A stretch of DNA of 64,000 nt. It comes from Macrostomum lignano. Taxonomy: Eukaryota. The translations under genes and the position numbers were made by a program. The DNA lies in the NCBI GenBank assembly GCA_002269645.1, contig NIVC01003404.1, forward strand, positions 35,543-99,542, given 5' to 3'. Of this stretch, positions 1 to 64,000 are shown in pieces (the first letter of the stretch is position 1; every line of letters starts with the position of its first letter). The notes beneath the pieces are model-generated. The model worked only from the letters and a program-made list of their open reading frames with translations, ran no database searches and was not told where the DNA came from.

Positions 1-1465
1 ATCTGCTTAACTACAACCCATCCAGCCAATTTGATTCTAGAAATCAAATTGAAAACAAAGCTACAGAAACGAAGTATCAGTGCTTGAGTGGTGTCGCAAT
101 AACGAGAAAATTATATTTTATAGAATTTTGCTTTTTATAAATTTGATTGCACACGGTCACTTTGATACAACTGTGCAGCAACAGTTGTACACGCTAGGAT
201 CGTGGTTTGCATAAATTTGCATCCAAGATATAGCAATATTTGCCCTTTCACTCGTTACAGTAGTATATTTGATTGTTAACGGTCTGTAGGCAGGCCCTTT
301 CTGTGAATCAAAATTTTATCCGAGTGGACTATTTAGCACTCAGTAAGAATTAACCATTTTTTCTCCAATATGCATTACCTTTATATCTTTTTAATCAGCA
401 CGTGGAGTGATTCCGGAATCTCGAATCCCTTTTTTGGACTAAACAATAGAAGACGGAGATAAAAAGCCAAATTTAGCCTCAAGAATGGAAATCATTTTAC
501 TGTGGCAAAAAATTGTTTTGTCATTTGACTTGCAGGTAAAACAATGGTGAGACGTCAGGGCCACGTCGACTGCTTCTTAAATCATGCCTCAGTAAGCCAA
601 GTGGAAAAAGCTATAGGCAAGTGAATAGGCTTCAGTAAAAAAACAGAAAGCAGACAACAGTACAAAGATAGATAGAATGGAAAATTAAGACTCCTTATCT
701 CGTTGAAGAGTCGGGCAATTCCAAGAAGCAACCAATATTGATTTTTACTTTATTTCTAGGAGTTTTCAAGGCTACCGTTAAAGTCCTAAGCTCAAGGTAT
801 TTACGATGGCAGCTAAGAAAACTGCAATGTTTTACTTGCATGCGGCCCGAACACCCCAAGCCAGTTGTCAATGGATAAATAATCAGCCGGTAGGCGCGGG
901 CCATAGACAAATCGTTGTCACGTGCTGCGACCGCTGATTCTTTGCATTGTTTTTCTGTTTGACGATCCTAAAACAATTTGTAGTAATGGATTGTTCTGCA
1001 TAAAAAATGCGAATAATGATTGTCAAATTGCTAAACAATGCGGCCCGCTGCCCGTAGAAGGTTGGGGACCCTTATTCTAAGCCATTCCACTGCCAATTAA
1101 AATTACTGCCAGTCAGAAGTCTTTTCAAACAGAGAGTTTTGAAAAGCTGGCAACCCATCCCCATGCTTAAGCCAAAGACGATGCAGTCACTGGGAATTTT
1201 CCATGGAAAAATTACAGCCTCTGGAGTGAGGCGTCTCCACACTGCCAATGCATTCTGGGCTCAGAAAACCTTGCTGAGGATTGGGCCAGGTAAGAAGGGC
1301 GGCCGGCGCCTCGGAAGGAAAGCAAGGGGAGACAATGGCGAGTGGCTGCCCTAGCAACCAGCAAAATATTTTACACCCACACAGAATTCCTTCAAAAATG
1401 AGAAATAGAAGGTATCCTACTGAAAGCCCGGAAATATCTTTGCAAGATCGCGTTAAAAATTCCCA

Positions 1466-3968
1466 ATGGAGTCAATAATTTTCGGCTTGTTAATGCTTTT
1501 GGTCTGTCGCTGTAGTTGCTTCGATTCTGCCCAAGGTAAGCCAATTGGTTTGGATTATAGGGGATTCTGCATTATCTAAGAGTCAGCAATTTTCATTTTC
1601 TCGTATCACGACGCCAGCTACCATGTAAAGAATTCGGCTCATAGTTGAGGGGCAGATGAGAGTGGAAGGCGAGAAAATGTAAGATAAGAGATGAGAGAGT
1701 AGAGGCGAGAGATTAGATGAGAGAATAGAAGAGGAGAGAAGAGGGTGGGGGAGAGAAGAGGAGAGAGAAGCAGAGAGAGGAGAGACCGAGAGAAATGAGA
1801 ATAGACACAATTCACAAACCCTAAGCAGGCCGGATTGCTATTGTGAAGTTTCAAAGGGCCCGAGGCCGGATAAAGAGGCTTTGTGAGCTGCATGTGGCCC
1901 GCGGACCCGGGTGTACTAGCCCCTGGGTCAAGTGAATATTAGCGGTGTCAGTGACTTGGGCTGACCAGATAAGCATCAGTGCCAAGTCGTGCGGCGCATA
2001 CATGAACAGCTGGTGCAGGCGGTGCTAATGTACACCATCCCGTCATATCTGTTTCTGTCAGTGGGGAGTAGGCGTCCTGCAAGGAGAGGCAGAGACCAGG
2101 AGATTGCATATGTGCAGCTCTTTAACGTTCTACAATCGCTTTGCAGGATCCTGCAATCCTGCTCGCTACACGCAGCACAATGGTGTCCTTACGATCAACT
2201 CCGGAGTCAGTAGCCAAGTCAGTAACATCTCTGGAGTGGAATCCCTGCAGGGTTGCCTGACTCTGTGCCGGATGAGGGACTGCGTTGCTCTCGAGTACTT
2301 ACCGAGCAGCGGTCTTTGCCGGCCGGTGACTGTCTCAAAAGGATCTAGCGAGTCCAGAGTCCTGGGGACAGAGCCTGGCTCTGAAGTTTTCAAGCTGAAG
2401 AATTTCGACGCAGTGATTTTTTCGATATTAAGCACCAACATCACTCTTCTCTTCACAAGTAAGCCTTTCTTTTCGTATTAAAAGCATTTTGTAACCATAG
2501 TTAAGTAAAAATTAATTTGACAACAAATTTCAGGCACCAGCACTGGTCAAAACGGCAGCATACAGCAGACAAGGATAAACGTGACCGGCTGTTATCGCAT
2601 TGAGATTGCCGGAGCCAAGGGTGGTAGCAACTATGGCGAAGGAAAATATGGCGGTAGGGGAGCCCTGGTCGCTGGAAATGTCAGCCTGACGGCTGGAAGC
2701 GTGCTGTCCATTGTCGTTGGTCAGGCTGGTGGCCACGCGAGATCCGAACATGTTGGAAGCGGCGGCGGCGGCGGAAGTTTTGTGTACCGTGCATCCGACA
2801 GTGAGCCGCTCATGGCGGCTGGCGGTGGCGGCGGAGCCTCCAGGGACAACCATGGTTCGTTTACCTTTTCATTTTAAGTAGTTTCCTTTTCAATACGTAC
2901 TAATCAGAAAGAATATTCCAAAATATCTTACTTCGAAGTATATAAACTTTAAGGCACAATTTTGATTTCACACTTACAATCAGAACGCTTTAAAGTTAAT
3001 TTTTAATGAAACATCTGCGCTTTCACAAATGAAAAAAAAATCGTCAGCTTTGAAGCTAAATGAATTGCTAACGCGTACATGGTGAAAACCTATCTCCAGA
3101 GTAGATCGGTGAAATAAATTTAATTTGTATTTTGTAAATTTTTTTGGTAGCTCGTAGTCTCTGCACGAGCCTAGTCTGTTATATTTATAGTGTTATGGCA
3201 CCAGAACGCATAATGGTACTAAATAAACCTAAAGTTATTTACATCCACTAAAAAAGGTTAAACACTTTTCTTCAGGACGCCCCGGTGAGGCTGGAAGAAA
3301 CGGTTCAAAGTCTTACGGCTCAAGCGAGGTAATTTCTTGATATTTTCTTATAGTAAAAATTGCAGAATATTAAATGTTACAATTAATTATAACGATACGT
3401 ATGATCTACTATTAAAAAAATATAGCCAAAGAAAAAACTATGCTCGATAAATTTACTGTCTTATTAAAACTATGAGTATTTTTTACTCACGACAACACAC
3501 AACCATTTTATACAGCCCTCTGAGATCGGTATAGGAGGCATCAATGGACAACCGGGCAGTAATGATCCGTCTAGTGCGGACTCAGACGAAAATTACGGTG
3601 GCTGCGGCGCTGGCTGGAAGGGTAGAGCAGCCGTTTCGACCAGTAACGAAAATGGTGGCGGAGGTGGTAGCAGGTATGAAAATTGGATTGGCGGCTCCTC
3701 CAGCCAAGGCTCTTCCTACGGCTTGGGCGGCTTCGGTGGCGGCGGAGGAGCTGCTACGGGCGACGGTAGCACAGCGGTAGGTGCCGCTGGAGCTGGTGGC
3801 GGCTACAGCGGAGGCGGAGCCGGACTTGATGACGATCTTTCTGGCGGAGGCGGTGGCTCCTTCTGTGGCGGTAGCGGCTGCGTGGCCACCACTGGCGGCA
3901 ACACGAACAGTGCCCAAGGATTCGTTAAGATTCTGTTTGATTCTGTTATCCCCTACACATGCGCTTGA
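1466..3968 (+). CDS. Copy A: secreted PAN/Apple + ALK/LTK-like glycine-rich domain protein, 5 exons (1466-1535, 2147-2458, 2534-2854, 3276-3328, 3516-3968), 402 aa
   Basis: GT-AG introns of phase 1,1,1,0 join to an open 1209-nt CDS. Signal peptide MESIIFGLLMLLVCRCSCFDSAQG. PAN-like Cys pattern GCLTLCRMRDCVALEY..SGLC. Glycine-rich domain motifs TGCYRIEIAGAKGG, LSIVVGQAG, GGGGGSFV, PLMAAGGGGG, GGFGGGGG, GGGYSGG, GGGSFC. No TM segment; ends TCA*. Confidence 0.85.
1855..1926. mobile_element. hAT/Charlie-type MITE end remnant in intron 1 of copy A (homologous remnant in copy D at about 26185-26250)
   Basis: gctgcatgtggcccgcgg...gcccctg in A and ggggtcggcaaactccggcc..gggccgcatgcagccc in D resemble Charlie-type termini; adjacent to a GA/CT microsatellite tract in both copies. 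Confidence 0.4.
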
Positions 3969-4707
3969 AGTCTAGAAATTAATCGGGGATTTGGAGAGCA
4001 TAGGGTGGCGGCCGAAAGTAACACTCATTACAGCCAAAGCAAAATATAATGTTTGTTTAGAAACTTATCCAGCAAACCAAAGCCAAGGGAACCGAGAGAA
4101 AGATTACAGCGTCACAGGGGAATAATAATTGGATCGACGGGGAATTAACAGGAATAAATGGGGGATGAACGGGAGTGCCAGATTCTCAGGTAAAGAGACG
4201 GTTAAGAACAAAGAATAAGAACAAGTAGGTTATGCGAAGCCGATACAACTCGTATAACCAAAAATCCTACATATTAGGAATAATGTAGCAATATACTACA
4301 TATACATTATTATTCTAGATATCAGTGGCTGCAACATGTTTTATTCGATCATATCTTTACTCAAGCCACAGAAATGTAGGATTTTTTATTCTTTTATCAT
4401 TGTTTTTTAGAATTCAAAAAAATTTGAAAACGTTTTTTTGAAAATCTACGTAGTTTCCACTAGTCGGTAGCGTGAATATGTGACGCACCGAAATGATAGG
4501 CGACAAAAATGTTTAAGCAACGCCATGCAATTTAAAGCCATTGAATTTCCTCATTGAATTATTGAGTACCAGTTTGCCACTGCTGTTTGACTAAATTGCT
4601 TTATAAGATAGATGTCCCCCTATAGATTTCCCTTCTTGATATATGCATTCACTATAACATGGTATTTCGGTATCTAATTATACCATTAATCTATAGCTTT
4701 CATAATA

Positions 4708-5414
4708 TACCTTTTTACGTTCTATTTGATAAAAACTGCAACCAATTTGGCCACGGCTCAGCCTGACCATAGACATAGAATTTTCCATAGACAGCCACCG
4801 CTAGCGGCAACCAATTTGGTAAAAACTGCGAGCTATTTTGCCAGCTTGAAGATAGCAGCTGCTCTGATGGCGAATCGTGGGCCGTACCAAAAGATAAGTC
4901 AGCTGGATCGAGAGCGAATCGTGAGAGCGTACAGGAGTGGCGACGACTGGGGAGAGCTTGGCAGAATGATGGGGATGAAGAAACCGACAGTGAGGAACAT
5001 CGTGACCACGTATAAACGAACTGGTAGAGTTGGCACTCTGCCAAAAGGAGGAGTGAAGAGGATGGCGCTGACGGAGGCTATGGTGGACACCATTGTTCAA
5101 TTCGTCGAAGGTCAACCTACTGCCTCTCACGCCTCTCAAGTGCCTGCGCTGGATCAACCATTCCCAGACGTACTTCAATCGGTGCTTGAATGCTGAGGAC
5201 ATAATGTTCTGACTTCGTGCATGTATTGTTAACATTCTTTATCGTTATTGTTATGCTATTGAGCTGCTATCTTCAAGCTGGCAAAATAGCTCGCAGTTTT
5301 TACCAAATTGGTTGCCGCTAGCGGTGGCTGTCTATGGAAAATTGCTGCGGCTGCGTCAGGCTGAGCCGTGGCCAAATTGGTTGCAGTTTTTATCAAATAG
5401 AACGTAAAAAGGAA
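4708..5414 (+). mobile_element. Internally deleted Tc1/IS630-like DNA transposon with about 150-bp TIRs
   Basis: Long inverted repeats at about 4708-4862 and 5262-5414, flanked by TA. ORF from ATG 4867 (MANRGPYQKISQLDRERIVRAYRSG...TVRNIVTTYKRTGRV) resembles the N-terminal HTH of Tc1-family transposases; no DDE domain. Absent from the homologous flank of copy D. Confidence 0.8.
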
Positions 5415-5449
5415 TAATTTTGTAATATCAGACTATAAAACTAACAGCT

Positions 5450-6200
5450 AATTGTCCAATAACTTTTCCTGCGTTATCTGTAATAATGTTTACATATGTA
5501 CCTACGTTTACCTATCTACTCATGTTCACCTATTTACTCATGTTTACCTATGTAAGATTTACCTATGTTTGCCTATTTACTCAAGTTTGCCTGTTTACTC
5601 AAGTTTGCCTATTTACTCATGTTTACCTATATGTACATAGGTTTACCTACGTAAATTTCCAAAATGTTTGCCTAAAATGTTTTGCCTACTTATGTACTTA
5701 TATTTACCTATCTACTCATGTTTGCCTTTTTACTCATTCAACTACACTAAATATTCACCTACGTACCTATGTTAACCTAGTTACTCAAGTTTGCCTATTT
5801 ACTCACGTTTGCCTATTTCAGTCATGTTTACCTAGGTTTACTTTATACGTACTTATGCGTTCCTTATGTCAAGACCATAACGTCACGCTTGTAACTCTTG
5901 CACACTTGCCTGCATATACATATGCCAAATAGTCAGTTTGCCCAACGCAGATGTTTTTTCTCTTCGATGTTGCTGAAAATATACGAAAGAATTCTCTATT
6001 TCTTTTTTATTATCCTACAGAAAGTGCATTTCGATCTCGCCTCTTTCCCAATCTGAGGAACAACAACTTCCTATGGTAATTTATCGGTGTAGGACTGAGA
6101 ACCATCCAGTTCTTCTCAGTTGTCATTGTTCTCAGTCCTGCTACAGTTGGACGAATTTAAGCTAACATTTTAACTGATCAAAAATTAAACAATTCAAAAA
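5450..6200. repeat. Dispersed repeat Z with an internal degenerate ~18-bp minisatellite (gtttacctatttactcat-like)
   Basis: Reverse-complement matches at about 22555-22870 (without satellite), 40850-41035 and 63517-64000 (with satellite). Confidence 0.75.
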
Positions 6201-6424
6201 AATTTAAAATAACAAAACCGTATACAACAGGAAGTTTAGCACAGTAAAAAATAAAAGCGTCTTGTAGCGCCTCGCGTCACGTATAGTGGCCGTAAATATC
6301 ACTCCAAAGTATTTTTCAACAGTGTTGGCGTCACTATTGATGCTAAGTCTAATTTTCTTTGCCGGTTTAGCACTCACTAGGTTGCTTTGTTTCACAGCTT
6401 CAACAGAGCGTTCAGGCTCGGTTT

Positions 6425-6625
6425 AAATAGACGCGGACTTGATGGCTGACTACCTTATTGAAGAGCATGAGATATTTTAACATGATCTTGGGCGTCAAAC
6501 TGAATATATCGCTCAATAGCTGGCATGTCGAACAGTGTCCTATAACACGAGCGATGTCCCCTCTAGCAAAGCCAGCACGATCGTACCCTCGTACGATGTA
6601 GGGTACTTGCGCCAGTCTTGCTTAG
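6425..6625 (-). pseudogene. Tyrosine recombinase C-terminal remnant (Crypton/DIRS-like); second copy at about 19570-19745 (+)
   Basis: Frameshifted reading KTGASTLHR-AGFARGDIARVIGH..IERYIQFDAQDHVKISHAL resembles the box II region (..T.L..AG....I...GH.S...Y) of tyrosine recombinases; second copy reads KTDASTLKRAGFA*ENIARVTG. Confidence 0.5.
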
Positions 6626-6769
6626 CTAGAGACTGTTGAGTGTACTATTTAACTACGAGTATTATCTGGAATTTCTAAAATTTTCTTCGACAGAGGGATT
6701 GGCTGAATCAATCCAAAATAGTGTGTTTATTATGTCTAAGAGTGTTTTGTGTCTTTTAGTGTCACTGCC

Positions 6770-7075
6770 TCTGTCTAAAGCTGATGGCGAGAACTTCGTT
6801 CTGGAAGACGGTGGAGCAGGTGCCGGTGTGCTGGGAGTAGGTCGCCTCAGTTCTTCCTCCAAACACGATGCAGATTTGGGACCCATCAGTGAAGCAGTGG
6901 ATTTCATGGGGTTTCCAGTTGTCTCTTGATTCATGACGTGGTGGAATGCTGGTTGTGAATTTGAGCGGAGGGCAGAGGGTGGACGGGATTCCGTCCGAGA
7001 GGGTCAGCAGGCCTCCCGCTGCTTCCAGCTATCGCAGGCTGAGGTCGCCGTGCGGCCGGGCTAAATGTCTTTAGA
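6770..7075 (-). pseudogene. Non-LTR retrotransposon RNase H fragment; second copy at about 37395-37735 (+)
   Basis: HEIHCFTDGS..CIV..SQHTGTCSTVFQNEVLAIS matches the LINE RNase H motifs FTDGS and TVFQAE..AI. Confidence 0.7.
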
Positions 7076-7824
7076 CGACAGGTGTGTCAATAAATGCGGG
7101 AGCAGGTCTCAGAATTTTACTGCTTTCAAAGATATCGTAAAAGCCTTCTCTTTTATCTGGATTCAGTAACATGAGTTAAGTTAGATTCAGAGAGTTTTTT
7201 TAACCAGCGAGCTTGTAGGATTATCCTAGTTTTTGTAAATTAAGGAAGAACTGGGTTCGATTTGTTTAGTCTATACTTCTAACTTTATGCTCCAATTGCT
7301 TTTAGTCGCATCGCTTTAAAAAGTTGAGCTGTTGTATAAGAAGGCGTCAGCTTTATGATCTATATCTATACTGTATTGGATTATTTATCTCTGTCCAATA
7401 CTACTCATAAATGCATACTTTTGTCTGGAGCAAAAACGATTTGTGTACTTTTTGCAAAATAGTTAAAGTATAAACATCGAATACTTCGGCAAAAAAATTA
7501 TGTAAAGTTACGTACTGTACTCCTCCATTGATGGCTCCTTACGAGCTATAAAGTGCGTCAAAGCATCCACACGATTTACCAGATAAAGAATTTCTTGTGT
7601 TCTCTTCCAAAAAGTTAATCGATTAAGTTCGAACAAAGTCGGTTGCTTCTTTAACAATCAAAAGTAACTGTAGCTTGGAATCGAATAAGGGGATTAAGTA
7701 ATTTTGTTCTCAATTGAACATACAACTCGTATTTTGCTGTCAGCCAGTGGTAAAAACTGTCTACTCGTACGTTTAACACGAATGAGTAAATCAATAGTAA
7801 AACAATTGGTTATAGTCATGTATT

Positions 7825-10217
7825 TGCCTGATGCTGTGCCGGGTGAAAGGCTGCGTTGCGGTGGAGTTCCGGAAGAGCAGCAAACTGTGCCGGCCGCTGC
7901 TGACGGTACCAGAGGTGTCAGGGTCTGTCGCCAGCAACAAGACGGGACGTTTGAGAACCGAGGCTCAATCGATAGAGCTCAAGATTGAAAACATTGATGA
8001 ATTATTGGGCCTGGACACTAAAATCAACGTGAGACGCTTCGTCACGAGTGAGACTTATTTTCAATGCTCTCTCGATTTAGTCGAGACTAACAGACTTGAA
8101 TTTTCAAAATACCCGTTTTTGCAGACAAAAAAAATCGAGAGAAACGATTTCTGCGGAGACGAAATGCAACAACATAAGCTCACTTAAGTTGATAAAAAAT
8201 TCCAAATTTTTTTTACACAGTTCCTAATAAAAATTCGCCAGCACAGAAGATTCCGTCTGTGGTCGCCACTTTTGAGAGTGCAGCTGAAGTCTCTTAATCT
8301 TAGCGAGTTGAGGAATGAAGTGAGGGGAGCGGTGTGCGAGGGTTGGACGGATTAAAGCTACCCCTCAGTTTTCTCGTACCTTTTATTTCAGAATAGCCCA
8401 AGAAATTTGCTCACTGCGCATGGATTTAAATTTTGCTGAGTATATTTAAAGAGTACCGAGTACCACGTACCGAGTACTGAGATACGTAGCTAGGGGGGCC
8501 GTAGCCCAGCGGTAGCGCAGCTGCTCTGGTGTGCCAGCGACCCAGGCTCGATTCCAAGTGCAGTCACATTAATTTGGGGCTGAATTGGAATCTCGGCTTG
8601 GCTCTGCTCGTGCAATTAACGGCCTTGAGAGCCAACCCCCCAAGGCGCAGTGAAGTGTACATGCCTAACGATAATACAAAGTTAGGGCCGCTGTACACTC
8701 CTGTGTGAGTGTGTGCCTGCGTACGTATCCGCGCGCTTGTATGCCTGCTCAGGGGAGTCGGCGGAATGGGCAGTAATGCCTCTCGCCGGTTGTGTGCCTA
8801 TGTCGCTTAAAGTGCGCCAGGATGCACACAACCCCCTGCCTCTAATAAAAAAGGTAACTGAGTTACGTAGCTTATTTTTATCTTCAACTTCACGGGAAAA
8901 ATTACTTTTTGAAAGTTGATTTGTTGCCTTTTCTACAAAAATAGATCGAGAAAATTACATTGAAATTTTTAATCCCGTCGAATATGTAATCCAATTATCC
9001 ACTTGGTTGACTATGGATCAACTCGATTAGGCTTTATTAGATATGTTTGTGAGTGCTTTTATGGCACTTCTATCATTATTGTTCTACTAGCGAATATAAT
9101 AACTACCCATTCAGACACTTCAACTGGTCGACATGGCGCCATCCAGCAGATGACAATCAGCGTGACTGGCTGCTATCGTGTCAAGACCGCCGGAGCCAAG
9201 GGTGGCGACAGCTTTGGCAGAGATCAGAAACACGGAGGTAGAGGAGCCCTGATCGCTGGCAATGTCATTCTGGCCGCGGGTACTCAGCTGTCCATTGTTG
9301 TCGGACAGGCCGGAGGCAAAGTGCATACTGACGAGTACGCTAGTGGTGGTGGTGGCGGAGGCAGCTTCGTGTACCGGACATTGGACAATGGTCTGCTGAT
9401 GGCTGCTGGCGGAGGCGGAGGCGCATCTTATCAGTACGATAGTGAGAGTTTTCAATTGGTTTTTATCAACAACTTGACAATATGCATCAAATGCAGATGT
9501 AGTTTATACCGCATCGTCAACTATGACTCACTTTTTAGGACAGTCAGGTGAGGCGGCAAATAACGCAACGGGATCTGTCGGTACCGAAGATGTAAGTCGG
9601 TGCGATTTAGAAAGTTTTCTTTTCATGAAGCGTTTAGACTTCGTAGGTAAAATGTTATAAGCCCTAACTTTAAAAATCACCAAAACGTTACTACTATAAG
9701 TAGTAGCACTTCTAAGCATACAACTCAATTTCGCTCAGTGAAACAGCAATACTTTAGATTTAAATGGTTGCAGCCGAATCAGATGGGCATCGGAGGCGCC
9801 AACGGACAACCGCGCAGCAACGACCAGAGCACTGCGGCTTCCGAAAGAAACCCTAGCCTGGTGGCTGCGGAGCCGGTTGGCTTGGCAAGCCCGCCGCCGC
9901 CCGCGGCAAGCATCTCGTACAGAGACAGAGGCGGTAGTCGCGCCGACGGCTGGGTCGGTGGCAGCGGTGGAAAAGGCAGCCTAGCTGACGGCGGCTTCGG
10001 CGGTGGCGGAGGCGGAGCGGCCGCCATAAAAGGAGCGGCAGGAGCCTGCGGAGGCTACAGCGGCGGCGGAGCTGGGACTCCGGACTGGATTTACGCCGGA
10101 GGCGGCGGCGGCTCTTCCTGCGGCGGCAGCGGCTGCGTGGCCACCACGGGTGGCAACACGGGCAGCGAGCACAGCTTCGTGCTCCTGCGACTGCTGGTCG
10201 ACGGCTCCTGCAAGTAG
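7825..10217 (+). pseudogene. Copy B: 5'-truncated PAN + glycine-rich paralog (exon remnants 7825-8047, 9115-9441, 9539-9591, 9774-10217)
   Basis: Lacks promoter, signal-peptide exon and the first third of the PAN exon (about 1.6 kb deleted relative to C 16485-18078). Remaining splice sites are canonical. Last exon carries +5 and +1 insertions. Confidence 0.8.
8492..8853 (+). mobile_element. tRNA-derived SINE in intron 2 of copy B
   Basis: A-box tagcccagcggtag, B-box-like ggctcgattcc, A-rich tail, ~18-bp target duplication gta(a)ctgagwtacgtagct. Empty site in E near 34840 and in C near 15885. Partial copies near 17555-17650 (+) and 27940-28060 (-). Confidence 0.8.
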
Positions 10218-10924
10218 CCACTCTAACGATCACTTTTGCAGCAAAAAAGTGACTATCTTATGCGGAAAATATCGAACTCTGGTTACGGTCATTGAGTAGC
10301 GGTTTGAACCACCCTTGTATAAAAATTTACATTATAACAGACGGGAAATTGTAAAGCACACGATTACTTTAACACACCTGTGCAGCAACAGTTGCAGTAC
10401 GCCCTTACGATCATGGTTTGCATAATTTTGCCTCCAAGACGATAAATACGAGGTATAGTACTATTTGCCATTCATTCTTAGAAGTAGTATACTTGATTGT
10501 TTAAAGATTGTGAACAGGCCCTTTCTGACTCGAAATGTTATACGTACACTCGTATGGACTATTTATTGGACTATTGACAGATGAATTGATAGACATACAC
10601 ATGTATCAGTCTACTATAATTACCTATAAAACTGTACTTCGTTAGTATTGATTATTTTTCGCTAATTTTAATTACTATTTTTAATCAGCAAGCGGAGTGA
10701 TTTCAGAATCTCGAATCTCTTTATTGGACTAAAAAGTATAAAATAAAGATACAAGTCTAATTTAGCTTCTAGAATGGAAATCATAATATTGTGTTAAAGA
10801 AATTTACGCGTTGACTCGTGACAGTTACAATTCCTTTTGCTTCATGATCTGACTAGAAGGTAAAACAACAGTGAGATATCAGGGGGCTACCGCTTCTTGC
10901 TTCTTTGAATCGTGCCTAAGTAAG

Positions 10925-11366
10925 CAGAGAAAAGGAAATAGAAGGAGAGAGGCTGCAGGGAAAAGAGAGAGAAGGAGAGAGGCTGCAGGGAGAAGGAAAG
11001 AGAAGGAGAGAGGCTGCAGGGAGAAGGAGAGAGAAGGAGAGGCGGCAGAGAGAAGGAGAGAGAAGGAGAGGCGGCAGGGAGAAGGAGAGAGAAGGAGAGA
11101 GGCTGTAGGGCACCAAGAGACAGGGGCGTCCACCAAGAGACAAGGATGCCTATCAAGAGACAGGGACGCCCACTAAGAGACAGGGGCCCACGAAGACATA
11201 GGAATGGCAATAAAGAGACAGGGACGCCAAGCAAGAGACAGGGACGCCAAGCAAGAGACAGGGACGCCAAGCAAGAGACAGGGACGCCAAGCAAGAGACA
11301 GAGACGCCAAGCAAGAGACAGGGACGCCAAGCAAGAGACAGGGACGCCAAGCAAGAGACAGGGACA
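10925..11366. repeat. GA-rich minisatellite followed by a 20-bp tandem repeat (gagacagggacgccaagcaa, about 7 copies, 11214-11366)
   Basis: Direct periodicity visible in the sequence. Confidence 0.9.
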
Positions 11367-11699
11367 CCCCCGAACAATGTAGGAGAAACATTCCTGCAGC
11401 CTTGTCTGCTTAGATCAGACAAACTGCCTCCAGTAATCTCGGTTCTTTGCTTTTTAATAAGAAACGATGCGTATGCCAGCAAATAACAGTCAGAATTGGT
11501 TATTCTCGACGTCAAAGACTTCTGGACAATATAAAAAACACAGATTAATACCCCTTTCAACTTTCGATTACTTTTTAAGAAATATTGCTTCTTCAGTTTA
11601 AATTGATCCTGGGATAGGTAAAAATGAAAAGGATAATCCCATCAAACGACAGTAAGAAAGCAGTTATCTACAGCTAGAGGCGTTCCTGACCCGCCTGCG

Positions 11700-11707
11700 T
11701 ATATAAA
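11700..11707 (+). promoter_or_regulatory. Candidate TATA box of the GPCR gene
   Basis: TATATAAA 54 bp upstream of ATG 11761. Confidence 0.45.
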
Positions 11708-11760
11708 GACTGCATCGCTAAACCAAGATCGAAGGCAACCTCAACTTCCCCTGACAAACC

Positions 11761-12927
11761 ATGGCGAACTCGTCCGTCGTAAGGATACAATTCTACGCCA
11801 CTCTCAAGGGCGTCTTTGTCGACTGCCTGCCGAATGCGCCAAATCGACGCATATTCTGCCCCATCAGCACAGCCTACGGCATTGTGACCGGCCTGCTGCT
11901 GCCTCTGGTGATCGTGTCCGGACTCTTTGGCAACTGCACCACGGCCTGGATCACGCTGGGTCGCGGTGCAGAGCGCTCCCGGCTAAACGTTTACCGGGGC
12001 GCCATGGCGATTGCTGACAACGCCTCCCTGCTGGTATCTGGCTGCCTTGACCTGCTTCTCACTCGAGGGCTGCCGTGGGTGAGCGGCGGTCGACTGGGCT
12101 TCATCGTGTCAAACTAATCTTCTACAGTTTGCACTGCGCATCGTTTCGTTCAGAAGTGGCTCAGCCTGCAGTCGATGTGCATCTTTCTGGCGATGGTGCT
12201 GGACCGAGCTCTGTGCCTGGCCATGCCGTTTCGCTTCCAAGTTGTGTCGTACCGCACGGACTGGCGAGTTTGTGGTGCAGCTGTCGCGGCTTCATTGGCA
12301 CTGAGCTCCGTCTGTCTGGCTGCGTACGGCTGGGACGAGTTGCAGTTCGGACCCACTGGACCCATGATGACGATCTGCAAAGTTTACTCCAGTATCCAAG
12401 GTGCACTCCGAACCCTGTTGAGTGTATACATGGTGCTTTTCTTGCAGCCTCCGACTCTGCCGATACTCTGCGTGCTGCTCGCGAATTGCTACTTGGTCTT
12501 CAAGCTGGTCGCCATCTTGCGACAGCACCGTCAGCTCTCGACTTGGCTTGGAACAGCTGCTGAGGAAAGAGACAAGATGTCTAACACAATTCTGTGCGTA
12601 GCCATGTCTGTCCTTCTCGCTCTGTGCTCTCTACCGAGTGTTCTAATCATTCTTGCAGTTGAATTTATTCGAGAATATGACACGGTGGCAGATGCTCAGC
12701 TTCTCCGCGCTCTGGTGAGAATTTCGAAAGTAAGCGAGGCGCTGGTCATCTTCAACCAAAGCGGCAACTGGCTGCTTCTGCTCTGGAAGAACCCAAATTA
12801 TCGGCAGCGGTTCGTGACTCTGTTCCGTGTGCAGCGTTGCAGCAATTGCAGGAAAGACTCTGGTCGCTCGGGTCCTACAGATCCAGACTTGCACCAGATA
12901 AACAATTTCGCTAGCCTACAGGCTTGA
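11761..12927 (+). pseudogene. Intronless class A (rhodopsin-like) orphan GPCR with a single in-frame TAA at 12115-12117
   Basis: ORFs 11761-12117 and 12175-12927 share a frame, and the intervening codons read SSTVCTAHRF... Seven hydrophobic segments; TM1 GLFGN, TM2 AIAD, TM3 C..DRALC..MP, ECL2 Cys, TM6 LCSLP, TM7 NQSGN..NPNYR. Confidence 0.8.
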
Positions 12928-13530
12928 CTCCAAGACGGACGGAAACCTTGACTAAATTGAGAAACTAACCGGAATTTATTTTCTTTTGTAGCACATTTTC
13001 GTTGTCTTTAAGTACTTCATTGAATAATACCGTTTGTTTTTGTAAGAATTTTAACAAAAAATGAAAACCTATTTCGAAAATTTAAACAGCGAGGCTCGCT
13101 TTACAAAACGTTCATTTGAACAATACTTTTGTGAAAATATTGAATTGCACTATCGTGGCACAACGAACTATCACAATTTTATGCACAATACTCTTTTTCA
13201 AAATGTAACTAGGACGTAATTGTCGAATCAGATTCGCAGATATACGATCTACTGGATGTACGCTGACAAAGAGATGATTAAATGTATATTCAGTATGCTT
13301 AACTTTTTGCTGTCCTAAAATTTTATATCGACTGAAATAGACAAAACATCAGTTATATTCATAACTTTTTTTGCCCTGGAATATGCTTTGATATGCATAT
13401 TTTTAACTTAAGTTACTGCCAGCAAGGAATTTAGATAAGAGTTAAACCGTGGTGAATGCATGGTAAGAAGCTGGTACAAGCGTATTGTATTGCCTCATTT
13501 TCTTGCCTGTGGATTATGTATGATCAAAGA

Positions 13531-13984
13531 CAGGGCGTTGCCACCGGGGGGGGGACAAGGGGACATGTCCCCCCCAAATAAAAGCCAAGGGGGGACAGGC
13601 CAATGGTTTGTCCCCCCCACCCCACCGTGTGACACGTTGTGGAAAACAATAATTTTGTTTCAGGGCGCCTAAATATAGCACCTGCAGTACTAAAATAAGT
13701 ACCTGCGATGCCAAAATCAGTGCCTGCGGCGCTAAAGTGAGTACCTGCGACGCCAAAATCAGTGCCTGCGGCGCTAAAATGAGTACCTGCGATGCTAAAA
13801 TCAGTGCCTGCGGCGCTAAAGTGAGTACCTACGACGCCAAAATCAGTGCCTGCGGCGCCAAAATGAGCGCTGACAACACCGACTCTCAAAATCGTGTACA
13901 TGTAGGGATTTAGTCAGATGCATGTACATGTAAAATTCTTTGCTTTGCCCCCCCCCCACCAAAAAATCCATGGCGACGCCCCTG
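13531..13984. mobile_element. hAT-like MITE with an internal 21/42-bp higher-order tandem repeat (about 13675-13870)
   Basis: Termini cagggcgttgcca / tggcgacgcccctg; degenerate 8-bp flanks atcaaaga / ataaaaaa; G/C-run subterminal tracts. Confidence 0.65.
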
Positions 13985-14554
13985 ATAAAAAAATCACACG
14001 CTTCACCACACCCTATTAGATCAAGGACAAAGACGGAGTAAATTGCAGAGACGTGTAAGTCTTAAATTAAGTAGCGGCTTAAATCTGGCTCTCGGTCACG
14101 AAGGTTTTAATTAAAAAACGAATCTTAATCTTAGTAATTCTTAAGCTTCTTTCACTAGAAGGTCACTAAAAAAATAAGCGGAGGCGGCAAATGCGGCGAG
14201 ACCCGAGCAGTTTCCGATTTGCCTCGGTGCGCTGCTGTTCGAGAGCTCGACTTCAACATAGTGCAGTTGCTGAACCAGCTAAACCATCTCATCAGATGAT
14301 TCCCATTTCCAAATAAATTTTTCTTCGATATTCAGAGTTTAGCTATTAGACATCATCCTGCTTCATTTGAAGCCATAGTGAAATTAACTTTTGAATGTAT
14401 TTTGACTAGGTGACATTTTTTTCTATCTTTTGCCTAGCAACAACCAAAAATCTTTATTCGACACTGTTGTTGTCATTGCAAGCTGTAACCAGAGTACGAA
14501 TGTTTCCGCATAAGTTAGGCACTTGTATTGCCGAAAAAGTTACAGCTAGAGTGG

Positions 14555-17186
14555 CTAGTTGCAGGCGCCGACCAGCAGTCGTAGCAGCACGAAGCCGTGC
14601 TCACTTTTTATGTTGCCACCCGTGGTAGCCATGCAGTCGATGCCACCGCAGAAAGAGCCGCCGCCGCCTCCGGCGTAACTGCTGCGACTCCCGGCTCCGC
14701 CGCCGCTGTAGCCTCCGCCGGCTCCTGCCGCTCCTTTTATGGCGGCCGCGCCTCCGCCTCCGCCACCGCCGAAGCCGCCGTCAGCTAGGCTGCCTTTTCC
14801 AGCGCTGCCGCCGACCCAGCCGTCGGCGCGACTGCCGCCTCTGTCTCCGTACTCTTTGCGTGTGCGGGCGATGGCGGGCCTGCCAAGCCAGCCGGCTCCA
14901 CAGCCACCAGGGTTTCTATCTTCAGCCGCAGTGCTTTGGTCGTTGCTGCCCGGGTTCCCATTGATGCCTCCGGTGCCCATTTGATTAGGCTGCAACCATT
15001 TAAATCATTAAAGCATTACTTGCAGTAGTAGCTTAGTGCTCATTTTTAAGTTATGGCCTATACAATTTGAACTTGAAAAGCTTCAAAAAAGACAACTTTC
15101 CAAAACGCATCGACTTACATCTTCCGTACCGACAGATCCCGTGCCGTTATTTCCCGCCTCACCTGGTTGTCCTAAAAAGTGAGTCATAGTTGATGATGCA
15201 GAATAAACTATATCTGCGTTAGATGCAGTTTGTCAAGTTGTTGACTGACTGACCTGACTGGTGGTAAAAAAAGTGTCAAATATAAAAATCGATCGACAAC
15301 TCTCACCATCGTACTTATAAGATGCGCCTCCGCCTCCGCCAGCAGCCATCAGCAGACCATTGTCCAATGTCCGGTACACGAAGCTGCCTCCGCCGCCGCC
15401 ACCACCACTAGCGTACTCGTCAGTATGCGCTGTGCCTCCGGCCTGTCCGACAACAATGGATAGCTGAGTGCCCGCGGCCAGAATGACATTGCCAGCGATC
15501 AGGGCTCCTCTACCTCCGTGTTTCTGATCTCTACCAAAGCTGTCGCCACCCTTGGCTCCGGCGGTCTTGACACGATAGCAGCCAGTCACGTTGATTGTCA
15601 TCTGCTGGATGGCGCCATGTCGACCAGTTGAAGCGTCTGAATGGGTAGTTATTATATTCGCTAGTAGAACAATAATGATAGCTCGTACAAGTGCCATTAA
15701 ATCGCACACAACCATATTCAAGTTGATTAATAGTCAATAAAGTAGATAATTCTATTAAATATTAGACAGGATTGAACATTTGAAAGTATATTCACGATTT
15801 TCCTTCATAGAAAAGACAGTAAATAAACTTTCAGAAAGTGATTTTTCCCGTGAAGTTGAATGTTAAAAAATAAGCTGCCACAGCTAAGTAATCGGTACTC
15901 GGTACTCGGTACTCGGTACTCGGTACTCGGTACTCAATACTCGGTACTCGGTAGTCGGTACTCAATACTCGGTACTCGGTACTCGGTACTCAATACTCGG
16001 TACTCGGTACCCGGTCACCCTAATTGGGTTAGAGTGCTCGGTACTCAATACAGGGAGGTGTTTTTGACAATTTTGACAATTTTATCAACTTTAGTGAGCC
16101 TACATGTATGCTGTTAAATTTCTTCACAGCAGAAATCGTACTTCTTTTCTTTTAATTGTCTGAAGAAACGGAACTATTGCAATGCCAAGTCTGTTGTTCA
16201 TTCAGAATTTGCGCTCAATAGAAACTCGAGAGAGCATTGAAAATAAGTCTCACTTGTGAAGAAGCGTCTCACGTGGAATTTAGTGTTCAGGCCCATCAAT
16301 TCATCAAGGTTTTCAATCTTGAGCACTATCGATTGGGCCTCGGTTCCCAAACGTCTCGTCTGGTTACTGCAGACGGACCCAGGCACCTCTGGCACCGTCA
16401 GCAGCAGCCGGCACAGTTTGCTGCTCTTCTGGAACTCCAACGCAACGCAGCCTTTCGCCCGGCACAGCATCAGGCAGCCCTGCTTTGATGCCATCCCGGG
16501 GAAGTTCGACACTTGGCTGCTGATAGACGAGTTGATGACGAGGACTCCTTCGTGTTTTGCGTAACGAGTTTTGTTGCAAGTGGCTGAAAAAATGTTCGAT
16601 GCATGTTCAGTGGCGCAACCAGGGGGGGGGCGGGGGGGGCGGTCGCCCCCCCCCCTTAGGCGGGGGACCGAAAAAAAATCAAAGGGGGGACCAAGCGAAT
16701 TTTCGCCAAAAACAGAGCCACCCCTCCGCCGCCCCCCCCTCCCGGGACTTTACCCACAGAATCCGCCCCCCCCCTTGAAAAATTTCTGGTTGCGCTACTG
16801 TGCATGTTTGAGTGGATTGCTACAAGCGTAATTGCGTTTTGAACGGTATCGGTATAGAATATTATATATAAAAGATTTTCAGTTTCCAATTTTCAGAAAG
16901 CGTTGCTTTAACTCCGCGTTGACAAAGAAGAAGTGCTTTTCTGATAATCAGACAGTGTAGCTTCAAGATGGCAGCTCCTTATGGACCGGATGAGAACTGC
17001 ACAAATCCACCTCTATTGTTCGTACACACGAGCGCAAAAGTTTGCCCCCGCTTAGATAACTTCAGATTTGAGCTACTATCTAATCACGTAAATTAAAAAC
17101 TTAAGAGGCAATTGTAAGATCTTACCGATAACCGGAACAGCGAAAAATTCACACACTAGATGGATAATAATCAATTTCCAAAGCAT
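14555..17186 (-). CDS. Copy C: secreted PAN/Apple + glycine-rich domain protein (B-subtype), 5 exons (17186-17126, 16583-16254, 15636-15307, 15171-15119, 14989-14555), 402 aa
   Basis: GT-AG introns of phase 1,1,1,0 and an open 1209-nt CDS. Signal peptide MLWKLIIIHLVCEFFAVPVIG; TCNKTRYAKHEG..GCLMLCRAKGCVALEF..SKLC; the same glycine-rich motifs as A. Confidence 0.85.
15893..16045. repeat. Heptamer microsatellite (gtactcg)n in intron 2 of copy C; shorter at the homologous sites in B and E
   Basis: Direct periodicity; only a few units at about 8455-8480 and 34855-34925. Confidence 0.9.
16608..16800. mobile_element. hAT-family MITE (193 bp) in intron 1 of copy C
   Basis: 15-bp TIRs cagtggcgcaaccag / ctggttgcgctactg (14/15 match); perfect 8-bp TSD tgcatgtt. 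Confidence 0.9.
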
Positions 17187-19349
17187 ATTTGTGCGAAGCT
17201 TGAACAAATGTCTATGTCTTGAACAAACGGCTTGACACGAGTTGTAAGGAAAGTGGCATTTTAATCCATTAAAGGGGAATACATTAACCTATTTCAGAAA
17301 CTGCATTCTGCATCCAGGATGCTATTGGCTTCAGCTAAGAGCTCGAAAGATACGTCTCCCGCTGTAGCGGCGCTGATTGGCTGTCAGAATTTTGCAGTTT
17401 TTTTGGTCCCAAAACGGTCGAATTTTTTCTTGACACGTTTTTCTATAGAATTAAAGAAATTTTAACTAATAGAAGTATATTTATGGAGCAAAAAATGTGC
17501 AATATCTGGTGTATCATAGACTCTCGCGCCATAGTACGAGTATCTGTAAAGAGCCCCAAGGTGTATGCTTATATATACCTGGTGATTTGAAAGGCAGGGC
17601 CGCTATAAAACCAGTTGAGTGTGTGCCTTCGTACGTATCCGTGTGCGGCTTTCTCAAAACTAAACTATCCAACATGATTGCTGCAGTAATATTACAGTAA
17701 GACCAAAAGTTAATACATAGAGTGTGCGGGTCATCTGGCATCGTGTTTTCTGCTATACTTCACTGAAACTTGAATAATAATCCATACGCCAAAATTCTGC
17801 AAAGCTAAAAGCTAGAAACATCTTCTGTCCTGTCAATAAAAATAAAAAAACTTGATTCAGTGTCTTCCTTTGGTAAAAGCCAGTAATATACACTGTTGAC
17901 TGAATCATGGTAAAAAGCTAGCTTTCTGTCATCTCAAAAATGCGCTGACTGCGTGACGAGCTGAAAGGTTTAAAAACGGTTCCATCAGTGTCATCAGATT
18001 TTCCGACAAGCGACAGAAAACTACAGTAATAGCTCGAATTATGCACAGATACGTCGTAGTTTTGCTCCATCGTTACAATACATGACCATAAACAATTGCT
18101 TTACTATTGATGTACTCATTCAGGTTTAACGTACCAGTAGAGCGTTTTTTACCTCTGGCTGACAGAAAAATGAGAGAAGTAATTTTCAATTGAGGATAAA
18201 ATTAATTAATTCCTTTATTCGGTTCTAAACTACACAAACTTTTGATTGTTAAAGAAGCAACCGACATCATTTAACTTGATCGAATAACTTTTTGGAAGAG
18301 AACGCAAGAAATTCATTATCTATCGAATTCGAAGTATTCTATGTTTATACGCTCGTAATTTAACCATTTTGTAAAAAGTGCACAAATAGTTGTTGGTTCA
18401 GACAAAAGTATGCATGTACGAGTAGTATTGGACAGAGATAAATAATTCACTACACTATAGATAGAGATCATAAAGCTGACGCCTGCTTGTACACCAGCTA
18501 GATTTTTTAAAGCGATGCTACTAAAAACAATTGAAGCATGAAGTTAGAAGAATAGAGTAAAAAATCAAACCCATTTCTTCCTTTATTACTAAAAAGCAGG
18601 ATTATCCTACAAGCTCGCTGATTGCAAAAACTTTCTGAATCAAAGTTGACTTATGTACTGAATCTAGATGGTAGAGAAGGCTTTTACGGTATCTTTGAAA
18701 GCATTAAAATTCTGAGACTTGTTCCCGCGTTTATTGACACATCTGTCTATGAAGAAATTTAGCATGCAAATAGGCTTTGAATGAAGTTTTCACATTCTCA
18801 TTCAGCATATACTGGCATATAGCGCAGAAGCTTGTTTCAATCGGACTTGTTTAACTCTCTACAAAACCGAAAACAAGACTAGTACATACTACAGTATAAA
18901 TATGAAGTATACATAAAGAAAGACTCGCTTCATCCTTCAATATCATATTTGTCATAGCTTTGTTATCTTATACCACAATATATTCTCCATTGAGACTTTT
19001 ATGCTTGCTTGCGTTTAGCAAAACAGCAGATATAAACTTAGTGGGTGTTTGACTTTTTAACTTACATGTAAGTTTAAAATGTTTTTCACATATCTTCTAC
19101 TATGTATGCATAATTAATTAAGCAATCGTACAGCTGACTGGCCGGATGTAAGAAATTTCCTACATGAAACATTAATTGAGCTATCCAACTAAAGTTTGAG
19201 TGATTCAAGCTCTACAAAAGGGGTTTTTGAACATTAGGTAAAAATATTTAACTTTATTAGTCGGGGGGAATTCGGAGCAAGTCAAGGTTGGCTTACGTGT
19301 AATTAGCGAGAATGCAAGCTGTTATGACCACAAGGCAAATTACAATGGT

Positions 19350-19560
19350 ATGCTACTTGTTGAGCAGAATGGGTTCCGGCCCCATCTAGGCACAGTGGCG
19401 CAGATCCAGGCTCTTCGCCGAGTCATCGAGAAAGTGTGGACCCGCCAGTCGAGCCTGATTGCTCTGGAAAGCCTGGAAGGCTTTCGACTACCATAGGTCG
19501 TGAGGGCCGTGCACCCAATGGTGCTTCGTGCGTATAGCGTGCCAAAGCAGCAGATCGGTC
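19350..19560 (+). pseudogene. RTE-like LINE reverse transcriptase fragment
   Basis: EQNGFRPHLGTVAQIQALRRVIE..KAFD..VLRAYSVP across frameshifts. Confidence 0.7.
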
Positions 19561-19800
19561 TCACGACCAGGCAAGACTGACGCAAGCACTCTAAAACGCG
19601 CTGGCTTCGCTTGAGAGAATATCGCTCGTGTTACAGGAAAATCTTCTCAGCTTTTGATCGATATATTCAGCTTGACGTCCAAAATCATGTTAAATATCGC
19701 AGGGTCTTCAACCAGGTGGTCAATCATCAAGTCCGTCTATTAAAACCGAGCGTGAATAAGAACAGTTGATAAATGAAGGTGATAATCAACATGTTTTAAT

Positions 19801-19837
19801 GCCGATGCATTTCGTCCACAATGGACATCGTCAGGGC
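19801..19837 (-). ncRNA. Minimal type I hammerhead ribozyme (Penelope-type)
   Basis: Minus strand GCC-CUGACGA-U-GUCC(auugu)GGAC-GAAA-UGCA-UC^GGC: intact core, stems I and II, palindromic stem III. Confidence 0.75.
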
Positions 19838-20031
19838 TTACCACATACTATAAACACTAGATAGGCCACTCAGGCTAATTTTCACAACATGACAGTTTAT
19901 TCTACTTTCTGCTTAGTAGTGATAAAACATTTTAGCGTTTTTTATATTTAAAAAATTAAAAATCAAGATGAATACAATGCAGCAATTGTATTATGATATT
20001 ATTAGCAAAAATAAACTTTTAACTATAATAT

Positions 20032-20989
20032 TGTAATAGGGTCGATCTTTTATTCTTACTAATAGTAGTTTTAAGCGGGTTTAATGAGCTATTTTTACTC
20101 AGCCAATCAGTGAATTTCCTTGTTTAAATCCCTAAATTGTTTTGTTTTAAATAATCTCAGCCAATGGAGTTTAATACTTTGTTAAAATTTCGTAAACTAT
20201 TTTTGTTATAATTAATTTCAACCAATCAAATTGAGTTTTATCCCCTATATAAACGAAACAATTTACCAAAAATAAAAGTAACTTGCTCTTCCGCGAATCT
20301 TCGCGAGCTCGCTCTCAATCGGAGAAGCAGCGTTTGACATTCAAACCAAAACGTAAGTTAAAACCTGCGAGTCTTAGTTCTTTGTACGAATACAGAACTA
20401 GGGATCAGAATAGGGAGAAACCAGAGGTCGTGGAGACCCAGAACTAGGGATCAGAATAGAGAGAAACCAGAGGTCGTGGAGACCCAGAACTAGGGATCTG
20501 AATAGGGAGAAACCAGAGGTCGTGGAGACCCAGAACTAGGGATCTGAATAGGGAGAAACTAGAGGTCGTGGAGATCCAAGATAGAGGTCTAAAAATAAGG
20601 AGAAATTTAAGGTCGTACAGACTCTAAGAAAGCCGTACTGGCTAATAATAGGTATTAGGCGCTAGGAGATTAGGCATTAGCTACTGCTGGACACCCTTGA
20701 TCCTCGGAAAACGCTAGGCTTTCGGACTAAACTAGGGAATTAGACAGTGTCTTACCGCTCGGGCACTACACGCTATCACAAGGTTTCCGAGAAATCGTGT
20801 GAAATTAGAGAAAGGTCATAGTTTAGGGCAGCCAATACTACTAGAAATAGGCAGCTTAGTGATAAGAACCAGAAAGTCTGTAAAGACTCGGTGGCTTTAC
20901 GGTGAAATCGCAGTTAGGAACGATTACGTCTGCGACAACTTGGTGACATCTAGTGGGATCTAGAAGAAGGAGGAAACACGTCTGTGACA
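20032..20989 (+). mobile_element. Solo LTR (958 bp) with an internal 46-bp tandem repeat (about 4.5 copies, 20393-20620)
   Basis: TG...CA ends, 4-bp TSD ATAT, three CCAAT boxes, TATATAAA near 20246 and downstream AATAAA. Confidence 0.75.
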
Positions 20990-21134
20990 ATATCTACGAC
21001 AAAAAGCAATACTGCGAATGCTTTAGATTGCATTGACGGCCATATAATTGCAGTTAACTACTTAGCAAATACAAGCTATTATATACTCCATATTTTTTTA
21101 TCTAAATAGAATGATTTCTCATCAATTAATCAGC

Positions 21135-21905
21135 TCATCGCAGTTTGTGAAACTTTCGCAGCGTGCTGCTCCTGCTCGTCGCTGCTCGCAGGCTTCTCAC
21201 CTCGCAGCGGCACCAATGATGCAGTCGCAGCTGTGCAAACGTGCTGCATACCTGACGCTGCACATGTGCAGCGTGTGAGCTGCACGCCGGCAGTGCAACT
21301 GCTGCAGCTGTGAACAAAGCAGCCAATCGTTTAGCTACCTGCGGCTGCACAATAAAACTGTGCGATTGCGCAACGAAGGCAGCCTCCATCTTGCAGAACT
21401 CACCCAAAGCCGCAGGTGAAGGATGCGTGAGGCCGATGACTGCGTGAGGCAGACGCTTGTGCTGCATGTGACAGCCAGACGGAAGTGACACTGTCAGCTC
21501 CGCCCTGCAGTCGCTGCAGTCCAATACGCCACTCTTTTTCAGCACATAACCAGCTACGTATTCAGTGGCCTCGTTCAGTACTGCATCATCTTGGACAGTA
21601 GCCAGGCCTTCTATCGGTTCGTGCAGCAGCGGGATCGCTGATTCGTTTGAATTGCTGCCAGAGGCTTCACTCGGCGGTGTCCAGTCACTGGTTGCAGCAT
21701 TGCTGTCGTCTCGTCCTACTGATGCGCAAGCTGATGCGCCGGAAGCTGAGATCGCAGCTGAGCAGCCGTCATCCTCACAGTTCCTAGCCGATGAATCCGG
21801 CTTAGAGAGCCCGCCAGCCGCTACTGATCTCAGGGCGCCAATGAAAGCTGACAGTTCGGGTTTTTCATTGAACCTGTTGCGCCCTCTAAGGATGCTGAAG
21901 AGATT
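21135..21905 (-). pseudogene. Last exon (256 aa) of a P-element/THAP9-family transposase, upstream part missing
   Basis: Acceptor ttttcag, then open frame NLFSILRGRNRFNEKPELSAFIGALR..NCEDD..EYVAGYVLKK..CSDC..L..GLTHPS, typical of the P-family C-terminal region. Confidence 0.7.
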
Positions 21906-22075
21906 CTGAAAAGGGATGGCGTTTCACTTTGCTAAAATTGTACTACTCTGTGCACTCTGAAAGTATGATTTAAATGCACTGCCTTTCAGAAGAGTAAAAT
22001 TGCGTTTTTGAAAAAGTGAAATTTCAAAGAAGCTAAACTAGCTAATCATAGAGAATTTCGAAGAACCGAAAAATA

Positions 22076-22352
22076 CGGTTTAGCACTCACTAGGTTGCTT
22101 TGTTTCATAGCTTCAACTGTTCTTAGGCAATGTAGCTCGCTTAATAAACAGCAAATAAATGAAGGTGATTATGAAGGTGATTATCAACATGTTTTAATGC
22201 CGATGCATTAAATGCCGAGTAAAAAATTAAGCACATAACAGTATAAAACATGTTGATTATCATCTTCATTTATTTGTTGTTTATTAAGCGAGCTACATTG
22301 CCTAAGAACAGTTGAAGCTATGAAACAAAGCAGCCTAGTGAGTGCTAAACCG
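22076..22352. repeat. Local foldback: about 110-bp inverted arms with a ~48-bp spacer
   Basis: 22076-22196 is the reverse complement of 22245-22352, apart from a short duplication in the left arm. Confidence 0.85.
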
Positions 22353-23580
22353 ACAAATAAAATTAGGCTTAACATCAATGGTAACGCCAGTTCACTGTTG
22401 AAATACCTTTGAATGATATTTACGGCCACTATACGTGACTCTAGGCGCTTACAAGACACTTCTATTTTTTAATATGCTAAACTTCCTGTTGTATTCAGTT
22501 TTGATATTTTTAATTTTTTGAATTGTGTAATTGTTGGTCGGTTAAATGTTAGTTTAAATTTGTCCAACTGTTGCAGGACTGAAAACAATGACAACTGAGG
22601 AGAACTGGATGGTTCTCAATCCTAGAACCGATAAATTACCATAAGAAGTTTGTTGTTTCTCAGATTGAGAAAGAGTCGAGATCGAAATGCACTTTATGGA
22701 GGTTAATGAAAAAAGAATAATGAATTCTTTCGTATATATTTTAGCAACATCGTAGAAAACCAACATCTGGGTTGGGCAACTGACTATATAGCAAATATAG
22801 GTGCATTGAAGTGTGCAAAGAGTTACAAGCGTGACGTTATGGTCTTGACATAAAGAAACGCATAAGTACGTATACGCATAAGGTAAAAATCGATAGATAG
22901 ATTAACATGGTATAGAATAATGGTATAACTAGATATAGACAAACTATGCTATTGTGAATGTAGGACGGAAAATTTATAGCGGGACATCTATCTTATAAAG
23001 CAATTTTGTTAGACAGTAGTGGAAAGCTAGTACGACTCAATAATTCAATGAAGAAATTCAATCGCTTCAAACTGCATAGCCTTGCTGAAACATTTGGTCG
23101 CCTATAATTTAGGTGCGTCACATATTCACGCTACCGACTAGTCAAACGTACGTAGATTTTCAAAAAAAACGTTTTAAAATTTTCAGATTTAAAAAAAACA
23201 AAAAACAAAAAGAATCTACATTTTTGCGGCTTTAGTAAATAAATGAGTAAAACATTTAGTAAAACATATTTTAGCCATTGATATCTAGACTAATAACATA
23301 TATGCTATTCGCACGCTTCGCACAACCTACGCTTGTGGGTACTATGCTTTGTTCTTAACCGTCCCTTTACCTGCGAATAGCGGTTTCATCTGGCGCTCCT
23401 GTTAACCCCTCGTTAATTTCCCGTTAATTCCTCGAAGGTTCCATTATTATTCGCCCTGTGACACTTTTTGAAGTTTTTGAAGTTTCTAAACAAAGTTCTT
23501 TTTGTTTGGCTTTAGCTGTAATGAGTGTTACTTTTGACCGTCACCCCATGCTCTCCAAATCCCCGATTAATTTCTAGACT

Positions 23581-26576
23581 TCAAGCGCATGTGTAGGGGA
23601 TAACAGAATCAAACAGAATCCTAACGAATCCTTGGGTACTGTTCGTGTTGCCGCCAGTGGTGGCCACGCAGCCGCTACCGCCACAAAAGGAGCCACCGCC
23701 TCCGCCAGAAAAATCTTCTCTCAGTCCGGCTCCGCCTCCACTGTAGCCGCCACCAGCTCCGCCGCCACCTTTGGTACTACCGTCGCCCGTAGCAGCTCCT
23801 CCGCCGCCACCGAAGCCGCCCAAGCCGTAGAAGGAACCTTGGCTGGAGGTGCCGCCAATCCAGTTTTCATCTCTGCTACCACCTCCGCCACCATTTTCGC
23901 CTCTGGTCGCAACGGCTGCTCTACCCTTCCAGCCAGCGCCGCAGCCACCGTAATTTTCGCCTGAGGGCGCATTAGACGGATCATTACTGCCCGGTTGTCC
24001 ATTGATGCCTCCTATGCCGATCTCAGAGGGCTGTATAAAATGGTTGTGTGTTGTCGTGAGTAACAAATAGCAGTCTTAATAGGAGTTTTTAGGTTTCCTA
24101 CCGTATTTTCCTTTTATTCTTACTAATAGTAGAAAATCAAAAAAAATATCGTCCTAATTATTTGTAAGATTTTATCTTCTGAGACTTTAACATTAGAAAA
24201 GTATCAAGAAATGTTAAAAATAGTAGTGATATTTGTTAATTTTACATTTCAATCTTTCAGCTCTTCTCTAGAGTATTTTTTGGCGGTCGAGTCACAGTTA
24301 TTGCATATATAACTCTAAATGTAATAGAGCTCGTTAAGTACTACAACTACTACAACTAAAACAAGCTAGTGGTCTTCAATACTCACCAGGCAAAGGAATG
24401 ATTCACATTTAAATATTAAAAAACCTCATTTCTACTACTGAAATATTACTAATGCATAAATAGTGTAGGATGCGCATTATCTAATTTGATACAGAACGAA
24501 CTGTGTAAAATTCGGCATAAATGAAAGTACTTTATGGACATCACAATTGTGTCAAGATTTAATGCAATCCAGGTCCTGATCCGGTTTATTCTAGTTGTTT
24601 CTGGTCTCTCTTTGGACATTTTAACGTAAATACTTTGGTGCAAAAACTTTTCGGATCGTAATGACTGTGAATCCAGCTTTAGAGTTGACTTTTAAGGTTT
24701 CTTTCTAATCTAGAGTGATAAACTTAATTAAAAAGCTTGTTCTGAGGTTTGTCAAAAGACGCTGAGCATCAAAACTTATTAATTATTATCGAGTATTACC
24801 AAAAAAATTGTCATAAAATTACCGTGTTTGAGCCACGTGAGTTTGAACCGTTTCTTCCGGCCTCACCCTGGCGTCCTGAAAAAGGGTGTTTAACATTTTT
24901 CAGTGGACTTAAAACACTTAAAGGTTTTTTATAGTACCATTATGCGCTCCGACGTCACAGCACTATAAATTTAACAGACTAGGTCCATACAAGGACTACC
25001 TGAATAGAATTTGGCAAAATATAATTTAAATTTTTCTTGTCAATCTACTCTGGAGATGGTTTTTCACCCATACAAGCTAGCAACTTCGAAGCTAAACGAG
25101 TGTTTAAAGTTGTAGAAGCGTATGTAGATGTTCTTTTAAAAAATCAACTCTAAAGTGTTCTGATGTTGAGTATCGAGTCGAAAATTGTGCCTCAAAATTG
25201 ATTTAATTGAAGTAAGCTATTCTGGAATCTTCTTTCTAATTACATGTTAAGATACGAGCAGTCAGTATTTAAAAGGAAACTTCAGTTCAACGAACCATGT
25301 TCATTTCTGGAGGCTCCGCCGCCACCGCCAGCCGACATGAGCGGCTCACTGTCGGATGCACGGTACACAAAACTTCCACCGCCGCCGCCACCTCCAACAT
25401 AATCGAATTTCGCGTGACCACCAGCCTGACCAACGACAATGGACAGCACGCTGCCGGCCGTCAGGCTGACATTTCCAGCGACCAGGGCTCCCCTACCGCC
25501 ATATTTTTCTCTGTCAAAGTTGCTACCACCCTTGGCTCCGGCAATCTCAATGCGATAACAGCCCGTCACGTTTATCGTTGTCTGCTGTATGCTGCCGTTT
25601 TGACCAGTGCTGGTGTCTAAAATTTGTGGTCAAATTAATTTTGAAACGAAATTTCAAAACGAATGCTTTTAAAACGAAAAGCAAGGCTTACTTGTGAAGA
25701 GAAGAGTGATGTTGGTGCTTAATATCGAATTAATCACAGCGTCGAAATTCTTCAGCTTGAAAACTTCAGAGCCAGGCTCTGTCCCTAGGACTCTGGACTC
25801 GCTGGATCCTTTTGAGACAGTCACCAGCCGGCAAAGACCGCTGCTCGGTCGGTACTCGAGAGCAACGCAGTCCCTCATCCGGCACAGAGTCAGGCACCCC
25901 TGCAGGGATTCCACTCCAGAGATGTTACTGACTTGGCTCCTGACTCCGGAGTTGATCGTAAGGACACCATTGTGCTGCGTGTAGCGAGCAGGATTGCAGG
26001 ATCCTGCAAAACGATTGTAGAGCGTTAAAAAAGCTGCACTTATGCAATCTCCTGGTCACTGCCTCTCCTTGCAGGCAGGATGCCTGTTAGTAGCACCGTC
26101 TGCACCAGTTGTGTAGGCCGCACGACTTGGCGCTGATGCTTAACTTGTCAGCAGGAGTCACTGACACCGCTAATGTTCACTTAGAGTAGGGGTCGGCAAA
26201 CTCCGGCCTGAGGGCCGCATGCAGCCCGTGAAGCCTCTCTCTATCCGTCCCGTCGGGTAGAGAGTCTCTCTCTCTCTCTCTCTCGCCTCTCTCCTCTCTC
26301 CCCCTTTTCTCCTCTCTCCCCTCTCTCCCACCTCTTCTCGCCTTTTCTCTACTCTCATCCTGTTTGTCGCGTCTCATCTCTCATCTTTTTTCTGTCCTTC
26401 CACTCTGACCCGAAGCCATCTACCAATTTTAGGTGGAAAATATTGCAGACCCTTTGACTTGGACGGATAATACAGAATCCACTATTATGCAAATCAATTG
26501 ACTTACCTTGAGCAGCATCGAAGCAAACACAGCAACAGACCAGAAGAATGAACAATCCGAAACTTATTGATTCCAT
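23581..26576 (-). CDS. Copy D: secreted PAN/Apple + glycine-rich domain protein (A-subtype), 5 exons (26576-26507, 26003-25692, 25616-25296, 24875-24823, 24030-23581), 401 aa
   Basis: Inverted paralog of A; canonical splice sites, open 1206-nt CDS, signal peptide MESISFGLFILLVCCCVCFDAAQG. Confidence 0.85.
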
Positions 26577-27364
26577 AACGAAATTTTAACGCGATCTTGC
26601 AAATATCTTTCCAAGCTCTAAGTCGGATGCCTACAGTTACCTTCTACGTCTTATTTTTGAAAGAATTCTATGTGGGCGTAAAATATTTAGCTGGTTGCTA
26701 GGACAGCCACTCGCCATCGTCTATTCCTGCCTTCCTTGCGAGGCGCACGCCGCCCTTCCTTATATCTTATCCAATCCCATGCTTAAGTTTTCTGAGCCCC
26801 AGATGCTCTTGAGGCTGTAAATTGTTCCATGGAAAATTCCTACCGGCTGCTTCACCCTAGGCTAAAGCATATGGATGAGTTGGCAGCTCCTCAAAATTCT
26901 TTTTTGAAAATGCTTCTGACTTCTGGCTGTAGTTTTAACCATGTCTAAAAGATAGACGCAGATCGAGCCACAGCAGAAACTTTCTAGAAAAAGAAATTCT
27001 GAAAGAAAGCATTCTGTTTCCATCTTTACCTTTGTAAACATCGCTTAGCTACGCAGGATTGCAATTCTGTAGTTTTGAGTAGCGAATCTACCCGGAAAGT
27101 ATAGTTCTATCGAAAATGCGAGACACTGCAAGCCATATTTTTCCAGACTTTTAAACTTTCAAATTTATCTACTATGGAGTGACTTTGTTCTCGCTAGCCA
27201 AGTAGATCCTTCACCCTTACAGGTAGCTCTACTGCTGCATGTAGTTAAGAAAAGTTGGCCTAGCTTATAATTGAGCGTATGGATATCAAACTGCTTACGT
27301 CGACCCCGCGGGAGCAGAAGCTATTACTATTTTTATCTGTTAAATAATAACAATATTAGTAATA

Positions 27365-27646
27365 ATAAAGTACAACTGCCCTAATTGGGCAGTTGTTTCG
27401 CAGCTATTGCGTGGCGCATCTGAAAGCTCCGTGCGGCTGTTCAGTCCAAGGACTGGGGGGGGGGGGGTCGCCACGCAAACCCTCAATTACCCCAGCTAAT
27501 GCTGGCACCCATCTTACAGCTGGGTGAACTGAAGCAATGCATAGCTAAGTGTCTTACTCGAGGACACAAATTCTTCCGAGTGGGTTGAGAATCTAACCTC
27601 CTTCAAGTAATGAGTCCGACGCTCTAACCACTAGGCTACAACTCCC
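27365..27646 (-). mobile_element. Second tRNA-derived SINE family with a CORE/Meta-like central domain
   Basis: A-box tagcctagtggttag; central tgtgtcctcgagtaagacactta..ttcacccagctgtaagatgggt; (tta)n-like tail. Confidence 0.65.
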
Positions 27647-28199
27647 TTATTAAACTAAAGTTAACCTACCTATTAAACTAAAGTTAACCTACCTATTAAA
27701 CTAAAGACCAAATATCTCTGACGAGAATAGGACCTACCATGTGGAGGTAGAAAGTTCAGTTCGCTTCCTGTGGAAGTGTTGATTGGAACTTTTATAGTAT
27801 AGCTCAACTCTATAGCTCAACTCTTTTCCTCATTGTATTAACTAGTTTAAAGAAATCAAGCAATCTCATAAAATATAAAAACCTTGGCGCAACAACTTCG
27901 GAGACATTGTCCCAAAGACGAGCGATGAGGCAGCAGTTACAAGCGCACCAATGCTGTACGCCGGCACGCACTCATACACTGCACGCTCACACAGGGTGTA
28001 CAGCGGCCTTGACTTTCTAATTAATCGTCAGGCGTGTACACTCTGTGGGCCTTGGGGGTTGGTCCTCATAGGCAAGAATCGCACAATAACCCAAACAAAT
28101 AAATCACACAGTGAACCTAAAATTAAACTAAATTAGATTCATTGCAGTTAAATTAGGGCTTTTTAACTGTTTTTTCTGCCTGTGCTTCTCTTCTTTAAA

Positions 28200-29110
28200 G
28201 CCGATTGCTGCAGCAAGCCCTCTTTCACTAGTAGAAAGAGGCACTTTTTAAAAAAATGCACTTTCCTTGTCCCCCATCGTAATGCCTCTATTTGAGGACT
28301 TAACAAGCCTTGGAAGGGCTAGGAAAAAATCAATATTCTAAAATTTTCCGGCTCTTTGGGGAGATGAGGAGGGAGAAGAGGACTCTAGCTCTCTCCCATA
28401 TTACTGGTATCCGAGGCTCCGTCACTCTTCAAGTCTTTCTTCCTGCCCTTTGGCTTGTCCTTACTAAGCATTATACTCGTACACACGTTACACGCATTTA
28501 CTTGCCAACTGCCTTTTCTACTTGGCTTACTGAGGGTGTTCTAAGAAGCAGTCAACATAACCTCCTGACTTCTCACCATTGTTTTACCTGCAATCCAGAT
28601 GATGAAACAATAGAATATTTTGCCCCTCTCATGACTTCACGCGTAAGTGTAGGACTTTTTTGGGCTACTGTTTTGTCCAACAATGGGATTCGAGATTCTG
28701 GAATCACTCCGCATGGTGATTAAACATATTTAAAAAGGCGTGATCCAAAGAAGCAAGAAGCAGTCGACGTACATGTAGCCCCCGGACGTCTCACTTTTGT
28801 TTTACTTTCTAGTCAGATCATGAAGCAAAGAGAATTTTACCTGTCAAGAGTCAACGCGTAAATTTCTTTAACACAGTATTATGATTTCTATTCTAGAGGC
28901 TAAAATTGATAATTTATCTCCGTCTTCCAATGTTTAGTAAAAGAAAGGGACTCGAGATTCTGGAATTACTCCGCATGCTGATAAACAGATAAAATGGTAA
29001 TGTATATTACAGAAAAAATACTATTTACAGAGTACAGTTTTACAGGTACATGGAATTATAGTGGGCTCATGTTTTATCAATTCATCTGTCAATAGTCCGA
29101 TGAAGAGTCC
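28200..29110. repeat. Segmental direct repeat of about 31930-32580 (3' flank of B-subtype genes); reverse-complement homologs at about 300-540 and 10540-10870
   Basis: Shared strings such as ggagtgatt(c/t)cagaatctcgaat and the aaatttctttaacacagta block. Confidence 0.8.
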
Positions 29111-29180
29111 ACATGGATAACATTTTAAGTCAGAGAGAGAGAGAGAGAGTCTGCTTACATACCTTTCAACAATCAAACAT

Positions 29181-29730
29181 ACGGCTACCGGACATTTCCC
29201 CTCCGGCGTTTCCCCTCCGGCGATTCCCCTCCGGACATTTCCCATCCAGCTATAACGAAATAACAGAGCTTTAGAACATGCCAAAAATTTTTTTGCACGC
29301 ATGTACGTCACATCCATGTAGTTATGCTGTTAGATCGCTTTTATTTTAAAAATTATGTAAGTAAAAAGTGAGAGTAGATGGTTTTATTATGTTTTATTAT
29401 AGGTTTTATTATAAAAATTATAAAATAATATATTATTATTATCTTAATTATTAATATATATGTGGCTATGCTGCTATACATACACATATATATATACATG
29501 CAACTTATGTTCTCTTTGGACATGTCCGAAGGCACTGTTATTTCGTTATAGATGAAGGGGAAATGTCCGGAGGGGAAATGTCCGGAGAGGAAATGTCCGG
29601 AGGGGAAATGTCCGGAGGGGAAATGTCCGGAGGGGAAATGTCCGGAGGGGAAACGCCGGAGGGGAAATGTCCGGAGGGGAAACGCCGGAGGGGAAATGTC
29701 CGGAGGGGAAACGCCGGAGGGGAAATGTAC
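29181..29730. mobile_element. Foldback/MITE-like element with inverted arrays of a 15-bp unit (ggggaaatgtccgga) and an AT-rich core
   Basis: About 4 units on the left and about 12 on the right in opposite orientation, bounded inside by inverted ctataacgaaataacag / ctgttatttcgttatag. Confidence 0.7.
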
Positions 29731-30349
29731 TAAAGACTAAAATTAGGATGATTTATAAGAAAAGCCACGGAAAAGTTTCTCCTGGTAAAAAAACACCTAC
29801 AACAAAACATATCTTGCTTCATTTGAAATGAGATATTGCGTGGATTTTGTGTTAAAAACTGAAAAATATTTATCTCGCTAACACACTTTGAGGCCAAAAT
29901 CGGCCTCCAGCGAAATTTATACGATTTTCAAATGTACAACGTCGCATATTCAACTCACAGTCACATGTACCTTCTTTATCACACACAGTTTTAGTAGTAC
30001 CCATTACATCAGCTATACATACTGAATCTGAATGCGATATATATACTCAGCAACATTGAAAGTCGCCACCCCAGACCCAGTATACCTAAGTAAGAGTTGG
30101 GAAACCTTGCGTCGTTGGAGTGTAACGAGCTGAAGTCAGTCGCTTTAGGATGGCGGTTTTCAACGTTGTTTGAGTATATGTGCATACTTGCCTATCATCA
30201 TCAAGCCTATACTCTACATTCTAATCTACACTGAAAGCACTCTGCTCCACTAATAGTAGTTTATGCGCAAACATGCTGAGTTGTCTGTTAAGTTATTGTA
30301 GTATCTGTGGTTTTTACGGAACTCTGCGAATGATCATCGAAAAGCTCAC

Positions 30350-30800
30350 TTATGGACACGTAACTTCAAATGAATTGACAAGACGCATCAACATGTAGCC
30401 ATGCTCGCTGTCCGTGTTTCCACCTTTAGCGGCCACACAACCCGTTCCGCTGCAGAATGAACCCCCCCTCCGCCGCAATGGTTGCCATAGCAGCCGGCAC
30501 CGCCTCCGCTGTAGCCGCCACCAGCTCCAGCGGCTCCGTAATAATCCGACACCCCAGATGACCTTTTGTAGCCAGCACCACTCCACCGCCGAAGCCACCG
30601 CCAGCTTGGCTGTTGTCTCCAGCACTGCCGCACACCCAGCCCTCGGCCAGACTGCCTCCTCGCTCCCCATCGGATGTGCCTCGCCTGGGCTTCGAAGCTC
30701 TGCCGAGCCAGCCCGCACCGCAACCACCATGATGAGTGCTGCCTAGCGTAGAACTAGGATCGTTACTACCCGGTTGTCCACTGATGCCTGCTAGTCCTCT
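30350..30800 (-). pseudogene. Copy F: orphan last exon of a third, more divergent glycine-rich paralog with at least two frameshifts
   Basis: GISGQPGSNDPS..GGCGAGWLG..GGFGGG / GAAGAGGGYSGGGAG / GGSFCSGTGCVAAKGGNT..TCP* spread over three frames. Confidence 0.75.
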
Positions 30801-33630
30801 TAGATAATGCTGAATAAAGCAAATGTATAGAAACAGAAAGTACATGTATGTATAATTCCTCAGAACTTGTACATTTATAATCATACGTACAGGCCTCTGA
30901 GGACATATGGAACAGATTTTTACTAGAACTTGGGACCGTGGAATCGAAATCCAAGCAGTTATTAAATTGAAATAATAAGTTGTTGATGTCATCGACAACA
31001 GTTAGTTATGCGCATTCGGAATTAGGCTGAATCTATTATAATATGCTCAAAGGATAGTATCCAGGTATTCAGGTTCATTTGACACCGACTTTTGGACTGT
31101 CTTTGAAAACACCGATGTTGATTATGTTAGCGAACTGCGAATGCTCCGTCAATTTGGTGTACACATAAAGACACAAACTACTGGTAAAGTAATCACAATT
31201 CTAGAGCGTCAAGATGGCTTACTCGGGCAAAGGATGAAGAACAAAGCCCGAGAGAGCAGAGGTCAAGTAACTAGAATTTTCGGTTGGCATATCAACATCT
31301 AGCATCGCAATGTCCTCAAAGAGAAAACATATGTCGTATAATTTAGCCTAAACACACTTTGGCATCTAAGTCAAAACTTAAAAGTTTAAGTTCAAGCAAA
31401 CTTTTGGGCTGGTTTGTCTGCCATTCACTGTCTGAAAATCCAACCTTCAATTAAAAATCAATAAAATAGGACTACGCAAAGGGAAGTTTCAAGGGAAAGC
31501 AAAAAGAAAACACTACTCAATCTTTCTGGTCTTACGTTGCTTGTGCCAGTCGAGTCAGAGCCGTTTCTTTCAGCCTCGCCTGGATTTCCTGCAATTTGTC
31601 GTTTAATGATTCGAAACTCTTATTTCTTAGTCCCACTATGCTAAAATGAGTCGTCTTTATCTATCTATGTAGGTATATGATATGATAAACCTTACTTAGC
31701 CACGCAAGATCGTAATTATATCGTTTTTTAAAGAGTGAATCTATCAGGAAAGTAGTTATACTAACAAAAACGTGACCGTGTCAGCTTATGTTAAACTTTC
31801 TTAATTATCTACTATAAAGGGATTTTGATCTCGCTAGTCAAGTGGGCAATCAGATACTTTACTTCTACATTTAGTTTTACTGCTATGAATGGTTAAGAAA
31901 AGCTGGCCCAAGTTAGTATGGTAAAGTAAAGTTACTTGCTGCAACAAGCCCTCTTTGCAGTAGTAGAAAAGCTAAGTAAAAAAATTCAGTTTTCTTGAAT
32001 CCCATTGAAATTCGGAAATGAGTTTCCAAAATTGGGGAAAATCAATATTGGTTGCTTCTGAAATTTTCCAGCTCTTTGTGAAGATGAGGAGTCTAACTCT
32101 CTCCCATATTATCTATCTTTTTACTGGTCTCCGAGGCTCTGTCATTCTTCAAGTCTTTCTTCGTGTCTTTGGCCCGTCTTTACCAAGAATTGTACTTGTT
32201 ACATGCATTTGCTTTCCAATAGCAAGAAGCGGTAGACGTAGCCCCTGATATCTCACTATTACTTGTTTTACCTTCTAGTCAGATCATGAAGCAAAAAAAT
32301 AATTGTACCTGTCATGAGTTAACGCGTAAATTTCTTTAACACAGTAATATGATTTCCATTCTAGAAGCTAAATTAGACTTTTTATCTTTATATTGTTTAG
32401 TCCAATAAAGAGATTTGAGATTCTGGAATCACTCCGCATGCTAATTAAACAGATAAAAATTGTAATGAACATTAGCGAAAAATAATCAATAATAACGAAG
32501 TGCAGTTTTATAGGTAATTACAGTAGGCTGATATGTCTATCAGTTCATCTGTCAATAGTCCAATAAATAGTCCATACAAGCGTACGTATAACATTTCGAG
32601 TCAGAAAGGGCCTGTTTGCATATCTTTAAACAATCAAGTATACTACTTCAAAGAGTGAATGGCAAATGGTACGAGTACTACACCTCGTATTAATCGTCTT
32701 GGACGCAAAATTATGCAAACCATGATCGTAAGGGCGTACTGCAACTGTTGCTGCACAGGTGCGGTAAAGTAACCGTGCTTTAAAATTTCCTGTCTGTTAT
32801 AATGTAAAATTTTTATACAAGGGTTGTTCAAACCGCTACTTAATGACCGTAACCAGAGTTCGATATTTTCCGCATAAGATAGTCACTTTTTTGCTGCAAA
32901 AGTTACCATTAGATTGGCTATTTGCAGGAGCCGTCGACCAGCAGTCGCAGCAGCACGAAGCCGTGCTCGCCGCCCGTGTTGCCACCCGTGGTGGCCACGC
33001 AGCCGCTGCCGCCGCAGAAAGAGCCTCCGCCGCCTCCGGCGTAACTGCTGCGATTCCCGGCTCCGCCGCCGCTGTAGCCTCCGCCAGCTCCTGCCGCTCC
33101 TTTTATGGCGGCCGCGCCTCCGCCTCCACCACCGCCAAAGCCGCCGTCCGCGGGGCTGCCTTTTCCAGCGCTGCCGCCCACCCAGCCATCGGCGCGACTA
33201 CCGCCTCTGTCTCTGTACGAGATGTTTGCGCGAGCGGCGGCGGGTTTGCCAAGTCAACCGGCTCCGCAGCCAAAAGGCTAGGGTTTCTTTCGGTAGCCGC
33301 AGTGCTTTGGTCGTTGCTGCGCGGTTGTCCGTTGGCGCCTCCGATGCCCATCTGATTCGGCTGCAACCATTTAAATCTAAAGTATTGCTGTTTCACTGAG
33401 CGAAATGAAATTGTGTGCTTAGGAGTGCTACTACTTAGAGTACTAACTTTTTGGTCAATTTTAAAGTTAGGGCTTATAAAATTTTACCTACGAAGTCTAA
33501 ACGCTTCATGAAAAAAAACTTTCTAAATTGCACCGACTTACATCTTCGGTACCGACAGATCCCGTTCCGTTATTTCCCGCCTCACCTGACCGTCCTAAAA
33601 AGTGAGTCATAGTTGATGGTGCGGTATAAA

Positions 33631-34668
33631 TTATTATGGAAGTGTAGCTCGTCTAAAGTAGGAAAACTAACAAATAGTAGGAAAAAAAACGTCAACAAAA
33701 ACATAAAATAAAATTTTCTTTCTAGCCAACGCGTTTCGTCAAACACAAGACGTCGTCAGGGCAAATTCAATTAACCTTAATTTACAACACCAATATATTT
33801 AAGAATAACAAACTGTACAGTCCAAAGGCGGGTCGAAACAGTCCGGTAGAATTTCAAAAGTACACAACGAAGGGAAAGAGAGAGAAAAATAGGCATGGTT
33901 CTGCTCACAGTACTCTTAGCTCACGCTCCACCCCATTGCCAGCAAGCTGCACATTCAAGTTGGGTTTGTGCATTCTGATATACGAAGCTTCAATAATCTT
34001 AAGCCTATGGTCAAATTTGCACCCATCCAGCACTTTAAAGAGCTGAATCGGTTCACTGTCAAAACATTTTTTACAAACAAGCAGATGGTCATTAATCGCA
34101 GAGCTTCTTAGCCAATGTTCCCTAGCTCTAGTGTGCAGGCGTTGCTTCGTTTTCCCAATGTAGGAAACGCTCTGATCCTCAGAGCAGGGAAATTGGTACT
34201 CGTAAACAACACCAGCCCTTAGAGCAAGTGGAACAGCTGACTTGAGCCTGCTATAGCGACCAATCTTTTCACTGCGAAAAACAATCCTAACGGTGCAGTT
34301 AAGCCATTTGCTAAACGTTTTCTCAAGTTTTTCCTGAAGTCAAGCAAAATTTTACCAAAAAATGGGAGAACCAACAGAGCGTCCCAAGAATCTATCTCCG
34401 ATTGCCTGGATCTCACATCGCTGGAAACTTTCTTGGTGACAAACGCATTGATAATGCGGCTGACAAAACTGAGAGGGTAACCGTTGGATCTGAGGATTTT
34501 AGTCAGGGCACGAACCTCATGGTGGAATAAACTCCAAGAACTGCTCACCTCGTAGGCTCTGTGAAGGTACCTAACTAACCCGACTTTCCAGTGAGACGGA
34601 CATAAAGCATGGAAATTTAACATCAGTCCTTTTATAACATCAGGCCATAAAAGCGCACACAACCTGCA
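33631..34668 (-). mobile_element. 5'-truncated Penelope-like retroelement (RT C-terminal region + GIY-YIG endonuclease + 3' terminal region)
   Basis: HWKVGLVRYLHRAYEVSSSWSLFHHEV..IL..NGYP; VYEYQFPC..VSYIGKTKQRLHTRAREH; IEASYIRMHKPNLN. Confidence 0.85.
33725..33762 (-). ncRNA. Minimal type I hammerhead ribozyme in the Penelope terminal region
   Basis: Minus strand GCC-CUGACGA-C-GUC(uuguguuu)GAC-GAAA-CGCG-UU^GGC. Confidence 0.8.
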
Positions 34669-35897
34669 TATCTGATAAAGCCTAATCGAGTTGACTCATA
34701 GTCAACCAAGTGGATAATTGGATTACATATTCGACGGGATTAAAAATTTCAGAGTAATATTCACGATCTATTTTTGTAGAAAAGGCAGCAAATCAACTTT
34801 CAAAAAGTGATTTTTCCCGTGAAGTTGAAGATAAAAAATAAGCTACTTATCTCAGTACTCGGTACTTGGTACTCGGTATTCGGTACTCGGTCATCCTGGG
34901 ATTAGATTGCTCGGTACTTATACTCGGAAATGACGGCACCACTACTCGCCCAGCCCTGCTCGGACACAACATACATTTCGCAGATAAGCAATCCATAATA
35001 TTCATTCATGCATTGTGGGAGACCGCTTGATCGGCTTTTTAACAACTTCATTGAGTTTATTGTCTATGGCCGAGCGCAGTGTTTACTGTGACAGTGGCTG
35101 CTGCAGGAGCGAACTTTAATTACCACTGTTTTGCAGAAAAAGTGAAGCCTCAATAAAGTAAAAAGAATATTGGAATCAAGGACCACTAGAAGTTACCGTT
35201 GTATCAGGACGCAACACTCGTAAATATTGTAAAATTATTTGAAGGCCCGCTTGTTTACGTGTATTTATCGGTACTTGCCTTCAAAAAGCATTCTACTCGA
35301 CTGTTTTAAAGAAGCATGCACTACATTTGAGCCTCCATAAAGCCTCCATAAATAGGTGTAAATTGCTGCTCTTCTGGAACTCAATTCAACTTCTGGAACG
35401 CAGCCTTTCACCCAGCACAGCATCGGGCAAATATTGTACATGACCATAACCAATTGTTTTACTATAGATTTACTCATTCATGTTTAAGGTACGAGTAGAG
35501 AGTTTTTTACCACTGGCTGACAGAAAATACGAGTAGTATGTTAAATTGAGGATAAAATTACTTAATCCCTTTATTCGGTTCTAAGCTAGCTACAGTTACT
35601 TTTGATTGTTAAAGAAGCAACCGACTTTGTTCTAACTTGATCGAATAACTTTTTGGAAGAGAACGCAAGAAATTCTTTGTCTTGCAAATCGTGCGGATGA
35701 TTTGACGCACTTTATAGCTCGTAAAGAGCCATCAATGGAGGAGTATTATACGTAACTTTATATAAATGTTTTTGTCGAAGTATTCGATGTTTATACACTT
35801 GTAATTTAAACATTTTGTAAAAAGTGCACAAACAGATTTTGGTTCAGACAAAAGTATGCATGTACGTGTAGTATTGGACAGAGATAAATATTCCACT

Positions 35898-37112
35898 TGT
35901 GGTACATGTAAATACAATATGAATATATATTGCATGCACGATAAGCAATGATTTAGGCCCTAGACAAACCTACTTGGAGCGTTCGGAGATTTTAAAGCTA
36001 TTGGCCCTAATTGCCTATCGCCGGTCGGCGAGTTCTACCAGTCTTTCTCCAATAGTCACAGTACGGTACAAGAAAAGGAAGAACGCGGATGAACACGAAC
36101 CGAATAGATTTAGAGAGTGATAATCCTAATGAGAATAGCTAAATCTTATTGACGGTTTAATTTGACAAGCTATGATAAGTTACAAGGTCCTCAATACGAT
36201 TCACGACGCAGATAAATTGACACTCATGATAACGAGTAATAACGATACAACGATTAGCGATAATAAATTAATAACGCAACTGGCAAGCAGATCTCAGCTG
36301 AAGAAGAAGAGGAACCGAACACAGGACCACGGAGAAGACTCCTAACCCCTGGCCTGAACCAGAACCTACACTCAAACGAGAGCCCTGCCGAATTGACCGT
36401 TCAACGGAGCACTGACTAAATTCTATCAGCACTGCCCTTCAGTGTGACACTGAGGCCCTCTGGGTCGAGGCCACGTACTTGGTCAAATCCGACAGTCTCT
36501 AACTAGACCGCGCTTAATAGCTACGACTGCAGACAGGAAAATGCCGTATCGTTACGCTACAAGACTGAAGCGGTCGGGCAAGGGAACAAAAATATGGACC
36601 GGGGTGATGAACTCAGGCGCCTCAAAGCGCGAACCAAACAGACGAGGCAAAACGGCCGGGAAGCCGGAACAAAAATCGAAGCCGGGGAAAAAAAGGAGAA
36701 GAGAGAAGAAGTGAGATCTGATTGCCAAACACACTTTCATCTATAGTCAGAGTCAAACCCCTCAAAACCCCCCTCAAGCCGAGTGATGGTCGTCTGGCCG
36801 GCCGCTTGCTTAAGCCGAATTGCACTGTGCCCGCGGCGCCGGGTAGAACAGGAACTTGCCGCGTGCCAGGGTCCAGGCCGGTTCTGATTGGCTGGCCGCG
36901 CAAAGCTGGGGTTCGCAGAAAAACTCAACCCTCCGCTGAGTCACAGTTGGCGTCTGACTTCTAACCTGTTTACGCAAAATTAGATTTTAACTAACAAGAA
37001 AAGTACATTAAAAGCGTGACTAAATAAAAGCAAAATAATAACTCAATAACAATATAGAAACTAATACAATTAACCAACCAACAAAACCCACGCAAAAGAC
37101 GCTCACACTACA
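35898..37112. mobile_element. Solo LTR (1215 bp)
   Basis: TGTGG...CTACA ends, 4-bp TSD CACT; empty site at the homologous positions near 7370 and 18450. Confidence 0.8.
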
Positions 37113-37816
37113 CACTACACTATAGATAGAGATCATAAAGCTGACGCCTTCTTATACAACAGCTAAACTTTTAATAGCGATGCGACTAAGAGCAATTGGA
37201 GCATGAAGTTAGAAGTATAGAATAAAAAAATCGAACCCAGTTTTATCTTACAAGTTCGCTGATTGAAAAAAAGCTTTTATGAATCTAACTTAACTCGTGT
37301 TACTGAATCTCGATAAAACAGAAGGCTTTTACGGTATCTTAGAAAGCACTATAAAATTCTGAGACTTGCTTCCGCATTTATTGACACATCTGTCGTCTAA
37401 ACACATTCTGCCCGGCCGCACGGCGATCTCAGCCTGCGAGAGCTGGAAGCAGCGAGAGGCCTGCTGACTCTTTCTGACGGAATCGCATCCACGCTCTGTT
37501 CTCCGTTCAAATTCAAAACCAGCATTCCGCCACGTCATGAAGCAAGAGACAACTGGAAACCCCATGAAATCCACTGCTTCACTGATGGGTCCTAAATCAA
37601 CCCCGCCTTTGGCGACGGCTACTGCATCGTGTCTGGAGGGAGAACTGTGGAGACCTTCTCCCAACACACCGGCACCTGCTCCGCCGTCTTCCAGAACGAA
37701 GTTCTCGCCATCAGCTTTAGACAGAGGCAGTGACACTAAAAGACAACACACTCTTAGACATAATAAACACACTATTTTGGATTGATTCAGCCTATCTCTC
37801 TTGTCAGTGATGCACT

Positions 37817-40800
37817 TGTAACTATAACTTATTGTACGCTCATCTGCGCCCCAGCCGCCCCGTCCCCCAATCATGTACGTTGCTATCGATTGCTCAGTCC
37901 ACCTCGCCCCTCTATATAATATGCTTTTTGGCACTCTTGAATAATACACGTATTCTCTCGGTTGCACGTTCATTACATGGCGTCGCAAGCTAGCTAGCCT
38001 CAGTGCATGGACCTGAAGCCACCCGAAGAGTTGGAGACGGACTCCAACGAGTCTTGGAAACGCTGGCGACAAAGATTTTTGATATACCTCAAGGCAACTG
38101 GAATTGTTTGCGAAGAGCGTCGAATAAATTTGTTTTTGCACCTGATCGGTGACAATGGCCTTGACATTTATAACACCCTGGAGACAGAAATAGAAGAGGA
38201 AACAGCGGAGGGTGCAACGGCAAGGCGACCAATAGCTTTTGACAAGTTGCTGGAGCTATTCGATGAGCACTTCAGTCCGCGTACGAGCGAAGTCTTCGAG
38301 CGTTTTAAGTTCTGGGAACGCGACCAGAAGGAGTCTGAGCCAGTCGACCTGTTTGTGACTGATTTGAAACGTCTGGCTGGAACGTGCAATTTCGAAACAC
38401 AAAAAAAGAAAATGATTCGAGACAAGATTGTCCTGGGGTGCAACGACTCACGAATGCGAGAGTGGCTACTTCGAGAACCGGACTTGGACCTGAGAACGGC
38501 AATTGACATGTGCAGAGCTGCAGAGTCCGCGCGACATCAGCTAAAGGAAGTCGAAAAAGGCCTAAACATCGTAAGGCTGTCACCTACTCCGGCAGCGCCT
38601 CGGCAGCAACAAATCCGCAACTCAGGGCGCCCAGTGTCGAGTACAGCGGCCCAGTCGATGGCGCAGGGCCAACCTGGCCAAAGTTCGAACCCGAGTCAAC
38701 TTCAGGGACGCCTTCCTGGAGAAAGTCGCTGTCACAACTGCGGTTACAGTCATCGTGATGGCAAGTGTCCGGCTTTTGGTAAGCGGTGTCTGTCCTGTGG
38801 CCGCCTGAACCACTTTCGCAGCAGTCAATGCCGAAGCAACAATAACCGGAGGGTTATGACTGTAACAGCAGCTGAAGGTGAGGATGCTTGTGCTGGTGAA
38901 GAGGTGTATTTTATCGGAACGCTGCAGACTGATAACGGTTCCAGTTGGTCAGCAGAAGTTCAGCTTCCAGATGGTAATTAGCTGCAATGCAAGCTAGACA
39001 CCGGAGCAGAGGTGAGCGTGTTGCCAGCAGATTATTTCCCAGTTGGTGAGCAGTTGCTAAAAACTCACACTGTGCTGACGGCCTTTGGAGGAGCTCGCGT
39101 TCCTGTCGTTGGAAAGTGTCGTTTGAAGGTCAAGGTGCAGGGTCGGCCGTGCGAGATAGAGTTTATGGTTTCAGAGGTTCAACAAGCAATCATCGGTTTA
39201 CCAGCGCTAAAGGATCTGGACCTAATTCGACGAGTTGAAAGCGTTAGACAGCCACCAGTGATTGACGAAAAGTTCGTGCTAGAGGAATTCAGTGACCTGT
39301 TTGACGACAAACTTGGCTGTTTGCCTTACGTGCACTCGTTTACTCTCGATGAACATGCTGTTCTTGTCGTCAATGCTCCGAGAAAGATTCCCTTTGCGCT
39401 GCAAGGCAAAGTTCAGGAGGAGTTAAAGCGCATGGAGGCCCTCGGAGTCATCGTTAAAGTTTCTGAGCCAACGGATTGGGTAAACTCTTTGGTTACTGTA
39501 CACAAGCCAGATGGCAGCTTGCGACTGTGTATCGATCCGACACATCTCAACAAAGCTATCAAGCGCGCTCACTACCCGATGACAACAGTTGAGCAAGTTG
39601 TTGCGCACATTCCAGGTGCCAAGTACTTCACCGTGCTGGATGCAAAGACTGGTTTTTGGCAGATAAGACTTGACGAAGAAAGTACACAGCTCTGTACTTT
39701 CAACACTCCGTGGGGCAGATACAAGTTCGTTCGCCTGCCCCCAGGAACTATTGATGCACCGAAAATCTACCAACGTGAGCTAAGCAAAATTTTTAGCAGC
39801 TGGGCTGAGGTAATTGTTGATGATATGCTTGTCTGGGGACGGACCCGCGAAGAGCACGATCAGAAGCTACTCAAGGTGCTCAGTGAGGCCCGTCAGTCGA
39901 ATTTAAAGCTAAATCGCAAGAAATTGAAAGTTGGTGTTTCTTCAGTAAACTATGTCGGTCACGTGATCTCATCTGACGGTGTTCGTCCAGATCCTGCTAA
40001 AGTAAAAACCATTCAAGAGCTTCCGGTTCCAGGTGATAAGCAGGCAGTGATGCGGCTGCTTGGCATGGCAACCTACCTGGGCAAGTTTATTCCCAATGCG
40101 TCGGACATCACTGAACCTCTTCGTGCCCTGCTCAAGAAGGAGGTGCTGTTTGACTGGCAAGAGAAACAGCAACAAGCTTTTGAGAAGCTAAAAGATGTTC
40201 TGATGAACGCTCCTGTGCTAAGGTTGTTTGACGCCGATATGGAAGTTGAGCTTCAAGTCGACAGTTCATCGGTCGGAGTTGGTTGCGTTTTGCTGCAGAA
40301 TGGACAGCCTGTGGCGTATGGATCGGCTGCGCTGACCAACACGCAAAGGAACTATGCTCAGATTGAGAAGGAGACTCTGGCCGTTGTTATTGCCTGCAAG
40401 AAATTCCATGACTACATATATGGCCTTCCAGTAGTACGAGTGACTACAGACCACAAGCCCCTGGAGGTTATTTTTAAGCGTGACTTGCTGCATGTTCCGC
40501 CACGCATTGCTCGAATGCTGTACCAACTCAAAAGATATAATCTGCGTGTATCCTGGGCACCGGGATCCAAGATGCTGATTGCCGATACGCTTTCAAGAGC
40601 TTACCTTCCGGAGGCCGAGGCTGCTCTAGACGACGAAATTGAGGTGGTTGCATCAGATGAGCAAGAGCCTCCCGATTTCTGCCATTCGTTTGCAGGAAAT
40701 CCGAGACGAGACCCGCAAAGATTCGGACTTGAGTTCTGTAGCCCGGTTTGTTCAGCCGGGTTGGCCAAGCAACTTTCGGAACATTTGCCACTCTGTCCGT

Positions 40801-40850
40801 CCGTATTGGAGCTTCAAGGAGGACTTGACCTACAATGATGGCGTGCAAAT
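37817..40850 (+). mobile_element. Decayed Ty3/Gypsy LTR retrotransposon: 161-bp 5' LTR, PBS, gag-PR-RT-RNase H; truncated before integrase
   Basis: LTR TGTAA(37817)...TTACA(37977), then PBS-like TGGCGTCGC. Gag 38007 has Cys/His knuckles. In-frame TAG 38979 precedes KLDTGA. RT motifs LRLCIDP, LDAKTGFWQI and degenerate IVDD; RNase H motifs DSSSVGVG, NYAQIEKE, TDHKPL. Confidence 0.92.
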
Positions 40851-41035
40851 TTGTCCAACTGTAGCAGGACTGAGAACAATGAAAACTGAGGAGAACTGGG
40901 TGGTTCTCAGTCCTAGAACCGATAAATTACCATAAGAAGTTGTTGTTCCTCAGATTGGGAAAGAGGCGAGATAGAAATGCACTTTCTGTGGGTTAATGAA
41001 AAAGAAAAAGAGAGTTCTCTCGTATATTTTCAGCA

Positions 41036-44000
41036 GGAGATAGGGGAAGAAATCCCATCACCGGAATTCCATTCCCTGAAATCCATCAGCTGAAACTCCA
41101 TGACTTGAATCCCATCTTCCAAATCGTCTCCAAATTCTTTACAAAACCTTTGAAAGACCATAGCTCAAAGACTCTCACGTCTCTTATATCTCCTCTCTCC
41201 TCTCTTCGCTATTATCGTGAATCTCTTCTCTCTCCTCTCTCTCATCTCATCTCTACCCCTACTCCCTTATTTATCTCTTCTCCCTCGTCTTTCGTCTGTA
41301 CCTTCTCCTGTCTCTTGTCTCCTCTCTTCTCTCATATCTCTCCTCTACACTTCTGTCTCCTGTCTCCTCTCTTCTCTCTATCTCTCTCTCTCCTCTCTCC
41401 TCTCTCCTCTCTCATCTCTCCTCACTTATCTATCGTCTCTCTTAACCCTTTCTCTCTCTTCTCTTTTCTGTCCTATCTGCTCTCATTTCTCATATCTCAT
41501 ATACGCTCTCAGACTCTACTTTCTTGTCTCCCATCTTTCTTTCCTCCTTTCCACTATCCCCCGTCTCTTCTCTTCTCTCTTTTCTATCCTCTCCATTCTC
41601 TCTTTTCTCCTCTCCTTGCTCCTTTCATCTTCTCCCCTCTCTTCTCTAATCTCTAATCTCTTCTCTCTTATGTTCTCACTCATCTCTTCTCATCGGATCT
41701 CTCATCTCTCCTCTCCTCACTACTTTCCTCTCTACACTCTCTCATCTCTGATCTTTTATCTCTCTCCTCTCTCCTCTCTCTCTTCTCCTTTCGCTTCTCT
41801 CTCCTCTCTCTCTCTCTCATCTCTACTACCTTATTTATTTCTTCTCCCTGGTCTTTCGTCTGTACTCTCTCCTGTCTCCTTTCTCCCCTCTTTTCTCCTC
41901 TAATCTCTCTCCCCTCCTCTCTCATCTCTTATCTCACTCTTTCTTTCTCCTCTACTCTCCCCTCTCTTTTATTTCCTCTGTACGCTCTTATCCCTCATCT
42001 ATTCTCTCTCCTATCATCTCTCCTGTATCCCTCTGCTATCTCATATCTCCCCTCTCATCTCCTCTCTCCTCTTCTCTTCTCTCTCCTTCGTTCCCGCCTT
42101 ACTCCCCTCTTCTCTCCCATCTGTCATGTCTAATCTCTCCTCTCATTTCTACTATCTTTTCTTTTCATTCTTCTCTTTACTCTCTTCTCTGACTGATTGA
42201 AGATGCCAAATCCATCAAGATCCTCTCCGCGAAGCAGAAAAATCCTGTCCGTGCAACACTAAACTATCGAAATCCTCTCCGTGAAACTGGAATCCTTCGA
42301 AATCCTCTCCTTGAAACTTAAATCCATCAAAATCGTCTCCATAAAACAGAAATCAATCATAAATTATCTCCGCGAAACAGAAATCCTCTCCGTGAAGCTG
42401 AACATCATCGAAATCCTCTCCGTGAAACTGAACACCATCGAAATCCTCTCCACGAAACAGAAATCCTCTCCGTCAAAATTAAAACATTGAAATCGTCTCC
42501 GCTAAACTGGACTCAATCGAATTTTTTCCGTCAAACAACTCAACTCTCCAGATTCATTGGTTAGGGTTAGGGTTAGGGTTAGGGTTAGAACTGCGCACAG
42601 CTTCGTGGTAAAAGGCACTGATAAAAATATTGAACTAATTGAATCAATTCATTGCGCAACCGATTTCACAGTCAGCCAGTATCAGTCTCAGTTAAAGTTA
42701 ACAAAAACATTGCGCAATCTAAATCAACCCTCCAATACACAGCAGCAGTGAGAAGTTGAACCCTCCCCCCAACTTTATCTATTACGTCTCGCAAAACTGA
42801 GTACAATTTTTGCAGAAAGTTAAAAGTATGGAAGTAGTTTTTGAAATGCTGTGCTTTTTTTCATAATTTAAGCAAAAAACTTATATCCCCGAACTCAGCG
42901 TTGCAAGATCTTTCCAGCAATATAAGTTTCTCCTCTCAAAGTTTAAAACTCGAGGAACAGTTAGCGTTTGAAATTTACCAATTTCCCGACTGCTTGCTAG
43001 AGATGCTCGCAATCGCAAGTTTATTCATTGAATTTCACTGCCAAACTAATACACAGGGCTGCCTATGGAAAAAGGCGCCAATAAAAAAAACCAATTGAAT
43101 CTCGACACAGTCTATCTGTTTACACTGTACAACTGCTATGTACACTCAGCCCAAGCCCAACCCCCCCCCGTTCCGGGGGAATCATTAAATTTAACTCAAC
43201 CTCCCCAACACGCGGGGGGGGGTTTATTTGCATTGAACGCAGAACACGCGCACCCACCACCCCTCAATACACAGCGGCCCGCGGGCGGAGGTTGGGGTGG
43301 CTATTTTTACAAACTGGCTGAAGCCCCAGCAGAGTGGCCAAAGAAGGTTATTGGGGGTTAAAAAAAGCAGTTTTCTGCTTTTTTTGGGGAAGTTAAAATG
43401 TGAAAACTAAAAATTAAAATAGCCTAAAGCCTGCTCCGAAAAATTTGCAGTTTTCCCATATAAGTTTCGACGCTGACTTGGCAGTATTGTAGGAGTTCAC
43501 TTGCTACATACTTACAGACAGACAAACATCGCGTCAGTTTTAGTATTAGGAAGGAGTTTTAGTATTAGGAGACGAGGCCAACTCCTCCGATGGAGGAGAA
43601 AGGGGAAGAACTCCCATCACCGGAATTCCATTCCCTGAAATATATCAGCTGAATCCCATGACACGAATCCCATCATCAAAACATCTCCACATCCATCAAA
43701 ATCCTCTCCGCGAAACAGAAATCCTCTCCGCGAAACAGAAATCCTCTCCGCGAAACAGAAATCCTCTCCGTGAAACTGGACTCCTTTCGAAATCCTCTCC
43801 GCGAAACAGAAATCCTCTCCGTGAAACTGGACTCCATGGAAATCCCCTGAGTGAAACTGACATCCATCAAAATCGTCTCCGCGAAACAGAAATTCTCTCC
43901 ATAAAACTGGACTGAATCGAAATTTTCTCCGTCAAAAAGAATCAACTCTCAGGATTCAGTGGTTAGGGTTAGGGTTAGGGTTAGGGTTAGGGTTAGAGCT

Positions 44001-47000
44001 ACACGCAGCAGTGTTGAAAGGCGCCGATAAAAAATGAACTAATTGAATCAATTCATTGCGCAACCGATTTCACAGTCAGTCAGTATCAGTCTCAGTTAAA
44101 GTTAACAAAAAGATTGCGCAAACTAAATCAACCCTTCAATACACAGCGACTGACCCCCTTCCAATACGCAGTGGCAATTAAAAGTTGAACCCCCCCCCCC
44201 AACAGTTGGGGGGTCGGTGGAACCCCCTTTGAACCCAAAATGAGTACACTCTGCAGAAAGTTGAAAGTATGGAAATTGTTTTTTAAATGCTGTTTTTTAA
44301 ATCACATTTAAAGCAAACAACTTATAACCCCGAACTCAGCGTTGCAAGAGCTTTCCAGCAATATAAGTCTCTCCTCTAAAAGTTTAAAACTCGAGCAACA
44401 GTTAGCGTTTGAAATGTCCCGATTTAAAGCATTGCAGTATCGAGTGTACGTTCAATGCTTGCTGAAGAGGCTCGCAAGTTTATGCATTCAATTTCGCTGT
44501 GCAAAAAATACACAGGGCTGCCTATTGAAAATCAGAACACATCGTTGCGCAATTGTCTATACAGTCAGCCCGTGCGCCAAGGTCCAACTGTACACACGCA
44601 GCCACTGAGAACGCGACCATCCCCCCACTGGAGAGAAAATACACTACAGAGATAGGAGAAAGTTTTGGCGCAATCGCTCAAAATTCATGCAAATTTTCAG
44701 CTCCGAGCAGAAAAATTGACCAGAGAAGGTTAGGAAATCAGTTTTCTGCTTTTTTAGGGATCTTAAAATGTGAAAATAAAATTTTGAAATAGCCCACTGC
44801 AGTCTCCGGAAAATTTGCTGTTTTCCGATATAAGTTTCAAGGCTGACTTGCAAGTATTCTAGGAGGAGTTATGCAACATACGGACAGACAGACAGACAAA
44901 CAAACAACGCACCAACTTTAGTATTAAGAGAGTGGAACTCCTCCTTCGGAGGAGAAAGGGGAAGAACTCCCATCACCGGAATTCTATTCCCTGAAATATC
45001 CATCAACTGAAATTCCATGTCTTTAACCCTATCTTCCAAATCGTCTCCAAATTCTTTACAAAATCTTTCAAAGACCATAGCTCAAAGACTCTCAAGTCTC
45101 TCATATCTCCTCTCTCCTCTCTCTCATCTCATCTCTACCCCTGCTCCCTTATTTATCTCTTCTCCCTCGTCTTTCGTCTGTACCTTCTCCTGTCTTCTGT
45201 CTCCTCTCTTCACTCTTATCTCTCCCTCTTCTCTCCTCTCTCATATGTCATCTCTACTCACTTATCTATCGTCTCTCTTAACCCTCTCTCTCTCTTCTCT
45301 TTTCTCTTCTCTCTGCTCTCATTTCTCATATTTCATATACGCTCTGACACTACTTTCTTGTCTCCCATCTTTCTTCCTCCTTTTCACTATCCCCTGTCTC
45401 TTCTCTTCTCTCTTTTCTATTCTCTCCATTCTCTCTTTTCTCATTTCCTTGCTCCTTTCATCTCTCTCCTCTCTCCTCACTCTCTTCTCCTTTCGCTTCT
45501 CTCTCCTCTCTCTCCTCTCATCTTTACTACCTTATTTATATCTTCTCCTTAGTCTTTCGTCTGTACTCTCTCCTGTCTCCTCTCTCCCCTGCTCTCTCAT
45601 CCCTCATCTCCTCATCTCACTCTTTCTTTCTCCTCTACTCTCCCCTCTCTTATATTGCCTCTGTACGCTCTTATCCCTCATCTATTCTCTCTCCTATCAT
45701 CTCCAATCTGTCATGTCTAATCTCTCCACTCAATTATACTCTGTTTTCTATCATCTCTTCTCTCTTCTCTTTTCAGTCTTCTCTTTACTCTCTTCTCTGA
45801 CTCATTGAAGATGCCAAATCCATCAAGATCCTCTCCGCGAAGCAAAAATCCTGTCTGTGCAACTAAAAACCATCGAAATCCTCTCAGTGAAACTGGACTC
45901 CTTCGAAATCCTCTCCTTGAAACTTAAATCCATCAAAATTGTTTCCATAAAACAGAAATCAATCATAAATTATCTCCGCGAAACAGAAAGCCTCTCCGTG
46001 AAGCTGAACATGATCGAAATCCTCTCCGTGAAACTGAACACCATGGAAATCCTTTCGTGAAACTGAACATCATCGAAATCCTCTCCACGAAACAGAAATC
46101 TTCTCCGTCAGAATTTAAACATTGAAATCGTCTCCGTTAAACTTGACTTAATCGAATTTTTTCCGTCAAACAACTTAACTCGCCAGATTCATTAGGGTTA
46201 GGGTTAGGGTTAGGGTTAGGGTTAGAACTACGCACAGCTTCGTGTTAAAAGGCACAGATAAAAATATTGAACTAATTGAATCAATTCATTGCGCAACCGA
46301 TTTCACAGTCAGTATCAGTCTCAGTTAAATTTAACCAAAAGATTGCGCAATTTAAATCAACCCTCCAGTACACAGAGACCGACTCCTTTTCAATACGCTG
46401 TGGCAGTTAGAAATTGAACCCCCATCTGTTGGGGGCATTGAACCAAAAAATGAGTACAATCTTTGCAGAAAGCTAAAAGTATGGAAATAGTTTTTTTGAT
46501 GCTGCTCTTTTAGTCTTTATATTGAAAGCTAACAATTTATATCCTCGAACTCAGCGTTGCAAGATCTTTTCAGCAGTATAAGTCTCTTCTCTTAAAGTTT
46601 AGAACTCGAAGAGCAGTTAGCGTTTGAAAGTTTCCGTTTTAAAGCATTAAAATATCGAGTGTACGTTCACTGCCTGCCAAAGAGGCTCGCAAGTTGATTC
46701 ATTCACTACACAGGCCGGCTATTACACAGGGCAGCGTATTGAAAGGCACAGATAATAAAACAAATTGATGGTGCAACCGATTTCACAGTCAGTCAGTATC
46801 AGTCTCAGTTAAAGTTAACAAAAACATTGCGCAATCTAAATCAACCCTCCAATACACAGCAGCAGTGAGAAGTTGAACCCTCCCCCCAACTTTATCTATT
46901 ACGTCTCGCAAAACTGAGCACAATTTTTGCAGAAAGTTAAAAGCATCGAAATAGTTTTTTCAATGCTGTGCTTTTTCTTTTTATATTTAAAGCAAACAAC

Positions 47001-50000
47001 TTATATCCCCGAACTCAGCGTTGCAAGATCTTTCCAGCAATATAAGTTTCTCCTCTGAAAGTTTAAAACTCGAGGAACAGTTAGCGTTTGAATTTACCAA
47101 TTTCCCGACTACTTGCTAGAGAAGCTCGCAAGTTTATTCATTGAATTTCACTGCCAAACTAATACACAGGGCCGATAATAAAAAATGAACCAATTGAATC
47201 AATTGATTGTGCAATATATTTCTGTGTTAGTCAGTATCAGTCTCAGTTAAAGTTAACAAACAGATTGCGCAATCTAAATCAACCCTCAAATACACACCGA
47301 CCGACCTCCTAACTGTTGGGGGTCGGTCGAACGCCATTGAAATCCTAAAATGAGTACAATCTTTGCAGAAAGTTTAAAGTATGGAAATAGTTTTTGCAAT
47401 GCAGAGCTTTTAATTTTCATATTTAAAGCAAACAATTTATATCCCTGAAATCAGCTTTGCAAGTTCTTTCCAGCAATATAAATTTTTTCTCTCAAAGTTA
47501 AAAACTCGAGCAACAGTTTGCGTTTGAAACTTTCTGATTTAAAGCATTGAAATATCGATTGTACGTTCACTGCCTGCTAAAGAGGCCCGCAAGTTTATGC
47601 ATTGAATTTCAAGGTTCAACAAAATCACAGGGCTGCCTATTGAAAATTAGAACACAAATCTTTGCGCAATTGTCTATACAGTCAGCCAGTGAGCCAGGGT
47701 CCAAGTGTACACACGCAGCCATTTAGAACGCCCCATCCCCCCACTGGAGAGAAAATACACTGCAGAGATAGGGAAAAGTTGTGGCGCAATCACTTGAAAT
47801 TCATGCAAATTTTCAGCTCCAAGCAGAAAGAGGGGACAATTAAGATTATCAAAGGTCAAGACCGCCGTTTTCTGCTTTTTTGAGGATCTTAGAAATTAAA
47901 ATTTCAGAATTAAAATAGCCTATAGCCGACCTCGGATAATTTCCAATCTTCCCATATAAGTTTCAACGCTGAGTTGGCACTATTCAAGGAGGAGTTGTCG
48001 AAATGACAGACAGACACACAGACAGACAGACAAACAACGCGTCAACTTTAGTATATACGAGTGGAACTCCTCCTTCGGAGGAGAAAGGGGAAGAACTCCC
48101 ATCACCGGAATTCTATTCCCTGAAATATCCATCAACTGAAATTCCATGTCTTTAACCCTATCTTCCAAATCGTCTCCAAATTCTTTACAAAATCTTTCAA
48201 AGACCATAGCTCAAAGACTCTTACGTCTCTCATATCTACTCTCTCCTCTCTTCGCTATTATCGTGACTCGCTTCTCTCTCCTCTCTCTCATCTCATCTCT
48301 ACCCCTACTCTCTTATTTATCTCTACTCCCTTATTTATCTCTTCTCCCTCGTCTTTCGTCTGTACCCTATCCTGTCTACTCTCCTATCTTCTATCTTATC
48401 TCTCCCCTTTTCTCTCCTCTCTCATATCTAATCTCTAATCACTTATCTATCGTCTCCGCTCTACTTTCTCTCTTCTTTTTTCTCTCTTCTCTCTGCTCTC
48501 ATTTCTCGTATCTCTTATACGCTCTCACCCTCTCCTTTCTTATCTCCCATCTTTCTTCCCTCCTTTCTACTGCATCACCTGTCTCCTCTCTTCTCTTTTC
48601 TCTCCTCTCCATTCTCTCTTCTCTACTCTCATCTCCCCTCATCTCTTCTCTAATCTCTAATCTCTTCTCTCTCTTATTTTCTCACTCATCTCTTTTCTCA
48701 TTGCATCTCTCATCTCTCCTCTCTCTCTCTCCTCTCATCTGTACTATCTTTTTTATCTCTTCTCCCAGGTCTTTTAAATTTACTCTCTCCTGTCTCCTCT
48801 CTCCCCTCGTCTTTCCTCTCTCATATCTCTTCTCTACTCACTTATATATTCTCTCTCCTCTGCTCCCCTTTTACACTTTCCTATATGCTCTCACTCTCAC
48901 CCTCCCCTTTCTTATCTGCTGTTTTTACACTCCTTTCTACCACCTGTCTCCTCTCGTTTCTCTCCTCTCTGCACTCTCATCTTTACCCTCTTCTTTCTCC
49001 TCACTACTTTCTTCTCTTAAATCTCTGATCTCTGATCTTTCATCTCTCTCCTCTCACCTCTCACCTCTCTCCTCTCTTTCCTCTCTTCTATTGCCTCTGT
49101 ACGCTCTTGTCCCTCCTTTCTTCTCCATCCTGTCTCCTCTCTGCAATCTCATATCTCCTCTCTCATATCCTCTCCCTTCATCTCCTCTCTCCTCTTCTCT
49201 TCTCTCTCCTTCGTTCCCGCCTTACTTTCCTCTTCTCTCCCATCTGTCATGTCTAATCTCTCCACTCATTTCTACTCTGTTTTCTATCATCTCATCTCTC
49301 TTCTCTTTTCATTCTTCTCTTTACTCTCTTCTCTGACTGATTGAAGATGCCAAATCCATCAAGATCCTCTCCGCGAAGCAGAAATCCTGTCCGTGCAACT
49401 GAAAACCATCGAAATCCTCTCCGTGAAACTGGACTCCTTCGAAATCCTCTCCTTGAAACTTAAATCCATCAAAATCGTCTCCATAAAACAGAAATCAATC
49501 ATAAATTATCTCCGCGAAACAGAAATCCTCTCCGTGAAGCTGAACATCATCGAAATCCTCTCCGTGAAACTGAACACCTTCGAAATCCTCTCCGTGAAAC
49601 TGAACACCTTCGAAATCCTCTCCTTGAAACTTAAATCTATCAAAATCGTCTCCATAAAGCAGAAATCAATCATAAATTTAACTCCGCGAAACAGAAATCC
49701 TCTCCGTGAAGCTGAACATCATCAAAATCCTCTCCGTGAAACTGAGCACCATCGAAATCCTCTCCACGAAACAGAAATCCTCTTTGTCAAAATTAAAACA
49801 TTGAAATCGTCTCCGCTAAACTGGACTCAATCAATTTTTTCCGTCAAACAACTCAACTCTCCGGATTCATTGGTTAGGGTTAGGGTTAGGGTTAGGGTTA
49901 GAACTACGCACAGCTTCGTGTTAAAAGGCACTGATAAACTATTGAACTAATTGAATCAATTCATTGCGCAACCGATTTCACAGTCAGTCAGTATCAGTCT

Positions 50001-52353
50001 CAGTTAAAGTTAACAAAAACATTGCGCAATCTAAATCAACCCTCCAATACAAAGCAACTGACCCCCTTCCTATACACAGCGCCAGTTGGAAGTCGAAACC
50101 CCCAACTTTATCTCTCACCTCTCGCCAAAATGAGTACAATCTTTGCAGAAAGTTTAAAGTATGGAAATAGTTTTTGCAATGCAGAGCTTTTAGTTTTCAT
50201 ATTTGAAGCAAACAATTTATATCCCTGAAATCAGCTTTGCAAGTTCTTTCCAGCAATATAAATTTTTTCTCTCAAAGTTAAAAACTCGAGCAACAGTTTG
50301 CGTTTGAAACTTTCTGATTTAAAGCATTGAAATATCGATTGTACGTTCACTGCCTGCTAAAGAGGCCCGCAAGTTTATGCATTGAATTTCAAGGTTCAAC
50401 AAAATCACAGGGCTGCCTATTGAAAATTAGAACACAAATCTTTGCGCAATTGTCTATACAGTCAGCCAGTGAGCCAGGGTCCGATTGTACACATGCAGCC
50501 ATTTAGAACGCCCCACCCCCCACTGGAGAGAAAATACACTGCAGAGATAGGGAAAAGTTGTGGCGCAATCACTTGAAATTCATGCAAATTTTCAGCTCCA
50601 AGCAGAAAGAGGGGACAATTAAGATTATCAAAGGTCAAGACCGCCGTTTTCTGCTTTTTTGAGGATCTTAGAAATTAAAATTTCAGAATTAAAATAGCCT
50701 ATAGCCGACCTCGGATAATTTCCAATCTTCCCATATAAGTTTCAACGCTGAGTTGCCACTATTCAAGGAGGAGTTGTCGAAATGACAGACAGACAGACAG
50801 ACAAACAACACGTCAACTTTAGTATATATAGACGAGTGGAACTCCTCCTTCGGAGGAGAAAGGGGAAGAACTCCCATCACCGGAATTCCATTCCCTGAAA
50901 TATCCATCAACTGACATTCCATGTCTTGAACCCTATCTTCCAAATCGTCTCCAAATTCTTTACAAAACCTTTCAAAGACCATAGCTCAAAGACTCTCATG
51001 TTTCTCATATCTCCTCTCTCCTCTCTTCACTGATATCGTGACTCTCTTCTCTCTCCTCTCTCTCATCTCATCTCTACCCCTACTCCCTTATTTGTCTCTT
51101 CTCCCTCGTCTTTCGTCTGTACCCTCTTCTGTCTCCTGTCTCCTGTCTCTTATCTCTCCCTCTTCTCTCCTCTCCCGTATGTCATCTCTAATCTCTCCTC
51201 TCTCATATCTACTCTCTTTTCTCTCCCATTGGAAGAACTCCTATCACCAGAATTCAATTCCCTGAACTTCATTAGCTGAATTCCATGACCCGAGTTCCAT
51301 CATCCAAGTCCTCTCCGAAGACAAAAGATCCTCTCCGTGAAACTGGACTCAATCGAAATTTACTTCGTCAGACAGAACTCAACTCTCAGGATTCAGTGGC
51401 TAGGGTTAGGGTTAGGGTTAGAGTTACACACAGCTGCGTGTTGAAAGGCACCAATAATAAAAAATTGAACTATTTAAAGCAACAGATTGAGCAATCGATT
51501 TCTCAGTCAGCCAGTATCAGTCTCAGTTCAAGTTAGCAAAATGATTGCGCAATTTAAATCAACCATCCAATACACAGCGACCGCCCCCCCCTTCCAATAC
51601 GCAGTGGCAAGTAGACGTTGAACCCCCCAACTTTATCTCTGACCTGTCGCAAAAATAAGTACAATCTTTGCAAAAGTATGGAAATCGTTTTTTGAATGCT
51701 GTATTTTTAGTTATTATCATATTTAAAGCAAACAACTTATATCCCCGAACTCAGCGCTGCAAGCTCTTTCCAGCAATAAAAGTCTCGTCTCTCAAAGTTC
51801 AAAAATCGAGCAACAGTTAGCGTTTGAAACTTTCTGATTTAAAGCATTGAAATATCGAGTGTACGTTCACTGCCTGCAGCAGAGGGAGGCTCGCAAGTTT
51901 ATTCATTGAATTTAACTGTCCAAAACTACACAGGGCAGCCTATTGAAAATCAGAACACAATTCGTTGCGCAATTGTCTATCTATACAATCAGCCAGTGAG
52001 CTAGGTTCCGATTGTACACACGCAGCCACTGAGAATGCGACCATCCCCCCACTGGAGAGAAAATACACTGTAGAGATAGGAGACAGTTGTGGCGCAATCA
52101 CTCAAAATTCATGCAAATTTTCAGCTCCAAGCAGAAAGAGGGGACAATTAAGATTATCAAAGGTCAAGACCACCGTTTTCTGCTTTTTTAGGGATCTTAA
52201 AATGTAAAAATGCAATATTAAAATAGCCTAAAGCCATCCTCAGTAAATTTGCAGTTTTCCAATATAAGTTTCAACGCTGAGTTGCAAGTATTCTAGGAGG
52301 AGTTATGCAACAGACAAACAAACACACAAACATCGCACCAACTTTAGTATATA
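41036..52353 (-). mobile_element. Head-to-tail array of five non-autonomous Helitron units (52353-50833, 50832-48058, 48057-44930, 44929-43573, 43572-41036)
   Basis: Each unit starts T(C)..ATACTAAA + (GTTT/GTCT)n on the minus strand. Four end with the hairpin CTCCTCC-GAA/ATC-GGAGGAG plus CTC(G); the last is cut inside the hairpin. Internal ~380-bp modules, gaaatcctctccgtgaaac repeats, CT-rich tracts and TTAGGG tracts. Confidence 0.75.
42561..51420 (+). repeat. Five interstitial telomeric tracts: (TTAGGG)4 at 42561, x5 at 43963, x5 at 46192, x4 at 49874, about x3 at 51400
   Basis: Direct reading; each follows the same homologous flank (caact..agattca). Confidence 0.95.
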
Positions 52354-52989
52354 CGAGGCCAACTCCTCCTTCGGAGGAGAAAGGGGAAGAACTCCCATCA
52401 CCGGAATTCAAATCCCTGAACTCCATCAGCTGAATCCCATGACCCAACTCAGTTTCAGTAAAAGTCTCACGAAGCGGTTGACATAATCAATTTCTTAGGC
52501 AGTCGGCATCAGTTTCAATTATGTGAACAAATGATTACTCAATCTAAATTAACCCTCCAATGCACACTCCCCGCCGATACTCAGCCTTCCCCCGGTTAAT
52601 ACACAGGGCTGCCTTTTGAAAGGCAACGATGATAAAACAAATTGAACAATAGATGGCGCAATCGTTATATCAGTCAGTCAGTATCAGTCTCACTTAACTT
52701 TAATATAAAGTTACGCAATGTAAATCAACCCTCCAATGCACATTGGCAGTTAGAAATTGAACACCTTAACTTTATATTTGACCTATCCCAAAAATGAGTA
52801 CAATCTGTGCTCTGATTAGAACTCCAACCCCTATAGAATCCTAGGTTTGAAGCTTAAGTTTGGCACATGTAGTAACTTAATGTTTTTTTAATTGCATGAA
52901 AAAACTGCACTTTCATAAGCGAGGCAAATATTGCAATGAAATTAAAGGCATAAAAATAAGCAAAGACATATTTACAGTATATTTTATTA

Positions 52990-53400
52990 GTCAACACAGT
53001 CCGAAAACAACTTGAAGAAATCGAAAAGCTGCAGAAAGCCACAGAGGGCACTTACAGTTTGAGCGCAATAATAACATCTGAATGATCAGGAGAAGCAATT
53101 ATACCCAACAACAGTCAAAAGATCCACCCGCCAAGCAAAGATATTTGTATTCAAATTTTACTGTGCATTTTAAATGAGAAGTTGTCTAACTACACCGGAT
53201 TTGTACTTGTGGAACTTTTGACTGTTGCCGAGTATAAAAGGGCACAACAGGAAGCAAAGATCAAGTCCATCTCGAAAGAAATTGTAACAGAGCAAAAAAG
53301 CAGCTGAAAGTACTTGAAGCTACTGGCAAACACGAATACGAACTGGGAGTGCAAGGAGAAGGAATGCGACTGCTTGGTTACCCGAGTGCAAGAGAAGACA
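52990..53400 (+). pseudogene. Degenerate inverted copy of the 53577-54020 gene
   Basis: gtcaacacagtccgaaaacaac..gctgcagaaagcc matches the 5' end of the gene; YKRAQQEAKIKS..EQ..ELECKEKECD aligns to HKSAQHEAKLKS..EQ..ELESKKKECD. Confidence 0.7.
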
Positions 53401-53576
53401 TTTTTATTTTTAATTTGTTAAATTATATTTTGCAAGTTTTAAAATTTTAAGTGTCTAAGATGTAGATTATTACTTGTTTTTTCTAGCTGATGGGTATCTA
53501 TAAGCAGTCAGAATTCCAGCAGAAAATATAAGTTAATTACAGATATTTAGTAAATAGAATACTTAGTCTGTTAAAC

Positions 53577-54020
53577 TTAGTCTGTTTCGCTCGCCTTCGC
53601 CGAGTCCGCTCCGGGCTGCGGCTCCACAGCCGGTCCGTCCGGGTGCTGAGCAGAGCCGTCGTCCCGACTGCAGAGTCGCTTCGCAGGTGGCTGGCCCGAA
53701 GCGGTGTCTTCGACGCAGGCGAGCAAAGCAGCGTCCTCGTCTTGCAGGAAGGCAGCCAAGCGGTCGCACTCCTTCTTCTTGCTCTCCAGTTCGGCTTCGG
53801 TGTCTGCCAGTCGCTTCTTGTAGTGCTCCAGCTGCTGTCGTTGCTCCATTACAACTTCTTCGAGGGAGGACTTGAGCTTTGCTTCATGTTGTGCTGATTT
53901 GTGCTCCTCCTGAAGCATTTCAGATGTTTTTCTCACGAACAAACTGAAGTGCTGCTCCATGGCTTTCTGCAGCCTTTCGAATTTCTCCAGGTTGTTGTCG
54001 GACTGTGTTGACTTGGACAT
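53577..54020 (-). CDS. Unknown 147-aa coiled-coil protein carried inside the Helitron
   Basis: GC-rich intronless ORF in AT-rich flanks; charged heptad-like helix; PPAKR NLS-like motif; TATAAATA at 54098-54091 upstream. Confidence 0.6.
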   Translation of the reverse strand: MSKSTQSDNNLEKFERLQKAMEQHFSLFVRKTSEMLQEEHKSAQHEAKLKSSLEEVVMEQRQQLEHYKKRLADTEAELESKKKECDRLAAFLQDEDAALLACVEDTASGQPPAKRLCSRDDGSAQHPDGPAVEPQPGADSAKASETD

Positions 54021-55429
54021 TTTTGACTTATATGCAATACAGTAGACTGTCGATTGATAACTGATAATTGGGGCTGAGTTTGCGATCTTGTATTTATAGG
54101 CGCGGTTTGGGGTGAGAACTGGTGTTTTTTGGTTTGGTGAGGTGTCTGCCAGATGGATTTATTCCAGTTCTCAAAAGACTTAGCACCTGCATTGGTGAGT
54201 GAATAAATTGTATATAAGCTGGTGTAGAGAGTCTCACAATTTAATTAGATTCATATGAACTGAAACCTTTCAATTTGACTTTAAATGTTGCGCAACACAG
54301 TTGATTTTGATCGCTCTAAAGTTACAGATTTCACATTAATGGTAAGCTTACTGAAAATGTTTTTGATTGGCTAAACTTTTAAGCGAGCTTTAAGTCTAGA
54401 GTACAATGTCTGGGGTTGACGGTTCTGGGTTTGGCAGTCTCAATAGTGTTAAATTCAAGTGCTCACTGCCAACTCAAGGAATATGATTCAGCGTTAGGGT
54501 GCGATTGCAGCTTAAATGATCTGCTATGGCATTCTCTGTTTAGAGCTTAGAGTTCGTCGTCAGTCTAAAGTTGTGATAATCTAAAGTCTGTGATAGATGG
54601 TGCGCAAATCATTAATTAAATGAATTCATTCTATAACAGCTGGTTGGCTACTCATTCTCTGCCGCTGCACTATAAGGCAGTTTAAATGTGCAAAACTGAT
54701 TGGCTGCCCGTCAGCTATAGCAGTCACGCAGGCACTGTACATCTTAGTGAAAATGGTGGAAGAAGTACCAAAACTACTTTGTATAGCTGCACTGAGTTAT
54801 AACTTCTTGACTTCTTCAAGTACTGATGTTGCTGCGTTCCTTTCACAGCTAGCTGAATACTCGTACTCGAATTCCTTCGCCTCTGTTGAATATAAAAAAC
54901 TAATTCAAAGACATCATTGGGGGGTACGCAGGAAACGATCGAATAAATGGGATAGTCTCTTTGGCTAAGTACTTGTTAAGTTTAAATTTGTGAATTTTAT
55001 GCCTTTCTATTACTTATTGCTTGTTACTAATAGCCTATGATTGACAGCCTTGTTTGTATTCAGAATCCTGCGCACCCCGAGTACGGTATGGCATATATTT
55101 TTTAATAAGCAAATGCATTTGTATTATAATAGGGGTGCAAGTAAAGGTGAAGAGAAAGTGGAAAGCAGTGGAAGAAACCGGATAACTGAACTGACAATAT
55201 TAAATAAATAAATAAATATTAACAAATGTAACAAAATATAGAGCTTAACATAAATAATTACGAACGGCAACTTTGTACATTAAAAAGATTCAGAAAAAAT
55301 AAGTATGGCAATTGAATCTAAATTGATAGGAGCCTGAGCATTCTTAAAAGCTCCCCCCCGTGTATGAAATTCATTTAGCAACTCTGTCAAGAAACAATTT
55401 TGCCACCACCTAATCGTTTTTGTTAAAAA

Positions 55430-55815
55430 TTTATCACTTATAATTTGCGACACTCTCAATTTGGCACTCTCATAATTTATGACTCATATTTTATCCGACT
55501 CATAATTCGTCACACTCAATTTGACAGCCTGAATTTGCACCCTCTTAAGTATTATCGCACTGAAATTTGTCACTCATAATTTTTCACTCCCACTCATGAT
55601 TAATGACTCCTTCGCATAATTTTTCACCAACTCGCTATCATAATTTGTCACTCTCTCTTAACATTTTTCATTCACTCACTCACTAATAATTTGTTACTCG
55701 GTCTCATAATTTGTCACTTACTCACTCTCAAAATTTGTCAATTCTCTCATAATTTGTCACTCACTCTCATAATTTGTCACTCACTCTCATAATTTGTCAC
55801 TCACTCTTCTAATAT
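55430..55815. repeat. Degenerate ~20-bp minisatellite (ataatttgtcactcactctc)
   Basis: Near-perfect units at about 55750-55810, decaying leftwards. Confidence 0.8.
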
Positions 55816-55875
55816 GTCACTCAAACCTATAAATTCTTTCATCCTGCCTATGATTCAGTTCAGTTCAGATAATAG

Positions 55876-58800
55876 TTAGTTCTGCTTGCCGATAAGCTGA
55901 CGCAACACGATGTTTCTCGTACGTCCGCCTGGAGCCCGAACTTTAACGCCATCGGCACTCCGCGCACGACTCAGAGCCACGTAGAGCTGGCCATGCTGAA
56001 AGCAAGCTGTCGTCAGGTCGACAGCGTAGGTGCCCAGCGACTGGCCCTGGCTCTTGTGGATGGTCATGGCGAAGCACGGCCGGATCGGGAACTGCAGACG
56101 GCGGAAAACGAACGGAACCTCTGTCGGACTCGGCTCCTGCGGGATCCGCGGGATGAACACCTGCCGCGAACGGTAGACGCCAGTGGTTACCTCCGCTAGC
56201 AGGACGTTGTCACGCAGTTCGCGCAACAGCAGCCGAGTCCCATTGCACAGCAGCGGTGGGTCCAGATTCCTCATCATGACGACCGGCATGCCGACCTTCA
56301 GCTCCAGTCGGTGATGCGACATACCGCTGGGGTCCAGCCGGTTCAGCAGCTCCGGTGGAAAATTGGTCGCTGCCGTGTCGTCATTCGGAATCGAGTCGAC
56401 AGATAAGTAGAGTCGGCTCTCACCGGGGAAGAGCGCTAAGCAGGCGGCGTTGGCCTCGTCCACCGTCCTGTTGAGTGGCGCCAGGATGCTCCGCTCCGCG
56501 AACATCTGGTCACGCTGCGCACTCGGCTCAAAAGACGGGTAAACATGCCGAATGAGCTGCTCAGTGGTTGTGTCCTCGGGCAGAAGGATCTCGCTAGGCA
56601 AGGAGACCATGCCCTCAACGTCCTCTGGCAGCTCCCCGTTGCCAACCTGACGGTGAAAAAGTCGAATGAAATTTTACAATTTTGTCCTTCAATTCGCATG
56701 CTTAATGAGAGCATAGAAACTCCAGAGATTCTCACCTGCATAAGAAAATCCGCGTAGCTTTGGAGAGCCGAGCCGCCCTCCAGCCGCAGATTCCTTGTGA
56801 GCTGGTGCTGCCGGAAGTGCGGCCACAGCACCGACCGATTCAGGCAGGCTTCGATCGTGTTGGCCTGGGTCCCTCCGGGCACAACAGCAAGCAACTGGCG
56901 AAAGTCGCCAGCCAGCACCAGCAGCGCTCCCCCGAACGGCTGCCCACCGTGCAGCAAATCCCGCAGAGTACGCTCGACGATCTCGAGGTCTTTGCGGTGC
57001 GTCATCGGAGCCTCGTCCCACACGATGAGGCGGGCGTTCCGCAGAATCTCCGCCAATTTGCTCCGCCTGCCGATGGAGCAGAAGGCGCTGTCCTGCCGTA
57101 CAGCGCAGACGGGGATCTTGAACCTGCAGGCAGGTAACGCGAGGATTGTCAATTGAGAGGATAAATTAGGCATGCTTTTCTGTGCTTAAAAAAATAACAG
57201 TTTATAAAATGATTTATGCAGACACAAAACTCACATCGAGTGGGCGGTCCGACCTCCGGGTAGAATAGTCGCCGCGATGCCCGATGACGCGACGGCAACA
57301 GCAATTTGACGCCTTGCTCGAACCGACTTCAGCAGAAGCGTGAGCAGGAACGTCTTGCCTGTGCCTCCAGGAGCGTCAATGAAATGCAGCCCGCCGCCAC
57401 CGGCCGTCAGATTGGACTGCACGGCCTCGAAGACAGCTCGCTGCTCGTCAGTCAGGGTAGCGACCACCGCGTCCACTTCAGACTGCAGCTCAGCAGCTTC
57501 TTGCGGCGTCGGCAGGCAGTCAGAAAGAAGCCGAGTCTGGATATTTAAATAAAGCTGTATCAGTAATATATTAAAAGTTAAAAATATCAACAGTCAGTGC
57601 ATAGCAGTGAGTTCATTTACTTGATCCGCTTCTGCCGGTGGTTCAGGAAGGCCGTAGGCAGACAGCTCGGATCCGCCCATCCGCTCCAGCCGCTTCTGCA
57701 GCGACCGCAGCACTTCGGCCCTTGCAGCCTCGGCGCTCAAGCCCTGATGCAGCAGGTCGCCAGCCATCTCGCGGGAAAAATCCTCCCAGAGCTTCGCGGG
57801 GTCGCTGGGATCGCCGTGCGCCAAAATTGCGGCAAAAAGTCGGCGCAGAGCAGCAGGCATCCGCGTCTGGGCAGCTTCGGACAGGCACAGCTGCCAGTGC
57901 CTGTCGTCTTCCAGAAGTCCGCGAGCCTGGCAGGCGGCCTTGAAGGTCGGCAGCAGGACTCCGTCAACTGTGCGCAGAGCCTCGAACGAAGTCGGGCCGC
58001 GCACATTCACCAGCAGCAGGCGCAGGTAGAAACAGTCGCCCATCCGTGGACTGACTGTGTAGATGCGGCCGATGTTGCTGGTCGTCAGAACATCGGCTGG
58101 CTGATCAGCAGCGACTCGGCCGCGACCTGCGCGATGCCACTGGTGCGCCCTGGGGTCCCAGGTGAAGTGCCGGGGCACCTCCTGGTACAGCAGACCTCGG
58201 GCGATTTCGTCATGGCGACAGAGCTGGGCGGGTAGGAACAGGAAACTGGGCGGGTAGAAACAGGAAGGAGGAATAAATTGAACAAATTGCACTTCGCCTG
58301 CAAAACTCACATCGAAGAAGGCGGTCAAAGTCGTGGCCTTGGGCGTAGCAGCAACAGCCTGAGCCGTCTCGTCAGTGAAAAAGACCCGCTGCTCGTCCTT
58401 AAGATGAACCGCGAGCCTGATCACAGGGGGGTATCGGCTGTGCACCTCGAAGCCCAGGATCGTATTGACCGCCTCCATTGGACCGATAAACCTGCCCAGT
58501 AGGTATTCGTCGATCTCGTCGATCTTGCGTCGCTTTGCGGAAGTCGCAGCAGCAGCAGCAGCAGTCCCAGTCGACGTGGACGGACCGGCGATCGCCAGTG
58601 GTCCTTCAGTGGCCGAATCAGCGCTGGCATTCGCAGCAGCCGCCGACTCCTTGCGGATCTGGTATGCTGCCATGTCGCTACCCTTGGTGATGTACTTCAC
58701 CACGTACTTGATGGCCCGAACTGTCGCGCAGATCTCGACATTCAGGTGACAGCGAAACTCGCGCAGCAGCGCTGGGCAGTACGGCACCACCCAGCGGTTG

Positions 58801-61621
58801 TCAAAGGTGAACATCACCCTCTGACCGCCGCGCAGCTTTGCGAGCTTCGTCACCGTGAAGCCGCCCATCTCGACGGATCTGCGGCAGTAATGCGGGTAGC
58901 CATCCTCCTCCACCTTCGTGGCGGCCAGGAACTCCCTCGGGTAGCGCTTGCTGCACCTGCCTTTCTCCATGCACGCCGCGGCAGAGTTGAGCTGCTGCCC
59001 ACAGGGACCATGCAGCATGTTCTCCGCCACCAGCTGATGCAGGTCGGCGTCGGCGACAGGGTCCGGGATCTCCGCGCTGATGACGGCGTCGTACTGATCC
59101 GGCTTCAGCTTGTTCGCCAGCCACAGCAGCGCGTGCACGTGGGGAAGACCTGGATGTGGATAAAATTTAATTTTATTAAAATTTACGAAATTATGGAGGC
59201 GACAGTTAATGCAACACTTAAATGTTAAAATTTTCAAAAGTTCACACAAATTTCACACTTGCCTCGCTTCTGGTACTCCAGCGAGCAGACTCGAGCCAGA
59301 GTATCTCCAAACAGACTCTTCAGCCTGTTTAGGAAGGCCTTCTTTTTCAGCTCGAACACCCGGGCGGTAATGTCCGGCCGATCGACGGCAGTCTGCCCTG
59401 GAAGCAGCTCGGCCAGAATTTCCGGCCACTTCGGGTTGCATGTCATCGTCAGAAACAGGTCTGGGCGGCCAAAGGCGTGAACATACGCCATGGCATCCTG
59501 CTGACGCTCCAGACGGTACCGTGGACCTCCCACGTAGCTGGAAGTAAGAATGACACGCTTCCCGACTTCCTCCGGCCTGCCGTCGTCCTCGTGCAGCGCG
59601 TCTCGGAGACCCGAAGACTTTCCGACACCAGATCCGTTTGGTGCTGCCGGATGTACGTAAGTCGCTCGGACTCGATCTTGGCAGCCTGGTCCACCAGGTA
59701 CTGCTGGAAGAGCCGGCGACCGTACAGCAGGCTGTTAAACTGGCCTGGTCGCACCTGGATCAAGTAGGCGTAGTATTTCATCATGGTGATGCCTCGATCC
59801 TTCTTGAGCCCAATGTGCCAGCCGTCCTCGCCGTACGGAAGCAGCAGCACATACTCCAACGGATCGTAGGAGCGATGGGTCTCAGAGATCTCCTGGAGGC
59901 CTGTGGATACAGTTGGGTGTTTTAATGTACACCTGAAAAGCCTGAATAGTGTTTTATTATCTAACTTTACAGTGCAACCCAAATTTTAAGTCTTATAACG
60001 CGCTTAAAGTACTTACCACCACCTCTCAGACGCAAAACCACGCTCCGCCATTGCGCCTGAACTACGCCATCAGTATCGCCAAGGTCCGTCAGGATGCCGA
60101 CCTCACTGCACTCGGGCAAGTTGAAGCGTCGGACATGCTCCCCAGATGGGCGGGCATCGGGGTTGATCACGACCCTGGCGCTCTGCAGCTGCGGGTCGCT
60201 GCGCAGCAAGTCGACTGCGGACTTCAGGCTGCGCACGTAGCTGTTGCAGTCATGCAGAACAGCTTGCAGCTCCCGCGCAAAGTGTCGTTCAGACCAGCCG
60301 TCCATTGCAGTCTGTTCTGCAGCTCTTGGTCCACAAAGAAGACCTGGCAGAACCTGGCCGCATCCCCCAGGTCCGGCAACAGGCTGCCGATCCGATGGTG
60401 CATCTGACCATGGAGGATGAAGCTGGGGTTCCACCCGGGCTGCTCACGCTGCCTGGAACCAAGCGAGGTCATGTGGAGCGCGCCGTTGTACTTCCTGATG
60501 TCCTTCAGGAACTGTGAGCTGAACGGATGCTCGCCAGTCAGCAGCCGCTTCAGAACATCAGGCGGGTCTCGGCGCTGCTCCAGGACGGTCTGTCAGTGGA
60601 ATGAAAAAAAAACTGAAGTAGCTTTTATGCGGAGACGGGCTACAGCAAATCATGCAACTGTCGATGACTCCATAGGTGGTCAGAGGCTTGATACAGTACA
60701 GAGGCATAAATGAGGCAGCAATTCAAGTAAACTAAAACAATAAATATCAACTCACCTTTCCAGCATGGCAGCAAATGCTAGCTGGCTCGTCCTTCCAGCG
60801 TAGCCCGCTGCAGTGCGGACATTGGTGGTCCATGCGACCGAGCACATGTGGCTGGTGTGCCAGCTCCAGCAGTCTGTGGCAAAAAAGAAAGAGCATGAAA
60901 GACATGACTTGAAAATCCAGTTCTACATGCTGAAAGTTTAAAAAAACTCTTGAAGAATGAGCAGCCACACATAAGAATAGCAGAATGAAATATCAGAACC
61001 CTACCTGTCTCGGCGCCACTCTGCCTGTGCGTGTACACGACGGTCGTGGTCGTCAGCGGACTCAGCATCGCGATGCTGACTCTGGCGCTGCCGCTGCGCC
61101 TCCAGGCGAAGCTGATGGAGCGCCTCGTCCTCAGCTACACGGCTTTCGGCTGTGCGCTGCCGCTGCACCTCCAGCCGATGCTGACGGACCGCCTGGTCTT
61201 CGGCTTCACGGCAATCGGCTGTGCGCTGCCGCTGCGCCTCCAGCCGATGCTGACGGACCGCCTGGTCTTCGGCTTCACGGCAATCGGCTGTGCGCTGCCG
61301 CTGCGCCTCCAGCCGATGCTGACGGACCGCCTGGTCTTCGGCTTCACGGCATTCGGCAGCACGCAACCGGTCGTGGTCCAGACGATGCTGGCCTTCCACC
61401 TCGCCTTCAGACTTACGACTTTCGGCTGTGTGAAGACGACTGGCCTCAAGACGATTTTGGTGCTGCATTTCGCTCTCAGCCTCGCGGCTCTCGGCCCTAT
61501 GCTGCCGTTCCCGCTCAACGCGCGCTGCACGCTCATCGGGTGCCTCAGACGCCCTACGCTTCTTGGCATCTGATGCAGCGCGTGTAGACCGGGACAGGCT
61601 TCCTTTACCACGTTTCGGCAT
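55876..61621 (-). CDS. Helitron Rep/Helicase (HUH-Y2 relaxase + PIF1-family SF1 helicase), about nine exons, at least two apparent frameshifts (near 60283 and 59625)
   Basis: Start MPKRGKG at 61621; 23-aa repeats; zinc finger CPHC..CC; DLFLTMTCNPKW, EYQKRG|LPHVH, KYVVKYITKG; FIDAPGGTGKT, WDEAPM, GDFRQ, FAMTIHKSQGQ, HGQLYVALSR. Confidence 0.93.
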
Positions 61622-61779
61622 TTTATTAAATAAGAAAATGGCGAGTAGCAAAAAATAAGTAAAATTAGGCAAACGGTATATGGAAAGAATTCGGAGAGTT
61701 CTATTATGATATAGAAGGAAATGAAACTGAATTGAAAATTCGCATCATTAAGTAAGGGCCCAGTGTACACAATCTTTTA

Positions 61780-63250
61780 TCCATAAAAAGCATTAAAATA
61801 ATGTGCACGCAGCTGATGAGCTGCTAAGCCAATGCAAGGGACTGACTGATTAAAATCGCCGATAAAAAACCTACTGAAATTTGTCACCCAACCCCCCCCC
61901 CAATACACTCAACTGATAGCTGGCTTAAATGTGCGAACGCAGCCCCCCAACTTTATCTATGCTGGTGTAATCGATTTCTCAGTCAGTCGGTATGAGTCTC
62001 AGTTAAAGTTTACAAAAATATTGCGCAATCTAAATCAACCCTCCAATACACAGCGACCGACCCCCACACAGTGTGCAGTTAGAAATTGAACCCCCTCCCC
62101 ACTGTTGGGGGGTCGGTCGAACCCCCATTCAACCCCAGAATGAGTACAATCTTTGCAGAAAGTTAAAAGTATGGGATTTGTTTTTCAATCGCTGTGTTTT
62201 TTCTTTTCGCATTTAAAACAAACAACTTAATCCCCGAAATCAGGATTGCAAGATCTTTCCAGCAGTAAAAGTCTCTTCTCTCAAAGCTCAAAACTCGAGG
62301 AACAGTTTGCGTTTGAAATATCCCGTTTTAAAGCATTTGAAGTATTGAGTGTACGTTCACTGTCTGCTAAATAGGCTCGCAAGTTTATTCATTCATTTCA
62401 CTGCGCGGCTATTACACAGGGCAGCCTATTGAAAGGCAGAGATAATAAAACAAATTGATGGCGCAATCCATTTCTCAGTCAGTCAGTAAGAGTCTCAGTT
62501 AAAATGATCGCGCAATCCAATTCAACCCTCCAATACGCAGCGACCGACCCCCCAATAGTGCACAGTGTGTAGTTAGAAATTCAACCCCCAACTTTATCTG
62601 TTACGTCTCACAAAAATGAGCACAATCTTTAAAAAAAGTTAAAAGTATGAAAATCTTTTTTAATGCTGTGCTTTTAGTTTTCATATATTTCAACTTTTCA
62701 AGCAAAAAAACTTATATCGCCGAACTCAGCGTTGCAAGACGCTGATATAAAGTCTCTCCTCTCAAAGTTTAAAATCCGAGCAACAATTAACGTTTTGATT
62801 TTCCTGATTTAGAGCAATAAAGTTTTCAGTGTACATTTACTGCCTGCAACAGAGGGAGGCTCGCAAGTTTATGCATTGAATTTCACTGTCCGCCAGTGAG
62901 CCAGGGTGCAAAGTGTACACACGCAGCCACTGAGAACGCGACCATCCCCCACTGGAGAGAAAATACACTGGCGACATAGGAAAAAGTTGTGGCGTAATCA
63001 CTCAAAATTTATGCATTTTTTCAGCTCCGAGCAGAAAAAGTGTCCAGAGAAGGTTAGGAAATCAGATTTCTGCTTTTTTAGGGATCTTAAAATTAAAAAA
63101 TGAAAGATTAAAACAGCCTAAAGCCGATTCCGGAAAATTTGCAGTATTCCCATATAAGTTTCAACGCTGAGTTGCACGTAGTCTAGGAGGAGATATCCTA
63201 CAAACAAACAGACAAACAAACAAACAAACAACGCACCAACTTTAGTATTA
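61780..63250. repeat. Helitron 5' subterminal region with copies of the ~380-bp module shared with the non-autonomous units
   Basis: cagtcagtc..agtctcagttaaa module at about 61975 and 62480 recurs at about 42660, 44070, 46290, 46780, 47230, 49975, 51500 and 52670. Confidence 0.8.
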
Positions 63251-64000
63251 AGACAGATAGATTTTGAAATAGCCCACTGCAGTCTCCGGAAAATTTGCTG
63301 TTTTCTGATATAAGTTTCAAGGCTGACTTGCAAGTATTCTAGGAGGAGTTATGCAATACGGACAGACAGACAGACAAACAAACAACGCACCAACTTAGTA
63401 TTAAGATAAGTTTCAAGGCTGACTTGCAAGTATCTAGGAGGAGTTATGCAACATACGGACAGACAGACAGACAAACAAACAACGCACCAACTTTAGTATT
63501 AAGAAGAAGAAGAAGATGCAAAGTGTGCAAAGGCATATGTGCAAAGAGTTACAAGCGTGATGTTATGGTCTTGAGATAAGGAAACACATAAGTAGTATAA
63601 GGTAAACCTAGGTAAACCTTACATAGCTAGGTAACATGAGTAAACAGGTAAACATAGTACGTAGGTGAACATTTAGTATAGTTGGATGAGTAAAAAGGCA
63701 ACATGAGTAATGGGCAAACATGAATAGATAGGCAAACATATAAGTACATAGGTAAACATACGTACAAGGTAAACGTGAGAAATAGGCAAACATTATTGAA
63801 TAGGCAAACAATTTTGAAATTTACGATTGTAAACCTGTGTACCTATGTACGGGGAAAACTATGTACATAGATAAACACGAATAAGTAGGCAACATGAGTA
63901 AATAGGCAAATGAGTAAATAGGTAAACATGAGTAAATGGCAAACTTAAGTATATGGGCAAACATAATATATAAGGCAAACTTGAGTAAATAGGCAAACTT

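Follow-up and report, generated by a model that had tools for sequence, protein, structure and literature searches.

The systems closest to the proteins considered here fall into rather different groups. In ALK and LTK the glycine-rich domain (GRD) region is, going by the titles of the relevant PDB entries, the ligand-binding part. Flatworms do not have the vertebrate ligands ALKAL1/2, and the ligands of invertebrate ALK are LDLa proteins (PMC10605310). Cyanophage Pam3 uses the GRD fold for host recognition at the end of its fibre, where a conserved glycine-rich stem carries a hypervariable tip (PMC9608196).

Six loci of the flatworm Macrostomum lignano (c1 to c6, Table 1), lying in a 64-kb stretch of DNA (the window), belong to a family with a predicted secreted PAN plus GRD architecture. 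No characterised protein of this architecture was found in the literature searched, which agrees with a preliminary description of this DNA; the family itself is nevertheless real and already in the databases, although its function is unstudied in that literature. M. lignano UniProt fragments 99–100% identical to c1, c2 and c3 are already present (c2 is identical to A0A1I8JE11, P0006, and c3 is 99.6% identical to A0A1I8JJH8, P0002), the family counts no fewer than 34 UniProt entries from M. lignano, with paralogues 40–60% identical, and PAN and GRD are annotated together in Porites and other cnidarians (P0013 of Porites harrisoni scores 31.9 bits for PAN_1 and 34.3 bits for PF12810; further relatives occur in Rhopilema and Porites lutea). 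The automatic names that the M. lignano fragments carry, “receptor protein-tyrosine kinase” or “PE-PGRS”, are misleading.

Layout of the cluster and gene models

Searching the window by tblastn with the spliced c1 protein, and again with that of c3, located the six loci and none further, all at positions 1466–35421; since per-exon E-values reach down to 1e-132, these are not chance matches. They constitute a gene cluster of 34 kb with three intact and three decayed copies. After GT–AG splicing c1, c3 and c4 give uninterrupted five-exon ORFs, as originally proposed, with intron positions and phases conserved across all three and exon lengths of 70/312/321/53/453 nt (c1), 61/330/330/53/435 nt (c3) and 70/312/321/53/450 nt (c4). 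These splice models are predicted from genomic sequence, and in the case of c3 there is an alternative: splicing to another in-frame acceptor, located 24 nt upstream of exon 3, would lengthen the protein to 410 aa. The public M. lignano gene model P0002 has exon 3–4–5 junctions identical to those modelled here, and the 53-nt length of exon 4 is kept at every one of the six loci.

Table 1 Features of the cluster, in window positions.
Feature	Position	Strand	Content or basis
c1, intact, 402 aa	1466–3968	+	
c1 exon 1, start codon and signal-peptide-like segment MESIIFGLLMLLVCRCSCFDSAQG	1466–1535	+	gene model, hydropathy
c1 exon 2, PAN/Apple-like domain (probable) and linker, aa 24–127	2147–2458	+	PAN_1 score, four invariant Cys, fold matches
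c1 exon 3, GRD first half: TNF-like strands, GAKGG, VVGQAGG, GGGGGSFVY, AAGGGGG	2534–2854	+	PF12810, profile alignment to ALK
c1 exon 4, GRD micro-exon, 53 nt	3276–3328	+	gene model
c1 exon 5, GRD second half: GGCGAGW, GGFGGGGG, GGGYSGGG, GGGGGSFCGG; stop codon	3516–3968	+	gene model, profile, AF2, Foldseek
c2, probable pseudogene	7825–10217	+	PAN-exon remnant 7825–8047; exons 3 9115–9441, 4 9539–9591, 5 9774–10217
c3, intact, 402 aa	14555–17186	-	exons 17186–17126, 16583–16254, 15636–15307, 15171–15119, 14989–14555
c4, intact, 401 aa, inverted paralogue of c1	23581–26576	-	exons 26576–26507, 26003–25692, 25616–25296, 24875–24823, 24030–23581
c5, 3' gene fragment	30350–31588	-	exon 4 31588–31536, exon 5 30809–30350
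c6, pseudogene	about 35421–32918	-	PAN-exon remnant ~35421–35363; exon 4 33594–33542; exon 5 33360–32918; exon 3 absent
Retroelement fragment, GIY-YIG, Penelope-like, at expected place of c6 exon 3	33905–34662	-	Pfam GIY-YIG

Domains of the intact proteins

On the combined evidence of Pfam, structure-profile searching and predicted fold, the glycine-rich part of these proteins can be assigned to the ALK/LTK type of GRD, as the preliminary description had it. The scores for PF12810 (32.5, 27.1 and 32.1 bits for c1, c3 and c4) all exceed the cut-off of 24.5, and the motif series AGAKGG, VVGQAGG, GGGGGSFVY, PLMAAGGGGG, GGFGGGGG and GGGYSGGG is present in all three. A phmmer search with a single sequence found no ALK chain at E ≤ 1; a profile of 68 family sequences matches ALK (7mzw, E 5.6e-16), LTK (7nx0, 3e-12) and C. 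elegans SCD-2 (7lir, 4e-12), in alignments that cover the entire TNF-like and glycine-rich region of these structures. An AF2 model (pLDDT 80.8 and pTM 0.70, with pLDDT 84–96 for most of residues 141–270 and 341–390) was compared with the PDB using Foldseek, a check that had been suggested at the outset; it matches TNF-like plus glycine-rich structures, the best 21 matches being exclusively GRD structures of ALK, LTK and SCD-2 (E 8e-11 to 6e-8), with the TM score reaching 0.67 for the LTK TG domain. The Foldseek alignments also suggest that the model has polyglycine-II geometry.

Given that this GRD is homologous to, and predicted to fold like, the ligand-binding region in solved ALK/LTK complexes, the proteins might be soluble decoys or modulators of a flatworm ALK pathway, capturing a Jeb/HEN-1-like ligand or pairing with membrane ALK so as to tune signalling. 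However, this seems decidedly unlikely: the PAN domain is foreign to ALK, proteins of the c1 type are nearer to the GRD proteins of cnidarians, and even of bacteria (68 bits for c1 against the bacterial P0099), than to ALK, and so large and divergent a family would be unusual for one conserved ligand. Furthermore, ALKAL/Augmentor ligands have no homologues outside vertebrates (PMC10605310), so that the earlier statement that the module binds ALKAL ligands is true of vertebrate ALK/LTK alone, and an ALKAL-decoy role does not transfer to the flatworm proteins.

In the case of the N-terminal domain, a PAN/Apple identity is probable, if marginal on sequence grounds: the predicted fold and a four-cysteine core agree with the original assignment, but all three intact copies score below the Pfam PAN_1 cut-off of 21.4 bits (c1 16.6, c4 21.1). 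The core, C-x3-C-x4-C-x11-C, is invariant; the sole PDB profile match of the domain is the PAN lectin SML-2, and the AF2 model of the domain resembles plasminogen PAp (Foldseek probability 0.99), the HGF N domain and SML-2.

Upstream of this lies the N-terminal signal-like exon that had been noted previously. In c1 it encodes the segment of highest hydropathy in the protein (1.86), which is the lone strongly hydrophobic segment eligible as a membrane or signal segment; residues 1–27 of the model have pLDDT < 50, and an A-x-G, read from the sequence, precedes the predicted cleavage point. A second hydropathy window above 1.4, at about residue 172, sits on modelled β-strands. The intact proteins have 6–8 N-glycosylation sequons together with conserved cysteines, and would appear to be secreted by way of a cleavable signal peptide carried on a separate exon. 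Receptor parts are absent from these genes, as had been claimed: neither hydropathy nor tblastn with an ALK kinase domain (best E only 0.2) revealed a transmembrane segment, EGF module or kinase exon in the 64-kb window, and in c1 the stop codon comes directly after the last GRD strand. The products of c1, c3 and c4 are neither receptor tyrosine kinases nor recent truncations of ALK.

A secretory layout with multiple sequons, and a GRD that is about 30% glycine, might also be expected of structural secretions (mucus, rhabdite, eggshell, adhesive or stylet matrix), in which the glycine lattice would be mechanical and the PAN domain would provide anchorage to glycans. The PAN/WSC-like folds among the matches do bind carbohydrate, and several gene copies could serve a high output. 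Nonetheless, this explanation appears rather unlikely, as the glycine motifs make up a compact fold predicted with high confidence rather than low-complexity repeats, the proteins are small and show no repeat expansion, and the flatworm adhesion literature searched contained no link to such a protein.

Duplication, decay and selection

The history of the cluster is one of birth and death through segmental, largely inverted duplication, as seen where 1097–6404 (the c1 region) matches 26938–22311 (the c4 region) in inverted orientation. As to the decayed copies, c2 has lost exon 1 as well as the 5' half of its PAN exon, and has a 5-bp insertion near 9857 that is compensated by a 1-bp insertion near 9905, while c6 has an uncompensated 5-bp insertion near 33277. 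Common to both are a deletion of roughly 1.6 kb, extending from the promoter-proximal region through exon 1 and intron 1 to take in the initial 107 nt of the PAN exon, and the 5-bp insertion, which puts the conserved GGCGAGW motif out of frame; judged from their sequences, both are duplicates of an already dead gene. Only exons 4 and 5 are left of c5, two frameshifts being needed to read the latter, and this copy represents a third subfamily (nearest in M. lignano to P0003, P0004 and P0124). The description of the family as “expanding” is therefore apt as regards duplication, but three of the six are dead, two of them having arisen by copying a dead gene. Transposon debris is plentiful in the cluster region; for the retroelement fragment of Table 1, Pfam GIY-YIG scores 21.1 bits over 33908–34216, below the cut-off of 22.6.

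The intact genes c1, c3 and c4 are under purifying selection. Between c1 and c4 identity is 92–97% in the three large exons, 79–84% in the two small ones and 68–75% in introns, and dN/dS is 0.56 for this pair (GRD 0.63) and 0.26–0.28 for either against c3; the excess of exon over intron identity, together with these ratios, implies constraint. Exonic gene conversion could contribute to the exon/intron contrast of c1 and c4, since introns (divergence about 0.25–0.3) differ more than synonymous sites do (dS 0.12). It might be argued that the entire cluster is non-functional, consisting of decaying duplicates or merely predicted ORFs, given that c2, c5 and c6 are plainly disrupted and the debris is abundant, but this is very unlikely indeed: c1, c3 and c4 have kept their reading frames complete along with every splice site and conserved motif, their introns have diverged far more than their exons, and omega stays under 1.

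The replacements between c1 and c4 are located between the glycine motifs. Poorly conserved GRD positions give an omega of about 2.6 (Nd 17.8, Sd 2.2) as against 0.41 for conserved ones, a signal that comes from one paralogue pair with some 20 substitutions and is not statistically secure. Blocks of low pLDDT (271–280, 311–320 and 331–340) overlap the variable inter-motif loops. The raised dN/dS between these recent paralogues, combined with birth-and-death dynamics and a secreted layout, could be taken to suggest fast-evolving reproductive proteins (seminal-fluid or gamete-interaction), with turnover and loop change arising from sexual selection instead of recognition of microbes or prey. That is distinctly improbable: conservation of the architecture as far as cnidarians points to an older, more general role, and the domain terms searched for are absent from the main text of a prostate-transcript screen (PMC5977470).

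Proposed role and comparison with known systems

The best explanation, to which a probability of roughly 55% may be attached, is that of a secreted two-domain family, encoded in a cluster undergoing turnover, having a soluble extracellular binding or recognition role and belonging to an old kinase-less GRD branch. The layout, of about 400 aa, runs from a predicted signal peptide through a four-cysteine PAN/Apple-like domain and short linker to a complete GRD and then the stop codon, the GRD being, on its predicted fold, a TNF-like β-sandwich fused to a polyglycine-II lattice. The rigid, conserved lattice and sandwich would act as a scaffold, the inter-motif loops, which differ among paralogues, may contact the target, and a further site, on the PAN/Apple-like domain, would probably bind glycan or protein. 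The branch would be one shared with cnidarians, and the cluster has grown via segmental, mostly inverted duplication and is now turning over. That the proteins are soluble extracellular binding proteins is the most likely reading of their function, and it draws support from ligand binding by ALK/LTK, from the Pam3 fibre tip, and from the 84 viral proteins with E ≤ 1e-3 against the AF2 model, fibre and virion proteins being numerous among them. Proteins of the GRD fold are common in phage fibres.

In phage fibre tips (cyanophage Pam3 gp24, PDB 7ypx; S16 gp38) the glycine-motif lattice grows from a TNF-like sandwich, as in the flatworm model, and variable tips on conserved glycine stems serve target recognition (PMC9608196). 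The model matches 7ypx with a Foldseek E of 4e-3 and a low TM score (0.2–0.3), and there are many BFVD matches, down to E 3e-17; however, the phage proteins have no PAN domain, and form chaperone-dependent trimeric fibres in which the N-terminal part is a helical shaft. PAN/Apple binders (plasminogen PAp, HGF N domain, the microneme lectins SML-2 and MIC4, yeast Wsc1) match residues 30–110 in predicted fold and four-cysteine core, whereas the flatworm domain is below the Pfam cut-off, shows no clear fifth or sixth Apple cysteine and has a different fusion partner.

The TG/GRD region of ALK, LTK and SCD-2 (PDB 7nwz, 7nx0, 7nx1, 7ls0, 7lir; PF12810) shares the ordered motif series, and the predicted fold matches over about 340 aligned columns, although single-sequence similarity to human ALK is undetectable. 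By comparison with these receptors the flatworm proteins lack the EGF-like module, transmembrane helix, kinase, MAM and LDLa, and have instead an upstream PAN/Apple-like domain, a length of about 400 aa, predicted secretion and multicopy genes. Finally, cnidarian PAN(-EGF)-GRD proteins (Porites harrisoni ABFA07_017308, P0013; Porites lutea P0047; Rhopilema esculentum “PE-PGRS3-like”, P0045) differ in having an EGF and a fibrillar-collagen-C-like stretch between PAN and GRD and a longer GRD insertion, and their PAN parts can scarcely be aligned to those of the flatworm (a weak profile–profile match, E 0.056), but their GRDs are 37–42% identical to that of c1 and, like the flatworm proteins, they begin with a Cys-rich PAN-type domain and end with a single C-terminal GRD.

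The six loci and their surroundings

The window holds eukaryotic-type DNA with introns of the GT-AG kind, and tblastn with the c1 protein (repeated with that of c3) locates six loci of the family in the 64 kb and no more. Three of these, c1, c3 and c4, give complete predicted ORFs, the c1 model having been spliced by eye and script; c3 and c4 have a five-exon plan and intron phases identical to those of c1. With six tblastn loci and three complete spliced ORFs, the locus counts and ORF lengths of the preliminary description are therefore right. In c3 an alternative in-frame acceptor lies 24 nt upstream of exon 3, and its use would yield a product of 410 aa. The exon 3-4-5 junctions of the c3 model coincide with those of the database gene model P0002, a comparison of database against predicted model that appears to give these junctions independent support.

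Loci of the family and other features of the window, in window positions
Feature	Strand	Position	Remarks
c1	+	1466-1535, 2147-2458, 2534-2854, 3276-3328, 3516-3968	predicted five-exon ORF, 402 aa
c2	+	7825-10217	broken copy
c3	-	17186-17126, 16583-16254, 15636-15307, 15171-15119, 14989-14555	predicted five-exon ORF, 402 aa
c4	-	26576-26507, 26003-25692, 25616-25296, 24875-24823, 24030-23581	predicted five-exon ORF, 401 aa
c5		exon 4 31588-31536; exon 5 30809-30350	no other exons kept
c6	-	35421-32918	broken copy
c1 block	+	1097-6404	matches c4 block, 77-87% identity
c4 block	-	26938-22311	
c2 block	+	6692-10901	matches c6 block, 84-91% identity
c6 block	-	37801-32221	
Transposase remnant	+	4726-5196	downstream of c1; ORF with Sleeping Beauty/Tc1-type transposase HTH (33 bits; cut-off 43)
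7TM-like ORFs	+	11761-12927	two adjoining ORFs between c2 and c3; nematode-type 7TM chemoreceptor matches Srw 21.9 and Srsx 21.8 bits, each slightly under its cut-off
LTR-retrotransposon ORFs	+	38007-40838	gag-like ORF with CCHC zinc-knuckle-like motif, then pol ORF (RVT_1 77.9 bits, RT_RNaseH_2 102 bits), apparently truncated before integrase
Strand-skewed region		41222-50000	strong skew (GC skew down to -0.59)
(TCTCTCC)n array		41222-42087	degenerate, ~122 copies
GC-rich block	-	55876-59982	GC 0.55-0.59; Pif1-type helicase ORF (Pif1_2B 53 bits) adjoining a 551-aa ORF without Pfam matches

Intron 1 of c3 carries long homopolymer-rich G/C tracts (16600-16760; runs of 8-10 G or C) that are absent from the matching intron of c1 and c4, each of which has an AG-rich tract in its intron 1 (~1640-1800 and ~26290-26420). 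Intron 2 of the subfamily comprising c2, c3 and c6 holds, at an equivalent place, a (GTACTCG)n heptamer microsatellite (c3 15888-16015; c2 ~8450-8480; c6 ~34870-34900), and that of c2 also contains a tRNA-like stretch (8490-8560; GGGGGGCCGTAGCCCAGCGGTAGCGCAGC...GGCTCGATTCC), not called by ARAGORN and possibly a SINE of tRNA origin; scanning the window for Rfam families and tRNAs gave no match.

Two lesions are common to c2 and c6. Compared with c3, both lack ~1.6 kb: sequence homologous to 18077 is fused directly with that homologous to 16476, and the deleted stretch took with it the promoter-proximal region, exon 1, intron 1 and 107 nt at the start of the PAN exon. Exon 5 of each also carries a 5-bp insertion (c2 near 9857, c6 near 33277) that puts the nearly invariant GGCGAGW motif out of frame and destroys it. 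The ancestor of the two was therefore already broken when it was duplicated. In c2 an extra 1-bp insertion near 9905, 48 nt downstream (16 codons later), restores the frame, and exons 3-5 still form one open frame despite the missing 5' end of the gene, which may be due to chance or to residual selection; UniProt has a protein entry for this locus (A0A1I8JE11, P0006 among our database relatives of c1, 99-100% identical to c2). The frame of c6 is not restored after the insertion, and its exon 3 is missing, its place being taken by a retroelement fragment with a GIY-YIG domain (33908-34216; Pfam 21.1 bits, cut-off 22.6). As for c5, its exon 5 is readable only with two frameshifts, and the locus belongs to a different subfamily, its nearest M. 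lignano sequences being P0003, P0004 and P0124.

Self-comparison of the window pairs the c1 block with the c4 block and the c2 block with the c6 block, and matches c2 to c3 at about 80%. The family grows here by segmental, mostly inverted, duplication of 4-5-kb blocks, and loses members meanwhile. It had been described as ‘expanding’, which holds for the growth by block duplication but leaves out the broken members c2, c5 and c6; birth-and-death is the fuller description.

Elsewhere in the window, the 7TM-like ORFs lie near the middle of the inverted arrangement and may represent an intronless or frameshifted GPCR gene. The block with the Pif1-type ORF looks like a Helitron-type element, and its presence accounts for the jump in GC at 56-62 kb. 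A 30-nt unit, GAAATCCTCTCCGTGAAACTGAA..., also forms repeated arrays in the strand-skewed region (higher-order periods 111 and 171 nt), and the long ‘ORFs’ in it are repeat artefacts.

Domains of the intact proteins

All three intact proteins score above the Pfam cut-off of 24.5 bits for the ALK/LTK-type glycine-rich domain (GRD; PF12810), with 32.5 bits for c1, 27.1 for c3 and 32.1 for c4. A single-sequence phmmer search of PDB sequences with c1 gave no match, human ALK included. A family profile made from c1 and 67 database relatives (68 sequences) matches nine distinct PDB sequences, every one of them ALK (including an ALK-ALKAL2 fusion construct), LTK or SCD-2, with E-values of 5.6e-16 for 7mzw, 8.3e-16 for 7nx3, 3e-12 for 7nx0 and 4e-12 for 7lir; the alignment spans the module from its first TNF-like strands to its final strand (for 7nx3, profile positions 39-338 against chain residues 54-336), with all glycine motifs in register. 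In an AlphaFold2 model of c1 based on the 68-sequence alignment (pLDDT 80.8, pTM 0.70) confidence is high over the glycine motifs, and these form long stretches that are neither helix nor strand by DSSP, which is the assignment expected for polyglycine-II segments, and the predicted fold is that of a TNF-like beta-sandwich plus a lattice of extended glycine segments. When the model is compared with the PDB using Foldseek, 21 of the 21 matches at E <= 1e-3 are GRD structures of ALK, LTK or SCD-2, the best TM (0.67) being to the isolated LTK TG domain. Because the results from Pfam, the profile, the model and Foldseek agree, the preliminary description was correct in identifying the glycine motif series as of ALK/LTK type, and the sandwich and lattice that it proposed to look for in a predicted fold are both present in the model.

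The product of exon 1 is short and hydrophobic, with small residues at -3 and -1 of a predicted cleavage point (the N-terminus reads MESIIFGLLMLLVCRCSCFDSAQG followed by SC in c1, and MLWKLIIIHLVCEFFAVPVIA followed by TC in c3); it forms the hydropathy peak of each protein (19-residue Kyte-Doolittle maxima 1.86, 2.28 and 2.43) and has pLDDT < 50 in the model. Exon 2 encodes about 100 residues, among which four cysteines in the pattern C-x3-C-x4-C-x11-C are invariant in nine of nine flatworm paralogues. The scores for Pfam PAN_1 (PF00024; cut-off 21.4) are 21.1 bits in c4, 16.6 in c1 and 15.6 in c3; a profile of the flatworm N-domain has one match only in the PDB, the PAN lectin SML-2 of Sarcocystis (E 0.065), and hhalign of this domain against the clear PAN domains of the cnidarian relatives gives E 0.056, aligning 42 columns and keeping the four cysteines in register. 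In the model the region (pLDDT 76-91) shows strands with a helix (57-66) packed against them, and is matched by Foldseek to plasminogen PAp (probability 0.99, E 0.46) and the HGF N domain (TM 0.59), and further to SML-2, MIC4 and Wsc1, the E-values being weak because the domain is short. The cysteine core and, in the model, the helix-on-sheet fold of PAN/Apple domains are thus present, and exon 2 probably encodes a divergent domain of this type, although sequence statistics alone fall short of proof. The PAN assignment made earlier is supported by the four-Cys core and the modelled fold; the Pfam PAN_1 scores stay below the cut-off in all three copies.

Each of the three intact ORFs has its stop codon directly after the last GRD strand. 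No Pfam match to EGF, MAM, LDLa or kinase domains was found in c1, c3 or c4, nor did hydropathy reveal in them a second membrane-spanning hydrophobic segment or a C-terminal hydrophobic tail; for a tyrosine kinase anywhere in the 64-kb window the best tblastn E was 0.2, with an approximate ALK kinase domain as generic tyrosine-kinase probe. In agreement with the earlier reading of these as proteins free of receptor parts, no transmembrane or kinase exons follow the GRD in the window, and genes neighbouring family members are in opposite orientation or are transposon remnants. With no transmembrane helix, kinase or EGF-like module after the GRD, the UniProt name ‘receptor protein-tyrosine kinase’ does not apply. 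The 6-8 N-glycosylation sequons per intact protein and the GRD cysteines (four conserved and one near the C-terminus; c1 aa 147, 282, 369, 374, 401) would fit passage through the secretory pathway. A hydrophobic window at aa ~172 was considered as a membrane segment and rejected, since it corresponds to the conserved VLSIVVGQ beta-hairpin, for which model confidence is high.

UniProt contains no fewer than 34 different M. lignano entries of the PAN-GRD family, including A0A1I8JJH8 (P0002), 99.6% identical to c3, and A0A1I8JKJ3 (P0122), 99% identical to c1 residues 25-235; near-identities of this kind assign the window to M. lignano. Automatic names are ‘receptor protein-tyrosine kinase’, ‘PE-PGRS family protein’, ‘Apple domain-containing protein’ and ‘WSC domain-containing protein’. 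Some of the public models are fragments (P0122, for instance, reads into intron 3) and others are chimeras, such as P0121 (2348 aa) and P0124 (740 aa), in which PAN-GRD units are fused with unrelated sequence; P0121 was considered as a real multi-GRD receptor and discounted, since it comprises three PAN-GRD units and unrelated segments, with no kinase. Misnaming of kinase-less GRD proteins as ‘receptor protein-tyrosine kinase’ or ‘PE-PGRS’ affects M. lignano entries P0001-P0011, P0121, P0122, P0124, P0129 and P0134, and extends to phage and giant-virus entries. In practical terms, the results correct ‘receptor protein-tyrosine kinase’, ‘PE-PGRS family protein’ and ‘WSC domain-containing protein’ as misleading automatic names, and provide full-length predicted gene models where public ones are fragmentary or chimeric.

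Selection and relatives

Identity of c1 to c4 is 96.8, 92.5 and 92.7% in the three large exons, 84.3% (exon 1) and 79.2% (exon 4) in the small ones, 68.5-74.7% in the introns and 77-80% in the flanks. Values of dN/dS for this pair (by Nei-Gojobori) are 0.56 for the whole protein, 0.32 for the PAN plus linker and 0.63 for the GRD; for c1 against c3 and c4 against c3 they are 0.26-0.28, with dS saturated. On these figures the intact genes are constrained, with evolution of the GRD fairly relaxed or partly diversifying; that they should have no function at all is very improbable. Since the c1-c4 dS (0.12) is below the intron divergence, exon-biased gene conversion may add to the contrast between exons and introns.

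In the alignment, the c1-c4 replacements lie between the glycine motifs. When GRD codons are split by their conservation in the 68-sequence alignment, a measure dominated by coral sequences, the poorly conserved class shows Nd 17.8 and Sd 2.2 (omega ~2.6) and the conserved class 0.41; this excess of replacement in the GRD loops is a hint only, because it comes from one gene pair and few changes. The GRD blocks of lowest model confidence (271-280, 311-320, 331-340) are these same variable loops.

An exhaustive search for relatives returned 2357 cluster representatives at E <= 1e-3, 25 of them at E <= 1e-30. Close ones outside M. lignano are cnidarian: P0013 from Porites harrisoni shares the PAN-GRD layout (PAN_1 31.9 bits, above cut-off, and PF12810 34.3 bits), and others are P0047 from Porites lutea, P0045 from Rhopilema (with an EGF domain) and P0053 from Actinostola. 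Bacterial GRDs are partnered, according to Pfam, by PKD domains, type IX secretion sorting domains, and PEP-CTERM or pilin signals, and some very long relatives have up to seven matched GRD stretches. In sequence c1 is much nearer to cnidarian and even bacterial GRD proteins (bacterial P0099, 68 bits) than to human ALK, and recent truncation of ALK therefore does not seem to be how the flatworm genes arose.

One relative, P0012 (287 aa), is a single-exon GRD ORF at 10001-10864 of its genomic locus L001, on a eukaryotic ENA contig of 509 kb, with exons for Ig and collagen-like domains 8 kb upstream (L001 1-2041). This context shows other GRD partners and offers no functional clue; taken with P0078, which has Ig domains plus a GRD, it suggests Ig-GRD proteins in another animal lineage.

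Proposed role and known systems

The intact loci encode a complete GRD behind a PAN-like domain, in a secretory-type layout and without receptor parts; they are under constraint, and differences between paralogues are concentrated in loops. The GRD of ALK and LTK is their ligand-binding part, and PAN/Apple domains bind proteins or carbohydrates. We infer that the products may be soluble extracellular binding proteins, in which variable loops would be displayed by the rigid glycine lattice and sandwich and the PAN domain would act as a second attachment point; likely uses would be to recognise or agglutinate microbes or food, or to attach to mucus or to surfaces rich in glycans. To the whole package, secreted PAN-GRD anatomy together with a soluble binding role, we would assign a probability of roughly 0.55, which rests mostly on the anatomy, binding being the weaker part. 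That the proteins are instead a component of some material or of mucus seems unlikely. A reproductive role is decidedly doubtful; the domain terms searched do not occur in the main text of a screen of M. lignano prostate transcripts (PMC5977470). ALKAL ligands are not found outside vertebrates (PMC10605310), and a decoy acting on the ALK pathway would therefore need a ligand of Jeb/HEN-1 type. Nothing in this analysis speaks for such a ligand, and we consider a decoy quite improbable.

To our knowledge the GRD has been studied almost wholly within two medically important vertebrate receptors, ALK and LTK. Its fold also exists, on the present predictions, free, secreted and PAN-linked in a flatworm that is tractable by RNAi, transgenesis and in situ hybridisation, and the M. 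lignano family thus offers a route to the role of a GRD without a kinase and to its targets before the vertebrate ALKAL cytokines. In the literature searched, no paper described kinase-less PAN-GRD proteins or addressed what they do, and PF12810 appeared in only one, on a fungal genome. The domain family was already known, and the sequences themselves were in public databases; the novelty lies in the form that the ALK/LTK ligand-binding module takes here (multicopy, PAN-linked and predicted to be secreted), rather than in a new kind of system.

Among predicted viral structures the c1 model has 84 matches at E <= 1e-3, among them virion and tail-fibre proteins of phages and ‘glycine-rich domain’ proteins of giant viruses, several of them bearing the same misnames. 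A solved example among viral proteins of this fold is the fibre protein gp24 of cyanophage Pam3, in which the same GRD fold is the host-recognition tip of the fibre, its glycine-rich stem conserved and its tip hypervariable (PMC9608196). By analogy, kinase-less secreted GRD proteins might form an old, animal-wide family for soluble recognition (cnidarians and flatworms, with bacterial and phage GRD kin), whose fast-changing loops on a polyglycine-II/TNF-like scaffold would bind diverse targets, for example microbes, prey or mates, much as a phage fibre tip does; such a wide generalisation is rather unlikely. If it were true, ALK and LTK would be one lineage in which the binding module was wired to a kinase, and the M. 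lignano cluster a diversifying innate-recognition repertoire. The likeness of the flatworm proteins to Pam3 gp24 is confined to the GRD (7ypx E 4e-3, TM 0.2-0.29): no helical shaft is seen in the c1 model, and whereas a trimeric fibre of the gp24 type opens at the N-terminus with a helical shaft and has a chaperone of its own, the flatworm N-terminus would consist of a signal peptide plus PAN. The family also bears on the question of whether variability of the GRD loops serves recognition, as in phage fibres.
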